Origin: an uncultured Solirubrobacteraceae bacterium
Lineage (GTDB): Bacteria; Actinomycetota; Thermoleophilia; Solirubrobacterales; Solirubrobacteraceae
Length of the DNA stretch: 64,000 bases
Assembly: GCA_963710665.1 (NCBI GenBank)
Contig: CAVQBC010000005.1
Span: 158,370-222,369, forward strand
Reading direction: 5' to 3'
Positions 1 through 64,000 of the stretch are shown one piece after another. The position numbers and the translations under genes are program-made. Below the pieces are notes generated by a model that was given only the letters and a program-made list of their open reading frames with translations, did no database searches and was not told where the DNA came from. Positions within the stretch are counted from its first letter, which is position 1, and each line of letters begins with the position of its first letter.

Positions 1-103
1 TCCCGGCGGTCCCGACCGGCACGAGGCCCGGCTCGGAGCGCAGCAGCAGGCTGAGCCCCGCGCGGGCGGCGGGCTGGCTGTCGACGACGATGATCCTGGT
101 CAC
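1..103 (-). CDS. response regulator, N-terminal receiver fragment (gene continues past the window start)
   Basis: Reverse strand from GTG at 101-103 reads VTRIIVVDSQPAARAGLSLLLRSEPGLVPVGTAG, a typical start for a NarL/LuxR-class receiver domain. It runs off the window edge, so it is absent from the ORF track. Confidence 0.5.
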   Translation of the reverse strand, partial: MTRIIVVDSQPAARAGLSLLLRSEPGLVPVGTAG

Positions 104-159
104 GGGGGCCACGTTCCCATCGGGGTCTTAGCCATGGGTAAACCTCCTGTGAGAGGCGC

Positions 160-939
160 ATGAGAGCGCCCGCTACCGTGCCTGCGGTGGCATTTCGCAA
201 CGGATCGACCGTCCCGCCGGCGCTCGCGCTCGAGGGCCTGACCAAGCGCTACGACGACGGGCTGCTCGCGCTCGACCGCGTCGACATGGTCGTGCCCGAC
301 GGCGAGTTCTTCGGCCTGCTGGGCCCCAACGGGGCGGGCAAGACCACGCTGATCTCGGCCGTGTGCAACCTGATCCGCGCGACCGCCGGCACCGCCCGCG
401 TGTTCGGCCATCCGCACGACTCGCTCGAGGCGCGCCGGCTGGTCGGCCTCGCCGAGCAGGACGTCAACCTCGACCGCTTCCTCGACGTCTCCGAGACGCT
501 GCTCTACCACGGCGGCTACTACGGCATGAGCCGCGCGCAGGCCCGCCGCCGGGCGCACGAGATGATGGACGTCTTCGACCTGCGGGGGAAGGCCGAGACG
601 CGCGCGCCGCGGCTGTCGGGCGGCATGCGCCGGCGCCTGCTCCTCGCCCGCGCGCTGATGCACGAGCCGCGCCTCGTGATCCTCGACGAGCCGACCGCCG
701 GCGTCGACTACGAGCTGCGCCTCGAGCTGTGGCGCTACATCCGCCGGCTGCACGAGACGGGCACGACGATCCTGCTCACCACGCACTACCTCGAGGAGGC
801 CGAGGAGCTGTGCGAGGAGATCGCGCTCATCCGCGACGGGCGGATCATCGCGCGCGACTCGGCGCACGGGCTGCGCGCCGCCTACGCGGCCGACTCGCTC
901 GCCGCCGTCTACGTCAAGGCGATGGCGCCCGCGCCCTGA
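160..939 (+). CDS. ABC transporter ATP-binding protein (ABC-2/DrrA-like exporter type)
   Basis: Walker A GPNGAGKTT, signature LSGGMRRRL and Walker B LVILDEPT are present. GAGAGG lies upstream of the ATG. Confidence 0.9.
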   Translation: MRAPATVPAVAFRNGSTVPPALALEGLTKRYDDGLLALDRVDMVVPDGEFFGLLGPNGAGKTTLISAVCNLIRATAGTARVFGHPHDSLEARRLVGLAEQDVNLDRFLDVSETLLYHGGYYGMSRAQARRRAHEMMDVFDLRGKAETRAPRLSGGMRRRLLLARALMHEPRLVILDEPTAGVDYELRLELWRYIRRLHETGTTILLTTHYLEEAEELCEEIALIRDGRIIARDSAHGLRAAYAADSLAAVYVKAMAPAP

Positions 940-946
940 GGCGCCG

Positions 947-1849
947 ATGACCGCGACCGCGGCCTCAGGCGCCGAGCGCCGGGGCGGCACGCCCGCCGCC
1001 GTCGCGATGGTGCTCGCCGCGGTCGGCTCGCTGCAGTTCGGCGCGGCGTTCGCCGCGACGCTGTTCGACGAGCTCGGCCCGGGCGGCGCCGCCTTCCTGC
1101 GCCTCGCGCTCGCGGCGGTGATCCTGATGGCGCTGTGGCGTCCCCGCCTGCGCGGCCGCTCCGCCGCCGACCTGCGCGTGGCGGTGGCCTTCGGCCTCGT
1201 GCTCGGCGGGATGAACTGGGCGATCTACGAGTCGTTCTCGCGCATCCCGCTCGGGATCGCGGTCACGATCGAGTTCGTGGGGCCGCTGGGCGTGGCCGTG
1301 GCGGGCTCGCGGCGCGCGCTCGACCTGCTGTGGGTCGTGCTCGCGGCGGCCGGCATCCTGCTGCTCGCCGACCGGGGCGGGGGCGGCGGCCTCGACCCGC
1401 TCGGCATCGTGCTCGCGCTCGTGGCGGGGTGCTGCTGGGCCGCCTACATCCTGCTCAGCGCCCGCACCGGCCGCCGCTTCCCGGGCGGCCACGGCCTCGC
1501 CCTGGCGATGGTGGTGGGCGCCCTGCTGACGCTCCCCGCCGGCGTCGTCCAGGCCGGCGACGCGCTGCTCGACCCGCGGCTCCTCGCGGGCGGGCTCGTG
1601 GTGGCGATCGCCTCCTCGGTGCTGCCGTACTCGCTCGAGCTCGAGGCGCTGCGGCGGCTGCGGGCCGCGGTGTTCGGCGTGCTGATGTCGCTCGAGCCCG
1701 CGATCGCCGCGCTCGCCGGCCTGGTCGTCCTCGGCCAGGCGCTGGGCGCCGGCGAGCTCGTCGCGATCGCGCTGGTGCTGGCCGCCAGCGCCGGGGCGAC
1801 GCTGACCCCGCGGCGCCCGGACGCCGGCGCCGCGGAACCCGTCGTCTAG
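947..1849 (+). CDS. rhtA: EamA/DMT family transporter, RhtA-like (threonine/homoserine exporter type)
   Basis: About 10 predicted TM segments. The segment LGIAVTIEFVGPLGVAVAGSRRALDLLWVVLAAAGILLL closely parallels E. coli RhtA as I recall it ([36 protein letters not shown]). Confidence 0.75.
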   Translation: MTATAASGAERRGGTPAAVAMVLAAVGSLQFGAAFAATLFDELGPGGAAFLRLALAAVILMALWRPRLRGRSAADLRVAVAFGLVLGGMNWAIYESFSRIPLGIAVTIEFVGPLGVAVAGSRRALDLLWVVLAAAGILLLADRGGGGGLDPLGIVLALVAGCCWAAYILLSARTGRRFPGGHGLALAMVVGALLTLPAGVVQAGDALLDPRLLAGGLVVAIASSVLPYSLELEALRRLRAAVFGVLMSLEPAIAALAGLVVLGQALGAGELVAIALVLAASAGATLTPRRPDAGAAEPVV

Positions 1850-1861
1850 CCTGGCTGGCCG

Positions 1862-2638
1862 ATGTCGTCCCTGATCGCCGCCCACCGCGGGCTGATCGCC
1901 CTCTCCTCGCGCGAGGTCGCGCGCGTCCTCAAGCTGTGGACGCAGACGGTCGCCGCGCCGATCATCTCCAGCGCGCTGTTCATCCTCGTGTTCGGCCTGT
2001 CGCTCGGCGGGCGCATCCGCGAGGTCCACGGGGTGCCCTACGAGCAGTTCATCGTGCCTGGGCTGATCGCGATGGGCATGGCCCAGGCGGCCTACGCGAA
2101 CAACTCCTCGAGCGTCTTCCAGGCCCGCTTCGACCGCTACCTCAACGACGTGCTCGCCGCGCCGATGCGCGGCTGGGAGGTCAACCTCGGCCTCAACCTC
2201 GGGGGCGTGGTGCGCGCGCTGCTGATCGGCGGCGGGCTGTTCGCGGTCGCGGTGCCGCTCACCGGCGTGCCGGTGCGCGAGCCCCTCGTGCTCGTCCTCT
2301 CCATCGTGCTGCTGCTGGCGCTGTTCTGCTCGTTCGGCGTCGTGGTCGGGGTGTACGCCGAGTCGTGGGACCAGTCGGCGTTCGTGACCAACCTCGTGAT
2401 CCTGCCGCTGTCGTTCCTGGGCGGCGTCTTCTACTCGATCGACTCGCTGCCCTCGCCGTGGCAGGAGATCTCGCACGCCAACCCGATCTTCTATCTGATC
2501 AACGCGGTGCGGGCCGGCTTCTTGGGGACGGCGGACGTGTCGGTCGCCCTCTCGCTGGCGGTGACCGCGGTGATCGCGGCCGCGTCCGTCGCCTGGAGCG
2601 TGTGGCTGTTCGCCACCGGGCGGCGGCTGAAGCCCTAG
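1862..2638 (+). CDS. ABC-2 type transporter permease
   Basis: 258 aa with six hydrophobic segments and a typical ABC-2 N-terminus (SREVARVLKLWTQTVAAPIISSALFILVFG). Probable partner of the ATPase at 160-939. Confidence 0.85.
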   Translation: MSSLIAAHRGLIALSSREVARVLKLWTQTVAAPIISSALFILVFGLSLGGRIREVHGVPYEQFIVPGLIAMGMAQAAYANNSSSVFQARFDRYLNDVLAAPMRGWEVNLGLNLGGVVRALLIGGGLFAVAVPLTGVPVREPLVLVLSIVLLLALFCSFGVVVGVYAESWDQSAFVTNLVILPLSFLGGVFYSIDSLPSPWQEISHANPIFYLINAVRAGFLGTADVSVALSLAVTAVIAAASVAWSVWLFATGRRLKP

Positions 2639-3494
2639 GCGGTCCCAGGTCGGCGAGCGCGGCGATGATCCGCCCGGCGGTGGCGGCCATCCGCCCGCCG
2701 GCGTCGGCAGCGGGCTCGTAGGCCGTGACGGCGGCCGCGGCGACCTCGAAGCGGTCGCCGACGGCGGCGAGCGCATCGAGCACCTGGCCGGCGCTCAGCC
2801 CGCCGGGCGCCGCGTAGCGGTTGGCGATCCCCTCCGCGGGGTCGAGCGCGTCGAGGTCGACGTGCAGGTAGACCCGGCCGACCCGGCCGCGCAGGTCGTC
2901 GAGCGCGGCGGCGAGGCCCGCGGCCGAGCACGCGCCGGCGGGCAGCGCCGCGATCCCCGAGCCGCCGAGGCGCTCGCGCTCGTGCGGCTCGAGGTCGCGG
3001 ACGGCCGCGAGCACGACGTCGCGCTCGGGGACCGGCGCGAGGCCGGGCACCGTGGCGCGCAGCGCCGGCCATCCGCGGCCGGTGAGCAGGGCGAGGCCCA
3101 TGGCGTCGAGCGACCCCGAGCGCGAGTCCTCCGGCGTGTCGAGGTCGGCGTGGGCGTCGAGCCAGACGATCCCGAGCCCGTCGGCCCCGACGCCCGCGAC
3201 CGTCCCGAGGCAGCTGTTGCAGTCGCCGGCGAGCACGAGCGGGAACGCGGCCTCGGCGACCGCGTCCCGCACGAGGCCGGCGATCGCGCGCGCGACCGCG
3301 AAGACCCGCGCCGCCTCGGGCGCGCCGGCGTCGGCGGGGCCGGCGACGCGCAGCGACGCCGGGCGCCCGGGGCGGGCGAGCGCGTCCGGGAGCCCGCCCG
3401 CCTCGAGCAGCCGCCCCGGGCCGCGCCCGCGGTCGACCCCGGCCAGCCCGTCGTGGTGCGGCGAGGCGATCAGCCGCAGCTCCCGGCGCCCCAT
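2499..3494 (-). CDS. arginase/agmatinase/formimidoylglutamase family hydrolase (3' end uncertain)
   Basis: Ureohydrolase metal-binding motifs are present: WLDAHADLDTPE, GSLDAMGLA and YLHVDLDALDP. The last ~45 aa are Arg-rich and overlap the convergent permease gene by 140 nt. Confidence 0.75.
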   Translation of the reverse strand: MGRRELRLIASPHHDGLAGVDRGRGPGRLLEAGGLPDALARPGRPASLRVAGPADAGAPEAARVFAVARAIAGLVRDAVAEAAFPLVLAGDCNSCLGTVAGVGADGLGIVWLDAHADLDTPEDSRSGSLDAMGLALLTGRGWPALRATVPGLAPVPERDVVLAAVRDLEPHERERLGGSGIAALPAGACSAAGLAAALDDLRGRVGRVYLHVDLDALDPAEGIANRYAAPGGLSAGQVLDALAAVGDRFEVAAAAVTAYEPAADAGGRMAATAGRIIAALADLGPPRASAAARWRTATRSRRRTRPRSPRSPPARGRPTRPPSPRSRPAPR

Positions 3495-3545
3495 CGGCGG
3501 ATTGTGCCCGGCGCCGGGCGGCTCGCGGCTAGGGCGGCGGCGTGC

Positions 3546-4553
3546 CTACTCCCGCCCGTCGAGCCACTCGCGCATGGAGATCGGGCGCTCCGAGTACTCG
3601 CCGGTCTCGAGCTCCCGCCGCAGCTCGTCGAGCATCCCGAAGCGCTCGGCGACGACGTTGTGCTGGTGGATCGTCTCGAGGTTCTCCTGGCGGGCGGAGA
3701 CGAAGTGGCGGTCGGTGAGATGCCCGAAGGCCTCGACCACGCCGCGCACCATCTCGCGCACGCAGTCCTCGACGAAGCGCGGGCGCCGGTGGGCCTTCTC
3801 GACCACCAGGCCCTCGTCGGAGCGCTTCATGAGCTCGTAGATCTCCGACGACATCGAGGACTCGACGATCTCGAGCAGCGTGAGCGCGTTGATGTCCGTC
3901 TCGCAGTTCTCGGGGCAGCCGATGTACAGCGTGCCGAGCCCGCGCTGGTTGTGGGTCGCCACGGGGACCGCGGCGAGGATGCGGCCGATCTCCTCCTCGG
4001 AGAAGCCGTCCTCGAGCAGCCGCTCGCGCGAGCGCGCCGCGACGAGCGTCTGCGCGCACGGGCACGCCGTCATCCCCTGCGCGGTCACGCCGCTCAGCCG
4101 GCGCGTGCCGGCGGCCGACGCGACGGCGACGCCGTGCAGCGAGTAGATCTCCTGGGTGAGGATGCCCGACTCGGGCGCCGGCTTGTGCTCCGGGTAGCGC
4201 GCCTCGATGCGCACCTCCGCCCGGCGGGCGCCCTGCCGGTCGCGGACCTTCTCGGCGATGTGCTGCGCGAGCGTCTCGGCGCGGAAGCTCGACTCTCCGA
4301 GCACCACCTCGCCGATCGCGTCGTTGATGACCTCCTCGAACCGCGACATATGGGCCCCCTTCTGCTGGGGCCCGAGGTCGACGAAGCAGTCCAGGCGCGC
4401 CGAATAGAGCTGCTCGGTGCCGTTCTCGGAGATGCGGATGACCTTCTCGACATCGGTGACGCCGACCCGCGAGAGCGAGACCTGGAGGGTCGGCAGCTGG
4501 GACTGGACGTCCTCGACGGCGAAGGTGGTGGGGGTTCGGTCGGACGTTGGCAT
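3546..4553 (-). CDS. folE2: GTP cyclohydrolase FolE2/MptA family (type IB)
   Basis: Only the C-terminal 335 aa of the 570-aa ORF look real, starting at ATG 4551-4553 (MPTSDRT). Family motifs present: EDVQS...VGV, GMTACPCAQ and ATHNQRG. Confidence 0.85.
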   Translation of the reverse strand: MPTSDRTPTTFAVEDVQSQLPTLQVSLSRVGVTDVEKVIRISENGTEQLYSARLDCFVDLGPQQKGAHMSRFEEVINDAIGEVVLGESSFRAETLAQHIAEKVRDRQGARRAEVRIEARYPEHKPAPESGILTQEIYSLHGVAVASAAGTRRLSGVTAQGMTACPCAQTLVAARSRERLLEDGFSEEEIGRILAAVPVATHNQRGLGTLYIGCPENCETDINALTLLEIVESSMSSEIYELMKRSDEGLVVEKAHRRPRFVEDCVREMVRGVVEAFGHLTDRHFVSARQENLETIHQHNVVAERFGMLDELRRELETGEYSERPISMREWLDGRE

Positions 4554-4755
4554 GACGAATGGAGAGTAGCCAGACGGGTGAAAATGGGGTCGCTCTTGCG
4601 CGACAAGGCGGGAATCTTGTGCTATACGAGTTCGTTCAGAGGCGGAACGCCACCCTGGGCGACCACCCGGCGGACAGACGGCTAGCCCATCGCGACCGGT
4701 GTCGCGGCTCGCAGCGAAGCACTGCAAGACATAGCTCAAGGACAGGAGCGACCCC

Positions 4756-5946
<1,191 letters not shown>

Positions 5947-5967
5947 CGCCGGCGGCGCAAACGCCGT

Positions 5968-6007
5968 CCAGACGCCCCGACCGGCCCACGCCGGCCGGGG
6001 CGTCTGG
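5968..6007. terminator. bidirectional hairpin between the convergent sigma and GAF-regulator genes
   Basis: Perfect 12-bp inverted repeat, CCAGACGCCCCG (5968-5979) and CGGGGCGTCTGG (5996-6007), with a 16-nt loop. Confidence 0.55.
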
Positions 6008-6025
6008 CCGTCAGTCCCGGGTCGC

Positions 6026-7393
6026 TCAGGCTTCGACCGGCGGGCGCAGCCGGTTCTCGATGCGCTCGCGCGCCTCGATGATCAGCGGCGCCTTGGAGCG
6101 CTCGAGGAGGGGACCCGGGTGGAGCTCGGCGGCGGCCTCCTCCTCGCCCTCGTCGAGCAGGCGCTCGACGTCGAGGAAGTCCGCCTCGACGTCGGCGACG
6201 AGCCGGTACGGGTCCGCCATGAGCAGGCAGCCGAGCAGCTTGCGCAGGCGCGACATCTCGGCGCGGACGGACACGCTCTTGGCGTTGGAGCCGTAGATCT
6301 GCGTCGCCAGGTCCTTGCCGCTCATCCCCTCGGGATTCAGCGCGAGCAGCGTGAGGATCTCGCTGTGGCGCGGGCTCAGCTCGACGGTGCCGCCGCCCTG
6401 CGAGAGCGTGGCGCGCCGGCGGCCGAGCCCCTCCAGCCGGAGGGCGGCCTTGGGCGGCTCGCTCGAGCTGCCGACCTTCCACACGATCGAGGCCTGGCCG
6501 CTGTCGAGCGGCTCGGCGACCGCGCCGACGCCGGAGGACAGCGTGAAGCGTCCGCCCTCGGGTGGGACGTCGATGTGGTCTCCGAGCCAGCCCGGCGGGC
6601 TCGAGACCACCACGCGCCCGGACTTGTCGACCAGCCCGCTCGCCTGCTTGGAGCCGCGGGTCACGAGCGCGAGGTAGCGGGCGCGGTGATGCTCGTCCTC
6701 GCGCGCGGCCTCGAGCGCCAGGTGGCTCTCGGCGGCGCGCGCGATCGCGGTGATCAGCGAGAGGCTGTGAGGGTGGGCGGTCCGGAAGCTGCCCGACAGG
6801 TTGACCGCGCCGAGGAGCCTGCCGGTGGCCGGATCGTGGATCGGCGCCGCGGCGCACGTCCAGCCGTGGAGCATGCTGCAGAAGTGCTCGGCGGAGAACA
6901 CCTGCACGGGGTGGTCGAGCACCAGCGTGGTGCCCACGGCATTGGTCCCGGCGGCGACCTCGCTGCACAGCCCGCCCGGGAGGAAGTGGGCGATGGCGGC
7001 CGCCTCGAGCATCTTGGGATGCCCGTCGGCCCAGAGCAGGAGGCCGCTGGCGTCGCTGAGCACGACCAGGTGCCGTGCGTCATCGGCGACGTCGCCGAGC
7101 ATGCTCTGCAGCAGCGGCAGGACCCGGGAGAGCGGATGCGTCGCGAACCGGTCCGCCGCCTCTGACTCGCTGAGCATCCGCGGCACCGGCCGCGCCGGGT
7201 CGACACCGGCGCTCGCGCATCGCATCCAGGAGTCGAGGACGACCTCGCGCACGATGGCGCGGCCGTCCTGCGACTCGGCGAGCATCTCGGCCGTCACCTG
7301 GCCGCTCAGGACGAGGTCCTGGACCTTGCGGAGCAGCCGGGCCCGCTTCAGCGGGTCACCGTCTATGGGAGCGCCAAGCCACTGGCCGGCCAC
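6026..7393 (-). CDS. GAF-domain transcriptional regulator with C-terminal DNA-binding (winged-helix-like) domain
   Basis: The real gene is the C-terminal 455 aa of the 688-aa ORF. GTG at 7393 is preceded by AAGGAGAG. GAF-like core: HLVVLSDASGLLLW...AAGTNAVGTTL...CAAAPIHD. C-terminal segment: LSPRHSEILTLLALNPEGMSGKDLA...RAEMSRLRKLLG. Confidence 0.7.
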   Translation of the reverse strand: MAGQWLGAPIDGDPLKRARLLRKVQDLVLSGQVTAEMLAESQDGRAIVREVVLDSWMRCASAGVDPARPVPRMLSESEAADRFATHPLSRVLPLLQSMLGDVADDARHLVVLSDASGLLLWADGHPKMLEAAAIAHFLPGGLCSEVAAGTNAVGTTLVLDHPVQVFSAEHFCSMLHGWTCAAAPIHDPATGRLLGAVNLSGSFRTAHPHSLSLITAIARAAESHLALEAAREDEHHRARYLALVTRGSKQASGLVDKSGRVVVSSPPGWLGDHIDVPPEGGRFTLSSGVGAVAEPLDSGQASIVWKVGSSSEPPKAALRLEGLGRRRATLSQGGGTVELSPRHSEILTLLALNPEGMSGKDLATQIYGSNAKSVSVRAEMSRLRKLLGCLLMADPYRLVADVEADFLDVERLLDEGEEEAAAELHPGPLLERSKAPLIIEARERIENRLRPPVEA

Positions 7394-7545
7394 GGATCGT
7401 CTCTCCTTGTGCTGCGCTGCACGTCTCCTCCGTCCTCGCCTATTTTCCAGGCACTCGCGCGCAGCAAACCGGATCCGCACGCGGCATCGACCGGAAACAT
7501 GACCGCTGCGCTCCCACGCCCCGCGGCGGTCGCGTCGGGCTGCGC

Positions 7546-8058
7546 CTAGGCCTCGACACCGCCGGCGAACGGGTGCCTTGCGGCGGGTTCCTCCGCCACC
7601 ACGGTGTCCGCGCTCGGCTCGTTCGCGAGCGCGCGGGCGATCGACTCCTTGGTGGCGGCGTAGTTGTAGTCGAAGATCTTCTTGTCGTCCGTCGCCTCCC
7701 AGTGGATGAAGATCCCCACGATCAAGCAGAGGTCGTCGGCGTCCTGCGCGCTGAGGACGCCCTCGCGGACCGAGTCGACCACGGCGCGCGCCACCGCGGC
7801 CTGGGCGGGGCCGAACATCTGCAGGGCCTGCTTCTCGCCCTTGATCGTGACCTTGTTGGAGATCACCGTGTCGGGCTTGCACGGAAGGTTGGGGGCCACC
7901 ACCGCGAGGAGGTTCGTGTGCCCCTCCTTCTGGTTGACCAGCGAGCTCGCGAACGCGTGACCGGCGGGCCCGTCCTTCGGCCCGATCAGCAGGTCGACGT
8001 GGGCGACCTCGGCGCCGTCTCCGACGAGTGACTCTCCGACCAGCAGTGACCTCGGCAT
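7546..8058 (-). CDS. fae: formaldehyde-activating enzyme (5,6,7,8-tetrahydromethanopterin hydro-lyase family)
   Basis: 170 aa from ATG 8058 with GGAGGG upstream. [28 protein letters not shown]...[13 protein letters not shown]...[10 protein letters not shown]...VGIFIHWEA...HPFA matches the Methylobacterium Fae sequence as I recall it, along its whole length. Confidence 0.85.
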
Positions 8059-8193
8059 TCGCTGACCCTCCTGCTCGGGCGATGCCCTCCACATCCCACG
8101 CAACCGCGACCCACGCGGCGCGAGGGGTCGGCCGACCCTACCCACTGGTTGCGCCACTGGCAAGGGATTCGCGCAATTTGCCAGGTTCCGGCC

Positions 8194-9657
8194 CTAGCCC
8201 ACCCGCCGCGCCGGCCTGAGCACGGTGAGCCTGCCGGCGCCGCCCCCGCCGGCCCCGGCCGCGCCGGAGACCACGGCCAGGTAATCCACGCCGCCGATCG
8301 TGTAGACGATCGGCGCCGACGCGTAGCCGGTGTCGAACCGCCGCCGCCAGGCGATCCGGCCGTCGCCGGCGTCGAAGGCGTACAGCGTGCCCGCGGTGTC
8401 GCCCGCGAACACCAGGCCACCCGCGGTGGCGGTCGCGCCGCCGAGCATCGGGGCGTCGACGCACTGCCGCCAGCGCACGCGGCCGCGCTCGAGGTCGATC
8501 GCCGCGAACGTGCCGGCGGGCCGCTCCGCGCCGGTGGCGCCCGTCCCGCCTGGGACCGGCGGGGGCCCGGACACGTACGCCGCGCCGGACCTCGGGCTCA
8601 AGGCCACGGGGGCGGCCGACGACCCCGCGGGGACGCCGGGACAGCGCCGTGCCCGGTCCTCGGGGGTGGGCACCGGGCGGTAGAGCGGGCGCCCCGAGCG
8701 CGCGCTGAGGGCGAGGAAGCGGCCGCCCAGGCCGGCCTGGCCGACCGCGCGCACGCGGCGGCCGTTGGCCTTCGTCTCGAAGATCACCACCGCCGAGCCG
8801 GCGCCGTGGTCCCACGGCTCGTGGTGCAGCCAGTCGACCTCGCCCGTGCGCGCGCGCAGCGCGAGCAGCCCGGCCGGCGAGCGCCCCGCGCGGCGCGGGC
8901 CGGGCGCAGCCCCGCTGGGCGGGCCGCCGGTGCCGGCGTAGAGGATGCCGCGGGTCGTGTCGATCGTCGGCGGTGCCCACACGCCGCCGGTGCGCCGCCG
9001 CCACTCCTCCTCGCCGGTCTCTCCGTCGAACGCGGCCACGAACCCGCGCGCGCCGTCGTCGTCGCGCGTACCGGCCGCGAACGCGACGCCGTCCCACACG
9101 GTCGGCGCGGCCGTGCAGCGGGCGCCGGCGTCCGCGACCCGCGTCCGCCACAGCCGGTGCCCGGTCGCCTCGTCGAGGGCGTGCAGCCGGCAGTCCAGGG
9201 TGAGCGCGTAGACCTTGCCGTCGGCGACCGCCACGGCGCGGTCGGCCGGGAGCGGCACGCCCTGCTCCCCGCGGCGCGACGGGCGGGCGACGTGTCGCCA
9301 GACCAGTCGCCCGGTGGCGGCGTCGAGCGCCAGGACCTCGTCGGCGGGGGTCGTCACGTACATCCGCCGGCCGACCACCACCGGGTGGGTCGCGCGGCCC
9401 GGCGCCCCGCGTCCGGGCCCGCGCCGCCACGCGACCTCGAGTCCGGCCACGGTCGAGGCGCGGATCCGGTCGGCGGGGCTGAAGCGCGTGTTGTCGGCGG
9501 TCTTGCCGAACAGCGGCCAGTCCCCGCCGGAGTGCGAGCCTCCGCGCGCGCCCACGACCGCGACGACGGCGCCGGCCACCACCAGGGTGCCGACGGCGAT
9601 CAGGGCGATCAGGCGGCTGCTCATCGCGCCCCACCGGCCGGGAGCGCGACTGGTCAC
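8194..9657 (-). CDS. PQQ-dependent dehydrogenase-like beta-propeller protein with N-terminal membrane anchor
   Basis: N-terminal TM MSSRLIALIAVGTLVVAGAVVAVVG, then DWPLFGKTADNTRFSP and repeated A.D..TG...W propeller motifs, as in quinoprotein alcohol dehydrogenases. Short (~475-487 aa) and lacks the vicinal Cys-Cys. GTG 9657 overlaps the pqqE stop (GTGA); an alternative ATG is at 9624. Confidence 0.7.
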   Translation of the reverse strand: MTSRAPGRWGAMSSRLIALIAVGTLVVAGAVVAVVGARGGSHSGGDWPLFGKTADNTRFSPADRIRASTVAGLEVAWRRGPGRGAPGRATHPVVVGRRMYVTTPADEVLALDAATGRLVWRHVARPSRRGEQGVPLPADRAVAVADGKVYALTLDCRLHALDEATGHRLWRTRVADAGARCTAAPTVWDGVAFAAGTRDDDGARGFVAAFDGETGEEEWRRRTGGVWAPPTIDTTRGILYAGTGGPPSGAAPGPRRAGRSPAGLLALRARTGEVDWLHHEPWDHGAGSAVVIFETKANGRRVRAVGQAGLGGRFLALSARSGRPLYRPVPTPEDRARRCPGVPAGSSAAPVALSPRSGAAYVSGPPPVPGGTGATGAERPAGTFAAIDLERGRVRWRQCVDAPMLGGATATAGGLVFAGDTAGTLYAFDAGDGRIAWRRRFDTGYASAPIVYTIGGVDYLAVVSGAAGAGGGGAGRLTVLRPARRVG

Positions 9658-10775
9658 CGCGGGCCGGGTACTCCGTCCGGCCGCAGCGTGCGATAGACGA
9701 GCGGCGTGTCGCCGTTGCCGGCGGAGTCACGCTCGCGCGCGTCGACGATCATGTCGTGGTGCGGCGACAGCCGGCACACCGGGTCCGCGTTGGTCGGGTC
9801 GCCGGTGAGCAGCATCGCCTGGCAGCGGCAGCCGCCGTAGTCGACCTCCTGGCGGCCGAGCGGGCAGCTCGCGCACGGCTCCTTCATCCACCCGGTGCCG
9901 CGGAAGGCGTTGAACGCACCCGACTCCTCCCAGATCCACTCGAGGGAGCGCTCGCGCACGTTGTCGAACTCGAGGCCGGGGATCACCGTGGCCGCGTGGC
10001 ATGGCATCGCGTCGCCGCTCGGCGCCACCACGATCGCGTGGCGCCCCCAGCCGCCGCTGCACGTCTTCGGCAGGTCCTCGTAGTAGTCGGGGAGGACGTA
10101 GAGGATCTCCATCCGCGGGCCCAGCCGCTGCCGGAACTCCTCGACGACCCGCTCGGCGCGCTCGAGCTGCTCGCGGGTCGGCATGAGCGCCGCGCGGTTG
10201 GGCATCGCCCAGCCGTAGTACTGCGTGTTGGCGAGCTCGACCCGCTCGGCGCCGAGCTCCTCCGACAGCGCGAGGATCTCGTCGATGCGGTCGAGGTTCT
10301 GGCGATGCATGACGAAGTTCATCGTGAGCGGGAACCCGAGCTCGCGCGCGAGGCGCGCCGCCTCGAGCTTGCGCTCGAACGAGCGCGTCCCCGCCATGCG
10401 GTCCGACTCCTCCGCGCGGCTGTCCTGGAGCGAGACCTGCACGTGGTCGAGCCCGGCCTCGCGCAGCGCCTCCGCCCGCGCGCGCGTGAACGAGAGCGCC
10501 GCCGTGACGAGCGTCGAGTACAGCCCCGCCGACCGCGCGGCCGCCGTCAGCTCGACGATGTCGGGGCGGGCCATCGGCTCGCCGCCCGTGAGCCCGAGCT
10601 GCATCACGCCGAGCGCCCGCGCCTCGCGGAACACGCGCGTCCAGTCCTCGGTGGAGAGCTCGTCCTTGTAGTGGGCGTCCCCGATCGTCAGCGGGTTCGA
10701 GCAGTACGGGCAGTGCAGCGGGCAGCGGTAGGTCAGCTCCGCGACGAGCGTGAAGGGCTTCTCAGAGAACGTCAC
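9654..10775 (-). CDS. pqqE: PQQ biosynthesis radical SAM protein PqqE
   Basis: Radical SAM motif CPLHCPYC and C-terminal SPASM cysteines (CSGGWG...CHA...CASCP...CRCQ). I prefer GTG 10775, which overlaps the pqqD stop by 14 nt; the ORF-track ATG at 10832 is an alternative. Confidence 0.9.
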   Translation of the reverse strand: MTFSEKPFTLVAELTYRCPLHCPYCSNPLTIGDAHYKDELSTEDWTRVFREARALGVMQLGLTGGEPMARPDIVELTAAARSAGLYSTLVTAALSFTRARAEALREAGLDHVQVSLQDSRAEESDRMAGTRSFERKLEAARLARELGFPLTMNFVMHRQNLDRIDEILALSEELGAERVELANTQYYGWAMPNRAALMPTREQLERAERVVEEFRQRLGPRMEILYVLPDYYEDLPKTCSGGWGRHAIVVAPSGDAMPCHAATVIPGLEFDNVRERSLEWIWEESGAFNAFRGTGWMKEPCASCPLGRQEVDYGGCRCQAMLLTGDPTNADPVCRLSPHHDMIVDARERDSAGNGDTPLVYRTLRPDGVPGPR

Positions 10776-11046
10776 GGACGAGCCCCCTCTCGGCGAGCGC
10801 CACCAGCAGCTCGCGTACGTCGTCGCCGACATCTGCCCCGCCGTAGCGCTCGCCGAGCTCCGCCACGATCGTGCCGACCGTCCGCTCGCCGTCGCAGAGC
10901 TCCAGCACGGCGCTCGCGGTGTCGTTGAGCGCGACCGCCCCTTCGGGGACGAGCAGCACGCGGCGCTCGCGCACGTCGTCGTAGTCGAGGCGCGTGCCGC
11001 GCGCGAGGTGCGGCCGGGCGTCGTCGGAGACCGGGGCCGAGCTCAC
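10762..11046 (-). CDS. pqqD: PQQ biosynthesis peptide chaperone PqqD
   Basis: 94 aa from GTG 11046, overlapping the pqqC stop (GTGA). Sequence LLVPEGAVALNDTASAVLELCDGERTVGTIVAEL; size and position are typical of PqqD. Confidence 0.85.
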   Translation of the reverse strand: MSSAPVSDDARPHLARGTRLDYDDVRERRVLLVPEGAVALNDTASAVLELCDGERTVGTIVAELGERYGGADVGDDVRELLVALAERGLVRDVL

Positions 11047-11771
11047 GGTCGTGCGGCCGGTGGGCGCGTCTCGCCCCGCTCGATCGCGTCGAGCTGGGCC
11101 CACAGCAGGTCGCACTTGAACGTCAGCGCCTCGATCGCCCGCTCCTGGTCGGCCCGGGTGGTGCAGTAGGTCGTGACGAGGTCGAGCGCGTGGCCGGCGT
11201 CGCGCGGCGCCTGCTGCAGCCGATGGCGGAAGTAGTCGAAGCCGGCCGGGTCGATCCACGGGTAGTGCTCCTCGAGCGCCGCGAGCCGGGCGCGCATCGC
11301 GTCGGGGCCGAAGAGCTCGGTGAGCGACGACGCGACGGCCTCGATCCACGGCTTCTGCCGGCAGAAGTTGACGTAGGCGTCGACCGCGAAGCGCACGCCG
11401 GGGAGCAGCCGGCGCAGGGAGACGACCTCCTCGCGCTCGAGCCCGACCGCCTCGGCGAGCCGCAGCCAGGCCTCGGTCCCGCCCGGGTCGTCCCCGGCGC
11501 CGTCGTGATCGGTGATGCGCCGGATCCACTGCCGCCGGACGTCCTGGTGCGGGCAGTTGGAGAGCACCGCGGCGTCCTTGAGCGGGATCGCGAGCTGGTA
11601 GTAGAAGCGGTTCGCCGCCCACCGCTGGAGCTCCTCGCGCGAGAGCTCGCCCGCGTTCATGCGCCGGTGGAAGGGGTGGAGGTGGTGGTAGCGCTCGCCT
11701 TGCGCGCGCAGCTCCGCGGCCAGCTCCTCCGCCGTCCACAGGGTCGTTCCTGGTTCCGCCACCTGCGCCAC
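11043..11771 (-). CDS. pqqC: pyrroloquinoline-quinone synthase PqqC
   Basis: YHHLHPFHRRMNAGELSREELQRWAANRFYYQ...LKDAAVLSNCP; 242 aa, which is the PqqC size. Confidence 0.9.
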   Translation of the reverse strand: MAQVAEPGTTLWTAEELAAELRAQGERYHHLHPFHRRMNAGELSREELQRWAANRFYYQLAIPLKDAAVLSNCPHQDVRRQWIRRITDHDGAGDDPGGTEAWLRLAEAVGLEREEVVSLRRLLPGVRFAVDAYVNFCRQKPWIEAVASSLTELFGPDAMRARLAALEEHYPWIDPAGFDYFRHRLQQAPRDAGHALDLVTTYCTTRADQERAIEALTFKCDLLWAQLDAIERGETRPPAARP

Positions 11772-11780
11772 CCGGGCCTC

Positions 11781-12695
11781 CTAGAGCTCGACGAGCATCC
11801 CGTCGTAGGCGATCTCGATCCCTGCGGATTCCACGGCGCGTCGCTCCGCGGAGTCCTCCAGGAGGATCGGGTTCGTGTTGTTGATATGTACCAGAATCGT
11901 CCTGGGGCCCTTGAGCCGTGCGAGCCGCTCGAGGCTGCCGTCCGGCCCGGAGAGCGGCATGTGGCCCATCTCGAGCGCCGTGCGCCCGCCGATCCCCGCC
12001 GCCGCGAGCTCGTCGTCGCGCCAGAACGTGCCGTCCACGAGGATGCAGTCGCAGGCCTCGAGCCGGCTCATCATGGCGTCGTCGAGGCGCTCGATCACGG
12101 GTACGTACATCGCCCGGCCGCCGGTCGCGGGGTCGCGCAGCGCGAGCGCCACGGCGTCCTCCCCGGAGGCCGCGGAGTCGCGCACGAAGCGCGGCGGGTC
12201 GCCGCCGACCGCGAGCGGCACGACCTCGAGCGGCGCGGACGGCCCGCCGGCGCCGAGCGAGAGGCCGCGGCCGGGCTCGAGCGGGTGCCAGCTCACGCCG
12301 CTGTAGCCGTCGAGGACCCGCAGGAGGGGGTTGTCGGTCGTGAGCGCGCGCCGGACCGCCTCGGTGCTCCAGAGCTGCAGCGGCTCGGCGCCCTCGCGCA
12401 GGATCAGCAGGCCGGTCGTGTGGTCGATCTCGGCGTCGGTCAGCACCACGCCGGCGATCGGGCTCGAGCGGACGCCGTCCGCGGGCGCCTCGCGCAGCAG
12501 CTCGAGCTGCTGGCGGACGTCAGGCGAGGCGTTGACGAGGAACCACGGCCCGTCGCTCGCCCGCACGGCGAGCGAGGACTGGGAGCGCGGGACGGCCGGG
12601 GCGCCCCCCTCGCGCACGGCCCGGCAGGTCGGGCAGGAGCAGTTCCACTGCGGGAATCCTCCGCCCGCGGCCGACCCCAGGACGCGGATGATCAT
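11781..12695 (-). CDS. pqqB: PQQ biosynthesis protein PqqB (metallo-beta-lactamase fold)
   Basis: MIIRVLGSAAGGGFPQWNCSCPTCR is the characteristic PqqB N-terminus; 304 aa. Confidence 0.9.
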   Translation of the reverse strand: MIIRVLGSAAGGGFPQWNCSCPTCRAVREGGAPAVPRSQSSLAVRASDGPWFLVNASPDVRQQLELLREAPADGVRSSPIAGVVLTDAEIDHTTGLLILREGAEPLQLWSTEAVRRALTTDNPLLRVLDGYSGVSWHPLEPGRGLSLGAGGPSAPLEVVPLAVGGDPPRFVRDSAASGEDAVALALRDPATGGRAMYVPVIERLDDAMMSRLEACDCILVDGTFWRDDELAAAGIGGRTALEMGHMPLSGPDGSLERLARLKGPRTILVHINNTNPILLEDSAERRAVESAGIEIAYDGMLVEL

Positions 12696-12708
12696 CGTCC
12701 GTACCGAT

Positions 12709-12739
12709 GAGAAAGGGCCCGCCGGCGGCGGGCCCTCTC
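12709..12739 (-). terminator. intercistronic hairpin (attenuator/partial terminator) between pqqA and pqqB
   Basis: Perfect 9-bp GC stem, GGGCCCGCC (12715-12723) and GGCGGGCCC (12727-12735), with a 3-nt loop. On the transcribed minus strand it is followed by TTTCTC. Confidence 0.5.
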
Positions 12740-12764
12740 GAAGAAGATCTTGGCCAGCGCTGCC

Positions 12765-12839
12765 TTAGCGCCGGGCGACGTACAGGGTGACCTCGAGGGA
12801 CCCCTCGATGATCTCGAACTCAGGCTTGAACCAGGTCAT
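12765..12839 (-). CDS. pqqA: PQQ precursor peptide PqqA (24 aa)
   Basis: Minus strand, ATG 12839 to TAA 12765, encodes MTWFKPEFEIIEGSLEVTLYVARR with the conserved E-x3-Y (EVTLY). AGGTGA Shine-Dalgarno sits upstream. Too short to appear in the ORF track. Confidence 0.85.
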   Translation of the reverse strand: MTWFKPEFEIIEGSLEVTLYVARR

Positions 12840-12949
12840 TCATCACCTTCCCGTCGATGGCACAACGTTCCCGTCAGGCGCACAACATGCCAAAACCGGA
12901 CGGCATGACGCGGATCGCCCCGGGGGCTGCACGAGGGTAGCATCGCGCG

Positions 12950-14461
12950 ATGCGCGTGGAGGTGGTGGGAGGCCCGCCGGAGGCGATCGAAGCCGACGTC
13001 CTGGGCGTCGGCGTCGTCGAGCCCGCCACGGAGCCCGGCGGGGCGGTCGCCGCGATCGACCGGCCCCTCGGCGGCCGGCTCGCCGACCTGGCGCGCGAGG
13101 GCGAGCTCACGGCGACGGGCGGCTCGGTGCTCCTGCTGCACGTCGATGGGGGCCCGCCGCCACCCCTCGCGGCCTCGCGGGTGGCGGCGGCCGGCCTCGG
13201 CGCCGCCGAGCGCCTCGACGCCGACGCGATCCGCACCGCGGCGGCCGCTGCCGCGCGCACGGCGGCGCGCTTCGGCGGGTCGCTCGCGTGGGTCGTCGAC
13301 GAGGCGCTGCCGCTGCCGGCGGCCGAGCAGGCGCGCGCCGCCGTCGACGGGGCGTCGCTGGGGACCTATGACCCCGGGCGCTGGAAGAGCGGGCGCTCGG
13401 CCGGCAAGGACCTGCGGCGGCTCGTGATCGCGGGCGGCGGCCTCGACGGCGTCGCCGAGGCGGCCACCCGCGCGGGCGTCGTGGCGCGCTGGACCACGCG
13501 CGCGCGTGACTTCGTGAACGCGCCGGCCAACGAGATGACGCCGACTGCGCTCGGAGAGCGGGCCGAGGAGATCGCGCGCGAGGTGCCCGCGCTCACGGTC
13601 GAGGCGCTCGGCCCGGAGGCGATCGAACGACTGGGCCTGACGGCGTTCGCCGCCGTCGCGCGGGGCAGCGACGAGCCGGCCCGGCTCCTCGTCGCGCGCT
13701 ACGACCCGCCGGCCCCCGCGCGCGACGACCTCGTCCTCGGCCTCGTCGGCAAGGCGATCACGTTCGACTCCGGCGGCCTCTCGCTCAAGAGCCCGGAGCG
13801 GATGACGTGGATGAAGGTCGACATGGCCGGCGGGGCCGCCGTCGTGTGCGGCCTCGGCGCGATCGCCGAGCTCGGCCTGCCGGTGCGGGCGCTCGGCGTG
13901 GTCGCGGCGTGCGAGAACATGCCCGGCCCGCGCTCCTACCGCCCCGGCGACATCATCCGGACGTTCAACGGCACGACGGTCGAGGTCACGAACACCGACG
14001 CCGAGGGCCGCATCGTGCTCGCGGACGCGCTCGCGCACGCGCGCGCGCTCGGGGCCACCCACCTCGTCGATCTCGCCACGCTGACCGGCGGCGCCCTCGG
14101 CGACGTCTACGCCGGGCTGTTCGCGCGCGGCGACGACTGGCGCGACGAGCTGCTCGCGGCCGCCGACGCCAGCGGCGACCACGCCTGGCCATGGCCACTG
14201 CATCGCCGCTTCCGCCGCCTGCTGGACTCGGACGTCGCGGACCTCAAGAACTCCGCCTCAGGCCGGGCGGCCACCGCCGCGGCGGCAGCGTTCCTGTCCG
14301 AGTTCGCGGGCGACGGGCCGTGGGCGCACGTCGACATCGGCGGTACGGCCTTCCTCGAGCGCAGCCGGGGCGACTACCTGAGCCAGCGCGGGGGCACCGG
14401 CGCGGGCGTGCGGCTCGTGGCCGAGCTGGGGAGGCGGCTGGCGTCAGCCCCGCCGGGCTGA
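12950..14461 (+). CDS. pepA: leucyl aminopeptidase (M17 family)
   Basis: M17 motifs VGKAITFDSGGLSLK, MKVDMAGGAAV and NTDAEGRIVLADAL. Confidence 0.9.
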   Translation: MRVEVVGGPPEAIEADVLGVGVVEPATEPGGAVAAIDRPLGGRLADLAREGELTATGGSVLLLHVDGGPPPPLAASRVAAAGLGAAERLDADAIRTAAAAAARTAARFGGSLAWVVDEALPLPAAEQARAAVDGASLGTYDPGRWKSGRSAGKDLRRLVIAGGGLDGVAEAATRAGVVARWTTRARDFVNAPANEMTPTALGERAEEIAREVPALTVEALGPEAIERLGLTAFAAVARGSDEPARLLVARYDPPAPARDDLVLGLVGKAITFDSGGLSLKSPERMTWMKVDMAGGAAVVCGLGAIAELGLPVRALGVVAACENMPGPRSYRPGDIIRTFNGTTVEVTNTDAEGRIVLADALAHARALGATHLVDLATLTGGALGDVYAGLFARGDDWRDELLAAADASGDHAWPWPLHRRFRRLLDSDVADLKNSASGRAATAAAAAFLSEFAGDGPWAHVDIGGTAFLERSRGDYLSQRGGTGAGVRLVAELGRRLASAPPG

Positions 14462-15133
14462 GCGGCGGTGCAGCGGGGCCCGCCCGCGGCGGCCGGCCGG
14501 CTCGAGCACTTCGAGCGCGAGCAGGCAGGCCGCGGCGCGCTGGGCGAGGCGCAGCGGGGCGCCCATCGCGCCCGCCAGGTCGCGCGTGGTGAACGGCTCG
14601 CCGTCCAGCGCCGCGGGGAGCAGCTTTGCGACGTCGTCGGGGCCCGCCAGCACCACGCGGTCGAGCACCTCGACGAGCCGGCGCTCGCCGGGGTCGCGCA
14701 GGTACCGCCGGCCGCGCACCGGCGCCGGCGCGCGCACGTGGTCCTCGCGGCACAGCAGCACCTCGATCGTCAGGTGCGGATGGCCGAGCAGCGTCGGGAA
14801 CGACACCAGCCCGTCGAAGATCGCGGTCGCGCCGTCGCGCTTCGGAGACCGCCGCGCCGAGAGCAGCTCGCCGCCCTCGCCGACGCGGACGATCCGCCGC
14901 TCGGCGGCCACCGGGTGGACGATCCGCATCCGGTGGCGGTCGAGCAGCGCGTCGAGCTTCGCGCGCAGCGGCGAGAACCCGCCGGTCTGCAGCTCGACAA
15001 GCTCGCCGTCCGCCCGCACGACGTCGATCACGTAGCCGTCCACCGCGGTCTCGAGCACGTCGCCGGGCCGCGCGAGCCACGCCTTCAGCGCCGCGTGCAG
15101 CGGTCCCTCGCGCAGCACGCCGATCCCCGACAC
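14444..15133 (-). CDS. conserved hypothetical protein, PD-(D/E)xK nuclease-like N-terminus plus C-terminal wHTH-like region
   Basis: 229 aa. GPLHAALKAWLARPGD...VDGYVIDVVRADGELVELQTGGF resembles a widespread uncharacterised family with a D...E-x-Q/K nuclease-like core. The assignment is from memory of that family. Confidence 0.55.
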   Translation of the reverse strand: MSGIGVLREGPLHAALKAWLARPGDVLETAVDGYVIDVVRADGELVELQTGGFSPLRAKLDALLDRHRMRIVHPVAAERRIVRVGEGGELLSARRSPKRDGATAIFDGLVSFPTLLGHPHLTIEVLLCREDHVRAPAPVRGRRYLRDPGERRLVEVLDRVVLAGPDDVAKLLPAALDGEPFTTRDLAGAMGAPLRLAQRAAACLLALEVLEPAGRRGRAPLHRRSARRG

Positions 15134-15182
15134 GCCCCGGCACGCTACCGCGACGGGGGGACGGGGACCCGTGGTGCGCCGC

Positions 15183-15188
15183 TAGAAT
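15183..15188 (+). promoter_or_regulatory. candidate -10 hexamer for the tRNA-Tyr promoter
   Basis: TAGAAT lies 12 nt upstream of the tRNA 5' end. No convincing -35 element. Confidence 0.3.
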
Positions 15189-15200
15189 CCGCGCGTCCCC

Positions 15201-15282
15201 GGTGGGGTTCCCGAGCGGTCAAAGGGGACGGGCTGTAAACCCGTTGGCTCTGCCTTCGCAGGTTCGAATCCTGCCCCCACCA
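15201..15282 (+). tRNA. tRNA-Tyr: tRNA-Tyr (anticodon GTA), class II with long variable arm
   Basis: Cloverleaf read by hand: acceptor GGTGGGG/CCCCACC, anticodon stem ACGGG/CCCGT, loop CTGTAAA, T-arm GCAGG-TTCGAAT-CCTGC. Very close to E. coli tRNA-Tyr as I recall it. CCA is not encoded. Confidence 0.9.
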
Positions 15283-15606
15283 TCGCGGTGCACCGGATAG
15301 TTGAGCGTGGCCTGTGTCCCGAGCGTGCCCCGAGAGGCCGTTGGGAGCATCGGGCTGCGGGGGTTGGGGACTCTGTCTCAAGTCAGCGCTCGGTTGGGCG
15401 CGGCGGGAGTGAGCGTGGTCATACGGAGATCGTCGAGCATCAAGCGCTGATGTACTCGTTTTCGGACCGCCTCCTCCGGCCTCGTTGTGGGCGACGGCGC
15501 ATTTGCGCCGTACTGATTGGCGGACTGGGATTCGGGAAGAACCCTGCGCGGCGCATACGAAAGCGCGCCTGGCATTCGACCTCCAAGCCAAGCAGGGGAG
15601 AGCCTC

Positions 15607-15678
15607 ATGAATATCTACACAATCGGCGCCATCTGCGGGATCGTCGCTCTGGTCCTCGTAGTCATCTTCGTGCTCTAG
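15607..15678 (+). CDS. candidate small hydrophobic membrane peptide (23 aa)
   Basis: Encodes MNIYTIGAICGIVALVLVVIFVL. GGGGAGAG Shine-Dalgarno sits 6 nt upstream of the ATG. Third codon positions are mostly C/G, as in host genes. Hairpins follow the ORF. Confidence 0.3.
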   Translation: MNIYTIGAICGIVALVLVVIFVL

Positions 15679-15781
15679 CCAGCTCTGGATCTCGCGAAGA
15701 CTCCGTACCGCTTCAGTCGAGCCGGCGCGCGAGAAACGCAGCGCGTCGCGCCGGCTGAAGCGGTCCTGAGGGGATCCATTG

Positions 15782-15807
15782 CGGGGCGGCGCTCGTCAAC
15801 CGCCCCG
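15782..15807 (+). terminator. terminator-like hairpin downstream of the small ORF
   Basis: CGGGGCGG (15782-15789) pairs with CCGCCCCG (15800-15807) across a 10-nt loop, followed by TTGCTTCT. Confidence 0.3.
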
Positions 15808-15920
15808 TTGCTTCTCGTCAGGCTTTCTTGCTGCGCGAGAGCGCGACAGCGTTGCCGGTCTCGCAACTGGCCTGCGTCGGTGCGCTTGCATTCGGCGAGC
15901 GTGAGTACGCTGAATGGGTC

Positions 15921-16542
15921 ATGCCGCGCAGTGTTCGCCGGGCTGCCGAGGTTCTCGACCTGTTCTCCGTCGAGCGACCGTACTGGGGTCCGAGCGAGGT
16001 CGCGGTCCAGCTGGGGATCGCGAAGTCAACGCGCGCACGCGCTGCTGGGCGAGCTGGCGCGTGCCGGGCTGACCGAGCGCTTGCCGTGCGGGCGCCACCG
16101 GCTCGGCTGGCGGCTGGCGGGGCTGGCGCGGACGATGTTGCAGACCAATGGGTATCGCGAGACGGTTGCGCCGGCGGCGCGGGCACTCGCCGCGCATTTC
16201 GGCGAGACCGTGCACGTTGCCGCGCTCGAGCGCGAGAACGTTGTGTACGTCGGCAGCGAGCGCCCGACTGGCGGCGTCGCCGCGCCGCCGGCCCCGGTCG
16301 CGGCCGAGCTCACGCCGCTGGGACAGGTGCTGCTCGCCCAGCACCCCGGCGTCATCGTCGGCCCGCAGCGCGCGTTGGACGGCGTGGAGTGCGTCGCCGC
16401 CGGGCTGCGCACGAGCGCCGCGCCGCCGGCGGCGGCAATCGGACTATGCGCGCCGAGCGAGCGCTTCGCGTCGCGGCGCGACGTCTACGCGCGGGCGCTC
16501 GCCGCGACGAGCGAGCGCGTGTCCCGCGCCGTTCGGCTCTAG
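15921..16542 (+). pseudogene. IclR-family regulator, frameshifted and internally shortened
   Basis: The HTH part MPRSVRRAAEVLDLFSVERPYWGPSEVAVQLGIAKST is in one frame and continues as AHALLGELARAGL... in the +1 frame, with an extra nucleotide near 16032. The effector domain lacks ~45 aa compared with typical IclR proteins. Confidence 0.6.
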
Positions 16543-16746
16543 CGAACGCTGCTGGCCGCGCAAGCCGCGGCGCGGCACGCTGAGCGCATGTCCTTCAGCG
16601 CCGCACACTCCACGGTCTACGCCGAACCGACCTGAGCAGCGACGCATCGCATGCGCGACTTCAATGCCGCGCCGCCAGATCGTCGACCCGGTGACCCAAC
16701 CCACCGTTTCGCCTGACAAGCCACATCCTCGCCCCTCGGAGGAACG

Positions 16747-17238
16747 ATGACCACCACACGCACCACCGACGACGGACAGCTGCTGCACCGGCCCAGCGGC
16801 AGCGGGCTGGCCTTCTGGGGGCCCGGCGACTTCTACCGCTTCCTGATAACGGGCGCCGAGTCCGGCGGCGCGTACTTCGCGATGGAGGCGATCGTGCCGG
16901 CGGGCGGCGGTCCGCCGCCGCACATCCACCGCAACGAGGACGAAACCTTCTACGTGCTCGAGGGCGAGGTGGAGTTCCTGCTCGGCGACCGGCTCGTCAA
17001 GGGGACGGCGGGCGACTTCGTCAACGTCCCGCGCGGCACCGTACACCGCTTCCACAACGCCAGCGCGGCGCGCGCCCGCCTGATCCTCACGTTCACGCCG
17101 GCGGGCATCGAGAAGTTCTTCGAAGAGACGCTCGAGCGCGTCAAGGACCCCGACCAGCCGCCGCCGGACAACATCCAGGAGGTCGCCGCCCGCTACGCCG
17201 AAGCGGCGCCACGCTACGGCATCGAGTTCCTGGGATAG
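16747..17238 (+). CDS. cupin domain protein
   Basis: Cupin motifs GGGPPPHIHRNEDETFYVLEGE and GDFVNVPRGTVHRFHN. Confidence 0.85.
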   Translation: MTTTRTTDDGQLLHRPSGSGLAFWGPGDFYRFLITGAESGGAYFAMEAIVPAGGGPPPHIHRNEDETFYVLEGEVEFLLGDRLVKGTAGDFVNVPRGTVHRFHNASAARARLILTFTPAGIEKFFEETLERVKDPDQPPPDNIQEVAARYAEAAPRYGIEFLG

Positions 17239-17408
17239 CCGACCGCTGTCGGGCGTTGGTAGATCAGCGGCGTGGTCCGCCTGGCACCCGAGTTGCGCCC
17301 GGTGGTGGTGAGCAGCAACACCGTGGTGCCCTGCCGGTCGTGGCCTTCCTCGCCGTCGGTTTCGCGGTATCTGTCGACGTGCTCCTGACCGAACAATGGG
17401 ACACCCAT
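17214..17408 (-). pseudogene. N-terminal remnant of a deazaflavin (F420)-dependent nitroreductase-family (DDN/DUF385) oxidoreductase
   Basis: FGQEHVDRYRETDGEEGHDRQGTTVLLLTTTGRNSGARRTTPLIY matches the family N-terminus. Similarity then stops, and the ORF ends inside the 3' end of the convergent cupin gene. Confidence 0.55.
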
Positions 17409-17845
17409 CAGCCGATCTTCTGTGCCAGCTCGACGATGATCCCCGCCGGGCCGCGCACGTAGCAGAGCCAGTAGCTGTTCTCGTAGTTCTCCAGCTCGCC
17501 GACCAGCTCGCCGCCATGCGCTCGCAGGCCGGCGAGGGATGCCTCGATGTCGTCGACGACGAAGAGGATGTGGCGGATGCCCGGGGCGTTGGCCGGCGCC
17601 GGCCCGTCGTCGCCCTCGTATGAGGGCGAGCGGTACTTGGCCAGCTCGACCTTGCCGTTGCCATCCGGGGTCCGCAGGATCACGACATCCGCCCGGACGC
17701 CCTCGAGCCCGTTTATGCGGTCCACCGAGCCGCCCTCGACGGACGCCTCGCCCTCCAATTCGAGCCCGAGTGCGGCGAAGAACGCGGTCGCCGCCGCGAG
17801 GTCGTCGACGACGATGCCGATGTGCTCCAGGCGCTGGACGGTCAT
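17408..17845 (-). CDS. VOC/glyoxalase family protein
   Basis: From ATG 17845: MTVQRLEHIGIVVDDLAAATAFFAALGLELEG...IRHILFVVDDIEA. Its stop overlaps the start of the downstream remnant (ATGA). Confidence 0.85.
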   Translation of the reverse strand: MTVQRLEHIGIVVDDLAAATAFFAALGLELEGEASVEGGSVDRINGLEGVRADVVILRTPDGNGKVELAKYRSPSYEGDDGPAPANAPGIRHILFVVDDIEASLAGLRAHGGELVGELENYENSYWLCYVRGPAGIIVELAQKIG

Positions 17846-18045
17846 GAACGGCCTCCGGCCAGCTGCTGCGGCGTGTACTCGTCGTGCCTGCGTACCCACG
17901 CGCCGGTCCGATCCTGCGGCTGTTCGGTGATCTCTTGCGGGTCCATGACCTTCCTCTCTTTGGAGTCGGTGGAGCTACGGTGGTGGTCCTCGGGTGCCGC
18001 TGTCCGGGCGGAGGACGCGTAGTGAGACGACCTTCCTACAGCTCG

Positions 18046-18207
18046 GCCGGCCCGAGCGCGGGCGGCCCGGCGGACCAGGTGGTCGCGCTCGGCGACGTTC
18101 GTGCCGCGGCGGGCGGCCTCGGCGTATGCCGTGGCGGCGGCGGGCAGGTCGCGTCGAGCTCGTGCAGGCGCCCGCGCACGGCGCTGGAGCAGCAGATACT
18201 TCGGCAT
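18046..18207 (-). pseudogene. possible C-terminal remnant of an ECF-type sigma factor (DUF6596-like tail)
   Basis: AATAYAEAARRGTNVAERDHLVRRAARA resembles the C-terminal AYxxAxxLTxNxAERxxLxRR tail of that family. No upstream sigma regions are present. Confidence 0.25.
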
Positions 18208-18501
18208 CGTGGTCTCCTGGTGTCGTCGGGCCGCGCCGCTCGCGGCCCTTCACCTGATGAGCGGAGCCGGTTGGCGCTTCTCGACACGCAACTGCTGCCG
18301 ACGCGATCGCGGCCGCGCTGCCGAAGTCCACCGTGCCCGCTGAGAATCACGACGCTCCCGAGTCATCCGCGGTGATGCGGCGTGAGCGCTCGGCGTAACA
18401 CACGCCAGCACACACGCGCCCCGCGCGGTGGCGCCACGCGGTCGTTCACGCCCCTATTCCCACCATCGTGAGGCGCGAGCGCCGCGGACGGTCGGCGTCG
18501 G

Positions 18502-18918
18502 TCATCCGTCCCGCGCTATCTGCGGGCCGACCTCGATGACCTCGGGGGCCGGCTGCAGCGCCCAGTCCGGTGGCTCCACCCCCTGCGAGGCGGCGGCGAT
18601 CCGCGCGAAGAGGCGCTCGAGCCCGCCCGGCGTGCAGACCAGCAGATAGCGCGCGTCGGCGTCGCTGTGGTTGGCGAGCGCGTGGGCGACGTTGCGCGGG
18701 GCGAACGCGAGCTCGCCCGCGCGCCTGGTGAACAGCTCGTCGGCGACCTGGAAGATCAGCTCGCCTTCGAGCATGAAGAACGCCTCGTCGAAGTCGTGCC
18801 TGTGCAGGGGCGGGCCGGCGCTGTGCGCGGCGACCACGTTGTCCATGATCGAGACGTGACCGCCGGACTGCTCGCTGCGCAGCAGGACGTCGGAACGGAG
18901 GTCCGGTGCGGAGGCCAT
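18502..18918 (-). CDS. cupin domain protein
   Basis: 138 aa from ATG 18918 with AAAGGAG upstream. Motifs GPPLHRHDFDEAFFMLEGE and ELAFAPRNVAHALAN. Confidence 0.8.
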   Translation of the reverse strand: MASAPDLRSDVLLRSEQSGGHVSIMDNVVAAHSAGPPLHRHDFDEAFFMLEGELIFQVADELFTRRAGELAFAPRNVAHALANHSDADARYLLVCTPGGLERLFARIAAASQGVEPPDWALQPAPEVIEVGPQIARDG

Positions 18919-18951
18919 CGGCAGGCTCCTTTCGCGGTTCACCCCAGGACA

Positions 18952-18975
18952 ATACATCAAGCGGGTTTGATGTAT
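18952..18975. promoter_or_regulatory. AT-rich perfect palindrome in the cupin / HD-LuxR divergent promoter region
   Basis: ATACATCAA-gcgggt-TTGATGTAT: 9-bp arms with a 6-nt spacer. Confidence 0.4.
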
Positions 18976-19006
18976 AGGCGAGGCGGACGGCGAGTAGTGT
19001 CGCGGC

Positions 19007-20602
19007 GTGTCGGCCGCAGCGTCGCAGCGCGGCGAGCAGGTCCGGAGCGCGGAGCTGGTGGCGGCCCTGTGCCTGGCCACTGACCTCGGCATGGGGTTCC
19101 CGTTCGAGCACGGGCTCCATACGACGCTGATCGCGATGCGGCTCGCCGACCGCCTGGGCCTCGACCGCGCGGGCGCCGCGCAGACCTACTACGCGTCGCT
19201 GCTCTTCCACTCGGGCTGCACCACGGACGCTCACGTCACCCCGCAGCTCTTCGGGGACTCGCTCACGACCCATCTGAACCCCGTCATCTTCGGGTCCGGA
19301 CGCGAGGTCCTGACCGGGATCGTCCGCGCGCTGCCCGATCCCGGGCGCGCCGGGCCGGTGCGGGCGGTCCAGGTGATCCGCCGGCTGCCGGGCGCGGCGC
19401 GTGAGCAGCGACCGCATCTCACCGCCAGCTGCGAGGTGGCAGGGATGCTCGCCGGTGAGCTCGGGCTCGCCGAGCTGGTGGGCGACCACCTCCCCTACCT
19501 GTTCGAGCGCTGGGACGGCCACGGGCCGCTCGGCCGTGCGAAGCACGAGGAGATCCCGCTGCCGCTGCGGATCGTCCACGTCGCCGTGGACGCCGCCCTC
19601 CAGCGTGTGCTCGGCGGCGAGGAGCGCGTCGTGCGCCTGGTCCGCGAGCGCGCCGGGCACGCGTTCGACCCGGAGGTGGCCGGCTGCCTCACCGGCGATC
19701 CGGGACCCATCCTCGCGCTCGGCGCGGAGGGGTCGGTGTGGGAGGAGGCGCTGGCGTGCGAGCCGCGTCCGCCGCTGCTGCTCGGGGGCGACGACGTCGA
19801 CCGGGCGCTCGCCGCGATGGGCAACTTCGCCGACCTGATGTCGCCGTACCTCGCGGGGCACTCGACGGGCGTGGCGGAGCTGGCCGCGGCGGCGGGCAGG
19901 CGGTGCCGGATCGACGAGGCCGGCGTCGTCGCGCTGCGCCGCGCCGCGCACGTCCACGACCTCGGGCGCGTCGCGGTCCACCCGCGGATCTGGGAGAAGC
20001 CCGGGCGGCTGAGCGCGGACGAGCTCGAGCAGGTCCGGCTGCATCCCTACCACTCCGAGCGGGTGCTCGCGCGGTCCGCGTTCCTGGCGGCGCTCGCGCC
20101 GACGGCGGGCACGCACCACGAGCGCCTCGACGGCTCGGGCTACCACCGCGCCGTCGGCGGCGCGGACCTCCCGCTCCCCGCGCGCCTGCTCGCGGCCGCC
20201 GACACATACCACGCGATGACCGAGCCCCGCCCGTACCGGCAGGCGATCCCGCCCGCCCGGGCCGCCCAGGTGCTGGGCGAGCAGGCCGCTGCCGGGCGGC
20301 TCGACGCCGACGCGGTGACCGCCGTCGTCGAGGCGGCGGGCCGGCGGGCGCCGCGGGTCGAGCGCCCGGCGGGCCTGACCGGGCGGGAGGCCGAGGTCGT
20401 CCGCATGCTCGCCCGCGGCCTGCAGACCAAGCAGATCGCCCGCGCGCTCGGGATCTCCGCCAAGACCGCCGATCACCACATCCAGAACGCGTACCGCAAG
20501 CTCGGCGTCTCGACCCGGGCGGGCGCGACGCTGTTCGCGATGGAGCACGGGCTCATGGCCTGGGGAGAACTCCCGATTCCCCGGCCGCCGGACCGGCCGT
20601 AG
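19007..20602 (+). CDS. HD/HD-GYP-type phosphohydrolase domains fused to a LuxR-type HTH
   Basis: HDLGRVAV...HPYHSERVL...HHERLDGSGYH (HD-GYP-like) and C-terminal LTGREAEVVRMLARGLQTKQIARALGISAKTADHHIQNAYRKLGV. Confidence 0.85.
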   Translation: MSAAASQRGEQVRSAELVAALCLATDLGMGFPFEHGLHTTLIAMRLADRLGLDRAGAAQTYYASLLFHSGCTTDAHVTPQLFGDSLTTHLNPVIFGSGREVLTGIVRALPDPGRAGPVRAVQVIRRLPGAAREQRPHLTASCEVAGMLAGELGLAELVGDHLPYLFERWDGHGPLGRAKHEEIPLPLRIVHVAVDAALQRVLGGEERVVRLVRERAGHAFDPEVAGCLTGDPGPILALGAEGSVWEEALACEPRPPLLLGGDDVDRALAAMGNFADLMSPYLAGHSTGVAELAAAAGRRCRIDEAGVVALRRAAHVHDLGRVAVHPRIWEKPGRLSADELEQVRLHPYHSERVLARSAFLAALAPTAGTHHERLDGSGYHRAVGGADLPLPARLLAAADTYHAMTEPRPYRQAIPPARAAQVLGEQAAAGRLDADAVTAVVEAAGRRAPRVERPAGLTGREAEVVRMLARGLQTKQIARALGISAKTADHHIQNAYRKLGVSTRAGATLFAMEHGLMAWGELPIPRPPDRP

Positions 20603-20636
20603 CGTCCTCGAAGGCTCGACCACCAAGGAGGACGGG

Positions 20637-21485
20637 ATGACCACCGAGGCGACGGACAGCGCCCGAAGGGAGCTCTACGAGATCGCGGAGGCGATCGCGC
20701 CGACCTGGGAGCGCCGCCGCGCCGAGGTCGAGGAAGCCTCGGCTTCCGTGCGCGAGTGGATGGTGCGCGAGCTCGCCCCGCGGGCGGGCGACACGGTGCT
20801 CGAGCTCGCCGCCGGCGTCGGGGAGACCGGCTTCGACGCGGCCGACGCGGTCGGCGAGCGGTGCCGCCTCCTCTCCACCGACCTCGCGCCTGCGATGGTC
20901 GAGGCCGCGCGCCGGCGTGGTGCGGAGCGCGGGCTGGGCAACGTGGAGTACCGCGTGATGGACGCCGAGCGGATCGAGCTCGACGCCGACTCGGTCGACG
21001 GCGTGCTGTGCCGGTTCGGCTACATGCTCATGGTCGACCCGGCCGCCGCGTTCGCCGAGACCCGCCGCGTCCTGCGTCCCGGCGGCCGCCTCGCCCTGGC
21101 GGTCTGGGGCGCGATGGAGCGCAACCCGTTCTTCACGGCTGCCGCGATGAGCCTCGTCCAGCACGGCCACCTGCCGCCGCCGGAGCCCCCGGGCCCGCCC
21201 GCCTTCGCCATGGCGAGCGCAGAGCGCACCACGGCGCTGCTCGAGCGCGCCGGGTTCTCGACCGTGCGAACCGAGGAGGTCCCGGTCCGCTTCGAGGCTC
21301 CCGACGCAGACGGGTACGTGAGCCTGGTCGCCGACACGGCCGGGCCGCTCGGCCTGGCGCTCCAGCGGCTCTCACCGCGAGACCGTGAGGTGGTCGCGTC
21401 CGACGCGGCCGCGGGGCTCGCGCGCTTCGCGACCGCGCGCGGCTACGTGGTCCCGGGCGTCGCGCTGTGCGCCGTCGCCGCTTGA
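20637..21485 (+). CDS. class I SAM-dependent methyltransferase
   Basis: Motif I VLELAAGVGETG and post-I/II RVLRPGGRLALAVWG. Confidence 0.85.
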   Translation: MTTEATDSARRELYEIAEAIAPTWERRRAEVEEASASVREWMVRELAPRAGDTVLELAAGVGETGFDAADAVGERCRLLSTDLAPAMVEAARRRGAERGLGNVEYRVMDAERIELDADSVDGVLCRFGYMLMVDPAAAFAETRRVLRPGGRLALAVWGAMERNPFFTAAAMSLVQHGHLPPPEPPGPPAFAMASAERTTALLERAGFSTVRTEEVPVRFEAPDADGYVSLVADTAGPLGLALQRLSPRDREVVASDAAAGLARFATARGYVVPGVALCAVAA

Positions 21486-21550
21486 ATCACGAACGAAGAC
21501 GCCAGACCGCCCGCGCGGGCTTCGGGTAGGGTTCGAAGCTCCCACAGGAG

Positions 21551-21841
21551 GTGGCGATTGTGATCGGAGCGATCCTGCTGGGCTTGGTGGCCGGCTGTAT
21601 CGGGCGGTTCCTGGTGCCGGACATGTGGAGCGAGCTGAGCGGTCCGAAGTCGTGGCTGTTCTCGCTTCTGCTGGGCCTCTCGGGCGCCCTTCTCGGCTAC
21701 CTCATCTTCACCGTCGGGCTAGGGATCGGGGACGCGGCGATCTTCGACTTCGGCGGGATCTTCGGCGCCATCATCGGCGTGATCATCCTGCTGCCGTTCG
21801 TCGGCATCTTCACGCGCTTCGGCCGGCGGCACCGGACCTAG
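21551..21841 (+). CDS. GlsB/YeaQ/YmgE (transglycosylase-associated) family small membrane protein
   Basis: Three glycine-rich TM segments in ~93-96 aa. An in-frame GTG at 21560 is better spaced from the AGGAGG. Confidence 0.8.
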   Translation: MAIVIGAILLGLVAGCIGRFLVPDMWSELSGPKSWLFSLLLGLSGALLGYLIFTVGLGIGDAAIFDFGGIFGAIIGVIILLPFVGIFTRFGRRHRT

Positions 21842-21869
21842 AGAGGCGGTCGACCCAAGGAGCGCGCCG

Positions 21870-22835
21870 ATGGCCGGTTCGGACGCACACCCCGCCGGAG
21901 CCGAGACCGCCGAGGGGCTCACCGATCTCTCCGCCGGCTCGTGGACGGACGCGCTCAAGCGCACCGGCAAGGCGTTCAAGGCGCAGAAGCTCGGCGAGTG
22001 GGCGGCGGCGCTGACGTACTTCGGCATCCTCGCGATCTTCCCCGCGCTGCTGGTGGTGGTCTCGGTCCTCGGCCTGATCGGCCAGTCCGCCACGGACGCG
22101 CTGCTCAACAACCTCGAGGACGTGGCACCGGGGCCGGCGCAGGAGATCGTCTCCAACGCCATCAGGAACCTGCAGGGCGCCGGCAGCGCGTCGGGGATCG
22201 CGTTCGTGATCGGCCTCGTGGGCGCGATCTGGGCATCGTCGGGCTACGTCAACGGCTTCATGAGCGCGTCGAACTCGATCTACGAGGTCGAGGAGGGCCG
22301 CCCGATCACGAAGACGCTCCCGCTGCGCGTCGGGCTCACGCTCGTGCTGATGGTGTTCGCCGCCGTGATCGCGTTCGCGGTGACGCTGACGGGCGGCATC
22401 GCGAAAGAGCTCGGCGGCCTGGTCGGCGTCGGCGACACCGCCGTCGACGTCTGGGGGATCGCGAAGTGGCCGGTGCTCCTGCTGTTCGTGAGCGTCCTCT
22501 TCGCCGTCCTCTACTGGGGCGCCCCGAACGTGAAGCTGCCCTTCCGCATCATCTCGCCCGGCGGCCTGCTGGCGGTGGTGGGGTGGGTCGTCGCGTCGCT
22601 GCTGTTCGCGTTCTACGTCTCGAACTTCAGCTCCTACAACAAGACCTACGGCACGCTGGCCGGGCCGATCGTGTTCCTGCTGTGGCTCTGGATCACGAAC
22701 ATCTTCATCCTGCTCGGGCTCGTCTTCAACCTGGAGATCGAGCGCAGCCGCGCGCTCGCGTCGGGCGAGATCGCCAGCGAGGACGAGGACTTCGTCGAGA
22801 TGCGCGACACCGAGAAGCTCGAGGACGAGGGCTAG
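21870..22835 (+). CDS. YihY/BrkB (virulence factor BrkB) family membrane protein
   Basis: KAFKAQKLGEWAAALTYFGILAIFPALLVV is the family hallmark; six TM segments. Confidence 0.85.
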   Translation: MAGSDAHPAGAETAEGLTDLSAGSWTDALKRTGKAFKAQKLGEWAAALTYFGILAIFPALLVVVSVLGLIGQSATDALLNNLEDVAPGPAQEIVSNAIRNLQGAGSASGIAFVIGLVGAIWASSGYVNGFMSASNSIYEVEEGRPITKTLPLRVGLTLVLMVFAAVIAFAVTLTGGIAKELGGLVGVGDTAVDVWGIAKWPVLLLFVSVLFAVLYWGAPNVKLPFRIISPGGLLAVVGWVVASLLFAFYVSNFSSYNKTYGTLAGPIVFLLWLWITNIFILLGLVFNLEIERSRALASGEIASEDEDFVEMRDTEKLEDEG

Positions 22836-22839
22836 CGGC

Positions 22840-23736
22840 CTACGCCCGCGCGGCGCCCGGCAGGAGGGCGTCGGCGACCGCGACGCCGCGGGGGATCAGG
22901 CCGTGGGCGGCCAGCAGGTCCGCGACGCGCTGCTGCTCGGCCACGAACGCGGCGGAGATCGGCTCGAGCCCGGGCCGGCGGTGCGCCAGGCGGCGGCGCC
23001 AGTGCGCGCCCGGCGTGGCGCCCGGGACGTGCTCGGCGAACAACGCCGCCGCGTCGTCGAGATGCGCGCCGATCCAGGCGTCGGCCTCGCGCAGCGCGGC
23101 CTGGATCACGTCGATCGCGTCCGGCCGGCGCTCCGCGAGGCGGCGCGTCGCGAACCAGACCGCGCGGTGGCCGATCACGCGGCTCGTGCCGCGGAGCACC
23201 TCCGTCGCGCCGGGGCCGACCGCCGGCTCGGCGGCGACCCACGCGTCCACGGCCCCGCGGGCCAGCGCCGCGTACCCCGCCTGCCGGGCGAGGTTCACGC
23301 GCGCGACGTCGCCGATGCGCAGCCCCGAGTCCGCGAGGGCGCCCGCCAGGACGAGCTCGTCCGACGAGCCCTCCGACAGCGCGATCCGGCGCCCGGCGAG
23401 GTCCGTGACCCGGCCGAGGCCGGCGTCCCGGCGCGTGAGGATCGAGGCGCGCTCCTCGCGGGGCGGCGAGTGCGCGACGTAGACGAGATCCGCGCCGGCG
23501 GCCTGCGCGTGGATCGGCGCGAGGACGCCGGCGCCGCCGAAGTCGATCTCGTCGTCGGCCAGCAGCCCGGCGGTCTGGCGGCGGTCGGCGCTCTCCACCC
23601 ACGTCACGCGCAGTCCGACGTTCGCGAGCATGCGGTCGAGCAGGCCTCGCCGGCTGAGCACGAGCAACGCCGTGCTGGACGGGTCGACCGCGATGCGGAG
23701 TCGCGGGTCCGGTGGCATCGCGGGAGCATATAACAA
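22840..23736 (-). CDS. NMT1/SsuA-like substrate-binding protein with no obvious signal peptide
   Basis: Type 2 periplasmic-binding-fold pattern (RIAV...DFGGAG..PI...GRRIALSEGSS...) similar to sulfonate/nitrate-type SBPs. An alternative start is at 23718. Confidence 0.65.
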   Translation of the reverse strand: MLYAPAMPPDPRLRIAVDPSSTALLVLSRRGLLDRMLANVGLRVTWVESADRRQTAGLLADDEIDFGGAGVLAPIHAQAAGADLVYVAHSPPREERASILTRRDAGLGRVTDLAGRRIALSEGSSDELVLAGALADSGLRIGDVARVNLARQAGYAALARGAVDAWVAAEPAVGPGATEVLRGTSRVIGHRAVWFATRRLAERRPDAIDVIQAALREADAWIGAHLDDAAALFAEHVPGATPGAHWRRRLAHRRPGLEPISAAFVAEQQRVADLLAAHGLIPRGVAVADALLPGAARA

Positions 23737-23795
23737 CCCTAAAGTCGCTCGGCTTTACAGGGTTTCGGCGTGGTCGGGCCACTACCATCCACGCG

Positions 23796-25286
23796 GTGAG
23801 CCAGACGACGACGACAGCGCCCGATTTCACCCTCGCCCCCGGGCTGAGCGAGGCGCGCATGCTGATCGGCGGCGAGTGGGTCGACGCCGCCGAAGGCGGC
23901 CGGATCGAGGTCGAGAACCCCTCGCGGCGGACGGTGCTCGCCACGGTGCCCCGCGGCGGCGCGCCCGACGTCGACCGCGCGGTGGCCGCGGCGGCCGGCG
24001 CCTTCGGCGCGTGGCGGGGGCTCCCCGCGCGCGAGCGCGGCACGCTGCTGACCCGGGTCGCGGACGTCCTCGCCGCCCGCGGCGAGGAGCTCGCGCGCAC
24101 GATCGCGGCCGAGACCGGCAACGCGATCCGCACCCAGGCGCGCGGGGAGGCGGCGATGGCCGCCGACGTCCTGCGCTACTTCGGCGGCGTGGCGAGCGAG
24201 CAGAAGGGCGAGGTGCTGCCCATGGGCGACGGGATGCTGAGCTACAGCGTCCGCGAGCCGCTCGGGGTGGTCGCGGGGATCATCCCCTGGAACGCCCCGG
24301 TCCTGCTCGGCTCGCTGAAGATCGCGATGGCCCTGTGCACCGGCAACACGCTCGTGCTCAAGGCCGCCGAGGACGCCCCGCTCGGCGTGCTCACGATGGC
24401 GCAGGCCTGCGACGAGGTCCTGCCCGACGGCGTGCTCAACGTGCTCACGGGAACCGGCGAGGAGTGCGGCGCGCCGCTCCTGAACCACCCTGGCATCGCG
24501 AAGATCTCCTTCACGGGCTCGACCGAGGTGGGGCACATCGCGATGCGGGCGGCGGCCGAGCGGATCCTGCCGGTCTCGCTCGAGCTCGGCGGCAAGGCCC
24601 CGTCGATCGTCTTCCCCGATTCCGGCGACGACACCACCGCCGACGGGGTCATCGCCGCGATGCGCTTCGCGCGCCAGGGCCAGTCGTGCACCGCCGGCTC
24701 GCGCCTCTACGTCCACGAGCGGATCTTCGACGCCTTCCTCGAGCGACTGGCCGGCCGCCTGGGCGAGATGGTGGTGGGCGACGCGCTCGACGAGCGCTCG
24801 GACATGGGCGCGGTCGTCTCCGGCGCCCAGGACACGCGCGTGTGCGGGTTCGTCGAGGAGGCGATGGACCGCGGCGCGCGCGCCGTCATCGGCGGGGCGC
24901 CCGACGACGGGCGGCCGGGCTACCAGCACCGCCCGACGGTGCTGACCGGCATCGACCACGACTGGCGCGTCGCGCGCGAGGAGGTCTTCGGCCCGGTGCT
25001 CGTCGCGTTCCCGTGGTCGGACGAGGACGAGGTGGTGCGCTGGGCGAACGACTCCCACTACGGGCTCGCCGCCTTCGTGTGGTCGCACGACCTCGACGCC
25101 GCGCTGCGCACCGCCCACCGCGTCGAGGCGGGCTGGGTGCAGGTCAACCGCGGCGGCGGCCAGCTGCCGGGGATGAGCTACGGCGGCAAGAAGGAGAGCG
25201 GGCTCGGGGCGGAGTACTCGATCGAGGGCGCGCTGGAGGGCTTCACCCAGCGCAAGAGCATCACGGTCGGGATCGCGCCGGCGTAG
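23796..25286 (+). CDS. NAD(P)-dependent aldehyde dehydrogenase
   Basis: ALDH motifs FTGSTEVG, LELGGKAP and EEVFGPV, with catalytic QSCTAGSR. I prefer GTG 23796, giving 496 aa; the ORF-track ATG 23712 would overlap the divergent gene. Confidence 0.9.
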   Translation: MSQTTTTAPDFTLAPGLSEARMLIGGEWVDAAEGGRIEVENPSRRTVLATVPRGGAPDVDRAVAAAAGAFGAWRGLPARERGTLLTRVADVLAARGEELARTIAAETGNAIRTQARGEAAMAADVLRYFGGVASEQKGEVLPMGDGMLSYSVREPLGVVAGIIPWNAPVLLGSLKIAMALCTGNTLVLKAAEDAPLGVLTMAQACDEVLPDGVLNVLTGTGEECGAPLLNHPGIAKISFTGSTEVGHIAMRAAAERILPVSLELGGKAPSIVFPDSGDDTTADGVIAAMRFARQGQSCTAGSRLYVHERIFDAFLERLAGRLGEMVVGDALDERSDMGAVVSGAQDTRVCGFVEEAMDRGARAVIGGAPDDGRPGYQHRPTVLTGIDHDWRVAREEVFGPVLVAFPWSDEDEVVRWANDSHYGLAAFVWSHDLDAALRTAHRVEAGWVQVNRGGGQLPGMSYGGKKESGLGAEYSIEGALEGFTQRKSITVGIAPA

Positions 25287-26124
25287 CCGGGGCGTTCCGG
25301 ATCACCCGCGGCCGGCCGGCGCCGCCGATCGGCTCCGGCCACAGCGAGTCGCTCAGCAGGCCCGAGACGCCGCGCGCCGTGCGCAGGACGAGCTCGACGA
25401 GCTCGGACTGGCGCTTGCGCAGCTCCGGCGGGCTGACCAGCAGGGTCAGCGAGGCCACGACCTCGTCGGTGGCCCCGAAGACCGGCGCGGCCACCGACGC
25501 CGAGAACAGGCGCACGTCGCGGTCGGTGACCGCGTACCCGCGCGCGCGGACCTCGGCGAAGCGGTCCCGCAGGACGGCGGGGTCGACGATCGTCATCGGC
25601 GTGAGCGCCTCGAGCGGCCGGTCGAGGTAGTCGTCGACGAAGGCGGGATCGGCGTAGGCGAGGAGGACGTGGCCCTTCGACCCGCAGTGCAGCGGGTAGT
25701 TGCAGCCGATCGTCGCCTCCGGAATGTGGTGGCGGGGCGCCTCCGCGACGCTCAGGATCACCGAGCGCCGGTGATCGCGCTTGACCAGCTGCGCGGTGGC
25801 GCGCGACACGGTCGCGGCCGCCTCGAGGTAGGGGTGCGAGACGTGGTGAAGCGGCAGGCGCGCGAGGTAGGACGAGCCGAGCGCGTACGCGCGCACGCCG
25901 ACCGAGTACCGGCGGTCCGCGGCGTCCCGCTCGAGATAGCCGCGCTCCGTCAGGTACGTCAGCAGCCGGTGGGTCGTCGCCCAGGGGAGGCCGAGGTTGC
26001 GCGCGATGTCCGACGCGCGCATCGGGCGGTCCCCGACCTGCTCCAGGACCGCGAAGGCGCGCCCGACGCCCTGGAGGTCCCGGCCCGACCGCGGCTCCGC
26101 CGACGGATGGACATCGTCGGTCAT
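25261..26124 (-). CDS. IclR family transcriptional regulator
   Basis: GVGRAFAVLEQVGDRPMRASDIARNLGLPWATTHRLLTYLTERGYLERD plus an IclR effector domain. Confidence 0.9.
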   Translation of the reverse strand: MTDDVHPSAEPRSGRDLQGVGRAFAVLEQVGDRPMRASDIARNLGLPWATTHRLLTYLTERGYLERDAADRRYSVGVRAYALGSSYLARLPLHHVSHPYLEAAATVSRATAQLVKRDHRRSVILSVAEAPRHHIPEATIGCNYPLHCGSKGHVLLAYADPAFVDDYLDRPLEALTPMTIVDPAVLRDRFAEVRARGYAVTDRDVRLFSASVAAPVFGATDEVVASLTLLVSPPELRKRQSELVELVLRTARGVSGLLSDSLWPEPIGGAGRPRVIRNAPATPARSRP

Positions 26125-26135
26125 CGGCGCACTCT

Positions 26136-26154
26136 ATATCCGCCAGGCGGATAT
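26136..26154. promoter_or_regulatory. perfect 19-bp palindrome 12 nt upstream of the IclR start codon
   Basis: ATATCCGCC-a-GGCGGATAT, with AT-rich ends in a GC-rich context. Confidence 0.4.
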
Positions 26155-26253
26155 CTGGGTTGACGATCGGGGGTGCCCCCTATCGAATCGGCCTCCGGTC
26201 CGGTCGGCCGGCCACCCCGTTGTGCCCGCTTGCATGCCCAGGCTCCATTTCTT

Positions 26254-26278
26254 GTTCCGCCAGCGAACACGCTATTCG
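26254..26278. promoter_or_regulatory. operator-like motif, site A (IclR / ABC-hyu operon intergenic region)
   Basis: GTTCC-GCCAG-CGAAC-ACGCT-ATTCG, followed by ACAAGCGG. One of four related sites. Confidence 0.6.
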
Positions 26279-26424
26279 ACAAGCGGTACAAGCCGTGCCA
26301 CCGTGAGCTGTGACGACGGGCCATTGGCGACGGAGGAGGCGGCCGACAAGCTGCCGCTCGAGATCGGCAACGGACCTGAGGTGATCGAGGCCCATCGCCG
26401 GCATGTTTGAGGAGAGGAGTCCAC

Positions 26425-27585
26425 TTGCCTGACGACCACCCCCACGTCTGGGAGATCGACACCGACACGATGGAGTGGGTCGAGCGGCCGAGGTCCCGGA
26501 GGCACTTCCTGATGGGGGTCGGCGGCACGGTGCTCGGCGCCGGCCTGCTCGGGACGCTGGCGGGCTGCGGCGGCAGCGACGACGAGGGCAGCGCGTCGGC
26601 CGAGGGCGGCAAGCCGGGCGAGGGCAAGACGCTCGCCCTCTCGCTCAACGGGTTCAACACCTACGACCAGGACACCGCCGAGGGGTTCCTGAAGGCGCTG
26701 CAGGGCACGGGCTACCGCCTGATCGGCGCCGAGGCCGCGTTCGACGCGACGAAGGAGCTCGACAACATCCGCCAGCTCGTCGCGCGCCAGCCGGACGGGC
26801 TCGCCGTCCTCGCCGCCAGCGCCGAGGGCGCGGCGCGCGGCGCCGCGGAGGCGAAGCGCAAGGGCATCCCCACCGTCGCCCAGATCTGGTTCCCGGTCTC
26901 CAAGGAAGTGGACTCCGCGGCCTGGGACGCCGCGCTGCAGCTCGACACCGACGAGGGCGGCAAGCTCACGATCGACTTCATCGCCAAGACCCAGGGCGTC
27001 ACCGAGGGCAAGATCCTCGAGATCACCGGCCTCGACGCGCAGCCGTTCAGCGAGGGGTACAAGCAGGGGCTGCGCAAGGCGCTCAAGCAGTACCCCGGGC
27101 TGCGGGTGGTGGCCTCCCAGCAGGGCTTCTACACCGCGGACGGCGCGCTGAAGGTGCTGCGCCCGATGCTCTCGGCCCACCCCGACGCGAAGGTGATCAT
27201 CGACTATGCGGCCGAGATGGGCAACGCGATCGCCCAGGAGCTCAAGCGCCGCAACAAGACGAACATCGTCCACGTCACCTCCGACGGCAACGACGCGATG
27301 ATCCCGCTGCTCAAGGAGGAGGACGGCGCCTACATGAAGGGCGACCGCTGGTTCTCGCCCGGCGACCAGGGCGTCGTCTCGGTCAAGGTCCTGCGCGCGC
27401 GCATCGAGAACGACGAGGATCCGACGAACGAGAACATCGGCGTCGAGGGCTTCACGATCGTGCCGGGGACCAAGGACCCGATCGTGATCAAGACGCGCCA
27501 GGAGCTCGCGACGGCGGAGAACATCGACTCGCTGCCGCCGTTCGGCTACAACGAGCTCGCGAGCAAGATCCCGTTCGGCGGCTGA
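26425..27585 (+). CDS. ABC transporter substrate-binding lipoprotein (CUT2 / periplasmic-binding-protein type, Tat-like signal)
   Basis: RSRRHFLMGVGGTVLGAGLLGTLAGCGG (twin-arginine plus lipobox), then a LacI/RbsB-like binding fold. TTG 26425 lies 5 nt after GAGGAGAGGAG; the ORF-track start at 26407 and ATG 26470 are alternatives. Confidence 0.85.
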   Translation: MPDDHPHVWEIDTDTMEWVERPRSRRHFLMGVGGTVLGAGLLGTLAGCGGSDDEGSASAEGGKPGEGKTLALSLNGFNTYDQDTAEGFLKALQGTGYRLIGAEAAFDATKELDNIRQLVARQPDGLAVLAASAEGAARGAAEAKRKGIPTVAQIWFPVSKEVDSAAWDAALQLDTDEGGKLTIDFIAKTQGVTEGKILEITGLDAQPFSEGYKQGLRKALKQYPGLRVVASQQGFYTADGALKVLRPMLSAHPDAKVIIDYAAEMGNAIAQELKRRNKTNIVHVTSDGNDAMIPLLKEEDGAYMKGDRWFSPGDQGVVSVKVLRARIENDEDPTNENIGVEGFTIVPGTKDPIVIKTRQELATAENIDSLPPFGYNELASKIPFGG

Positions 27586-29117
27586 TGGGGATCGAGTCCG
27601 ATGCCGGCGCCCGCCTGATCGCCCTCCGGGGGCTCGGGAAGGAGTACCCGGGCGTGCGGGCGCTGGACGACGTCTCGTTCGACATCGCGCCCGGGTCGGT
27701 CCACGCCCTCGTGGGGGAGAACGGCGCCGGCAAGTCGACGCTGATCAAGCTGATCGCCGGCGCGATGCGCCCGTCCGCCGGCGAGATCGAGATCGACGGC
27801 CGGCCCCACGCCGCGCTGACCCCGCGCTCCGCCCGCGCGCTCGGGATCCGCCTCGTCGCCCAGGAGCGCCAGTCCTGCGGGGACCTGACGGTCACCGAGA
27901 ACGTGCTGCTCGGGCGCATCCCGACGCGCGGCGGCGCGTACGGGCCCGTGTCCTACGGCCGCGCGCACAGCGAGGCGCGCGAGCGGCTGGAGGAGATCGG
28001 GCTCGACGTGGATCCCCGCCGCCGGATGCGCGAGCTGTCGGTTGCGCAGGTCCAGCTCGTGGAGATCGCGCGGGCGCTGTCGGCGAGCGCCCGCCTGGTG
28101 ATCATGGACGAGCCCACGGCGGCGATGAGCGGCGCCGACGTGCGCGTGCTGTTCGGGGTGATCGCCAAGCTGCGGGCGCGGGGCGTGAGCTTCCTCTACG
28201 TCTCGCACCACCTCGAGGAGATCTTCGAGCTCGCGGACACCGTGACGGTCCTGCGCGACGGCCGCCACGTGACCACGCAGCCGCTCGAGGGCCTCGACAT
28301 GGACCGGCTCGTCGAGCTGCTGCTCGGCCACAAGCCGGAGACCCTCGACGTGGCCCAGCGGGAGAGCCGGCCGTCGGAGACGATCCTCGAGGTCGTCGAC
28401 GCCCACAAGAAGCCGGGGCTGCGCGGCGTCGGCCTGCGCGTGCGCGCCGGCGAGGTCCTCGCCGTCACGGGCGGCATCGGCTCCGGGCGCCGCGAGCTCG
28501 CCCGCTGCGTCGCGGGCATCGAGCAGCCCGAGGCGGGCGAGGTGCGGCTGGCGGGCGGAGCGCGCCTGCGCAACCCCCGCCAGGCCATCCGCCACGGGAT
28601 CGCCTTCCTGCCCGAGGACCGCAAGTACGAGGGCGTGCTGGCCGACCTCGACGTGGTCGACAACGTGGGGATCGGGCGGCGGGCCGCGCAGCGCTCGATG
28701 CTCGACCTGCCCGGCCGCCGCCGCCGCGACGCCGCCGAGATGGTCGCGCGCCTGCGCGTCAAGACCCCGAGCCTGCGCCAGGCGGTGCGGCTGCTGTCGG
28801 GCGGCAACCAGCAGAAGATGCTGCTCGGCCGCTGGCTGAACGTCGGGATCCGGGTGCTCGTGCTCGACGCTCCCACGGAGGGCGTCGACATCGGCAGCCG
28901 GCTCGAGATCTACGGCTTCCTGCGCGACCTCTCCGACGCCGGCGTGGCGGTGGTCATCTTCTCTTCCGACTTCGAGGAGGTCCGGCTGGTGGCGGATCGT
29001 GCGGTGGTGCTCCGGCGCGGGAGGGTCGCGGGCGAGCTGAGCTCCGGCGAGATCACCGAGGAGCGCCTGTACACGCTCGAGTACGGGACCCCGCCCGAGG
29101 GGGTGAAGGCGGCATGA
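27585..29117 (+). CDS. sugar-type (CUT2) ABC transporter ATP-binding protein with duplicated ABC domains
   Basis: From ATG 27585 (TGATG overlap with the SBP stop). First domain: GENGAGKSTL and VIMDEPTAAM. Second domain: LSGGNQQK and LVLDAPTEGVD. Confidence 0.9.
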   Translation: MGIESDAGARLIALRGLGKEYPGVRALDDVSFDIAPGSVHALVGENGAGKSTLIKLIAGAMRPSAGEIEIDGRPHAALTPRSARALGIRLVAQERQSCGDLTVTENVLLGRIPTRGGAYGPVSYGRAHSEARERLEEIGLDVDPRRRMRELSVAQVQLVEIARALSASARLVIMDEPTAAMSGADVRVLFGVIAKLRARGVSFLYVSHHLEEIFELADTVTVLRDGRHVTTQPLEGLDMDRLVELLLGHKPETLDVAQRESRPSETILEVVDAHKKPGLRGVGLRVRAGEVLAVTGGIGSGRRELARCVAGIEQPEAGEVRLAGGARLRNPRQAIRHGIAFLPEDRKYEGVLADLDVVDNVGIGRRAAQRSMLDLPGRRRRDAAEMVARLRVKTPSLRQAVRLLSGGNQQKMLLGRWLNVGIRVLVLDAPTEGVDIGSRLEIYGFLRDLSDAGVAVVIFSSDFEEVRLVADRAVVLRRGRVAGELSSGEITEERLYTLEYGTPPEGVKAA

Positions 29118-30211
29118 GCACGACCGAGCGGGCTCCGGCCACGACCCGCGAGCGCGCCGGCGCGCGCCAGGCCGCCGGCGGGCTGCGCGAGCGCCTGCGC
29201 TACTCGGAGAACCTGCGCACCTACATCCCGCTGCTGGTGGCCATCATCGGCCTGAGCCTCTACGCCGCCGCCAACTCGGACCTCTACCTCACGCTCGACA
29301 ACATCCAGGTCCTGCTGTCGAGCGTCGCGGTGCTCGGCCTCATCACGGTCGGGATGACGCTGATCATGATCGCCGGGCAGCTCGACCTGTCGGTCGGGGC
29401 GGCCGCGACGCTCTCGAGCGTCATCGGCGCGCAGATGATCTCGGGCGGCAGCAGCACGGTGGTCGCCGTCCTCGTGATGCTCCTGCTGCCGATGGCGATC
29501 GGCTGCCTGGTGGGCATCCTCGTGGTGAGCACGGGCGTGCAGCCGTTCATCGTGACCCTCGGGCTGCTGAGCGTGCTGCAGTCGATCTCGCTGATCCAGA
29601 CCGGCCAGCGCCCGATCTCCATCGGCTTCAACCTGTCCGAGATCGACACGACGATCGTCCTCGGGATCCCGCTCCCGTTCTGGATGTTCGTGATCGCGCT
29701 GCTGGTCGGGAGCCTGATCCTGCACTTCTCCCGGCTCGGGCGCAACGCCTTCGCGGTGGGGTCCAACGAGGAGGCGGCGTTCCTGTCGGGCGTCGCGGTC
29801 GGTCGCGTGAAGATCATCCTGTTCTCGCTCAACGGGCTGCTGGTCGGCCTCGGCGGCCTGCTGCTCCTCTCGCGCCTGGGGGCCGGCGACGCGGCGTCCG
29901 GCCAGGGCCTCGAGCTCGACGCCATCGCGGCGGCCGTCATCGGCGGCGCCTCGCTGCTCGGCGGCCGCGGCTCGATGTTCGGGACGTTCCTCGGCGTGAT
30001 GCTGCTCGGCGTGATCGCCAACAGCCTGACCCTGCTCGACGTGTCGTCCTTCTACCAGCGTCTCGTCCTCGGGCTGCTCCTCATGTTCGCGGTGACGGCG
30101 ACCGCGATCGCGGAGAAGCGCAGGGGGTCGGCGGAGTCCGTCGCCGACGTCCTGCGGCGCGTCACCACTGGTCGCCGAACCATGCCCTCGGGCGGAAAGG
30201 AGCCCAGCTGA
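29114..30211 (+). CDS. ABC transporter permease (RbsC/branched-type, CUT2)
   Basis: About 10 TM segments. The start overlaps the ATPase stop (ATGA). Confidence 0.9.
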   Translation: MSTTERAPATTRERAGARQAAGGLRERLRYSENLRTYIPLLVAIIGLSLYAAANSDLYLTLDNIQVLLSSVAVLGLITVGMTLIMIAGQLDLSVGAAATLSSVIGAQMISGGSSTVVAVLVMLLLPMAIGCLVGILVVSTGVQPFIVTLGLLSVLQSISLIQTGQRPISIGFNLSEIDTTIVLGIPLPFWMFVIALLVGSLILHFSRLGRNAFAVGSNEEAAFLSGVAVGRVKIILFSLNGLLVGLGGLLLLSRLGAGDAASGQGLELDAIAAAVIGGASLLGGRGSMFGTFLGVMLLGVIANSLTLLDVSSFYQRLVLGLLLMFAVTATAIAEKRRGSAESVADVLRRVTTGRRTMPSGGKEPS

Positions 30212-32283
30212 TGCGCGTGGGTATCGATGTCGGAGGGACCTTCACGGACCTCTTCGCCTACGACGAGGCCAGCGGCGAGACCCACTCCGCGAAGGTCCTC
30301 ACGACGCTCGACAACCAGGCGCGCGGGGTCAGCCAGAGCGTGCGCGCCGCCGGGATCGACCTCGCCGGGGTCGCGTTCCTCGCGCACGGCACGACCACCG
30401 GCACGAACGCGCTGATCGAGCGCAAGGGGTCGCGCTGCGGGCTGCTCACGACCGAGGGGTTCCGCGACGTCCTCGAGATCATGCGGACGGACCGCGAGTT
30501 CGGCTACGACCTGTCGTGGGAGAAGCCGCGCGCGCTCGTCCCGCGGCGCCTGCGCTTCGAGGTGCCCGAGCGCGTGCTCATCGACGGCTCCATCGAGACG
30601 CCGCTGGACGAGGACGCCGCCCGCGCCACGATCGCGGCGCTGCTCGCGACCGGTGTCGAGGCGATCGCCGTCGCCCTTCTGCACTCCTACGCGAACCCGG
30701 TGCACGAGCAACGGCTGCGCGAGCTGATCGCGGAGGCCGACCCCGGGGTCGCGGTGTCGATCTCGAGCGACGTCAACGCCGAGTACCGCGAGTACGAGCG
30801 CACGAACACGACGGTGGTCGACGCCTACGTCAAGCCGGTGATGGTGCGCTACATCGAGCGCCTCGTCTCAGAGCTGCAGACCGGCGGCCTCGAGCCGCGC
30901 CCGTTCATCATGCAGGGCAGCGGCGGGATGGTGACCGCCGAGCGCGCGACCGAGCGCCCGATCGGCACGCTCTCCTCCGGTCCCGCGGCGGGCGCCATCG
31001 CCGCGGCCAAGATCGCCCAGAGCGCCGGCTTCGCCGACATCGTCACCTTCGACGTCGGCGGGACGAGCACGGACGTCGCGCTGATCTCCGGCGGCCGGCC
31101 GGACCTGAGCCTGCTCAAGCAGGTCGAGTGGGGGCTCCCGGCGCGCGTGCCGATGCTCGACGTCGAGTCGGTCGGCGCCGGCGGCGGCAGCATCGGGTGG
31201 ATCGACCAGGGCGGCGCCCTGAAGATGGGCCCGCAGTCGGCGGGCTCGGACCCCGGTCCCATCTGCTACGGCGGTGGCGGCACCGAGCCCGCGCTGTCGG
31301 ACGCGCTGCTGCTGCGCGGCGTGCTCGGCGAGCAGCTCGCCGGAGGCAGCCTGCACCTCGACCGCGAGGCGGCCAGGGCGGGCGTGCTGGCCCGGCTGGC
31401 GGAGCCGCTCGGGCTCACGCTCGAGCGCGTCGTGAGCGGGATGGTCGAGATCGCCCAGGCCAACATGGCCAACGCGGTGCGGTCGGTATCGATCTGGAAG
31501 GGGCTCGATCCGCGCGACCTCACGCTCGTCGCCTTCGGCGGCGCCGGGGGGATGGTCGCCGGCGAGGTCGCCCGCACCCTCGGGATCCCGCGCGTGCTGA
31601 TCCCGCCCGTGCCCGGCAACTCGTGCGCGATGGGCCTGCTGATGACGGACTTCCAGGAGGACGAGTCGGTCGCGTTCCTGTCACGCGCGCGCGACGCGGA
31701 CCTCGACGTGCTCAACGAGCGGCTCGGCGCCCTGCAGGACGCCACGATCACCACCCTCCAGCGCCAGGGCGTCGCGGAACGCGACATCGTGGTGTCGCAC
31801 GTCGCGGACATCCGCTACCACGGCCAGATCCACGAGCTGCAGGTCCCGTTCGAGGCCTTCCCGGTCACCCCGGAGGTGCTCGAGCGGGCCATCGCGTCCT
31901 TCGAGGACACCTACGAGGACGTCTACACGATCCGCCTGCAGGGCGGGGTCCCCGAGATGGTCAGCCTGCGGGTCATCGCCTCGGGCGCCCTGCCGCAGTA
32001 CGAGCCGGCCGGGTTCACCGACGGCGCGCACGGCGCCGCACCGACCGGGTCGCGCGACGTGCTCGAGGGCGACCGCTGGGGCGCGGTCGACGTCTACCGC
32101 CGCTACGACCTCGGCTCCGGGACCTCGCTGCGGGGCCCCGTGATCCTCGAGGAGGAGGGGTCGACCATCTGGGTCGCGTCCGACATGAGCGCGGACATCG
32201 ACGCGCGGGGCAACCTGCTCATCACCACGAACGCGGAGCGCGGGACGGCCGAGACCCGGCCGCTCGCGGAGGAGGTGGCCTGA
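30211..32283 (+). CDS. hydantoinase/oxoprolinase family protein, A subunit (HyuA-like)
   Basis: MRVGIDVGGTFTDLF...HGTTTGTNALIERKG; 690 aa. The start overlaps the permease stop. Confidence 0.9.
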   Translation: MRVGIDVGGTFTDLFAYDEASGETHSAKVLTTLDNQARGVSQSVRAAGIDLAGVAFLAHGTTTGTNALIERKGSRCGLLTTEGFRDVLEIMRTDREFGYDLSWEKPRALVPRRLRFEVPERVLIDGSIETPLDEDAARATIAALLATGVEAIAVALLHSYANPVHEQRLRELIAEADPGVAVSISSDVNAEYREYERTNTTVVDAYVKPVMVRYIERLVSELQTGGLEPRPFIMQGSGGMVTAERATERPIGTLSSGPAAGAIAAAKIAQSAGFADIVTFDVGGTSTDVALISGGRPDLSLLKQVEWGLPARVPMLDVESVGAGGGSIGWIDQGGALKMGPQSAGSDPGPICYGGGGTEPALSDALLLRGVLGEQLAGGSLHLDREAARAGVLARLAEPLGLTLERVVSGMVEIAQANMANAVRSVSIWKGLDPRDLTLVAFGGAGGMVAGEVARTLGIPRVLIPPVPGNSCAMGLLMTDFQEDESVAFLSRARDADLDVLNERLGALQDATITTLQRQGVAERDIVVSHVADIRYHGQIHELQVPFEAFPVTPEVLERAIASFEDTYEDVYTIRLQGGVPEMVSLRVIASGALPQYEPAGFTDGAHGAAPTGSRDVLEGDRWGAVDVYRRYDLGSGTSLRGPVILEEEGSTIWVASDMSADIDARGNLLITTNAERGTAETRPLAEEVA

Positions 32284-32284
32284 C

Positions 32285-34127
32285 ATGGCAACCATCGAGA
32301 CGCCCCCCGGGCGGGCGAGCATCGACGCGGTCACGCTCGAGGTCATGCGCAACGGCTTCATCCAGGTGTGCGAAGAGGTCACGATCACGATGCTCAAGAC
32401 CGCGCACTCGGTGATCTTCAACGAGGGCAAGGACCTCTCCACCGGGGTGTTCGACCGCGACGGGCGGCTGATCGCGCAGGACAAGCAGGGCTGCCCGGTG
32501 CACATCGCCGCCATGCCGCAGTCCGTCAAGGCCGGCATCGCCCAGTACGGGATCGAGAACATGAACCCGGGCGACGTCTTCCTGATCAACGACTCCTACA
32601 GCGGCGGGACGCACCTGCCCGACGTCACGATCTTCGCGCCGGTGTTCTGGGAGGACGAGCTCGTCGGCTTCATCGGCAACCGCGGCCACCACACCGACGT
32701 CGGCGGCATGGCCGCCGGCTCGATGCCCGGCGACGCCACGGAGATGTACCAGGAGGGCCTGATCCTGCCCGCGGTGCGCATCTTCACGGCCGGCGAGCGC
32801 AACCGGGACGTGTGGAACATCATGCTCGCCAACGTCCGCCTGCCCGGGAACACCGAGGGCGACATCGCGGCGCAGATGGCCGGGGTCCAGACCGGGATGC
32901 GGCGCTTCCACTCGATGCTCGAGCGCTACGGCACGGAGGCGCTCCAGGCCGGGATCGACGAGATCATCGCCTACTCCGAGCGCCACATGCGCAGGGAGAT
33001 CGCGAAGATGCCGGACGGGACCTACCACTTCGCCGACTACATGGACACCGACGGCGTCACCGGCACGCCGGTGCGCATCGAGGTCACCGCGCGCAAGTCC
33101 GGGAGCGACATCGAGTTCGACTTCACCGGCACCGACCCGCAGGTCGGCGGCGCCGTGAACTGCGTCTTCAGCGTCACGCTCGCCTCCGTGTGGATCGGGA
33201 TGCTGATGGTCACCGACCCGGCGATCCATCCCAGCGAGGGGGCCTTCGCGCCGGTCACCGTGACCGCGCCCCTGGGCACCGTCGTGAACCCGCGCAAGCC
33301 GGCCTCGACCGTGAGCGGGCTGACCGAGACCTGCAACCGCATCATCGACATCGTCATCGGGGCGCTCTCCCCGGGCGTCCCCGACCGTGCGGTCGCCGGC
33401 GAGCTCGGCAGCTGCAACGTCTACACGCTGGGTGGCCGGGGCGCCGGCGACGACGGGCGAGCAGTGGGTCGCGATCCTCAACCCCAAGGGCGGCTGGGGC
33501 GGCATGGAGGCCAAGGACGGGTGGACCTGCATCCAGGACCCGCTCTCGAACTGCCGCTGCCAGCCGGCCGAGGCGCTCGAGAACGCCTTCCCGGTGCGCG
33601 TGCGCCAGTTCGCCCTGCGGACGGGCCCGGAGGGCGCCGGGCGCCATCGCGGCGGCTTCGGGATCGTGCGCGACATCGAGGTCACCGCGGACTGCGTGGT
33701 CTCCACCTGCCTGGACCGCAGCGTGATCGCGCCGTTCGGGCTCTTCGGCGGCGGCGACGGCGCGCCGAACCTGATGTACCTGCGCCGCAACGGCACCGAG
33801 ACCTGGGAGCCGCTCAACTCGCGGCAGTCGAACATGCCGCTCAAGACGGGCGACGTCGTGCGGATCGAGACCGCCATCGGCGGCGGGTTCGGCGACCCCC
33901 TCGAGCGACGCCCGGAGGACGTGGCGGACGACGTGGCCGACGAATACATCAGCCGCGAGGACGGGGAGACGGTCTACGGGGTCGTGCTCGACGACGCCCT
34001 CGGCGTCGACGAGGGCGCGACGGCCGCGTGCCGGGAAGAGCTGCGCTCCAACGGCGGCTCGCCCGAGCTGTCCCGGCCGCCGGCGGGCGTCGAGCCGCGC
34101 CGACCCGTCTTCGAGGCCGCCTCATGA
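32285..34127 (+). pseudogene. hydantoinase B/oxoprolinase family protein (HyuB-like) interrupted by a +1 frameshift
   Basis: The N-terminal part (DAVTLEVMRNGF...NDSYSGGTHLPD) is in the 32285 frame. The C-terminal part (EQWVAILNPKGGWGG...GGFGDPLERRPEDV) is in the 33387 frame. The junction is at GAC GAC GGG C GAG (33455-33458); removing one G restores DDGEQW. Confidence 0.8.
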
Positions 34128-35311
34128 GCGCCGGCCTCGCCTCCGGCGACCGCGCGCTCTCGGCGGAGTTCCTCACCGAGGTCCTCGGCGACCTGGTGCG
34201 CACGCCGAGCGTCAACCCCGGCATCTTCGAGGAGGCGATGGCCGAGCGCGTCCAGGCGTGGCTCGAGCCGACCGGCGCCGAGGTCACCACGGTCGAGATG
34301 GCCCCCGGCCGTCCCTCGGTGGCGGCCGTCCTGGGCAACCGGGACGGCGCGACCCGCCTGGTGCTCAACGGCCACATGGACACGGTGCCGATCGACGACG
34401 CGGCCGGGTGGGACTTCGACCCGTTCGGCGCCGAGATCTCCGACGGCTACCTCTTCGGGCGCGGCGCGTGCGACATGAAGGCCGGCCTCGCCACCCAGAT
34501 CGGGGTCGCCCACCGCCTGGCCGCGCACGCGGACGAGCTCGACGGCGCGCTCATCCTGCACTTCGCCGCGGGGGAGGAGTGCGCCGAGCCCGGCTCGCTG
34601 TCGCTGGTCCAGGCCGGGTTCACGGGCGACGTCGGGATCGTCACCGAGCCGACCCAGCTCGGCGTCGCGGTCGCCGAGCGGGGCCTCGCCTACTACCGCA
34701 TCCGGATCAAGGGGCGGTCGATCCACGCGAGCAAGGCGCACCTCGGGCTCAACCCCGTGCGGCGCCTCGCCCCCGTCCTCGACGCGCTCGCCGACTACCA
34801 CGACGAGATCACGCAGCGCACGCATCCGCTGCTGCCCGGGGGCTCGTGCACCCCGACGGTGGTCCAGGGCGGGGTCAAGGAGAACGCGGTCGCCGACTAC
34901 TGCGAGCTGCTGCTCGACCGCCGGCTGCTGCCGGGCGAGACGGTGGAGGGCGAGCTCGACGCGATGTCCGCCCGGCTGAAGGGCATCCAGCGCGACGATC
35001 CCGAGTTCCAGTTCGAGATCGAGCCGTTCGAGCATGCGTTCGCGCCCGCCGAGATCTCCGTGGACTCGCCGTTCGCCGGCCGCGTCGTCGAGGCGGTCGA
35101 GCAGATCACCGGGGTGCGCCCCGAGATCTCCGGCACGCCGTACGCCAGCGACGTGCGCACGCTCGTCAACGACGCCGCGATGGAGGCGGTCACCTTCGGC
35201 CCCGGCAACGTCGCGGAGTGCCACTGCGCGAACGAGCGCGTGTCGCTCGCCGAGGTGGAGCAGGCCGCGCGCGTGATCGACCGGGTCGCCCGCTCGCTGC
35301 TGCTGCCGTGA
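34124..35311 (+). CDS. M20 family metallohydrolase (ArgE/DapE/carbamoyl-amino-acid amidohydrolase type)
   Basis: LNGHMDTVP, GRGACDMKAG and AAGEECAEPGS. The ATG overlaps the hyuB stop (ATGA). Confidence 0.85.
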   Translation: MSAGLASGDRALSAEFLTEVLGDLVRTPSVNPGIFEEAMAERVQAWLEPTGAEVTTVEMAPGRPSVAAVLGNRDGATRLVLNGHMDTVPIDDAAGWDFDPFGAEISDGYLFGRGACDMKAGLATQIGVAHRLAAHADELDGALILHFAAGEECAEPGSLSLVQAGFTGDVGIVTEPTQLGVAVAERGLAYYRIRIKGRSIHASKAHLGLNPVRRLAPVLDALADYHDEITQRTHPLLPGGSCTPTVVQGGVKENAVADYCELLLDRRLLPGETVEGELDAMSARLKGIQRDDPEFQFEIEPFEHAFAPAEISVDSPFAGRVVEAVEQITGVRPEISGTPYASDVRTLVNDAAMEAVTFGPGNVAECHCANERVSLAEVEQAARVIDRVARSLLLP

Positions 35312-35330
35312 GCGGTGAGCGGTGGTTTGT

Positions 35331-35355
35331 ATTCGGACAGCGAACATGACGTTCG
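35331..35355. promoter_or_regulatory. operator-like motif, site B (upstream of the Mo-hydroxylase operon)
   Basis: ATTCG-GACAG-CGAAC-ATGAC-GTTCG, followed by ACAAGCGG; 33 nt upstream of GTG 35389. Confidence 0.6.
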
Positions 35356-35388
35356 ACAAGCGGAAATGCCTGGAGTAGGGTCGCCGCC

Positions 35389-36261
35389 GTGAAGCCCGGG
35401 CGGTTCGAGTACCACCGGCCCGCGTCGGTCGCCGAGGCCGTCGAGCTCAAGGCGAGCTACGACGGCGAGGCCGCGATCCTCGCCGGTGGGCAGAGCCTCG
35501 TGCCGATGCTCAACTTCCGTCTCGCGCGCCCGCGCGCGGTCGTGGACATCAACGGGATCGGCGAGCTGGCCGGCGTCGAGGTCGGCGACGGGGTCGTGCG
35601 GGTCCGGGCGATGACCCGCCAGCGCGCGCTCGAGCGCCATGCCCCCGCGATCGCGGCGTGCCCGGTGCTGGCGCCCGCGCTCGCCCGGGTGGCGCACCAG
35701 GTCGTCCGCAACCGCGGCACGGTCGGCGGGAGCATCGCCCATGCCGACGCGGCCGCCGAGCTGCCCGCGGCGCTGCTCGCGGTCGACGGCCGCGTCCGCG
35801 TCCGGGGGCAGGGCGGCGAGCGGGTGATCGACGTGGGCGACCTCCTCGAGTTCCACATGTCGACCACGCTCGAGTCCGACGAGGTGCTGGTCGAGGTGGA
35901 GTTCCCGGCGCTCCCGGCGCGCACCGGCGCGGCGTGCCTCGAGGTCGCCCGCCGCCACGGCGACTACGCCCTCGCCGGCGTGTGCGCCGCGCTGACCGTG
36001 GACGACGACGGCCGCGTCGCCGGCGCCCGGCTCGCGTGCTTCGGCGTCGCGCCCACCGCGGTGCGGGCGACGGCGGCCGAGGAGCTCCTGGACGGCGAGA
36101 CCGCGGGCGCCGCGGCATTCGCCGCCGCCGGCCGCGCCGCGCGGGAGGTCGTCGACGCCGTCGACGAGGAGCAGGCGAGCCTCGCCTACCGGACCCGCCT
36201 CGTCGAGGTGCTGACCCGGCGGGCGCTCGCCGAGGCCCACGCCCAGGTGGCGGCGCCATGA
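35389..36261 (+). CDS. FAD-binding subunit of a xanthine dehydrogenase/CO dehydrogenase-family molybdenum hydroxylase (CoxM-like)
   Basis: FEYHRPASVAEAVEL...ILAGGQSLVPMLNFRLARP...GTVGGSIAHADAAAELP. Confidence 0.9.
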   Translation: MKPGRFEYHRPASVAEAVELKASYDGEAAILAGGQSLVPMLNFRLARPRAVVDINGIGELAGVEVGDGVVRVRAMTRQRALERHAPAIAACPVLAPALARVAHQVVRNRGTVGGSIAHADAAAELPAALLAVDGRVRVRGQGGERVIDVGDLLEFHMSTTLESDEVLVEVEFPALPARTGAACLEVARRHGDYALAGVCAALTVDDDGRVAGARLACFGVAPTAVRATAAEELLDGETAGAAAFAAAGRAAREVVDAVDEEQASLAYRTRLVEVLTRRALAEAHAQVAAP

Positions 36262-36785
36262 GCGCGCTGGGAGTCGAGCAGCGGCCGACCGCGGACGAGC
36301 CGTGGGTCACCGTCCATCTCACCGTCAACGGGGTGCCGGTGACCCGCACGACCAGCGCGCGCCGGCTGCTCAGCGACTTCCTGCGCCACGAGCTCGGGCT
36401 GCGGGGCACCCACGTCGGCTGCGAGCACGGCGTGTGCGGGTGCTGCACCGTCATGCTCGACGGCAGCTCGGCGCGCTCCTGCCTGCTGCTCGCCGCCCAG
36501 TGCGACGGCGCCGAGATCACCACCATCGAGGGCCTCTCGCCGGACGACGGCGGCATGAGCGTCGTGCAGCAGGCGTTCCGCGAGAGCCACGCGCTGCAGT
36601 GCGGGTTCTGCACGCCGGGCTTCGTCGTGACCGTCACCGAGTTCCTGCGCGAGCACCCGGGGCGCACCGAGTTCACCGACGACGAGCTGCGCGAGGCGCT
36701 CAGCGGCAACCTCTGCCGCTGCACGGGCTACCAGAACATCGTGGCGGCGGTGCGGCGCGCGGCCGAGCTGCAGGCGGCCGGCTGA
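36258..36785 (+). CDS. (2Fe-2S)-binding small subunit (CoxS-like)
   Basis: GCEHGVCGCCTV and CGFCTPGF...NLCRCTGYQNI. ATGA overlap with the upstream gene. Confidence 0.9.
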   Translation: MSALGVEQRPTADEPWVTVHLTVNGVPVTRTTSARRLLSDFLRHELGLRGTHVGCEHGVCGCCTVMLDGSSARSCLLLAAQCDGAEITTIEGLSPDDGGMSVVQQAFRESHALQCGFCTPGFVVTVTEFLREHPGRTEFTDDELREALSGNLCRCTGYQNIVAAVRRAAELQAAG

Positions 36786-36787
36786 CG

Positions 36788-39213
36788 ATGGCGACGCAGA
36801 CCTTCGGCGAGCGGATCACGCGCAACGAGGACCCGCGGCTGCTGCGGGGCGAGGGCCGCTACCTCGACGACGTCGACGCCCACGGCGCGCTGCATGTCGC
36901 GTTCCTGCGCTCGGCGGTCGCCCACGCGCGGATCGCCAGGCTCGACGTCTCCGCGGCGCGCGCCCACCCCGGCGTCGTGCGCGTCTACACCGCGGAGGAC
37001 CTCGGGCGGCTCGACCAGCCGTCCCCGCTGCTGATCCCCCATCCCGCGATGACCCACCCGCGCACGCAGCGCCCGCTGGCGAGCGACGAGGTCACCTACG
37101 TCGGTCAGACGGTGGCCTGCGTGGTGGCCGTCGACCGCTACGTCGCCGAGGACGCGATCGAGCTGATCGAGGTCGCCTACGACCCGCTGCCGGTGCTCGT
37201 CGACCTCGAGGAGGCGGCCGCGGAGGGCGCGCCGCTGGTCCACGCCGACGTCCCGGGCAACCTCGCCTGCCACCACGTGCAGACCAACGGCGATCCCGAC
37301 CGGGCGTTCGCGGAGGCCGAGGTGACGGTGTCCGAGACGTTCACGATCGATCGCAGCGCCGGGATGCCGCTCGAGGCGCGCGGCGTGCTCGCGATCCCGG
37401 ACACCCGCTCCGGCGAGCTCACGGTCTACGACTCGACGCAGGCGCCGATCTCGATCCGCGGCGGGCTCGCCTCGCTCTTCCGCCTGCCCGAGAACAAGGT
37501 GCGCGTGATCGCCCCCGATACGGGCGGCGGGTTCGGCACCAAGGTGATGATGTTCTACCCCGAGGAGATCGTGGTGCCGTTCGCGGCGCTCGACCTCGGC
37601 CGGCCGGTCAAGTGGGTCGAGGACCGCACCGAGCACTTCATCGGCTCGAACCACGAGCGCCGGCAGATCCACACGATCGAGCTGGCGGCGCGCCGCGACG
37701 GCACGGTCCTCGGGCTGCGCGACACCTTCCTCCACGACACCGGCGCCTTCATCCCCTACGGCATCGCCGTGGCGCAGGTCGCGGCCGCCCAGATCGCCGG
37801 CCCGTACAAGATCGAGCACATCGACGTCGGCTTCCGGGCGATCTACACCAACACCGTGCCGGTGAGCCCCTACCGCGGCTGCGGGCGCCCGCAGGCGTGC
37901 CTGACCATCGAGCTCGCGATGGACAAGCTGGCCGCCGAGCTCGGGATCGACCGCATGGAGCTGCGGCGGCGCAACTTCATCGCCCCCGACGACTTCCCCC
38001 ACACCCGCGAGGGCCTGATCTTCGCCGACGGCAAGCCGGTCGTGCTCGACTCCGGCGACTACCCCGGCGCGCTCGCCGACGTGCTCTCAGAGCTCGACTA
38101 CGAGGGCTTCCTGCGCGAGCAGGCCGCCGCGCGCGAGCAGGGCCGCTACCTCGGGCTCGGGCTGGCGTGCTACATCGAGGGGACCGGCCTCGGCCCGTAC
38201 GAGGGCGCGCGCGTCCAGGTCCGCCCGACCGACGGCAGGGTGTTCGTCGCGACCGGGCTCACCAGCCAGGGGCAGGCCCACCAGACGACGTTCGCCCAGA
38301 TCGTCGCCGACCGGCTGGGCGTCGACCCGTCCGAGGTGGAGGTCACGACCGGGGACACGGGCGAGTTCCCCTACGGCGTGGCCACCTTCGCGAGCCGCGC
38401 CGCCGTCGTGAGCGGCACGGCGATCCACCGGGCCGCGCAGGGGCGGTGCGCGAGCGGGCGATCGAGCTCGCGGCCAACATGCTCGAGGCCGACCCCGAGG
38501 ACCTCGTGCTCGAGGAGGGCATGGTGCGCGTGAAGGGCTCGCCGGGCCACGGCGTGCCGCTCAAGCAGATCGCGGTGGCGTCGAACCCGCTGCGCTACGC
38601 CTTCGACGAGGACGCGCAGGCGGCCACGCAGTTCGCGCCCGCGCATCCCCCCGACGCGAACAAGCCGCTGCCCGAGGGCGAGCACCCCGGCCTCGAGGCC
38701 ACCGCGTGGTACAGCCCGGAGCTCTCGACGTGGGCGAGCGGGACGCACGCGGCCGTCGTCGAGGTCGACCCCGAGACGTGCGAGGTGCGCTTCCTGCGCT
38801 ACGTGTGCTCGCACGACTGCGGGAAGATGATCAACCCCCAGGTGGTCGAGGGGCAGGTCCTCGGCGGGGTCGCCCAGGGGGTCGGCGGGGCCTACTACGA
38901 GCGCATGTCCTACGACGAGGACGGCCAGCTCACCAACGCGTCGCTGATGGAGTTCCTCATGCCCTACGCGACCGAGGTGCCGGCGGTGACGGTCCTGCAC
39001 CGCGAGACCCCGTCGCCGCTCAACGAGCTCGGCGTCAAGGGCGTGGGGGAGGCGGGCGCGATCCCGGTGCCGGCCCTGTTCGCCGCCGCCGTCCAGGACG
39101 CGCTGCAGCCGCTCGGCGTCCGCGTCACCCAGGTGCCGCTCAGCCCGAACCGCATCCACGAGCTGATCGAGGCCGCGGGTAACGGCGACCGGAGCGCTCA
39201 GTGGCCGGGGTGA
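36788..39213 (+). pseudogene. molybdopterin-binding large subunit (CoxL/XdhA-like) interrupted by a -1 frameshift
   Basis: The N-terminal ~550 aa (RNEDPRLLRGEGRYLDD...YRGCGRP) are in the 36788 frame. The C-terminus (AVRERAIELAANMLE...GVKGVGEAGAIP) is in the 37612 frame. The junction is a G-run at 38440-38443; adding one G restores AAQGAVRER. Confidence 0.8.
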
Positions 39214-40046
39214 CCCGGACGCCAGCCGATCGCCAGCGAGAGCGACGCGGCGGCCTCGGACACGGCGCCCACGAGCCGCTCGAGGTAGGCGTCGTCGTTC
39301 ATCCGCGCGCTGCGGGCGATCAGCGTGGTGCAGGCGACGACGTCCCCGCCCGCGTCGCGCACGGGACTCGCGACCGAGCCGACGCCCAGCTGGAGGTCGT
39401 CGCGGGTCACGGCGTAGCCGGCCGCCCGGACCTCCTCGATGCGCTCCCGCAGCTGCTCGGGGTCGGTGATCGTCAGCGCCGTGAACGGGCGCAGCGACCC
39501 CTCGAGCACGCGCTCGCGCACGACCTTCGGCGCGTAGGCGAGCAGCAGGTGGCCCTTGGAGGCGACGTTGAGCGGCCACGAGAAGCCGGGCTGGGTCTTG
39601 GCGATGCTCGTCGGGGCGTCGACGTACATCAGCGTGATGACGCGCAGGCCCTGGCGCTCGTTGAGCTGCGCGGCGCAGCGCATCTCCTCGCCGGCCGGCT
39701 TGAGGTGCGGCGGCGCGGCCTGCACGAGCGGGTGGCTGTTCAGGTAGGCCGAGCCGAGCCGGTAGAGGTGCGACCCCACGGAGTACACGCCGGTGGCGGA
39801 GTCGACCCGCAGGTACCCGTGCTCCTCGAGGTAGGCGAGCGTCCGGTAGGCCGTGGTCCACTTGAGGCCGAGCCGGCTCGCGAGCTCCTTGGCGCGCATC
39901 GGGCGCTCGGCGACCGCCTCGATGATCGTCATCGCGCGGCCGACGCCCTGCAGCGCGGCGTAGCGGCCGGGGCTCGAGCGCGGGCCCGCACCCGCCTCGC
40001 CGGTGAGCGCTTCGACGTCCGCGAGATCGGCTGACCGGCGAGCCAT
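39198..40046 (-). CDS. IclR family transcriptional regulator
   Basis: From ATG 40046: GVGRAMTIIEAVAERPMRAKELASRLGLKWTTAYRTLAYLEEHGYLRVD plus an effector domain. Confidence 0.85.
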   Translation of the reverse strand: MARRSADLADVEALTGEAGAGPRSSPGRYAALQGVGRAMTIIEAVAERPMRAKELASRLGLKWTTAYRTLAYLEEHGYLRVDSATGVYSVGSHLYRLGSAYLNSHPLVQAAPPHLKPAGEEMRCAAQLNERQGLRVITLMYVDAPTSIAKTQPGFSWPLNVASKGHLLLAYAPKVVRERVLEGSLRPFTALTITDPEQLRERIEEVRAAGYAVTRDDLQLGVGSVASPVRDAGGDVVACTTLIARSARMNDDAYLERLVGAVSEAAASLSLAIGWRPGHPGH

Positions 40047-40069
40047 GGCGCGACGGCATCCTAACGCCG

Positions 40070-40094
40070 GTCCGGACAGCGAACACGGTATTCG
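40070..40094. promoter_or_regulatory. operator-like motif, site C (IclR / hyuA2 divergent region)
   Basis: GTCCG-GACAG-CGAAC-ACGGT-ATTCG; 24 nt from the IclR ATG. Confidence 0.6.
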
Positions 40095-40125
40095 CGAGGC
40101 GGACGTCAGCGCGGGAACACCGGGC

Positions 40126-42175
40126 CTGCGCGTCGCGGTCGACACCGGCGGCACGTTCACCGACGTCGTCGCGATCGACGAGGCGGCGGGGCGGACCTAC
40201 GTGACCAAGACGCCGTCGACCCCGCGCGAGCCGTGGGTCGCGCTGATGGACGGGCCTGCGCAAGATCGCGGCCGAGGCGGGCGGCGAGCTCGGCGGCGTC
40301 TCGACGCTCATCCACGGCACCACCACCGCGACCAACGCGCTGCTCGAGGGCCGCTTCGACCGGCTGGGGCTGATCGTCACGCGCGGCTTCCGCCACCTGC
40401 TCGAGATCGCGCGCCAGTCGGTCCCCGACGGCTACGGCAACTCCTACTTCTGGGTCAAGCCGCCGCGCATCGTCGCGCTCGAGCGCGTGGAGGAGGTCGG
40501 CGGGCGCATGGACCACCACGGGGCGGAGCTCACCGCGCTCGACTCCGACGACGTGCGCGCCGCCGGCGAGCGCTTCGCCCGGCTCGGCGTGGACTGCGTC
40601 GCGGTCTGCCTGCTGCACGCCTACGCCAACCCCGCCCACGAGCTGCGCGCGCGCGAGCTGCTGACCGAGTCGCTGCCGGACGCGTTCGTGTCGCTGTCCT
40701 GCGAGGTCCTGCCCGAGTACCGCGAGTACGAGCGCGCGATGACCACCACGATCGACGTGATGGTCAAGCCACACACGCGCGACTACCTCATGCGCGGCCG
40801 GCGCGAGCTCGACGCGGCGACCGGCGGCGTGCCGTTCCTGATCATGCAGAGCAACGGCGGTGTCGTCGGCGTCGAGCGCGCAGCGGAGAAGCCGATCACC
40901 ACGCTGCTCTCCGGCCCGGCCGCGGGCGTGCTCGGGGCGAGCTTCGTCGCCGAGCGCGCGGGCTACCGCGACCTGCTCACGCTCGACGCCGGCGGGACCT
41001 CCACCGACGTCGCGCTCGTCGAGGACCTGCGGCCGCTCTACACGACCGAGGGCCGCTTCGACCGCTTCCCGATCAAGACCCCGATGGTCGACGTCGTGGC
41101 GGTCGGGACCGGCGGCGGGTCGATCGCCTGGATCGGCCCGCAGCGGGCGCTCAAGGTCGGGCCGCGCAGCGCGGGGGCCGACCCCGGGCCGATCTGCTAC
41201 CTGCGCGGCGGGACCGAGCCGACGGTGACCGACGCCAACCTCGTGCTGGGGCGGATCCCGCCGCGGCTCGCGTGGGGCCAGGTGCCGCTCGACGTCGACG
41301 CCGCGCGCGAGGGGGTCGCGCGCCTGGGCGCGGAGCTCGGGCTCGGGCTCGAGGACACCGCGCTCGGCATCCTCGAGATCGCGGCGTGGAACCAGTCCAA
41401 CGGGATCCGCCGCGTGTCGATCGAGCGCGGCCGCGAGCCGAGCGACTACTGCCTGGTCGCCTTCGGCGGGTCCGGCGGCATGCTCGCCCATCACGTCGCG
41501 GGGCTGCTCGGGATCCGGACCGTGCTCGTGCCCGAGAACCCGGGGAACCTCTCGGCGTTCGGCCTGCAGGTGACCGACATCAAGCGCGACTACGTCCGCA
41601 CGCTGGTGCGCGACGAGACGCGCGCGAGCGCCGCGGAGCTCGAACGGGCCTGGACCGAGCTCGAGCGGCGCGGGCGCGACGACCTGCTGGGCGAGGGCGT
41701 CCCCGCCGAGGCGATCGTCCTGCGGCGCTCGGCCGACATGCGCTACGTCGGCGAGGCGCACGAGGTGCAGGTGCCGGCGGCCGAGGGGCCGCTCACCGAC
41801 GCGACGCTGCCGGCGCTGTTCGGCGCCTTCCACGGGGTGCACGAGCGGACGTTCGGCTACGCCTACGAGGGCCTCCAGCACGGCGAGATCGTCAACCTCC
41901 GGGTGGAGGCGGTCGGGTCCGTGCGCCGCCCGCGGCTGCAGGCCGACGAGGCCGCCCCGGCGGCGAGCGAGGCCGAGCCCGTCGAGCACCGGGACGTCGT
42001 CTTCGACGGCCTCGGCGCGGTCGCGTGCCCGATCCACCTGCGCGAGCGTCTCGCCCCGGGCGCGCGGCTGGACGGCCCCGCGGTCGTCGAGGAGTCGGGG
42101 TCCACCGTGGTGGTCTACGACGGCTGGACCGCGCGCGTGGACCGGTACCGCAACCTGATCACCGAGCGAGGTTGA
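40126..42175 (+). pseudogene. second hydantoinase/oxoprolinase A-type subunit (HyuA2) with a +1 frameshift; start codon uncertain
   Basis: (L/M)RVAVDTGGTFTDVVAIDE...VALMDG is in the 40003 frame. It continues as LRKIAAEAGGELGGVSTLIHGTTTATNALLE in the 40487 frame. The junction is at GAC GGG C CTG (40252-40255). CTG 40126 aligns with the MRVGIDVGGTFTD start of HyuA1; the in-frame ATG at 40045 would cover operator C. Confidence 0.75.
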
Positions 42176-42176
42176 C

Positions 42177-44087
42177 ATGGCGACCCAGTCACGCGAGCGC
42201 GCGGCGTCCGGCCGGCTGAACCCCGTCACGCTCGAGGTCATCGAGGGCTCGGTCCGCTCCGCGGAGCTCGAGATCGAGGCGGCGGTCGAGCGCACCGCCC
42301 GCTCGCCGATGATCCGCGACCAGCACGACTACCGCGTGGCGCTGTTCGACCGTCGTGGGCGCAAGCTCACCGGCCGCTCGTACTCGGCCCTGGTCGAGCC
42401 CGTGCTCGAGCGCTTCGACGTCGACGACATGCAGCCCGGCGACGTCTTCTTCTTCAACGACCCCTACCAGTCGGCGGGCGGGATCGGGCACGTGCCCGAC
42501 CTGTGCACGACCGTCCCGATCTTCGCCGACGGCCGCGTGATCGCCTTCGCCCAGGTCTTCGGCCACCATGACGACGTCGGCGGGATGGTGCCGGGCTCGC
42601 TGCCTACCAACGCCACCTCGATCTACCAGGAGGGGCTGCTCGTCCCGCCGCTCAAGCTCTACGACGCGGGGCGGCCGAACGAGGGCGCGCTGGCGATGAT
42701 CGAGCGCAACTCCCGGCTCCCCGACCACCTGCGGGGCGACATCGACGCCGAGATCGGCGCCTGCCTGGTGGGCTCGCGGCGCATCGTCGCGCTCGCCGAG
42801 CGCTACGGGGCCGGCGTCGTGGAGGAGGCGTTCGACGAGCTGATCGCCAAGTGCACGCGCGTGGTGCGCGAGGAGCTGCTCCCGAAGATCGCCGACGGCG
42901 TCTACCACTGGGAGGACTACGTCGAGAACGACGGCGTCGGCGAGCCGCGGCTGCACGCGCTGCGGATGACGATGACCAAGACCGCCGACAAGCTGGTCCT
43001 CGACTTCAACGGCACCGATCCGCAGGCCCGCGGGCCCATCAACTGGGCCACGAACTTCAACGACGGGCGGTTCGCCAAGAAGTGGATCGGCCCGATCCTG
43101 CGCAACCTTGCCGACACGCCCGAGCGCGCGGCCGAGATCGACATCAACGAGGGCATCTGCGACGTGATCGACATCGTCTTCCCGCCCCCGGGGACGCTCG
43201 TCTCGCCGCGCTTCCCCGCCCCGGTCGGAATGCGCTTCTTCACGTTCCTGCGCGTGCTGGGGATCTTCGCGGGGTGCCTCGCCAAGGCGACCGGCGGGCG
43301 CATGCCGGCCGACCAGGAGACGATCCGCATCTGGGGGATCCACGGCTCCGACGAGGAGCGCTTCTTCCTCTTCCGCGAGGTGCTCGGCGGCGGCTCGGGC
43401 GGCCGCTGGTACGCGGACGGCTCGGACGTCATCCACATCGTCCCGAACTCGCGCAACCTCCCGGCCGAGTTCTCGGAGACCCGCTTCCCGATCCTCGTCG
43501 AGCAGCTCGGGCTCAAGCAGGACTCCGGCGGCCCCGGCGAGCGCCGCGGCGGGCTCGGGTACGACAAGCGGATCCGCGCCCTGCGCGACGTCAAGCTGCT
43601 CTCCAACGCCGACCGCTCCATCCTCAACACCTACGGGCTGGCGGGCGGGCGCGCCGGCGGGCGCTACGCGGTGTCCGTCCAGCGCCCGGACGCGGACGCC
43701 GCGGAGCCCGTGCCGGGGCTGGCCGACGACGTCGACGTGCCCGCGGGCTCGGTCATCCGCATCGTGACCACGGGCGGCGGAGGCTGGGGGGACCCGCTGC
43801 GCCGCGACCCCGAGGAGCTGCGCCTCGACGTGTGGCGCGGCGTCGTGTCGCCCGAGAGCGCCGAGCGGGACTACGGCGTGGTCCTCACCCCGGGCGATCC
43901 GCCGCGGCTCGACCTCGAGGCGACGGCGGCGCGGCGCGCCGAGCTCGCCGCCGCGCGCGCCGCGCCGCGGATGTTCGACCGCGGGGCCGGCTACGAGGAG
44001 ATGCTCGAGCGCGCGGGGCCGGTGCGGCGCCCGCCGGGCTGGGACGATCCGGACGCCGTCGACGCCGACGGTGAGCCCACCGCCTAG
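42177..44087 (+). CDS. second hydantoinase B/oxoprolinase-family subunit (HyuB2; acetone-carboxylase/caprolactamase-like clade possible)
   Basis: NPVTLEVIEGSVRSAELEIEAAV...NDPYQSAGGIGHVPD...GGGGWGDPLRRDPEEL; 636 aa. Confidence 0.9.
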   Translation: MATQSRERAASGRLNPVTLEVIEGSVRSAELEIEAAVERTARSPMIRDQHDYRVALFDRRGRKLTGRSYSALVEPVLERFDVDDMQPGDVFFFNDPYQSAGGIGHVPDLCTTVPIFADGRVIAFAQVFGHHDDVGGMVPGSLPTNATSIYQEGLLVPPLKLYDAGRPNEGALAMIERNSRLPDHLRGDIDAEIGACLVGSRRIVALAERYGAGVVEEAFDELIAKCTRVVREELLPKIADGVYHWEDYVENDGVGEPRLHALRMTMTKTADKLVLDFNGTDPQARGPINWATNFNDGRFAKKWIGPILRNLADTPERAAEIDINEGICDVIDIVFPPPGTLVSPRFPAPVGMRFFTFLRVLGIFAGCLAKATGGRMPADQETIRIWGIHGSDEERFFLFREVLGGGSGGRWYADGSDVIHIVPNSRNLPAEFSETRFPILVEQLGLKQDSGGPGERRGGLGYDKRIRALRDVKLLSNADRSILNTYGLAGGRAGGRYAVSVQRPDADAAEPVPGLADDVDVPAGSVIRIVTTGGGGWGDPLRRDPEELRLDVWRGVVSPESAERDYGVVLTPGDPPRLDLEATAARRAELAAARAAPRMFDRGAGYEEMLERAGPVRRPPGWDDPDAVDADGEPTA

Positions 44088-44878
44088 CCCGCCTTGCGCT
44101 CGGCGTAGGTGCCGCCCTCGCGGGCGAGCTGCTCGACCAGCCGCTCGAGGCCGTCGATGATCGCGGCGAGGAAGCGCTCGCCGGACTCCGCCGAGGCGGT
44201 CTGCGGCGCGCCGAAGATCGCCGGATGACCGGCCGCGGCCGTGGGGAACGGCGCGTACGTGCGGGCCGGCTCGACCGGCGCCACCAGGTCCCACGCGACG
44301 AGCGGCGCGTGCACGCCGTCGAGGCGCTCCATGTGCACGAGGTGCGGGCGGGTCGCGAGCTGGAACGACGTCTCGAGCTCGCACGCGTGCCCCATGCCGC
44401 CCACGGGGGAGCGGCGGAGCGCGTGCAGCTCGGCGGCCGCCGGCTCCCAGTAGCTCAGGGCGCTGATCTGTACGGGGGCAGCGCCGGCGGCGTCCACGAT
44501 CCGGCGCGCGGCGACGTCGACCGCCGTGCCGTTGGGCCGGTGCCCGTTGAGCAGCCAGATGCGGCGGAAGCCCTGGCGCACGAGGCTCCCGCCGATCTCG
44601 ACGAGGACCTGCTGGAAGGTCTCGGGCGACAGCGTGATCGTGCCGGGGAAGCCCATCCACATCTCGGCGTAGCCGTAGGGCAGCGCGGGCGCGACGACGC
44701 CGCCGACGCGCTCGGCCAGCAGCCGCGCGACCTCGCCCGCCTGGTGGGTGTCCGTGTCGAGCGGCATGTGCGGGCCGTGCGCCTCGGTCGACCCGATGGG
44801 CACGATGACCAGCCGGTCCGCCGCGGCGAGCTCGCCCGCCTCCGGCCAGGTGTGATCTCCGAGCAGGACGCTTGCCAT
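44084..44878 (-). CDS. creatininase (creatinine amidohydrolase/ArfB/MftE) family amidohydrolase
   Basis: The real gene is the C-terminal 264 aa of the 954-aa ORF, from ATG 44878 with AGGAG upstream. Motifs: VIVPIGSTEAHGPHMPLDTD, LLNGHRPN and GHACELETS. Confidence 0.85.
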   Translation of the reverse strand: MASVLLGDHTWPEAGELAAADRLVIVPIGSTEAHGPHMPLDTDTHQAGEVARLLAERVGGVVAPALPYGYAEMWMGFPGTITLSPETFQQVLVEIGGSLVRQGFRRIWLLNGHRPNGTAVDVAARRIVDAAGAAPVQISALSYWEPAAAELHALRRSPVGGMGHACELETSFQLATRPHLVHMERLDGVHAPLVAWDLVAPVEPARTYAPFPTAAAGHPAIFGAPQTASAESGERFLAAIIDGLERLVEQLAREGGTYAERKAG

Positions 44879-44887
44879 GCCGCTCCT

Positions 44888-44912
44888 ATTCGCTGGACGA
44901 ACACGATGTTCG
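44888..44912. promoter_or_regulatory. operator-like motif, site D (directly upstream of the creatininase-family gene)
   Basis: ATTCG-CTGGA-CGAAC-ACGAT-GTTCG. Begins 10 nt from the start codon, abutting the Shine-Dalgarno. Confidence 0.6.
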
Positions 44913-44961
44913 TTCAGACACGCTACGGGCGTCCGGCGACCGCCGCAACCCGCCCCCGGGG

Positions 44962-47157
44962 TCAGGCGCGCGCCGGCTCGTCCGGGTCGGCGCGGCGCTC
45001 CTCGGCGGCGGCCGCGTCCTCGAGCGCGACCGCCCAGTCGTGCCCGCCGACCGGCAGGACGGTCGCCCCGCGCGTGACCTCGTGGCGCTGCTCGGCGCCG
45101 CCGCCGCGCAGCGTCAGTGCCAGCACCGGCGGGAACACGTCGCCCGGCAGCGCCGGGTCGAGCCAGACCTCGAGGTCGGCGGCGGGCGGCGGCTCGAGCG
45201 GGCGGAGGGAGAGCGAGCGCAGGCGCCCCACGGCCGGGACCGCGACGTCGTCCCCGCGCGCGCGGCCCTCGCCCGCGCTGCCCGCCGCGTCGAGCTCGAG
45301 CGCGGCCGCTCGCCCGCCCACCGTCAGCCGGAGGTCGCCGGGCGGGGTGAGCGCGAGGACCGCCCGCGGCCGGAACGCGCCGTCGCGACGGGTCCGCCAC
45401 AGCACCGCCGCCAGCACGAGAGCGGCGGCGCCGGCCGCGACGCGCTCGGCGGCGGTGTCGAAGAGGACCACCGAGAACGCCACGAGCAGCACCGCGTAGA
45501 CCGCGGTGGCCGCGGCCACGACGGCGGGCGTGCCGAGGACCCCGATGGTGCTCGCCGGCCGCAGCTCGCCGCGCCGCCGGGCGCCGAGCACGAGCAGCAT
45601 CGGGACGGCCCCCGAGACGACGATGTTCGAGATGACGCCTGCGAGCCCCATGACGTTGCTGAACGACACGTCCCCGAGCGCGAGCAGCACCTCGCCGATC
45701 GCGCACACGCCGAGCGCCGGCACGGCGCAGGCGAGCGTCCGCGCGGAGAGCCGCCTGCGTCGCCCGGTCGCTCCGAACCCGTCCGGCAGCCGCTCGTCCG
45801 TGAAGCGCACCAGCGCCACCGCGGTGCGCTCGAGACCGAGGCCGAGCAGCAGCAGCGTCGCGAGCGTGCCCAGGACGCCGACCACGGGGCCGGTGACGTC
45901 GCTGAGCGGGCCGAGCGCGGTGCCGCGCTCGCCGGCCAGGTCGGCCGCCGGCACGGCCGCCGTGACGGGGACGAGCCAGACCGCGCCGAGCACGACCATG
46001 GCGACCATCCCGAGCACGGTGCCGCGCAGCGACACGCTGCCGCCCGGATCGTGGGGCAGCATGCGCTTCGCGACGCCGATCACGTACACGTTGCCGATGT
46101 AGAACAGCAGCGCGAGCGCGATCAGCGGGCCGAGCGCTGCGGCCACCGAGCCCTCGCCGCCGAGCAGCGGCACGTCGGCCCGCAGGAGCGCGTCGCCGTC
46201 GATGTGCGCGACCGCGATCGCGGCGATCACCAGCAGCAGCACGCTGCTCACGAGCCCCACGAACGCCCCGGCGCCCACGGTGATGCGGATCCCACCGCGC
46301 AGCAGCAGGAGCGCGAGCGCGGCGAACGTCGCCACCGAGAAGACCGAGCGGGGGAGGCCGGTCAGCGACGCGAGCGAGAGCGCCAGGCCGATGTAGGCGG
46401 CCAGCGCCGACAACGCCGTGCGCGCGGCGGCCACGGGCGTCGTGATCGCGGACGCGCGGGTCCCGAGGAACTGGTCGGACAGCCGCCCGAGGAACGCGGC
46501 GCCCGACCGGAACGGGCCGCTGCGCGCCATGCTCTCCGTCTCGGCCGCCAGCGCCACCGTCAGCAGCGCCCCGATCACCGCGAGCACGGCGACCGCCGGG
46601 AGCGGACCGGCCGTCGCGGCGACGATCGGCAGACCGAGGATCGCCTGCGGCAGGCAGATGCCGACCACGAGCGCGGCGAAGACCAGCACCGGGGGCAGGG
46701 TGTCGACGCTCCGGCCCAGGCCGGCTACGGCGAGCCGCAGGCGCGTGACGGGCCCGGCGGCGTGCGCGAGCAGCCGGTGCAGCGGCTCGCCGTAGAGCGC
46801 GTCGTGCGCACGCCGGACCTCGCCGTCGTCGACCCCGAGCGCGCCGCGGGCGCCGTCCGCGGCGGCGAGCCCGCGCGGATGACGGTCCGCGACGAGCCGC
46901 GCGAGCGCCGCTCGGGCATGCGGGTCTCTTGGCACCGCGTCGCGCCACGCCCGGATGTGGCGCTCGAGGTCCGAGATGCGCAGCGGGCGCTCCTCACGAG
47001 CCGGTCGCCCGTGCTCGTGCAGCGCGGCGCTGAGCTCGTGCTCCAGGCGGTGGGCGTCGACGCGCTCGCGCACGCGGTCCTCGATCGCCGCGAGGGCCTC
47101 GCGGCCCTCCCGCTCGGCGGCGAGGCGCCGCTCGGACCGCGGTCCTCCGTCCCTCAC
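44962..47157 (-). CDS. large polytopic membrane protein of unknown function (transporter-like core with extra N- and C-terminal soluble domains)
   Basis: 731 aa: ~140-aa charged helical N-terminal region, ~11-12 hydrophobic segments, then a ~130-aa beta-rich C-terminal region. I recognise no diagnostic motif. Confidence 0.6.
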   Translation of the reverse strand: MRDGGPRSERRLAAEREGREALAAIEDRVRERVDAHRLEHELSAALHEHGRPAREERPLRISDLERHIRAWRDAVPRDPHARAALARLVADRHPRGLAAADGARGALGVDDGEVRRAHDALYGEPLHRLLAHAAGPVTRLRLAVAGLGRSVDTLPPVLVFAALVVGICLPQAILGLPIVAATAGPLPAVAVLAVIGALLTVALAAETESMARSGPFRSGAAFLGRLSDQFLGTRASAITTPVAAARTALSALAAYIGLALSLASLTGLPRSVFSVATFAALALLLLRGGIRITVGAGAFVGLVSSVLLLVIAAIAVAHIDGDALLRADVPLLGGEGSVAAALGPLIALALLFYIGNVYVIGVAKRMLPHDPGGSVSLRGTVLGMVAMVVLGAVWLVPVTAAVPAADLAGERGTALGPLSDVTGPVVGVLGTLATLLLLGLGLERTAVALVRFTDERLPDGFGATGRRRRLSARTLACAVPALGVCAIGEVLLALGDVSFSNVMGLAGVISNIVVSGAVPMLLVLGARRRGELRPASTIGVLGTPAVVAAATAVYAVLLVAFSVVLFDTAAERVAAGAAALVLAAVLWRTRRDGAFRPRAVLALTPPGDLRLTVGGRAAALELDAAGSAGEGRARGDDVAVPAVGRLRSLSLRPLEPPPAADLEVWLDPALPGDVFPPVLALTLRGGGAEQRHEVTRGATVLPVGGHDWAVALEDAAAAEERRADPDEPARA

Positions 47158-47224
47158 GGCCCGAGCATAGTCGGGCCGTCACGGGCACCTAAAGGCTCCG
47201 GTTCCCGATCCGACTACCTGGGTC

Positions 47225-48550
47225 ATGAGTCTCCAGGCCCGCCTCTCTACGACCCGCGTACCGAACTTCGCCCCGCCCGCCCCCACGCCCGCGAAGCGGC
47301 CGTGGGTCGACCACTGGCTTGAGACCTGCCGCGATCTGACCGAGCTCAAGCAGGCCCACCCGATGATGGACGCCGTCATCGAGGAGATCGACGGCCGCAT
47401 GATCCGCGTCGGCGACCACTGGCTCGCGGACTTCGCCTCCTGCAACTACCTCGGCTTCGACCTCGACCGCGAGATCATCGACGCGGTCCCGGCCTACCTC
47501 GAGGCGTGGGGGACCCACCCGAGCTGGTCGCGCCTGCTCGGCAGCCCCGTCCTCTACGAGGAGATCGAGGAGCGCCTCACCGCGCTGCTCGGCAGCGAGG
47601 ACTCGCTGCTGCTGCCGACGATCACCCACATCCACATGTCGGTGATCCCGCTGCTCGCCGCCTCGGGCACGATCTTCATGGACTCGCGGGCGCACAAGAC
47701 GATCTACGACGGCTGCCAGGTCGCCCGCTCCCGCGGCGCCGCGGTGCGCCGCTTCCGCTTCGAGGATCCCGGCCACCTGGACGAGCTGCTGCGCGCCGAG
47801 CGCGACCCCACGCGCCTGGTGTGCATGGACGGCGTCAACAGCATGACGGGCAACGCGCCGGACATCCGCGCGTTCGCCGCCGTGTGCCGCGAGCACGGCG
47901 CGCTGCTCTACGTCGACGACGCCCACGGCTTCGGCGTCATCGGCGAGCGCTCCCCGCACGAGACCAGCGTCTACGGCACGCGCGGCAACAGCGTCGTGCG
48001 CCACTTCGACGAGACCTACGACAACGTCGTGCTCGTCGGCGGCTTCTCGAAGGCGTACTCGTCGCTGCTGGCCTTCATCGCCTGCCCGACCGACGTCAAG
48101 GACCTGCTCAAGGTCGCCGCGACCCCCTACCTGTACTCCGGCCCCTCGCCGGTGGCGTCGCTCGCCACGGTGCTGGCCGGCATGGACGTCAACGAGACCC
48201 GCGGCGACGAGCTGCGCCGCGTCCTCGCCGACCGCACCCGCCGCGTGCTCGACTGCCTCGACCGCCTCGGCGTCGCGACGCCCAACCGCTCGGGCTTCCC
48301 GATCGTCGAGATCCCGGTCCGCGACCACCGCCGCATCGCCGCCGTCGGCCAGATGCTGTGGGACCGCGGCGTCTACGTCACGCTCGCCGCCTTCCCGCTC
48401 GTGCCCAAGGCCGAGGTCGGGTTCCGCGTCCAGCTCACGGCGGCCAACACCGACGCCGAGGTCGACACGCTGATCGCGGCCATCGAGGAGCTCGCCGAGG
48501 CCGGCGAGCTCACCTCCTCCGATCCGGACGCGCTCGAGCGCGCCGCCTGA
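47225..48550 (+). CDS. alpha-oxoamine synthase family PLP enzyme (BioF/Kbl/SPT/CqsA superfamily)
   Basis: FASCNYLGF, YVDDAHGFGVIG and the GGFSKAY lysine motif; 441 aa. Confidence 0.85.
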   Translation: MSLQARLSTTRVPNFAPPAPTPAKRPWVDHWLETCRDLTELKQAHPMMDAVIEEIDGRMIRVGDHWLADFASCNYLGFDLDREIIDAVPAYLEAWGTHPSWSRLLGSPVLYEEIEERLTALLGSEDSLLLPTITHIHMSVIPLLAASGTIFMDSRAHKTIYDGCQVARSRGAAVRRFRFEDPGHLDELLRAERDPTRLVCMDGVNSMTGNAPDIRAFAAVCREHGALLYVDDAHGFGVIGERSPHETSVYGTRGNSVVRHFDETYDNVVLVGGFSKAYSSLLAFIACPTDVKDLLKVAATPYLYSGPSPVASLATVLAGMDVNETRGDELRRVLADRTRRVLDCLDRLGVATPNRSGFPIVEIPVRDHRRIAAVGQMLWDRGVYVTLAAFPLVPKAEVGFRVQLTAANTDAEVDTLIAAIEELAEAGELTSSDPDALERAA

Positions 48551-48551
48551 C

Positions 48552-51500
48552 ATGAGCCTCGCGGCCCTGCGCCGGCCCCAGCTGTGGCAGGCCTACCTCG
48601 CGGTGGGCACGCTGCTGTGCGCGCTCTACGCGCTCGTGCCGCCCTTCGCCGGCAGCGGCCCCGTGATGAACCTGCTGGGGCTCTCGCCCGTCGTCGCGAT
48701 CCTCGTCGGCCTCCGGCTCTACCAGCCGAAGTCGCCCGGCCCGTGGTGGTGCTTCGCGATCGGCTTCACGCTGTTCTGGTGCGGGGATCTGTACACGTAC
48801 AGCTACCCGCGCCTGTTCGGCGCCGACGTGCCGTTCCCGTCGCCCGGCGACGCGGCCTACGTGGCGGTCTACCCGGCGCTGATGGCGGGCCTGCTGCTCC
48901 TGGTCCGCCGCCGCAACCCGGAGTCCGACCGCCCGGGGGTCATCGACTCGCTGATCATGACCCTCGGCCTGGCGCTCCTCTCGTGGGTCGGCCTCATCGC
49001 CCCCTACCTCGAGGACGGCCAGCTCACGATCGTCGCGAAGCTCGTCTCGATCGCCTACCCGCTCGGGGACATCCTGCTCCTCGCGGCCGCCATCCGCCTC
49101 GCGGTCGACACCGGCAAGCGCCAGCCCGCCTTCTACCTGCTGACGCTGAGCATCGTCGCGCTGCTCGTGACCGACTTCGTCTACGGGCTCATGACCCTCA
49201 ACGGGTCCTACGACGGCCAGGTCCTGCTCGACGTCGGCTGGATCAGCTTCTACCTGCTGTGGGGCGCCGCCGCCCTGCACCCGTCGATGCGCGGGCTGGA
49301 GGAGGCCGAGGCCGACCGCGAGCCGCGGCTCACCGGCTTCCGCCTCGCGCTGCTGACCGCCGCGTCGCTGATCGCCCCGGGCGTGGAGCTCGTGCAGGAG
49401 CTCAAGCGCGGGGACGTCGACCTGATCGTGATCATCGCGGCGTCGGTCATCCTCTTCGGGCTCGTCGTCCTGCGCATGGCCGGGCTCGTCCGCCAGCACG
49501 AGCGCTCGGTCGCCCGCGAGCGGATCCTCAGCGCGGCCGGCGCCCAGCTCGTCGCCGCCACGAGCCGCCAGGAGATCTACGACGCCGCCCTGGGCGCGGC
49601 GCGCGAGCTCGCCGGCCCGCTGGCCGACGCCCGCCTGTGCCTGGTCGAGGGCGGCCGCGTGACCGTCGTCGCGCTCGAGGGCGGCGCCCGCGAGGGCGGC
49701 GCCGGCGTGGAGGTCTCCGAGGCGACGGCCGCCGCGCTGCACAAGGCCGCCGCGGCCGGGGTCACGACGCTCGGCCCGGAGGCCCGCGCCGAGCTGCGCC
49801 TCGAGCCCGTCCACGCGCGCGCCGTGGTGCGCGAGCTCTCGCTGCGCGGGGAGACCCGCGGCCTGCTGGTCGTGGCCGGCGACACGCCGACCTCCCGCTC
49901 GCTGCGCGTCAGCCTCCGCGGGCTCGCGACCCAGGTCTCGCTGGCGCTCGAGAGCGCGGCGCTGACCGAGGAGGTCCACCAGCGCACCTTCGGCTCGCTG
50001 GTCCAGCACGCGAGCGACCTCATCACCGTGCTCGACTCCGACGCGACGATCGTCTACCAGAGCCCCTCGATCGAGCGCGTGCTCGGGTGGTCGCCCGACG
50101 AGGTCACCGGCACCCGCTTCGACCACCTGCTCGACCCGGCCGAGCACAGCCGGCTGTTGCACCTGCTCGCCGACGGCACGTCGTACACGGGCAACCAGAC
50201 CGAGGTCTTCGAGTGCACGCTGCGCCACGCCGACGGCGGCACGCGCCAGTTCGAGATCCTCCACACGAACCTCCTGCACGACGAGCACGTGCGCGGGATC
50301 GTGCTCAACGGCCGCGACGTCTCCGAGCGCAAGGCGTTCGAGGAGCAGCTCGCCCACCAGGCCTTCCACGACCCCGTCACCGGCCTCGCCAACCGCGCGC
50401 TGTTCGGCGAGCGGGTCCGCCACGCCGTCGCCCGCGCCCGGCGCGAGAACGACGGGCTCGCGGTCATCTTCCTCGACCTGGACGACTTCAAGACCGTCAA
50501 CGACAGCCTCGGCCACGCGGCCGGCGACCAGGTCCTGATGGAGGTCGCCAAGCGCCTCGCCATCAGCGTGCGCTCGGCCGACACCGCCGCGCGCTTCGGC
50601 GGCGACGAGTTCGCGGTCCTGCTCGAGGGCGTCGAGAGCGCGCAGGCGGCGGCCGAGGCCGCGAGCCGGATCCTCGAGTCCCTGGCCGAGCCGCTGCGGA
50701 TCGACCAGAAGGAGATCCCCATCCGCGCCAGCCTCGGGATCTCCGTGGTCGAGGACGACGGCGTCACCGACGCCGACGAGCTGATCCGCAACGCCGACGC
50801 CGCGATGTACATCGCCAAGCGCGACGGCAAGGGCGGCTACCGCCTGTTCGAGCCGGAGATGCACGAAGGGGTGCTCGCCCGCCTCGAGCTGCGCGCCGAC
50901 CTCCAGCGGGCCATGACCACCGACCAGCTCGAGCTGCACTACCAGCCGGTCGTGCGCCTCGAGGACGGGCGCGTCTCGGGCGTCGAGGCGCTGCTGCGCT
51001 GGCGCCACCCGGAGCGCGGCCTGATCGCGCCCGACCAGTTCATCCCGTTCGCCGAGGAGACCGGCCTGATCGTCCCCATCGGCCGCTGGGTCCTGCGCGA
51101 AGGCTGCCGCCAGGCCAAGGCGATCCAGGACACGCTGCCCGCCGACCCGCCGCTGTCGATGGCCGTCAACCTCTCGGTCAAGCAGCTCCAGCACTCGGAC
51201 ATCGTGGCCGACGTCCGCGACGCCCTCGCCGACTCCGGCCTCGACGCGGGCAGCCTCACGCTCGAGATCACCGAGACCGTGATGATGGCCGACGCCGACC
51301 TCGCGGTGCAGCGGCTCGAGGAGCTCAAGCGCCTCGGCGTCCGGCTCGCGATGGACGACTTCGGCACCGGCTACTCGTCGCTGAGCTACCTCAGCCGGTT
51401 CCCGGTCGACATCCTCAAGATGGACCGCTCGTTCCTGGGCGCCGGCGCCTCGCCGACGGCCTCGGACCTCGCGACCGCGGTCGTCGCGCTGGGCGAGACG

Positions 51501-51692
51501 CTCGAGCTCGAGGTGGTCGCCGAGGGCATCGAGTACGCCGAGCAGTGGGCGACGCTGCGCGAGCTCGGCTGCGAGCTCGGCCAGGGCTTCCTGTTCGCCA
51601 GGCCGATGGACGCGGACGCGTCGCTCGAGTACCTGCGCTCCTACCGCAACGCGCCCGCGGCGCCGGACGCCTCCGTCGCCGATGCACCATAG
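48552..51692 (+). CDS. membrane-integral sensor with PAS-GGDEF-EAL domains (c-di-GMP turnover)
   Basis: ~300-aa multi-TM N-terminus, PAS (ITVLDSDATIVYQSPSIERVLGW), RFGGDEFAVLLEG, and the EAL block VEALLRWRHP...DDFGTGYSSLSYL. Confidence 0.9.
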   Translation: MSLAALRRPQLWQAYLAVGTLLCALYALVPPFAGSGPVMNLLGLSPVVAILVGLRLYQPKSPGPWWCFAIGFTLFWCGDLYTYSYPRLFGADVPFPSPGDAAYVAVYPALMAGLLLLVRRRNPESDRPGVIDSLIMTLGLALLSWVGLIAPYLEDGQLTIVAKLVSIAYPLGDILLLAAAIRLAVDTGKRQPAFYLLTLSIVALLVTDFVYGLMTLNGSYDGQVLLDVGWISFYLLWGAAALHPSMRGLEEAEADREPRLTGFRLALLTAASLIAPGVELVQELKRGDVDLIVIIAASVILFGLVVLRMAGLVRQHERSVARERILSAAGAQLVAATSRQEIYDAALGAARELAGPLADARLCLVEGGRVTVVALEGGAREGGAGVEVSEATAAALHKAAAAGVTTLGPEARAELRLEPVHARAVVRELSLRGETRGLLVVAGDTPTSRSLRVSLRGLATQVSLALESAALTEEVHQRTFGSLVQHASDLITVLDSDATIVYQSPSIERVLGWSPDEVTGTRFDHLLDPAEHSRLLHLLADGTSYTGNQTEVFECTLRHADGGTRQFEILHTNLLHDEHVRGIVLNGRDVSERKAFEEQLAHQAFHDPVTGLANRALFGERVRHAVARARRENDGLAVIFLDLDDFKTVNDSLGHAAGDQVLMEVAKRLAISVRSADTAARFGGDEFAVLLEGVESAQAAAEAASRILESLAEPLRIDQKEIPIRASLGISVVEDDGVTDADELIRNADAAMYIAKRDGKGGYRLFEPEMHEGVLARLELRADLQRAMTTDQLELHYQPVVRLEDGRVSGVEALLRWRHPERGLIAPDQFIPFAEETGLIVPIGRWVLREGCRQAKAIQDTLPADPPLSMAVNLSVKQLQHSDIVADVRDALADSGLDAGSLTLEITETVMMADADLAVQRLEELKRLGVRLAMDDFGTGYSSLSYLSRFPVDILKMDRSFLGAGASPTASDLATAVVALGETLELEVVAEGIEYAEQWATLRELGCELGQGFLFARPMDADASLEYLRSYRNAPAAPDASVADAP

Positions 51693-52998
51693 CTACGAGG
51701 GGCTCGACCGGACCGGCGGCTTCAGCCGGGTCCGGCTCCTGACGCCGCTGCGCCACCGCGACTTCCGCCTGCTGTGGAGCGGCCTGTGCGTCTCGCTGCT
51801 CGGCGACGGCGTGTTCATGGTCGCGATGGCGTGGCAGGTCTACGCGCTCTCCAACGCGCCCACCGCGCTCTCGCTCGTCGGCATCGCGATGACGGTGCCG
51901 ACGATCGTGTTCCTGCTGGTCGGCGGCGTGGTCTCCGACCGCTTCGACCGCCGCCGGGTGATGCTCGCGGCCGACCTCACGCGCGGGGTCGCGGTCGGCC
52001 TGCTCGCGGTGCTGTCGCTGACCGGCGCGCTCGAGCTCTGGCACGTGATCGCGCTCGTCGCCGTCTACGGCGCCGGCGCGGCGTTCTTCGGCCCGTCCTT
52101 CGACGCGATCGTCCCGGACATCCTGCCCGGCGACCAGCTCGCGCAGGCGAACTCGCTCGACCAGTTCGTCCGCCCGATCGCGCTGCGGCTGGCCGGCCCG
52201 GCGCTGGGCGGGGTGCTGATCGAGGTGGTGGGCGTCGGCGCGGCGTTCGCGCTCGACGCGGCCACCTTCTTCGTCTCCGCCGCGGTGCTGCTCGCCATGC
52301 GGACCTACCCCCGCGGCGCCGCCGTCTCCAGCGGCTCGATGGGCGGCGACATCCGCGAGGGCTTCGCCTACATCCGCGGGCACGTCTGGCTGTGGGCCAC
52401 GTTCGTCACCGCGGCGGTCGCCTACCTGCTGTTCATGGGCCCGGCCGAGGTGCTGCTGCCCTTCGTGGTCAAGAACGACCTCGGCGGCAGCGCGGCGGAC
52501 CTCGGGCTGGTGTTCGCGGCCGGCGGCATCGGCTCGGTCGGCTGCGCGGTGCTGCTCGGCCAGCGCGGGCTGCCGCGCCGCGACATCACGTTCATGTACC
52601 TCGCGTGGACGGCGGCCACGCTGGCGGTCGCCGGCTACGGCCTGGCGAGCACCGTGTGGCAGCTCATGCTCGCGAGCCTCGCCTTCAACGCGCTCGAGAC
52701 CGCGGGCACCATCGTGTGGTCGACGGCCAAGCAGCGCCACGTGCCCCCGTCGCTGCTGGGCCGTGTGTCGAGCCTCGACTGGCTGATCTCCATCGGCCTG
52801 CTGCCCGTGTCCTTCGCGCTCACCGGTCCGGTGAGCGGTGCGATCGGCGCGCAGGCCACGCTCATCGGCGCCGGGCTGCTCGGCGGCGTCATCACGTTCG
52901 GCGCGCTGCTGCTCCCCGGGATGCGCGACATCGAGGGCCGTGCGGATCCGGCGCCGCGGCGGGCGGCAGGCGCGCTCGGCGAGGCACCCGTAGGCTGA
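51682..52998 (+). CDS. MFS transporter (EntS/MFS_3-like)
   Basis: FRLLWSGLCVSLLGDGVFMVAMAWQV...VSDRFDRRRVML; 12 TM segments. Overlaps the upstream gene by 11 nt. Confidence 0.85.
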   Translation: MHHSYEGLDRTGGFSRVRLLTPLRHRDFRLLWSGLCVSLLGDGVFMVAMAWQVYALSNAPTALSLVGIAMTVPTIVFLLVGGVVSDRFDRRRVMLAADLTRGVAVGLLAVLSLTGALELWHVIALVAVYGAGAAFFGPSFDAIVPDILPGDQLAQANSLDQFVRPIALRLAGPALGGVLIEVVGVGAAFALDAATFFVSAAVLLAMRTYPRGAAVSSGSMGGDIREGFAYIRGHVWLWATFVTAAVAYLLFMGPAEVLLPFVVKNDLGGSAADLGLVFAAGGIGSVGCAVLLGQRGLPRRDITFMYLAWTAATLAVAGYGLASTVWQLMLASLAFNALETAGTIVWSTAKQRHVPPSLLGRVSSLDWLISIGLLPVSFALTGPVSGAIGAQATLIGAGLLGGVITFGALLLPGMRDIEGRADPAPRRAAGALGEAPVG

Positions 52999-53038
52999 GC
53001 GGTATCTCTCGACGAGGCTCCGGGTAGGCCGAATCCAC

Positions 53039-54056
53039 GTGCTCGAATACCGCGCTCCACGGTCGCAGCCGGATGCGCGCGTGGTCGCCGACCGCGCGCT
53101 GCGGATCGTCGCGTTCGGCGGGGGCACCGGCCTGCCGGTCCTGCTGCGCGGCCTGCGCGACGCGCGCGCCGACGGCGTCACCGCCGTCGTGACGGTCGCC
53201 GACGACGGCGGCTCGAGCGGCCGGCTGCGCCAGGAGCTCGGCATCTCGCCGCCGGGCGACGTCCGCCGCTGCCTGATCGCCCTCGCCAGCCGCAAGCGCC
53301 TGGCCGAGGTGTTCGACTACCGCTTCGACGCGGGCGAGAACCTGCGCGACCACACGGTCGGCAACCTCATCATCGCCGCGCTCGTGGACATGTCCGGCGG
53401 GTTCGCCGAGGGCGTCGAGCGGGCGGCGCGCTTCCTGCGGGCCCGGGGCCGCGTGCTCCCCGCGGCCGTCGAGCCGCTCACGCTCGTCGTCCGCTACGCC
53501 GACGGCACCGAGAGCGTCGGCGAGTCGACGGTGCGCGAGGCCGGGCGCGTGGTGGAGCGCGTGCGGGTGGAGCCCGCCGGCGCCGCCGCGCCCGCTCCCG
53601 TGCTCGAGGCGATCGCGGGGGCCGACGTCGTCGTGCTCAGCCCCGGCAGCCTGTTCACCAGCACGATCCCCGCGCTCCTGGGCGCCGGGCGTGCCGGACG
53701 CGCTCGCCCGCTTCGCCGGTCCCGTCGTCTACTGCGGGAACCTCATGACCCAGCCGGGGGAGACCGCGGGCTTCACGCTGTCCGACCACCTGAAGGCGAT
53801 CGCCTCGCACGTCGGGCCGGTGGTCACCGACGTCGTCGTGCACGGCGCGGCGCTGCCCGCTGCCGTGCTCGAGGCCTACGGGGCGGAGGGCGCCGGGCCG
53901 CTGACGATCGACGCCGCCGAGGTCGAGCGGATGGGGCTGCGCCTGCACGAGGCCGTGCTGACGGCGGACACGCCCGGGTCCGAGGCGCGGCACGACCCGG
54001 CCCGGCTCGCGCGGGCCGTCCAGGCGCTCGCGCGCGACGCCGCCGCGTCGCGGTAG
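53039..54056 (+). pseudogene. YvcK/CofD-like (UPF0052, gluconeogenesis factor) protein with a +1 frameshift
   Basis: IVAFGGGTGLPVLLRGL...VADDGGSSGRLR...VVLSPGSLFTSTIPALLGAG, then VPDALARFAGPVVYCGNLMTQPGET in the next frame. The junction is at GCC GGG C GTG (53687-53690). Confidence 0.75.
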
Positions 54057-54105
54057 ACCGGCGCCGCCACTCGACCCCCGCCCGCGGGCGGGCGAGAATG
54101 GCCCC

Positions 54106-55754
54106 ATGGCGACGAAGCGGCTGGCCGGCGGCGGCTGGGCCGAGCTCGCCGCGGGCCGGTGGGCCGCGGCGCGGACAGCGTTCGCGGAGGCCGTGGCGGC
54201 CGAGGAGACGGCGCGAGGGCTACGAGGGGCTGAGCTGGGCCGCGTGGTGGCTCGACGACGCCGCCCTGGTGTTCTCCGCGCGAGCGCGCGCGTACCGCCT
54301 CTACCGGCGGGCGGGCGACGCCGGCGGGGCGGCCCGGATGGCGACCTGGCTGGCCTGCGACGAGCTCGACTTCCACGGCGCGGGCACGGTGGCGGGCGGG
54401 TGGCTGGCGCGCGCCCACCGGCTCCTCGACCCGCTCGAGCCGTCCTCCGACCACGGCTGGCTCGCCTTCCTCGAGGGCTACATGGCGCACGCCGGCGGGG
54501 ACAGCGCGACGGCCGCGCGGCTCGCCGGCGTCGCCGCCGGCCTGGGTCGCCGCTTGGGCGTGGTCGACCTCGAGATGCTGGGGCTCGCGCTCGAGGGCGC
54601 GACGCACGTGGCGTGTGCCCGCGTCCCCGAGGGCATGCGCTGCCTCGACGAGGCCACGGCCGCGGCGCTGGAGGGCGACGCGGAGATCCCCATCGCGGGC
54701 GCGTGGGTCTTCTGCTTCCTGGTGAGCGCATGCACGGCGGTACGCGACTACGAGCGCGCCTTCGCGTGGTGCGACCGGATCGCCGAGTTCGCCGAGCACT
54801 ACGGCAGCCGCTACATGCTCGCCTTCTGCCGCGCCGAGTACGGGGCGGTGCACCTGTGGCGCGGCCGCTGGGAGCAGGCCGAGGAGGTGCTCGCGGCCTC
54901 GGTGGAGGACTTCGCGCAGTCACGCCCGGCGTGGTCGCCGCTGCCGGTCGTCGGCCTCGCCGAGCTGCGCCGCCGTCAGGGGCGCGACGCGGAGGCGCTG
55001 GCGCTGCTCGACGGGGTCGGGCCGTCCGCCTCGGCGCAGCTCTGCCGCGGGCGGCTCGCGCTCGACGCCGGCGACCGCGCAGGCGGCGCTCGACCTCGCC
55101 GAGCGGGTGCTGCGCCAGACGCCTGACGAGCGCACGCTCGACCGGGCGCCCGCCCTGGAGCTGCTGGTGCGCGCGCACGTCGCGCGCGGCGCGCTCGCCG
55201 AGGCGCGCGACGCCGCCGGCCGGCTGCGGGCGCTGGAGCAGCGGGTGGGGACGCCGGCGCTGCGTGCGGGCGCGGACCTGGCGGAGGGGACCGTGGCCGC
55301 CGCCGACGCCGACCACGAGGGCGCACGTCCGCTGCTCGAGGATGCCGTGGACCGCTTCGAGCGCAGTGGCGGGCCGTACGACGCCGCCCACGCGCGGATC
55401 GCGCTTGCCACGTGCCTCGGCGCCCTCGGCCGCACCGCCGAGGCCGAGCGCGAGGCGGCCGTCGCGCTGGCGCGGCTGACCGAGCTGGGCGCGGCGGCGG
55501 ACGCCGAGCGGGCGCGGCGGGTCCTCCGTGCCGCCGCGGGCGAGGCGGTCGTGCGCGAGCCGACGCTCACCCCACGCGAGCGCGACGTCCTCGGCCTGCT
55601 CGCCGAGGGGCTCACCAACCGCGAGATCGCCGCGCGGCTGGTCGTCAGCGAGCACACCGTGCACCGCCACGTGACGAACATCCTGCGCAAGCTCGACCTG
55701 TCCTCGCGGACCGCGGCGGCCGCCTACGCCGTCCGCGCCGGCGTGCTCGAGTAG
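54106..55754 (+). pseudogene. large LuxR-family regulator (TPR-like N-domain plus C-terminal HTH) with two +1 frameshifts
   Basis: Three consecutive frames read MATKRLAGGGWAELAAGRW..., then ...EGYEGLSWAAWWLDD...[10 protein letters not shown], then ...[14 protein letters not shown]...[43 protein letters not shown]. Junctions are near 54214 and 55076. Confidence 0.7.
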
Positions 55755-55838
55755 CCCGTCGTGGCCATCCGCCCGCGGCCGCGAAGATGGCCAGAACGGG
55801 CGAAGCGGCGGGGGGCCGGGCCGGCGTACGGTCGGGGC

Positions 55839-56705
55839 ATGGAACGACTGGAGGCATCGGCCCGAGCGATGGCGGAGGCCCCGTCCGGCCCCAAGCAGGC
55901 GGCGCGGGCGATGTGGGCGCTCGGCGACTACCACCGCTTCGCGACCGCGACGGTCTGGGGCCTCGGGGCCGAGCTCGTCGCGGCCTGCCGCATCGGCGCG
56001 GGGGACCGCGTGCTCGACGTCGCCGCCGGCACCGGCAACGTCGCCCTGCGGGCGGCCGAGCGGGGCGCGCGCGTCGTCGCCTCTGACCTGACCCCGGAGA
56101 ACTTCGTCGCCGGCCAAGGCGAGGCGCGGACGATGGGCGTGGAGCTCGAGTGGGCGGAGGCGGACGCCGAGGCGCTGCCGTTCGCCGACGGCGCCTTCGA
56201 CGTGGTCACGTCATGCCTCGGCGCGATCTTCGCCCCCGACCAGCGCGCGGTGGCCGGCGAGATGCTCCGCGTGTGCCGGCCGGGCGGCACGATCGGGATG
56301 ATCAACTTCGTCCCCGACGGCACCGCCGGCGCGTTCTTCGACCTGGTCGCGCGCCACGCCCCGCCGCCGCCCGCCGGCGCGCAGCCGCCGACCCTGTGGG
56401 GCAGCGAGGCGCACGTGCGCGAGCTGTTCGGTGACCGCGTGTCGTCTCTCGAGATGACGCGCCGCAGCTACGTCGAGCACAGCCCCGGCGCCGGGCGGGC
56501 CGTCGACTACCGCGAGCTGTTCAAGGCGACGTTCGGGCCGCTGGTCGGGCTCTACGCGAGCCTGGCCGGGCAGCCCGCGCGGGCGGCCGCGCTCGACCGC
56601 GACTTCCTGGACTTCGCCGAGCGCGAGAACGTCGCCCCGCCCGGCAGCCCCGCCGAGTACGAGTACGGGTACCTGCTCGTGGTCGCCCGCAAGCGCCGCG
56701 CCTAG
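55839..56705 (+). CDS. class I SAM-dependent methyltransferase
   Basis: From ATG 55839: VLDVAAGTGNVALRAA, FDVVTSCLGAIF and RPGGTIGMINF. Confidence 0.8.
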   Translation: MERLEASARAMAEAPSGPKQAARAMWALGDYHRFATATVWGLGAELVAACRIGAGDRVLDVAAGTGNVALRAAERGARVVASDLTPENFVAGQGEARTMGVELEWAEADAEALPFADGAFDVVTSCLGAIFAPDQRAVAGEMLRVCRPGGTIGMINFVPDGTAGAFFDLVARHAPPPPAGAQPPTLWGSEAHVRELFGDRVSSLEMTRRSYVEHSPGAGRAVDYRELFKATFGPLVGLYASLAGQPARAAALDRDFLDFAERENVAPPGSPAEYEYGYLLVVARKRRA

Positions 56706-56941
56706 CGCGACGTGCTGCGTTGGCGCGTCCCGTCCTCGAGCATGTCGACGAGCGCCTCCGCCGCCTCGAGGGCCTGGGCGTCGTCGATCAGATCGATCGG
56801 GTCGGTGCCGGGCTGGTGGCGGGTGGCGTCGAACGCCTCCCGGCGCGCTCGCAGGGCTTCGATCGCCCGTTCGCGCGTGTGCTCGTGCGGTGTGGACGTG
56901 CGCTGCCTCGGGTGGGCGCGGAGGTGCGATGGCGCGAACAT
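56702..56941 (-). CDS. small hypothetical protein (weak call)
   Basis: 79 aa from ATG 56941, with an acidic helical C-terminus (DPIDLIDDAQALEAAEALVDMLEDG). No recognised family. Confidence 0.2.
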   Translation of the reverse strand: MFAPSHLRAHPRQRTSTPHEHTRERAIEALRARREAFDATRHQPGTDPIDLIDDAQALEAAEALVDMLEDGTRQRSTSR

Positions 56942-57118
56942 GGAGAACAGGATGACGCGTGAGGTCCGCCGGTGCGACTGACAACCGGTCGGAGTTGTGA
57001 CCTTCGACGCATCGACCATTGGTCCAGGCGCCCTCGGGCTCGCCCAACCCTGGTAAACGGTCGATCGATCATCCGAATTTCAATCGGTTGACAAGGTGGG
57101 GCGCGGGATACTCGTGGC

Positions 57119-58294
57119 GTGCGGCATCGCTCGCCTCTGGCTCGGAGGGCAGGAGCGTGCCTCGGCGTGGCCGGCGTGCTGGCCGCGCTGGGCGCCTGCC
57201 CATCGGCATCGCTCGCTTCTGGACTCGCAGACGTCCCCGCGGCGCCGGTCGCGGCTGACGTGCCGGCGCCGGTCGCGGCCGACGTACCGGCGCCCGCCGC
57301 GACCGTGGCGGACGTCGTGCAGACGGCGACCACGGCCGCCCCCGCCCAGCCCGCCTCGCCGGCCCCGGTCCAGCGCGCCGCCGCCTCGTCGCCGGTCACG
57401 AGGCCCGCGACCGCCGCCGCATCGCCGGCGAGGGACGCCACCCCCGTTCGGCGGGCGATCGCGCCGGCGCGGGACGCCGCCGCCACGCCGGTTCGGCGCG
57501 CCGCGGACCCGGCCGCGCCGGCGCGGCACGTCGCCGCCCCGGCGAGGAACGCCGTCCGGCGCGCCGCCGGCGCAGCCGCTCCGGTGAAGGACGTCGCGGC
57601 CCCGGTCGTCCGGCGCGCCGCCGAGACGGTCGCGCCGCTCGTCGAGGACGCCACCGACGCGACCCGTCCGGTGACGAGCATCGCGACGGGCCTGGTCGAC
57701 CGCGTGGCCGGCTCGCTCCCGGGCTCCGCGCGGAGCCTCCTTCCCGGGGTGACCGGCGCGTTCGCCCCGATCGCCGACCCGGCCTTCGCTCCGGCGTCGC
57801 CGCTCGCCGCCCCGACCGTCGCCGCGGCGACGCCCGCCGACGGTGGCGCCGTGCTCGGCACGCGCGCCGAGTCGGTCGCGGGCGGGCGGAACGCGCGCGC
57901 CGTACCGCCGCCGACGTCGGCGGCGGTCTCGGCGCGGCCCGGCACCTCCGCCTCCGCGGCCACTGACCGCGGTCACGGCCACACCCGCCGGAGCGTGCCC
58001 CGGCGCGGGCCTCCGCCGCGCCCACGCCTCCACCGGAACGGGCGCCCACCACGGGCCCGGGGCCGATCCCGGCCGGCGGCACCGGATCCGTCACGGTCTT
58101 CTTCCTCTTCCTCGCGCTGGCCGCCGGCCTCGCGACCCGCCGGGCGCCCGCCACCGCGTGGCGCCTGCGGGTCCCGCCGGCCCTCTTCCGGCCTGCGCTC
58201 TTCGTGCTGGTGCCAGAACGGCCCGGCTAGCCCCTTCGGGGTCAGCCACAGGCCGCGCCGGGGGCCCCTTCCCGGCATCAGACACCAACACTGA
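57119..58294 (+). CDS. secreted Ala/Pro-rich repeat protein (C-terminal third uncertain)
   Basis: Signal peptide RRAGACLGVAGVLAALGACPSASLA, then ADVPA(A)PVA repeats and A-x-PVRRA repeats. After ~57950 the frame becomes Arg-rich and unconvincing. Confidence 0.5.
   Translation: MRHRSPLARRAGACLGVAGVLAALGACPSASLASGLADVPAAPVAADVPAPVAADVPAPAATVADVVQTATTAAPAQPASPAPVQRAAASSPVTRPATAAASPARDATPVRRAIAPARDAAATPVRRAADPAAPARHVAAPARNAVRRAAGAAAPVKDVAAPVVRRAAETVAPLVEDATDATRPVTSIATGLVDRVAGSLPGSARSLLPGVTGAFAPIADPAFAPASPLAAPTVAAATPADGGAVLGTRAESVAGGRNARAVPPPTSAAVSARPGTSASAATDRGHGHTRRSVPRRGPPPRPRLHRNGRPPRARGRSRPAAPDPSRSSSSSSRWPPASRPAGRPPPRGACGSRRPSSGLRSSCWCQNGPASPFGVSHRPRRGPLPGIRHQH
57227..57318 (+). repeat. approximate 24-27-nt tandem repeats encoding ADVPAPVA units
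   Basis: gcagacgtccccgcggcgccggtcgcg / gctgacgtgccggcgccggtcgcg / gccgacgtaccggcgcccgccgcg. Boundaries are approximate. Confidence 0.5.
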
Positions 58295-58310
58295 AGACAA
58301 GGAGCAACTC

Positions 58311-59378
58311 GTGAGACGACATCGCCTCGCACTGCTTGCGAGCGTCGTCGCCCTCGGCGCCTGCGCGAGCCCGGCCTCGGCCGCGGACGTCCCCGGCGTC
58401 ATCGGAGGAGCGACCGACCAGATCGTGCAGCAGGGCAACACCGCCAACGGCGGCAACGGCGGCGACCACACCACCGGTGGCGCCGGCGGACCGGCCATCA
58501 CCGGCAACCAGCAGGTGCTCGACGGCAACGCGGTCGGGATCGCGCTGCCGGGCGGCGGCGCCGGCGCCCAGGGCGGCGACACCTCCGCCACCAGCGGGGA
58601 CGCGACCGGCGGCGACGGCGGCGGCGCAAGCGCCGACGGCGGCGACGGCGGCGCGGCGTCCAACTCCGCCCGGACCCGCCCGTCCGGCGGCGCGTCGGTC
58701 GGCCAGGGCGGCAACTCCGCCGACGGCGGGGACGGCGGCGACCACACCACCGGCGGCGACGGCGGGCCCGCGAGCACCGGCAACGTCCAGGCGCTCAACG
58801 GCAACGCGGTCTCCGTCGGCGGCAAGGCCCGCGGCGGCGACACCCGCGCCAAGAGCGGCGACGCCAAGGGCGGCGACGGCGGCAAGGCCCGCGCCGACGG
58901 CGGCGACGGGGGCAAGGCCTCCAACGACGCCGAGGTCGACCGCAGCCATCGGAAGGGTCACCGCGGCAAGGACCACGGCGACCGCGGCAAGGACCACGGC
59001 GACCGCGGCAAGGACCACGGCCACCGACCCAAGGGCCACGACACGCCCCGCCACTGGAGCGGCCTGCCCGCCCCGGCCGCCACCCTCATCGAGCAGGGCG
59101 GCAACACCGCCGACGGCGGCGACGGCGGCGACTTCGCCACCGGCGGCAAGGGCGGCGACGCCTGGACGGGCAACCACCAGGTCGCGAACGGCAACGCGCT
59201 CGCCCTCGGCGGCGGCGCGAAGGACCGCTGCTCGCACTGCGACCACACCAGCGCCGCCGGCGGCGACACGCACGCCAAGAGCGGCGACGCCGACGGCGGC
59301 GACGGCGGTGACGCCGGCGCCGACGGCGGCGACGGAGGCAAGGCCTCCAACGACGCCGAGGTCGGCGACCACCACTGA
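58311..59378 (+). CDS. secreted Gly/Asp/Asn-rich protein with three ~75-aa modules and a His/Lys/Asp heptad tract
   Basis: GTG 58311 follows AAGGAG. Signal RRHRLALLASVVALGACASPASA. Modules read QGGN(T/S)A(N/D)GG(N/D)GGD..TGG.GG.A.TGN.Q...GNA...GGDT.A.SGDA.GGDGG...ADGGDGG.ASN.AEV, three times. Confidence 0.7.
   Translation: MRRHRLALLASVVALGACASPASAADVPGVIGGATDQIVQQGNTANGGNGGDHTTGGAGGPAITGNQQVLDGNAVGIALPGGGAGAQGGDTSATSGDATGGDGGGASADGGDGGAASNSARTRPSGGASVGQGGNSADGGDGGDHTTGGDGGPASTGNVQALNGNAVSVGGKARGGDTRAKSGDAKGGDGGKARADGGDGGKASNDAEVDRSHRKGHRGKDHGDRGKDHGDRGKDHGHRPKGHDTPRHWSGLPAPAATLIEQGGNTADGGDGGDFATGGKGGDAWTGNHQVANGNALALGGGAKDRCSHCDHTSAAGGDTHAKSGDADGGDGGDAGADGGDGGKASNDAEVGDHH
58959..59042 (+). 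repeat. 21-bp tandem repeat (3 near-perfect copies plus 1 degenerate) encoding (H/D)RGKDHG heptads
   Basis: The unit gaccgcggcaaggaccacggc occurs at 58980 and 59001, with one mismatch in the copy at 58959 and a degenerate fourth copy. Confidence 0.8.
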
Positions 59379-59398
59379 ACACGACGAACGATCCGGCT

Positions 59399-59424
59399 GT
59401 CCGGGGGCGTCCGCGCCCCCGGAC
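59399..59424. terminator. bidirectional hairpin between convergent genes
   Basis: Perfect 11-bp stem, GTCCGGGGGCG (59399-59409) and CGCCCCCGGAC (59414-59424), with a 4-nt loop. Confidence 0.55.
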
Positions 59425-59437
59425 GGCGGCCGGAGCC

Positions 59438-60223
59438 TCAGGCCTTCGCGACCAGCCGGCCCTCGAGCAGCGCGTCGCGGTCGACGTCGTCCAGCGACGT
59501 GACGAGCAGGTCGGGCTCGGCGCCGGCCAGCAACTCCTCGTCGTCGGCACGCGACAGCCCGAGCGCCGCCATCCCGCCCGCCTTGGCGGCCTGGAGCCCG
59601 TAGTAGGCGTCCTCGACCACGAAGCAGCCCGCCGGCTCGACCCCGAGCTCGGAGGCCGCGGTCAGGAAGATCTCGGGATGCGGCTTGCCCTGGGCGAAGT
59701 CGCGCCCCGAGATGTCGGCGTCGAAGAGCCCGAGCAGCGTCATGCCCTCGCGCAGGAAGTCGTAGGAGAGACCCTGCTCGGCCGCGAACGTGTCGAGCCG
59801 GATCTGCTCGAGGAAGCGCACGGCGTTCTTGGACGACGACGCGGCGGCGACCACGATCCCCGCGCCCTTGATCCCGAGCACGAAGCGCAGCGCGTCGGCG
59901 TAGGCCGTGAACTGCCCCTGCTCGATCAGCGGGATCACGACGTCCTGCTTGCGCTGGGCATAGGCCTCCACGCGCGACGCGGCGTCGGGGACCCCGAAGT
60001 AGTCCAGCGCCGCGCGGGCGCCGCTCATCCGCGGCTTGCCGGACATCACCTGCTGGTAGACCTGCGGCGTGAAGCGCTCCGGCGCCCACGTGGTCTGCCC
60101 GCGGATGTCGCTCCACTCGTCCTCCATGAGCTCGCGCAGCCCCTCGCGCCACGCCTGCTCGTGCGGCGAGTCGACCAGCACGCCGTCGACGTCGAAGATC
60201 GCGCCGCGGAACCCGTTCTGCAC
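59438..60223 (-). CDS. pgmB: beta-phosphoglucomutase-like HAD-IA hydrolase
   Basis: AIFDVDGVLVDS (DxDG nucleophile motif), SSSKN, and GKPHPEIFL...VVEDAYYGLQAAKAGGM. Sits next to a GH65 phosphorylase. Confidence 0.8.
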   Translation of the reverse strand: MQNGFRGAIFDVDGVLVDSPHEQAWREGLRELMEDEWSDIRGQTTWAPERFTPQVYQQVMSGKPRMSGARAALDYFGVPDAASRVEAYAQRKQDVVIPLIEQGQFTAYADALRFVLGIKGAGIVVAAASSSKNAVRFLEQIRLDTFAAEQGLSYDFLREGMTLLGLFDADISGRDFAQGKPHPEIFLTAASELGVEPAGCFVVEDAYYGLQAAKAGGMAALGLSRADDEELLAGAEPDLLVTSLDDVDRDALLEGRLVAKA

Positions 60224-60233
60224 GGCGCTCAGC

Positions 60234-62654
60234 TCAGCTCAGCGAGAACGCGCAGCGCCCCTTCGCGCCGAGCTCGAGTACGTGATCGCCCACGCCGATC
60301 TTGATCGGGCGGCTGAAGCCCTCGATGTGCGCGTCGACGGTCAGCTCGCCCCCGGAGAGCGCGACCTTGATCGGCGTCCCCCGGAACTGCATCGAGAACG
60401 TCAGGCCGTCGAGCCGATCCGTGAGGCGCGGGTTGAAGTACAGGACGTCGTCGCGGATCACGCTGCCCATGAAGCCGCGCTGGACGAGGTCGAGCGTCCC
60501 GGCCATCACGCCCATGTGGATGCCCTCCTTCGTCGTGCCGCCCTGCACGTCGCCGACGTCGGACTCGAGCGCAACGATGAACCGCTCCCACGCGCTCTCG
60601 GGATCCAGCGCCGCCAGCACCGCGGCGTGGGTGATGAAGCTGAGCGTCGACCCGTGCGAGGTCCGCTTGTCGTAGTAGTCGACGGTCTTGCGGGCCGTGT
60701 CGGACGTGTACTCGTAGCCGAGGCGCTCGAAGATGGCGCGCAGCTCGTCCTCGGGGAAGAGGAAGAACAGCATCACCGTGTCGGCCTGCTTGGCGAGCTG
60801 GTAGTGGTCCGGGTCGTCGCCCTCGGCGCGCAGGATCCGGTCGAGGCGCTGGATGTTGCCGTACTTCGCCCGGTAGGCCTCCCAGTCGAGCTCCTTGAGG
60901 TCCTCGTAGCCCTCGAACTGGCTGATGATCCCGTCGCCGTGGAACGGGATGAACATCTTGCGGCTCATCTCCTGCCAGGTCTGGATCTCCTCGTCGGTGA
61001 GGCCGATCCGGGCGGTCAGCGCCTCGCAGCGGCTCTCGGGCAGGAGCGTGAGCACCTGCTCCGCGGTCTCGGCGATCCACGCCGCCATCACGTTCGTGTA
61101 GGCGTTGTTGTGCAGGCCGCCCTCGTCGGCGTCCGGGTACTTCTCGTGGAACTCGTCCGGACCCATGACGCCGTGGATCTCGTAGCGGTCGCGCTCGGCG
61201 TTGTAGTGCGCGATCGACGCCCAGAAGCGCGCGATCTCGAGCATCATCTCGGCGCCCTTGTCGCGCAGGAACTCGACGTCCTCGGTCGCCTGGTAGTAGT
61301 GCCAGACGTTGTAGAAGATCGCCGCGTTGACGTGGCGCTGGTTGTGGCTGAGGTCGGGCTCCCACGTCCCCGACAGCGGGTTGAGGTGGACGACCTGCGT
61401 CTCCTCGGAGCCGTCGCTGCCGCTCTGCCACGGGTACATCGCGCCCTTGTAGCCCGCCTGCCGGGCCGCCGCCCGGGCCTCGCCGAGACGCCGGTAGCGG
61501 TACATGAGCAGCTCGCGCGTGATCTCGGGCAGGCGGAAGTTCAGGAACGGATACACGTAGAGCTCGTCCCAGAACACGTGGCCGCGGTACGCCTCGCCGT
61601 TGAGCCCGCGGGCGGGGACGCCGGCGTCCTGGTCGGCGGTATGCCGCGAGCAGACCTGCAGCAGGTGGGAGATGTGCAGCCGCAGGAGCAGCTGCACCCG
61701 CTCGTCGCTGGGGAGGACGAGGTCGCAGGAGCGCCACAGCTCCTCCCAGGCGCCGGTATGGGACTTGAGCGCCTCGGGGAAGCTCGGGTAGCGCACGGCG
61801 GACTTGCCGGCGTTGGTCAGCGGCTCGTTGATCGCCCGGTCGTGCGACGTGTAGAACGCCACCAGCTTCTCGGCCCGCACGGGGACGCCCTGCTGCGCGT
61901 CCACCGCGAGCACCTGCTGGATGTAGTCCTCCATCTGGTAGAGGCTGCGGTCGGGCGTGGCGCGCTGCCCGTCGACGTAGAGGTCGGTGCGGGCGGCCTC
62001 GGCGATGTAGAGGCCCGACTGGCGCGTGCGGACCTTCACCGCGATCACCTCGGGCCCGAACGTGCGCGGGGAGACGGGGTCGAGGTGGCGGCCCTCGAGC
62101 TGGCGGTAGCGCGCGACGTTGCGGTTGGTCACCCGCCCGTCGAGGGCGGAGACGATCTCGAGGCGCCCCGACCAGTTCTCCGGCGTGACCGTGAACTCGA
62201 TCGCGGCCTGGTGGACGTGGGCCATGCTGACGAAGCGGCGGCTGCGCAGCGTCGTCTCGCGGCCGGCCCGGTCGCGGACGCGCAGCGCGCGCGTCACCAG
62301 CGCATAGCGCACGTCGAGCTCGTGGCGGTAGTCGAGCAGCTCGCAGTTGTCGAGCTCGAGCGCCTCCTCGCCGTCGATGCGCACCTTGAGGACGAGCCAG
62401 TTCGGGAGGTTGACGAGGTCCTCGTTGAGGACCGGCCGCCCGCCCAGGATCGTCGTCTCGCGGTTGTAGCCGCCGTGCGCGTAGGTGCCGGGGTAGTGGA
62501 CGTCGCTCGCGTCCTCCCACTCCATCGTCCCGCGCGTGCAGAAGTAGCCGTTCCCGGTCGAGGCCAGCGCCTCGCGCAGCCCCTCCTCCTTGGGCTCGAA
62601 GCTGTCGTAGGCGAGCGTGAATCCGACGGCTGGAGCGTCTTCTGTCGCGGTCAT
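60234..62654 (-). CDS. glycoside hydrolase family 65 phosphorylase (trehalose/kojibiose/maltose phosphorylase type)
   Basis: 806 aa from ATG 62654: NGYFCTRG, GLNGEAYRGHVFWDELYVYPF, MYPWQSGSDGSEET, HNNAYTN and KQADTVML. Confidence 0.9.
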   Translation of the reverse strand: MTATEDAPAVGFTLAYDSFEPKEEGLREALASTGNGYFCTRGTMEWEDASDVHYPGTYAHGGYNRETTILGGRPVLNEDLVNLPNWLVLKVRIDGEEALELDNCELLDYRHELDVRYALVTRALRVRDRAGRETTLRSRRFVSMAHVHQAAIEFTVTPENWSGRLEIVSALDGRVTNRNVARYRQLEGRHLDPVSPRTFGPEVIAVKVRTRQSGLYIAEAARTDLYVDGQRATPDRSLYQMEDYIQQVLAVDAQQGVPVRAEKLVAFYTSHDRAINEPLTNAGKSAVRYPSFPEALKSHTGAWEELWRSCDLVLPSDERVQLLLRLHISHLLQVCSRHTADQDAGVPARGLNGEAYRGHVFWDELYVYPFLNFRLPEITRELLMYRYRRLGEARAAARQAGYKGAMYPWQSGSDGSEETQVVHLNPLSGTWEPDLSHNQRHVNAAIFYNVWHYYQATEDVEFLRDKGAEMMLEIARFWASIAHYNAERDRYEIHGVMGPDEFHEKYPDADEGGLHNNAYTNVMAAWIAETAEQVLTLLPESRCEALTARIGLTDEEIQTWQEMSRKMFIPFHGDGIISQFEGYEDLKELDWEAYRAKYGNIQRLDRILRAEGDDPDHYQLAKQADTVMLFFLFPEDELRAIFERLGYEYTSDTARKTVDYYDKRTSHGSTLSFITHAAVLAALDPESAWERFIVALESDVGDVQGGTTKEGIHMGVMAGTLDLVQRGFMGSVIRDDVLYFNPRLTDRLDGLTFSMQFRGTPIKVALSGGELTVDAHIEGFSRPIKIGVGDHVLELGAKGRCAFSLS

Positions 62655-62659
62655 GCCGC

Positions 62660-63490
62660 TCAGCGTGCCAGCTTGTCCAGACACCGCTCCACCTCTTCGA
62701 TCGAGTTGAGGACGAAATCGGCCGCCGTCGCACGGCCCGCGACCTCGGGATCGTCGGGATCGCCGACGAAGATTCCGATACCCCGGTCGCTGAGCGCGGC
62801 GAACGCGTCCTCGTCGGTGATGTCGTCCCCGAAGAACAGCGGCGTGACATCGTCGCGGTCGAGCCCCAGCGCCCGCACCAGGTACAGCACGGCCTTCCCC
62901 TTGTCCCAGTCGAGCTTGGGCTGCAGCTCGAAGACCATCTTGCCCGGCGTGACCTTGAGGTCGTCGGGGTGCTCGGCGAGCAGCTGGTCCACCACCTCCT
63001 TGACCGCCGGCCGCTGGTCCTCTGCCACGAGCCGGTAATGGGCCGCGACCGAGACCTTCTTCTCCTCGACCAGCGTCCCCGGGATCCCGTCGAGCGCCTC
63101 GTGCAGCCGCCCGGTCACCTCCCGGATCAGCTCCTCGCTGCCCTGGCCGGCGTCGTGCTCGAGCGTCCCCTCGGACGGGCTCCAGATGTCGAATCCATGG
63201 CTGCCCGCCACCACGAGGTCGTCGACGCCCATCAGCTCCTGGACGACCTTGCGGTCGCGGCCGCTGACCACGCAGACCGTGCAGCGCTTGGCGAGATCGC
63301 GCACGACCCGGCGCATGCTCTCGGAGATGACGGCGTCCTCGGGGCGGTCGACGATCGGCGTCAGCGTGCCGTCGTAGTCCAGGAAGACGGCCGGTTCCCG
63401 ACGGTCCAGCCGGCGTTCGAGCTCTCCGAAGTCGGCCAGCGCGTTGGGCAGCTCGCGGATGCTCGTCGCCGCCATGTGCGCCCGCAGCAT
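62660..63490 (-). CDS. otsB: trehalose-phosphatase
   Basis: FLDYDGTLTPIV, VSGRD and FFGDDITDEDAF (HAD-IIB OtsB motifs). Confidence 0.9.
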   Translation of the reverse strand: MLRAHMAATSIRELPNALADFGELERRLDRREPAVFLDYDGTLTPIVDRPEDAVISESMRRVVRDLAKRCTVCVVSGRDRKVVQELMGVDDLVVAGSHGFDIWSPSEGTLEHDAGQGSEELIREVTGRLHEALDGIPGTLVEEKKVSVAAHYRLVAEDQRPAVKEVVDQLLAEHPDDLKVTPGKMVFELQPKLDWDKGKAVLYLVRALGLDRDDVTPLFFGDDITDEDAFAALSDRGIGIFVGDPDDPEVAGRATAADFVLNSIEEVERCLDKLAR

Positions 63491-63549
63491 CGCCAGATCC
63501 GCGGCGGGAAGTCAAGGGACCCCCCGCGCCCGATAAAACACTTCCGGCG

Positions 63550-64000
63550 ATGCCGCCCGACGACCGCCTCGCCGCGCTGGTCGCGCTCTCGCTCGAGCTC
63601 GGCGACCCGGCGCGCGACTACGTGATCCTGTCGGAGGGCAACACCTCGGCCCGCATCGACGAGCGCTCCTTCTGGGTGTCGGCCAGCGGCGTGCGCCTGG
63701 CGGAGGCCGACCGGGAGGGCGCCTTCGTGACGGTGGAGTCCGCGCCGCTGATGGCGGCCATGCGCGGCGACGCCGACGACGACGCCCGCCGCATCCTGCG
63801 CGACGCGATGGTGGGCGGCCCCGACGACGCCGGGCCGTCGATCGAGAGCTTCGTGCATGCGATCTGCTTCGAGCTGGGCGGCGCCGCGTTCGTCGGCCAC
63901 ACGCACCCCACGCCGGTCAATGCGCTGCTGTCCTCGCGCGCCGCCGAGGCCGCCTACACCGGCACGCTCTCGGCGGAGGAGGCCGCGCGCCTCGGCCCGG
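63550..64000 (+). CDS. class II aldolase/adducin-domain protein, 5' partial (continues beyond the window)
   Basis: My own translation from ATG 63550: MPPDDRLAALVALSLELGDPARDYVILSEGNTSARI...PSIESFVHAICFE...FVGHTHPTPVNALL. No stop codon before the window end. Confidence 0.7.
   Translation, partial: MPPDDRLAALVALSLELGDPARDYVILSEGNTSARIDERSFWVSASGVRLAEADREGAFVTVESAPLMAAMRGDADDDARRILRDAMVGGPDDAGPSIESFVHAICFELGGAAFVGHTHPTPVNALLSSRAAEAAYTGTLSAEEAARLGP

Follow-up and report, generated by a model that had tools for sequence, protein, structure and literature searches.

Predicted IclR-family operators and a putative local regulon in a catabolic gene cluster of an uncultured Solirubrobacteraceae bacterium

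TtgV-type repressors of the IclR family bind as tetramers to operators of ~35–42 bp that contain four imperfect half-sites and overlap the promoter, from which a small-molecule effector releases them. Tetrameric repressors of this type are cited by Suvorova and Gelfand (2021; PMC8222616), where a class of IclR operators is described as inverted boxes, GTNCG-N5-6-CGNAC, together with three-box motifs of alternating direction that join a GTNCG-N5-CGNAC pair to a GAACA-N-TGTTC pair. Tandem sites ~20 bp apart imply tetramers, and the table of regulated COGs in that study already has HyuA, HyuB, CoxM, CoxL and COG1402 (PMC8222616). Among regulators of the beta-ketoadipate pathway, the PcaR operator is GTTCGATAATCGCAC (PMC12455658), and those of PcaU and PobR combine a palindrome with one more half-site, a direct repeat at a distance of 10 bp, which makes three boxes (PMC8222616).

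Here we describe five sites of this kind in a 64-kb window, meaning the whole stretch of DNA analysed (64,000 nucleotides). Judged by sequence comparison, they are very probably operators of the adjacent IclR-family regulators, be it IclR1, IclR2 or both, and a putative IclR regulon of a well-known kind, local to the cluster, is well supported. A first-pass annotation had proposed one IclR regulon linking four transcription units; all computational tests agree with such a regulon, which now has five sites and up to six promoters.

Cluster genes and regulators

The features of the cluster are summarized in Table 1. Both regulators match PF09339 and PF01614 above the gathering scores, and they are paralogues with 45% identity. 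The top NCBIfam model for each is TIGR02431 (PcaR/PcaU/PobR), with 126.2 bits for IclR1 and 123.1 bits for IclR2; since these scores are far under the curated cutoff of 284.75 bits, neither protein is a member of the PcaR/PcaU/PobR subfamily. The best PDB match of IclR1 is the PcaR structure 8eju, and a PcaR structure is likewise the best match of IclR2.

Table 1. Genes and operator-like sites of the cluster, with positions counted from the first nucleotide of the window.
Feature	Position	Strand	Evidence
iclR1, IclR-family, 287 aa, recognition helix LPWATTHRLL	25261..26124	-	Pfam HTH_IclR + IclR_C
O_R, fifth operator-like site	26126..26154	.	PWM from other genomes, 27.9 bits
Site A, GTTCC-N5-CGAAC-N5-ATTCG-N5-CGGTA	26254..26288	+	core match + PWM
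Peripla_BP_4 SBP	26407-27585	+	frame plot, Pfam, NCBIfam
ABC ATPase	27585-29117	+	frame plot, Pfam, NCBIfam
Permease	29114-30211	+	frame plot, Pfam, NCBIfam
hyuA1	30211-32283	+	frame plot, Pfam, NCBIfam
hyuB1, apparent frameshift ~33440	32285-34127	+	frame plot, Pfam, NCBIfam
ArgE/DapE-type M20 deacylase	34121-35311	+	frame plot, Pfam, NCBIfam
Site B, ATTCG-N5-CGAAC-N5-GTTCG-N5-CGGAA	35331..35365	+	core match + PWM
coxM	35389-36261	+	Pfam, NCBIfam, frame plot
coxS	36258-36785	+	Pfam, NCBIfam, frame plot
coxL, apparent frameshift ~38440	36785-39213	+	Pfam, NCBIfam, frame plot
iclR2, IclR-family, 282 aa, recognition helix LKWTTAYRTL	39198..40046	-	Pfam
Site C, GTCCG-N5-CGAAC-N5-ATTCG-N5-CGGAC, in 79-nt iclR2–hyuA2 gap	40070..40104	+	core match + PWM
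hyuA2, possible CTG start at 40126, apparent frameshift ~40250	40126-42175	+	frame plot, Pfam, NCBIfam
hyuB2	42177-44087	+	frame plot, Pfam, NCBIfam
Creatininase-family amidohydrolase gene	44084..44878	-	Pfam PF02633
Site D, in gene direction CGAAC-N5-GTTCG-N5-CGAAT	44888..44912	-	core match + PWM

The operon from the SBP gene to the M20 gene (26407..35311, plus strand) has the same gene order in the related loci L001–L003, L072 and L077. Pfam and NCBIfam assign coxM-coxS-coxL (35389..39213) to the molybdenum hydroxylases of the aerobic CODH/xanthine dehydrogenase family, and the amidohydrolase gene product scores below the NCBIfam cutoffs for creatininase and MftE. As the first explanation of the apparent frameshifts in hyuB1, coxL and hyuA2, true pseudogenisation was rejected: each of the three breaks sits within a short run of G or C, a fourth frameshift candidate occurs elsewhere in the window, and gene calls are fragmented in related long-read metagenome contigs.

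Layout, occurrence and conservation of the sites

All four 25-bp strings reported in the first-pass annotation are present where it placed them, and a GC3 frame plot together with Pfam gene calls puts all of sites A–D between genes. Site A lies in the gap between iclR1 and the SBP gene and C in that between iclR2 and hyuA2, as first described; 33 nt lie between the end of B and the coxM GTG (35389), again in agreement, and D precedes the creatininase-family gene at a distance of 9 nt from the ATG (44878), not 10. The half-sites are phased 10 bp centre to centre, three strong ones and a weak fourth (CGGAA, CGGTA or CGGAC) 3' of A, B and C. The original description of three half-sites spaced by 5 nt overlooked this trailing box, which is why the layout is better called three-or-four-box. 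The sequence ACAAGCGG, earlier noted downstream of both A and B, does occur there; it is made up of the 3' portion of TCGACA, a -35-like hexamer, and of the fourth box.

The arrangements RTTCG-N5-CGAAC and CGAAC-N5-RTTCG are present in sites A–D, which places these in the GTNCG-N5-6-CGNAC class, and their boxes are arranged as in three-box or tandem IclR operators (at least three alternating boxes, or dyad centres ~20 bp apart); in locus L062, two cores are shifted by 20 bp relative to each other. The expectation that the sites are of a type usual for IclR regulators was borne out in sequence, in the 5-nt spacer and in the three-box layout, all of which match the published class (PMC8222616).

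The core CGAAC-N5-RTTCG has six strand-matches at four loci in the 64-kb window (0.23 expected), and 0 of 100 shuffled windows reached six. Spacers of N0–N4 and N6–N10 between the same half-sites gave zero matches in the window, N5 alone being found. This bears on the idea that the sites belong to a binder from another family, such as a LexA-like SOS repressor, or are a structural or RNA element (a hairpin, attenuator or repetitive extragenic palindrome) or a chance similarity, a group of explanations that we regard as very improbable. The CGAAC and GTTCG half-sites do resemble the Cheo/SOS box, as the Gram-positive LexA box is CGAAC-N4-GTTCG and stands upstream of DNA-repair genes; the N4 spacing is absent here and the flanking genes are catabolic, and on these two grounds a LexA box was rejected. 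More generally, the sites are found ahead of catabolic genes, and in two phyla they go together with a single IclR subfamily. As inverted repeats they could form small hairpins, but folding z-scores of -2.7, -0.2, 0.05, -1.5 and -1.2 reveal no consistent stability, and changes in the boxes are not compensatory (e.g., CGAAC paired with ATTCG), so that conservation lies in box sequence and not in pairing. Site orientation relative to the gene varies, which argues for a DNA-level element; an RNA hairpin or attenuator was rejected, and sites B, C and D gave no terminator call. Chance is excluded by the motif counts, by the weight-matrix nulls and by the non-coding enrichment given below.

A position weight matrix (PWM) built from 13 sites, all from other genomes, ranked the window sites at the top of the window with 27–37 bits (D best, at 36.7 bits), the next non-site match reaching 9.7; null maxima averaged 12.7±2.4, with a highest value of 24.1. 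A strict regular expression for type-neutral dyads was too narrow, and a weight matrix was therefore used instead; in the window this type-neutral scan scored O_R at 18.0 and yielded nothing above background beyond the five sites. The remark that no other copy had been noticed accordingly holds for the CGAAC-N5-RTTCG core, which is confined to four loci, but not for the variant fifth site, O_R. Its palindrome, ATATCCGCC-A-GGCGGATAT, spans 26136–26154 with its centre at 26145; the site lies 2 nt upstream of the iclR1 ATG and overlaps a -10-like TATAGA reading towards iclR1.

The matrix built from the window gave 172 matches in 71 related loci, compared with 33–56 in the nulls, and the window and other-genome matrices retrieve each other's sites. 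Among the first 71 related loci, the 350 bp upstream of the IclR gene hold 103 matches per kb and the remaining sequence 5–7 per kb, a 15–20-fold enrichment. With the type-neutral matrix, 45 of 57 loci with a WAT-type regulator and 8 of 15 with a WTT-type one exceed the 95th percentile of the null upstream of IclR. In 63 loci, 26 of the 30 strong site clusters (≥20 bits) fall in non-coding DNA, which makes up 12.7% of the sequence (P = 8e-20).

Orthologous loci in Thermoleophilia and other Actinomycetota have sites in the same intergenic gaps. Such sites precede coxM/coxG, creatininase, hyuA, SBP or iclR genes in L001, L002, L004, L005, L059, L062, L072–L077 and L080–L084; counterparts of site C were found in L080/L081 (IclR2 73% identical), L004, L005, L059, L062 and L073, and in L004 the creatininase orthologue is preceded by the same arrangement as site D. 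The syntenic loci L035, L046 and L038 have weak matches only. Sites thus stand before the regulator gene and adjacent operons and are kept in orthologous loci, as in a local regulon. Across the iclR1–SBP spacers of four genomes, only site A and O_R are conserved: A stands out as a conserved block when aligned with L001, L002 and L072, and O_R is identical at 20 of 20 positions while the rest of the spacer is unalignable. DNA looping between O_R and A was considered and dropped because their distance is not in constant helical phase (126 bp, or 12.0 turns, in the window; 147, 92 and 131 bp in L001, L002 and L072).

Distant alphaproteobacterial relatives have the variant ATCCG/CGGAT upstream of their IclR gene. 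The two box types could reflect a division between paralogues in which IclR2 (W-T-T) would read the TTCG-type sites A–D and IclR1 (W-A-T) only the TCCG-type O_R, amounting to a two-tier circuit in which the entire cluster would be under IclR2, even the operon that diverges from iclR1. We consider this unlikely. The O_R boxes, ATCCG/CGGAT, are indeed invariant beside IclR1 orthologues, and WAT-type regulators (mostly alphaproteobacterial) go with ATCC(G/A) central boxes while WTT-type ones mostly go with RTTCG; this trend is confounded by phylogeny, however, and is contradicted by mixed sites (C has outer boxes GTCCG/CGGAC, and L027, L052 and L053 combine both types), so that a WAT/WTT recognition-helix code was set aside as a lead only. 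Moreover, L001, L002 and L072 have A- and B-type TTCG sites beside the IclR1 orthologue, and among the results of the IclR2 search there was no IclR2-type homologue from L001, whose chromosome measures 4.18 Mb. Less probable still is a broader version with two operator classes and two paralogues (WAT for ATCCG, WTT for RTTCG) in a two-tier circuit that controls an uncharacterised N-heterocycle or lactam pathway, conserved together with its operator family from Thermoleophilia to Alphaproteobacteria. There specificity would depend on the residue that follows the invariant Trp in the recognition helix, and the regulators would employ the alternative dimerisation modes that three-box sites imply. 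The enzymes of the pathway would be two ATP-dependent lactamases, a CoxMSL-type hydroxylase of form II, a creatininase-like hydrolase and a deacylase.

Promoter overlap and mode of regulation

A simple sigma-70 consensus scan called no promoter at the regions of sites A–D, and promoter assignments are therefore based on hexamer conservation and on how far the elements lie from start codons. The putative operators overlap conserved promoter-like hexamers. Site B overlaps the -35 element TCGACA (35353–35358), which is separated by 17 nt from the -10 element TAGGGT (35376–35381), 7 nt before the coxM GTG; this predicted leaderless promoter is conserved, jointly with site B, in L001, L002 and L072. 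At site A, a -35-like TCGACA (26276–26281) overlaps box 3; orthologues have TCGACA-17-TATCTT, whereas in the window the -10 region downstream is poor (CACCGT). A -10-like TAGGAT (40058–40063, minus strand) lies near site C, 11 nt before the iclR2 ATG, and site D is directly followed, in gene direction, by AGGAG and then the creatininase-family ATG.

The near-consensus -35 (5/6) and good -10 of the cox promoter, both conserved, argue for an intrinsically active promoter that would be repressed, and the overlap of operator B with the -35 likewise favours repression. A possible, though less likely, alternative is a ligand-dependent activator that would act at catabolic promoters from a class-II-like position near -41 and repress only its own gene, as with PcaR/PcaU/PobR. 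The nearest named subfamily and structure are of that group, the centre of operator B and the start of a leaderless gene are 41 nt apart, and the family includes activators and dual regulators (PMC8222616; PMC12455658); with the closest characterised relatives being activators or dual and having sites over the -35, activation at operator B is conceivable. Against it, the conserved TCGACA and TAGGGT of the cox promoter are atypical of activator-dependent promoters, and the positions of D between any promoter and the ribosome-binding site, of C in a 79-nt gap and of O_R on a -10-like element are typical of repression.

We infer the following scheme for control by repression. An operator would consist of three or four 5-bp boxes lined up in alternating orientation, 10 bp centre to centre, a phasing by which all HTH domains of a dimer of dimers would face one side of the DNA. 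The operators would overlap core promoter elements: the -35 box of the cox promoter and, in orthologues, that of the SBP-operon promoter; the -10-like element at iclR1; the -35/spacer region at iclR2; and, at the creatininase-family gene, they would occupy the stretch just before the ribosome-binding site. When inducer is absent the bound regulator would most likely block RNA polymerase; a pathway substrate or intermediate in the IclR_C domain would release it, switching on ABC uptake, the ATP-dependent lactamase/hydantoinase-like HyuA1B1 and HyuA2B2, the ArgE/DapE-type deacylase, the CoxMSL-type molybdenum hydroxylase and the creatininase-family amidohydrolase. Both iclR1 and iclR2 would be autoregulated.

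Comparison with described IclR systems

For a cluster from an uncultivated soil Thermoleophilia lineage, these results provide a well-supported regulatory map, in which predicted operators are placed alongside promoters that are likely leaderless and two candidate sensor proteins. The module of regulator, operator and enzymes recurs in 46–52 of the 71 related loci, in two phyla, with a HyuAB-like ATP-dependent lactamase, a CoxMSL-type molybdenum hydroxylase, a creatininase-family hydrolase and an ABC transporter. No specific paper on its substrate or pathway was found in the literature searched; built into a reporter or biosensor, the regulators and operators could help to find the inducer and, through it, the pathway.

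In mechanism, the locus is a further example of a well-described class and offers no new principle. It shares with PcaR/PcaU/PobR of Pseudomonas and Acinetobacter the geometry (GTTCG-N5-CGxAC in the PcaR site), sites over the -35/-10 and a regulator that diverges from its target operon or lies next to it. Those regulators are largely activators, and their targets serve aromatic-acid catabolism. In the present cluster, promoter geometry speaks for repression, the putative targets are genes for lactamase/hydantoinase-like proteins, a Mo-hydroxylase and an amidohydrolase, and the host is an uncultivated Thermoleophilia-type actinomycete. The four-half-site tetramer (dimer of dimers) over a promoter that we propose resembles TtgV, which differs in half-site sequence and has efflux-pump targets. 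The motifs predicted by Suvorova and Gelfand (2021; PMC8222616) have the same three-box architecture, with a tetramer inferred as the binding form, and site centres 20–80 nt upstream of gene starts; the site strings of this cluster have no match in the part of the supplement text of that study that was covered. Compared with those predictions, the present 19-kb cluster combines two paralogous regulators with five putative operators, one of which uses the other box variant, ATCCG.

Operator-like sites in the window

Comparative evidence strongly supports the IclR regulon that the first-pass annotation had proposed from four 25-bp strings, and extends this predicted regulon to five sites. A sequence check placed the strings (sites A, B, C and D) at 26254, 35331, 40070 and 44888; all are intergenic, in a window of which just ~8% is non-coding. 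Across the 64 kb scanned, the core CGAAC-N5-RTTCG gave six strand-matches at four loci, compared to a mean of 0.23 in dinucleotide-preserving shuffles, where six was never reached. When the spacer was varied from 0 to 11 nt, N5 alone yielded the CGAAC/RTTCG matches in the window. A 25-bp degenerate pattern with ≤2 mismatches recovered the same four loci, with reverse-strand matches indicating that site symmetry reaches further outwards. The consensus of the window sites aligned with 14 sites from related genomes is (AG)CGAAC-A-N3-T-RTTCG-N3-AG-CGRAY-A, an architecture of 5-bp boxes of alternating orientation and 10-bp phasing, three of them strong and the fourth usually weaker. The fourth box in A, B and C is CGGTA, CGGAA or CGGAC; in D, read in gene direction, the strong boxes are numbers 2–4.

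A position weight matrix (PWM) built for cross-validation from 13 sites, all from other genomes, put the window sites on top (D 36.7, B 30.9, C 28.6, A 27.2 bits), against a null maximum per 64 kb of 12.7 ± 2.4 bits (highest 24.1 in 100 Markov simulations). The same scan revealed O_R (26126–26154; 27.9 bits), a palindrome ATATCCGCC-A-GGCGGATAT lying 2 nt upstream of the iclR1 start codon, with boxes ATCCG/CGGAT in place of RTTCG/CGAAY. All four original sites stand; this fifth one had been missed in the first-pass annotation. Beyond these site loci, the best match in the window reached 9.7 bits, and a type-neutral three-box matrix scored at least 18 at five loci only, with the rest of the window within null expectation. 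The core centre lies 21 nt from the nearest start codon at O_R, 27 at D, 41 at B, 41 and 39 at C, and 136 at A.

A LexA-type box is ruled out by spacing (N4, that of the Gram-positive SOS box, has 0 matches in the window) and by gene context, and an RNA element by folding z-scores of -2.7, -0.2, 0.05, -1.5 and -1.2 with no compensatory changes. Chance is ruled out by the shuffles, the PWM cross-validation and the non-coding enrichment across loci.

Gene content and predicted function

Because G+C in the window is ~74%, the gene map was derived from third-position GC and then confirmed with Pfam.

Predicted genes around the sites (SBP, Peripla_BP_4 substrate-binding gene)
Feature	Coordinates	Strand	Basis or remark
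aldehyde dehydrogenase	23712-25286	+	third-position GC, Pfam
iclR1	25261-26124	-	third-position GC, Pfam
SBP, ABC ATPase, permease, hyuA1, hyuB1, M20	26407-35311	+	third-position GC, Pfam
coxM, coxS, coxL	35389-39213	+	third-position GC, Pfam
iclR2	39198-40046	-	third-position GC, Pfam
hyuA2, hyuB2	~40126-44087	+	third-position GC, Pfam
creatininase-family gene	44084-44878	-	third-position GC, Pfam
731-aa ORF	44962-47157	-	strong coding signal, GC3 0.96
aminotransferase gene	47225-48550		
large PAS-GGDEF-EAL protein gene	48552-51692	+	just downstream of cluster

The 731-aa ORF has no match in Pfam or NCBIfam; 50 nt separate its end from site D, which lies downstream, and it shares its strand with the creatininase-family gene. 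No operator was found upstream of the aminotransferase or PAS-GGDEF-EAL gene.

Apparent frameshifts interrupt hyuB1 (33430–33460), coxL (38435–38450) and hyuA2 (40245–40255). Assembly errors (indels in homopolymers) are a likelier cause than genuine pseudogenes, since the three breaks examined sit in short runs of G or C (GACGGGCGAG, CAGGGGCGG, GGGCCTG), Pfam profile coordinates run on across them, the orthologue in L001 (one of the related loci from other genomes, designated by L numbers) is in frame, and gene calls are fragmented in L072, a related long-read metagenome contig. A fourth candidate frameshift lies near 53682. Between site C and the conserved N-terminus of hyuA2 (window 40085–40131) there is no ATG, GTG or TTG in any frame; this N-terminus, RVAVDTGGTFTD, begins at 40129, and the sole candidate start is CTG at 40126. 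The L080 orthologue has an ATG start inside the operator's outer box.

HyuA1 and HyuA2 share 44% identity and HyuB1 and HyuB2 33%, as diverged paralogues. By NCBIfam, both HyuAB pairs are nearest to caprolactamase CapAB, below cutoff; the M20 protein is above the ArgE/DapE deacylase cutoff, CoxL is nearest to an aerobic-CODH-like group, and the creatininase-family protein falls under every equivalog cutoff. Together with the CUT2-type ABC transporter, these matches suggest that the cluster imports a lactam, a hydantoin-like compound or another N-heterocycle and degrades it by ring opening. No description of this cluster was found in the literature searched, and the regulon is chiefly useful as an entry point to a catabolic module that is widespread yet uncharacterised.

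Regulators and related loci

IclR1 and IclR2 are paralogues (45% identical); the proteins nearest to them belong to soil metagenomes and Solirubrobacterales/Thermoleophilia MAGs. Their best NCBIfam model is PcaR/PcaU/PobR (126 and 123 bits, cutoff 284.75), and the top PDB match of IclR1 is the PcaR structure 8eju; both are akin to this subfamily, yet outside its membership. The recognition helix W-[A/T]-T-x-[H/Y]-R is common to the subfamily, with WAT in IclR1, its orthologues and alphaproteobacterial proteins, and WTT in IclR2-type proteins.

An alignment of the IclR family, used to scan reference genomes, gave 71 loci, with which the window proteins were compared by tblastn. Neighbouring genes include hyuA (50/71), cox (52/71), creatininase-family (46/71) and ABC (52/71) genes. 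L001–L003 retain iclR1 divergent from SBP-ABC-hyuA1B1-M20. An iclR is divergent from hyuA2B2-coxMSL in L004, L035 and L046, with a creatininase-family gene nearby in L004 and L035. The order is hyuA2B2-iclR-coxMSL in L052/L053 (Pimelobacter, Nocardioides), and coxMSL is divergent from iclR2 in L062.

Exact or near-exact sites are present in the gaps equivalent to those of the window. L001 and L002 have A-type sites in the SBP-iclR gap and B-type sites directly after M20, with ACAAGCGG retained and a coxG gene downstream; L004 has a D-type site 22 nt upstream of the creatininase orthologue, and sites lie upstream of iclR in L004, L005, L059 and L062. Among independently fetched contigs, L072 has both A-type and B-type sites, and L073/L074 have a phased-site cluster in the SBP-iclR gap, with one more site before the second iclR. 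A C-type site occupies the 53-bp divergent hyuA-iclR gap of L080/L081 (IclR2 73%), in L082 a 29.8-bit site precedes coxM and others precede a cyclase gene and an amidase gene, and L084 has a site ahead of the SBP gene. A four-genome alignment of the iclR1-SBP spacer contains just two conserved islands, site A and the O_R palindrome (20/20 identical); near site B, conservation covers both the operator and a GTAGGGT block.

In the closest relatives (L001 136–783, L072 1–781), the gene after the B-type site is coxG (SRPBCC) or coxG fused to coxM; in the window (35312–35388), site B leads straight to coxM, with coxG absent at that position. L073 (jgi Ga0528792_000298, 1–20705) and L082 (1–19613) are Thermoleophilia-type contigs with both IclR paralogues and rearranged clusters that include amidase, PF04199 cyclase, CN_hydrolase, DUF1028, urease and GntR regulator genes. 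The same operator upstream of some of these extra genes suggests a wider, variable regulon in such contigs.

For all 71 loci taken together, the window-derived PWM gave 172 matches of at least 14 bits, compared to 33–56 in simulations, with a density of 103/kb in the 350 bp upstream of the IclR gene vs. 5–7/kb in distant flanks. With a matrix that treats T and C box variants alike and a 95th-percentile null threshold, a site was found upstream of the IclR gene in 45/57 non-redundant WAT-type loci and 8/15 WTT-type loci. Equal frequency in coding sequence, which the first-pass annotation had held to speak against a regulon, was not observed in the sequence available: in 63 high-GC loci (1.1 Mb, 12.7% non-coding), site clusters scoring ≥20 bits numbered 30, and 26 of these fell outside coding sequence (P = 8e-20).

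Alphaproteobacterial relatives (~40% identity; within L006–L071) carry variant boxes ATCC(G/A)/(C/T)GGAT in the same 10-bp phasing, with several copies per locus (e.g., L019 at 7411, 9841 and 19429; L017 at 8570 and 9418). Their IclR genes also lie within a hyuAB-coxMSL-creatininase-ABC module. WAT regulators are paired mainly with ATCC boxes and WTT regulators mainly with RTTCG boxes, as would be expected if IclR1 and IclR2 read different box types. We regard such a split as unlikely: phylogeny confounds the trend, some sites mix the two box types, the regulator next to the TTCG-type A and B sites of L001, L002 and L072 is WAT, and the IclR2 search returned no IclR2-type protein from the L001 chromosome.

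Predicted promoters, proposed mode of action and known systems

The B-type layout common to four genomes is -35 TCGACA, 17–18 nt, -10 TAGGGT, 7–8 nt, start codon; it precedes coxM in the window (35353–35391) and coxG in L001, L002 and L072. With the -10 just 7–8 nt from the start codon, a leaderless transcript is implied, and iclR1 of the window may be leaderless as well (TATAGA, 8 nt, ATG). Box 3 of site B (GTTCG) overlaps the -35 hexamer, so ACAAGCGG, already noticed after A and B, is better read as box 4 preceded by the last bases of the -35 box. A-type sites of L001 and L072 have TCGACA-17-TATCTT; window site A keeps TCGACA, with a poor -10 (CACCGT). O_R overlaps TATAGA (TATATT in relatives) just ahead of iclR1. 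Site C occupies most of the 79-nt divergent gap, upstream of a TAGGAT that sits 11 nt from the iclR2 ATG. At D, AGGAG and the ATG come immediately after the site, an arrangement shared with L004. A simple sigma-70 scan called no promoter at any site.

Adjoining O_R, TTGACG at 26160–26165 (+) is invariant in four aligned genomes (CGTCAA as read in the alignment). This hexamer may serve as the -35 of another promoter, directed towards the SBP operon; a convincing -10 partner for it was not found. Looping between O_R and site A was rejected, as their spacing has no helical phase across genomes.

Operators over a conserved near-consensus -35/-10 pair, and downstream of any possible promoter, favour repression: a regulator at the predicted operator would occlude the promoter, and an effector bound at the IclR_C domain would relieve it. 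The closest characterised relatives of IclR1 and IclR2 include activators, which would fit activation at the catabolic promoters; these same operator positions make that the less likely reading.

The IclR motif class GTNCG-N5-6-CGNAC includes PcaR, PcaU, PobR, HmgR and others; PcaU binding needs an extra direct half-site, three boxes of alternating direction occur in 32 orthologous groups, tandem sites ~20 bp apart are read as tetramer binding, and site centres lie 20–80 nt upstream of gene starts (PMC8222616). Since the table of regulated COGs includes HyuA, HyuB, CoxM, CoxL and COG1402 (Suvorova and Gelfand, 2021; PMC8222616), IclR regulons of such content have already been seen computationally; the window site strings were not found in the portion of its supplement text consulted. 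The window sites fit all of these features as well as the PcaR operator, GTTCGATAATCGCAC (PMC12455658), and the mechanism is probably that of this known IclR operator class.

Follow-up and report, generated by a model that had tools for sequence, protein, structure and literature searches.

Translational coupling by RNA unfolding is an established type of mechanism for the rpmI-rplT pair of Escherichia coli, in which the end of the upstream open reading frame (ORF) pairs with the region of the downstream ribosome-binding site (RBS) with a spacing of +52 nt (PMC12548453). Among surface proteins, the curli (CsgA/CsgB), Fap and TasA/TapA systems associate a secreted N/Q/G repeat protein with a neighbouring gene for a putative anchor or nucleator. 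The chaplins of Streptomyces are actinobacterial secreted surface proteins with hydrophobic domains of ~40 aa that carry a Cys pair; the long chaplins are anchored to the wall and the short ones are free. RTX proteins are extracellular and Gly/Asp-rich, are built of tandem 9-mers of the GGxGxD kind with probable short strands and Gly turns, and carry a C-terminal type I secretion signal. Finally, the PE_PGRS proteins and the polyglycine-II (PPII) antifreezes are actinobacterial or Gly-rich proteins with GGx triplets. To our knowledge, there is almost no experimental cell biology of the Solirubrobacterales and other Thermoleophilia, which are abundant soil bacteria.

The window analysed here is a stretch of 64,000 nucleotides from an uncultured Solirubrobacteraceae bacterium. 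It contains a conserved three-part cassette composed of a stalk gene (hereafter the partner gene), a structured RNA of ~130 nt and a gene for a secreted repeat protein (the cargo), of which we found no description in the databases and literature searched (Table 1). The partner gene and the intercistronic RNA, which an earlier note on this DNA had not connected with the cargo gene, are the most informative features of the locus. We propose, with a probability of about 0.5, that this is a translationally coupled anchor-plus-cargo surface cassette whose cargo is probably a beta-rich surface protein that binds cations, a function and a fold that we infer.

Table 1. Features of the cassette and its surroundings (positions in the window)
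Feature	Position	Strand	Basis or description
5.4-kb segment missing from a same-genus genome	54020-59423	.	Flanks in G023; Pfam of island genes
Partner gene	57119-58230	+	Signal peptide, low-complexity Ala/Pro-rich repeats, one C-terminal membrane helix; frames, GC3, homologues
Partner membrane helix	58090-58134	+	
Partner conserved tail, ...LFVLVPERPG then TAG	TAG 58228-58230	+	
Structured RNA element, ~130 nt	58183-58313	+	Covariance model R1, 64.5 bits, E 2e-12
Shine-Dalgarno AAGGAG of cargo gene	58299-58304	+	Six nt 5' of start
Cargo gene (P0001)	58311-59378	+	GTG start, 355 aa; ORF, RBS, translation, GC3, homologues
Cargo signal peptide, aa 1-24	58311-58382	+	Sec-type; predicted cleavage after ASA; read from sequence
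Module 1, aa 38-120	58422-58670	+	Module HMM 62.9 bits
Module 2, aa 130-207	58698-58931	+	Module HMM 65.5 bits; AF2 core pLDDT 72-80
21-bp tandem repeat, 3.9 copies	58960-59040	+	Tandem Repeats Finder: period 21, 91% matches, score 127
Module 3, aa 260-349	59088-59357	+	Module HMM 71.4 bits
CSHCDH, aa 307-312	59229-59246	+	Within variable loop of module 3

The cargo ORF is a real gene, since it has an RBS, conserved homologues and a GC content at the third codon position (GC3) of 0.91-0.99 all along the gene, the other two positions being at 0.57-0.78; its reading as a shadow ORF or artefact is ruled out by the same three features. The N-terminus of the protein, P0001, is composed of RRHR, then LALLASVVALGA, then ASPASA-AD. 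A lipobox-like LGAC, whose fit was judged by eye, is present at aa 15-18 of the signal peptide; at this position the homologues have A or T and no Cys, with an AxA site downstream. The mature protein is rich in G (29%), A (14%) and D (12%) and ends in ...EVGDHH, and no sortase signal (C-terminal LPXTG, hydrophobic stretch and basic tail) was found in its sequence. The earlier note, made from the letters of this DNA, had described a protein exported through an N-terminal signal, with three modules, a 21-bp tandem repeat between modules 2 and 3, CSHCDH in module 3 and no type I secretion genes nearby. This anatomy stands: a Sec-type signal is predicted, the module hidden Markov model (HMM) returns three matches, the repeat is real and encodes a His/Lys/Asp/Gly-rich linker, (H/D)RGKDHG, at the place described, and CSHCDH was located in module 3. 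The neighbouring genes encode a LuxR/TPR regulator, a methyltransferase, the partner, a HAD hydrolase and GH65, in agreement with the remark on type I secretion.

The same module, of ~80 positions, was recognised by the HMM in 113 copies in 52 related proteins and in 198 copies in the related loci. With ~20 near-invariant positions, including G, A, N, Q, S and T among the near-invariant residues, the module pattern is thus beyond chance; hydrophobic residues occupy only ~6 positions. Family proteins contain from 1 to at least 16 modules, and the homologues of P0001 have 40-58% identity with it. The family corresponds to 44 of 1.84 billion cluster representatives and is present in 22 of the 401 genomes of the order, all the carriers found being uncultured metagenome-assembled genomes; it is restricted to Solirubrobacterales-type soil actinobacteria. 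The cargo family, defined by a Gly/Asp/Asn/Ala module of ~80 residues, is undescribed, as the earlier note had suspected. Indeed, P0001 gave zero significant matches against Pfam (to E<=10), NCBIfam and PDB sequences, and an alignment of 45 modules, run against PDB profiles, returned no match at E<=10. Comparison of one half of the module with the other by hhalign gave only a 10-column GGDGG match, and nothing relevant was found in the literature on GGDGG or on Solirubrobacterales surface repeat proteins.

Two AlphaFold2 (AF2) runs gave all-beta models with mean pLDDT of 55 and 57. In the run with 79 rows, only short beta strands were predicted, with pLDDT of 72-80 in the module cores and <50 in the linkers, the His-rich linker encoded by the 21-bp repeat being predicted as disordered (pLDDT <50). 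A Foldseek comparison of the AF2 model, which the earlier note had put forward as a check, was run against the PDB and gave no significant match. The cargo fold, predicted with only moderate confidence, thus appears to resemble nothing solved. In the GGDGG turns, the Asp position is D in 51-60% and N in 27-28% of cases across the family, and some homologues are almost all-Asn; this frequent replacement makes obligate calcium binding at these turns doubtful. Across the family, Cys and His are found in the loops and linkers only, the module core containing 0.1% Cys, and 114 of the 126 close Cys pairs are CxC. CSHCDH is situated where the homologues usually carry CxC (CGC), and His-rich linkers similar to (H/D)RGKDHG occur in homologues. 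Since His-rich linkers and Cys pairs both recur, the metal-binding look that the earlier note had seen in this protein is strengthened as a family trait, and as putative binding. The module has no Pfam, NCBIfam or PDB relative, and its chemistry, with Gly turns, Asp/Asn, strands that use only Ala, and loops carrying His and CxC, suggests a small beta fold of a new, cation-binding kind.

Of 40 related loci, 31 have the partner gene directly upstream of the cargo gene and in the same orientation; it is also present in L002 and L004. Apart from it, conserved neighbours are limited to synteny within one clade of ~13 loci. As assembled, the partner gene of the window is frame-broken by a one-base change somewhere in 57967-58089, according to the frames and the GC3 shift; intact homologues are encoded in a single frame and have 330-520 aa, with signal, membrane helix and tail. 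The tail is a conserved stretch of ~30 aa which ends in (L/I)ERPG across loci. We infer a physical interaction between stalk and cargo only from the gene linkage and from one fused homologue, P0012, which has its own Pro-rich stalk and an LPFTG sortase signal, the partner gene being absent there. LPFTG is present in P0012 only, and two other giant homologues end without anchor or LPFTG, which weakens the argument from sortase fusion.

The structured RNA takes in the last 15 codons of the partner gene with its stop codon and extends through the intergenic region to the RBS and start of the cargo gene. Matches to R1 were found in 38 of the 44 sources, one per locus and always at the junction, including 9 loci left out of model building; the window element is the sole R1 copy in its genome. 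Overall, 87.5% of cells are paired, compared with 29-49% when the pairing is slid, and 18 pairs show compensatory changes, a number that none of 500 shuffles reaches. G-U pairs (80) are twice as common as A-C pairs (39). In the raw MAFFT alignment a variable hairpin was misaligned, so that RNAalifold failed to detect most of the helices; the covariance model solved this. Independent minimum free energy (MFE) folds of the loci have the same architecture, consisting of five helices, one branch point and two internal hairpins. The last ~9 codons of the partner gene and its stop contribute to helices 1-3, whose 3' strands end at or cover the Shine-Dalgarno (SD) sequence. At most homologous loci, UCU within partner codons forms base pairs with the AGG of the SD; the MFE fold of the window copy leaves the SD unpaired and builds helix P1 from different sequence. 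The distance from the partner stop to the cargo start is ~80 nt, long for coupling. As in rpmI-rplT, the last part of the upstream ORF pairs here with the surroundings of the downstream RBS, over a spacer that measures tens of nucleotides, and this pairing of the coupling type is conserved across loci. Unlike that system, the present one is a conserved multi-helix element, reused before several unrelated cargos and belonging to no Rfam family (an Rfam search gave only chance-level matches, E >= 0.58).

Concerning the nature of the cargo, several known types of protein have to be considered. The Gly/Asp richness, nonapeptides such as GGDGGDHTT and GGKGGDAWT, the short strands between GG turns in the AF2 model and the presence of RTX block V in the Foldseek list would be in favour of a divergent calcium-binding beta-roll of the RTX type, in which Sec export has replaced type I secretion. 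This origin is nevertheless quite unlikely, and the RTX likeness pointed out in the earlier note was not borne out: the HemolysinCabind profile (PF00353), which has 41 matches elsewhere in the same genome (contigs C3, C4, C6 and C7), has none in P0001 or at the cargo gene (C5:216680-217744). Only one nonapeptide of the 355-aa P0001 is a strict GGxGxDxUx (GGKGGDAWT), four others fitting only GGxGxD, and the family consensus GGDGGxAxT has a variable position 6, an invariant Ala at position 7, where RTX is variable, and D/N/S at position 8, where the hydrophobic residue is missing. Moreover, the nonapeptide register is lost along a module whose unit is ~80 aa and not a 9-mer, the PDB profile search was empty, nothing can be read from the Foldseek match (E 5.9, prob 0.00, TM 0.03), and the protein has an N-terminal Sec signal, neither a C-terminal type I signal nor ABC/MFP genes being found. 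Genuine RTX proteins are encoded elsewhere in this genome. It is also unlikely that the cargo serves as the building block of a functional amyloid or a beta-solenoid fibre (curli-, Fap- or chaplin-like), with the upstream membrane protein as a nucleator or anchor comparable to CsgB, TapA or the long chaplins. Strings at the module edges (NxSxVxQG(G/D)NxAxGG and NxAxVxQxN) do recall the curli motif Sx5QxGxGNxAx3Q, N/Q/G/S-rich repeats exist among the other cargos found behind the same tail-plus-RNA block, the genetics of one anchor and one subunit would fit, and FapC is the top Foldseek row, at a level that is not significant (E 0.68, TM 0.05). However, Curlin_rpt (PF07012) has 0 matches in the protein and in the genome scan, with a positive E. 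coli control, and the very acidic modules with long charged linkers between them disfavour stacking. The host is, in addition, a monoderm without CsgG-type export, and the partner, a type I membrane protein rich in Pro and Ala, shares no homology with the cargo. As for the chaplins, the faint GN..Q..GN likeness mentioned in the earlier note found no backing in a Pfam match on the protein, and the genome scan with ChpA-C (PF03777) was also negative, in a test where no control genome was positive; the hydrophobic ~40-aa domain with its Cys pair contrasts with a module that is hydrophilic and practically Cys-free in its core. Lastly, the many GGx triplets, and the springtail and snow-flea PPII antifreezes in the Foldseek list, could indicate that the modules form bundles of PPII helices, in the manner of PE_PGRS domains or the springtail antifreezes, rather than beta structures. 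We regard this as highly improbable, given that the matches to 7jjv and 2pne have E 1.1-5.3 and prob 0.01, that conserved xAxT/xAxA strands interrupt the GGx period every 6-9 residues, that AF2 assigns beta strands, and that the PE domain is absent (Pfam search), export being by Sec and not ESX.

Two further explanations concern the role of the linkers and that of the junction. If the His-rich and Cys-pair linkers had extracellular buffering or sequestration of Cu, Zn or Ni as their main role, with the modules as spacers, one would understand why these linkers and the CxC pairs recur in the family although linker sequences drift, why one sister cassette (L065) has an extreme (GDEKDGHGDENHH)n cargo, and why one homologue has a CsoR-type repressor and an HMA gene at a distance of ~4-7 kb. 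Such a main role is very unlikely, because it is the modules and not the linkers that are conserved, 7 of the 41 family proteins have no Cys, the linkers seen in the 'Actinomycetes' subclade are acidic and Cys/His-free, and the neighbourhoods contain no conserved metal genes. The 130-bp junction might, on the other hand, be a DNA-level recombination or homology block (tail, junction and signal peptide) used for cargo swapping, and not a regulatory RNA. Consistent with this, the same block is found in front of unrelated cargo genes, signal peptides look alike across cargo types, serine recombinase domains are encoded directly downstream in L068 and L073, and the window cassette sits in an indel: in the same-genus genome G023 the flanks (window 53106-54019 and 59424-63471) are only 15 bp apart, and the segment missing between them comprises, besides the three parts of the cassette, a small ORF and the genes for a TPR/LuxR-type regulator and a SAM methyltransferase. 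We give only a low probability to a block without RNA function, since the compensatory changes preserve pairing and not sequence, the excess of G-U over A-C is what one transcribed strand predicts, and the 3' strands abut or cover the SD. The two readings of the junction are not exclusive and can both hold.

According to our preferred reading, that of a translationally coupled anchor-plus-cargo cassette, a ribosome finishing the stalk gene would melt the outer RNA helices and thereby free the ribosome-binding site of the cargo, so that no cargo would be made unless its anchor is made too. Once exported, the module would fold as a small all-beta unit of 3-8-residue x-Ala-x strands and Gly-Gly turns, divalent cations might be bound by the acidic GGD turns, the His-rich linker and the Cys pair, and the membrane-anchored, wall-spanning stalk protein would hold the cargo at the cell surface. 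The conserved gene pair hints at how such monoderms attach surface proteins without sortase, and the new covarying RNA between two cistrons, which overlaps a coding end, offers a small natural system in which to study long-range translational coupling. Other, unrelated secreted repeat proteins in the order are preceded by the same tail-plus-RNA block, with up to 4 copies per genome, and this reuse suggests that the cell surface is built and diversified in a general way that is specific to the lineage. More tentatively, the anchor-tail codons, the structured RNA and the signal peptide could form a portable, order-wide socket for the display of unrelated, fast-evolving repeat proteins; this would make the locus a new surface-display operon with a new class of coupling cis-RNA, in which cargo exchange by recombination is possible and the Gly/Asp module is a new cation-binding beta fold. 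When the module was compared by hhalign with the cargos of other cassettes, L062 gave a null result and L064 a weak one (prob 23%), and the cargo of another cassette, L069, carries an LPLTG sortase signal.

We propose that the gene of the secreted Gly/Asp-rich protein P0001 (the cargo), the upstream anchor ("stalk") or partner gene and the RNA between them form a translationally coupled surface cassette, and that the cargo is a repeat protein rich in beta structure that probably binds cations. We give this reading a probability of about one half, and our confidence is much higher for its observed parts than for its inferred ones. Along the cargo gene (see table), third codon positions of the P0001 frame have a GC of 0.91-0.99 and the first and second ones 0.57-0.78, which marks this ORF as coding rather than as a shadow ORF of high-GC DNA. 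All the elements that the earlier note had listed for P0001 are present and its proposal of export through the N-terminus agrees with the Sec-type signal read there (RRHR, LALLASVVALGA, then ASPASA followed by AD). The mature protein contains 29% Gly, 14% Ala and 12% Asp. L-G-A-C at residues 15-18 also fits a lipobox, with Ala or Thr there in homologues. The corresponding ALGAC is found in the signal peptides of both cassette genes of the window, which have the mature end ADVP in common, and its Cys is absent from homologues elsewhere.

Coordinates of the features in the window and in related loci
Feature	Position	Strand	Remark
Cargo ORF (P0001)	58311-59378	+	GTG start, 355 aa
Shine-Dalgarno AAGGAG of cargo gene	58299-58304	+	GTG start six nt further 3'
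P0001 modules 1, 2, 3	aa 38-120, 130-207, 260-349	+	module HMM
21-bp tandem repeat	58960-59040	+	3.9 copies, 91% matches; encodes (H/D)RGKDHG between modules 2 and 3
CSHCDH	59229-59246	+	in module 3 variable loop
ALGAC (lipobox-like L-G-A-C)	58353-58364; 57185-57196		signal peptides of cargo and partner
Partner gene	57119-58230	+	Ala/Pro frame from 57119; TM 58090-58134; tail to TAG 58228-58230
Frame break of partner gene	57967-58089		between frame-1 stop 57964-57966 and ~58089
TGA ending the Ala/Pro frame	58292-58294		as assembled; 16 nt 5' of cargo start
RNA element	58183-58313	+	covariance-model match, 64.5 bits
TPR/LuxR-type regulator	to 55754		in 5.4-kb segment
SAM methyltransferase	55761-56705		in 5.4-kb segment
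5.4-kb segment	54020-59423		
Flanks with counterparts in G023	53106-54019; 59424-63471		
Partner gene of L004	2540-3700	-	unrelated genome
L062 cargo			N/Q/S/G modules with Cys pairs
L064 cargo			module faintly like that of P0001; hhalign probability 23%
L065 cargo			(GDEKDGHGDENHH)n
L066, L071, L072 cargos			acidic T/N/E/D/Q modules with CERC
L069 cargo			repeats ending in LPLTG
L068, L070 cargos	2648-4354; 2570-3895	+	PG_binding_1 proteins, one fused to resolvase
L073 cargo	2604-	+	serine recombinase-like (resolvase-type), judged from sequence alone
RTX proteins of the window's genome	C4:147-150 kb, 260-262 kb; C7:269-271 kb, 4-5 kb; C3:1052 kb; C6:559.7 kb		HemolysinCabind

The view that P0001 belongs to no described family has held: it has no match in Pfam, NCBIfam or PDB sequences, even at E<=10, and no description of the module, the partner tail or the RNA was found in Pfam, NCBIfam, Rfam, PDB or the searched literature. 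Homologues are very rare (13 among 5.8 billion clustered proteins; 44 among 1.84 billion 50%-identity representatives), carry no informative name and bear only the taxon labels Thermoleophilaceae, Solirubrobacterales, Solirubrobacteraceae and 'uncultured Actinomycetes' soil MAGs. The module profile, from an HMM seeded on P0001's own repeats, matches 22 of 401 genomes of the order, clustered in few genera (10/122 in family f3, 9/122 in f4 and 2/122 in the window's own family); among the matches listed, one gene per genome holds them, and the window's genome has a single copy.

In 52 proteins there are 113 modules, and the related loci hold 198; a single protein has from one to 16 or more. The consensus of about 80 positions, xQG(D/G)NxAxGGx(G/A)xAxGG(D/N)GGxAx(T/S)GNxQxxNGN(A/S)xAxx, a variable loop, then xAxAxGGDTxAxSGDAxGG(D/N)GG(D/N)AxAxGGD(A/G)xAxN, has some 20 positions conserved at 95% or more and hydrophobic residues at only about six; in 27-28% of modules, GGDGG has Asn in place of its Asp. 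The Cys content is 0.1% in module cores, 4.7% in intramodule loops and 2.5% in linkers. Of 126 closely spaced Cys pairs, 114 have the form CxC; the window protein has CxxC in that position, an uncommon variant. Linkers rich in His/Lys/Asp/Gly, like that of P0001, recur in homologues with different sequences. In most homologues (P0002-P0019; L013-L051), an N-x-S/T string (SNESxVxQG) is conserved at each module start, and the last module of most is enriched in Trp/Phe/Tyr, often ending in VFQLNxxWKGGxL; P0001 lacks both. Giant homologues (at least 1767 aa, at least 16 modules) form an 'uncultured Actinomycetes' subclade (L032, L040, L048, L050) with acidic linkers devoid of Cys and His, a different signal peptide (MGKKRNIATGALIF...), and neither partner gene nor RNA element.

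Several known kinds of repeat protein were considered. The earlier note had seen likenesses to RTX repeats and to chaplins, and neither kinship was borne out. With the HemolysinCabind model, four contigs of the same genome other than the window's gave 41 repeat matches, from several genuine RTX proteins that serve as an internal positive control for the scan; the P0001 gene gave none, and a single nonapeptide in it follows the strict GGxGxDxUx pattern. The conserved positions of the module differ from those of RTX and, unlike RTX proteins, P0001 is exported by an N-terminal signal, with type I secretion genes absent among its neighbours, as had been claimed. The chaplin profile gave no match, in P0001 or in any control genome; the module is hydrophilic with a Cys-free core, whereas chaplins are not so. 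The curlin repeat profile, for which the E. coli control worked, did not match either. As for PE_PGRS or PPII proteins, P0001 has no PE domain, its triplet pattern is broken and none of the fold matches reaches significance. P0001 belongs to none of the RTX, curlin and PE_PGRS/PPII families, and probably not to the chaplins; it may still work like a Ca-binding Gly/Asp scaffold.

AlphaFold2 gave P0001 a mean pLDDT of 55 with 14 alignment rows and 57 with 79 rows, the latter with module cores at 72-80 and signal peptide and linkers below 50. Both models contain only short strands, which fall on the xAx(T) segments flanked by Gly-Gly turns. Foldseek against PDB returned no significant match; among its top rows, FapC has an E-value of 0.68, the PPII antifreezes of springtail and snow flea 1.1-5.3 and RTX block V 5.9, all with a probability of at most 0.01 and a TM of at most 0.07 on the query. 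As a profile of 45 modules also hit no PDB chain at E<=10, no known fold can be assigned to the module. These models suggest an all-beta fold of short strands and Gly turns.

Among 40 related loci of species-representative genomes, 31 have the partner ORF on the same strand, ending 100-250 nt upstream of the cargo, with a C-terminal hydrophobic helix, basic residues and the conserved tail RPxPF(V/I)xx(L/I)ERPG at the stop; the same arrangement occurs in L002 and L004. Partners with an intact frame (330-520 aa) open with a signal peptide, followed by a long ectodomain of low complexity (Ala/Pro/Thr/Val), a single TM helix and the tail; they match no Pfam or NCBIfam model. P0012, which has no separate partner, carries its own Pro-rich stretch, then LPFTG, a hydrophobic segment and RRR at its end. 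Since two other giant homologues end without an anchor, this fusion argument for surface display is a single case.

In the window, the Ala/Pro and anchor frames of the partner gene are one base apart, which could reflect an assembly indel, a pseudogene (real frameshift) or something programmed. Many partner homologues are in a single frame; the L004 partner also shifts before its membrane anchor, in the other direction. The window's Ala/Pro frame, as assembled, spans the whole RNA element, and a ribosome reading through in it would also unwind the RNA structure.

Across divergent loci, the DNA is conserved from the last ~15 partner codons through the cargo start, and independent MFE folds of 29 sequences share one architecture: (i) an outer helix pairing UCU (F-V-C codons) with AGG of the GAAAGGA Shine-Dalgarno (SD), (ii) P1, pairing GCUCGAG (A-L-E codons) with CUCGAGC immediately before the SD, (iii) P2, pairing CCCUGG (P-G codons) with CCAGGG, (iv) a variable hairpin directly after the partner stop and (v) a further hairpin GCCGGG...CCCGGC. 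A covariance model (135 positions, 31 pairs) matches 38 of 44 sources, including the window and nine loci left out of model building, exactly once per locus and always at the partner-cargo junction; Rfam has no family for it. In the model-based alignment, fitted to the model and thus favouring the structure, 87.5% of cells pair against 29-49% with partners slid, both-sided changes occur at 18 pairs and none of 500 shuffles reaches any measure; the slid controls and independent folds speak for a real signal. There are 80 G-U pairs against 39 A-C pairs, the bias that a transcribed strand should show. Part of the covariation lies at synonymous sites of the P-G codons (CCU/CCA versus CCC/CCG), so the conservation of 'ERPG' is partly an RNA constraint. 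The window copy has P1 to P4 with altered sequence, and its SD is unpaired in the MFE fold. RNA-unfolding translational coupling, as in rpmI-rplT (+52 nt; PMC12548453), would be the simplest mechanism: a ribosome finishing the partner ORF would open the outer helices and expose the cargo RBS.

The RNA model (E<=1e-5) matches 29 of 151 genomes of the order, with up to four copies per genome, including 15 of 18 genomes of f2, a family devoid of Gly/Asp modules, and none of ~125 genomes from other orders of the class. At 13 such loci, most upstream ORFs readable in frame end in a TM helix and (I/L)(E/D)xPG at the stop, and in most a similar signal peptide opens the downstream gene while the proteins differ (L062-L073, from G242, G201, G283, G215, G088, G258, G206 and G208). 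Because the same tail-plus-RNA block precedes unrelated cargos, the window pair is one cargo type of a general unit made of anchor tail, RNA and secreted repeat protein. That the block plays a DNA-level role in cargo exchange is a live alternative, and one compatible with translational coupling through the RNA. Downstream of some blocks, a signal peptide, two PG_binding_1 domains and a TM helix precede resolvase and recombinase domains; this protein looks like a membrane-tethered serine recombinase.

Except for the partner, no neighbour is conserved across the module family. In the same-genus genome G023, the counterparts of the two flanks are only 15 bp apart, so the 5.4 kb between them in the window is an indel; it comprises the whole cassette (partner gene, RNA and cargo gene) together with the TPR/LuxR-type regulator, the SAM methyltransferase and a small ORF.
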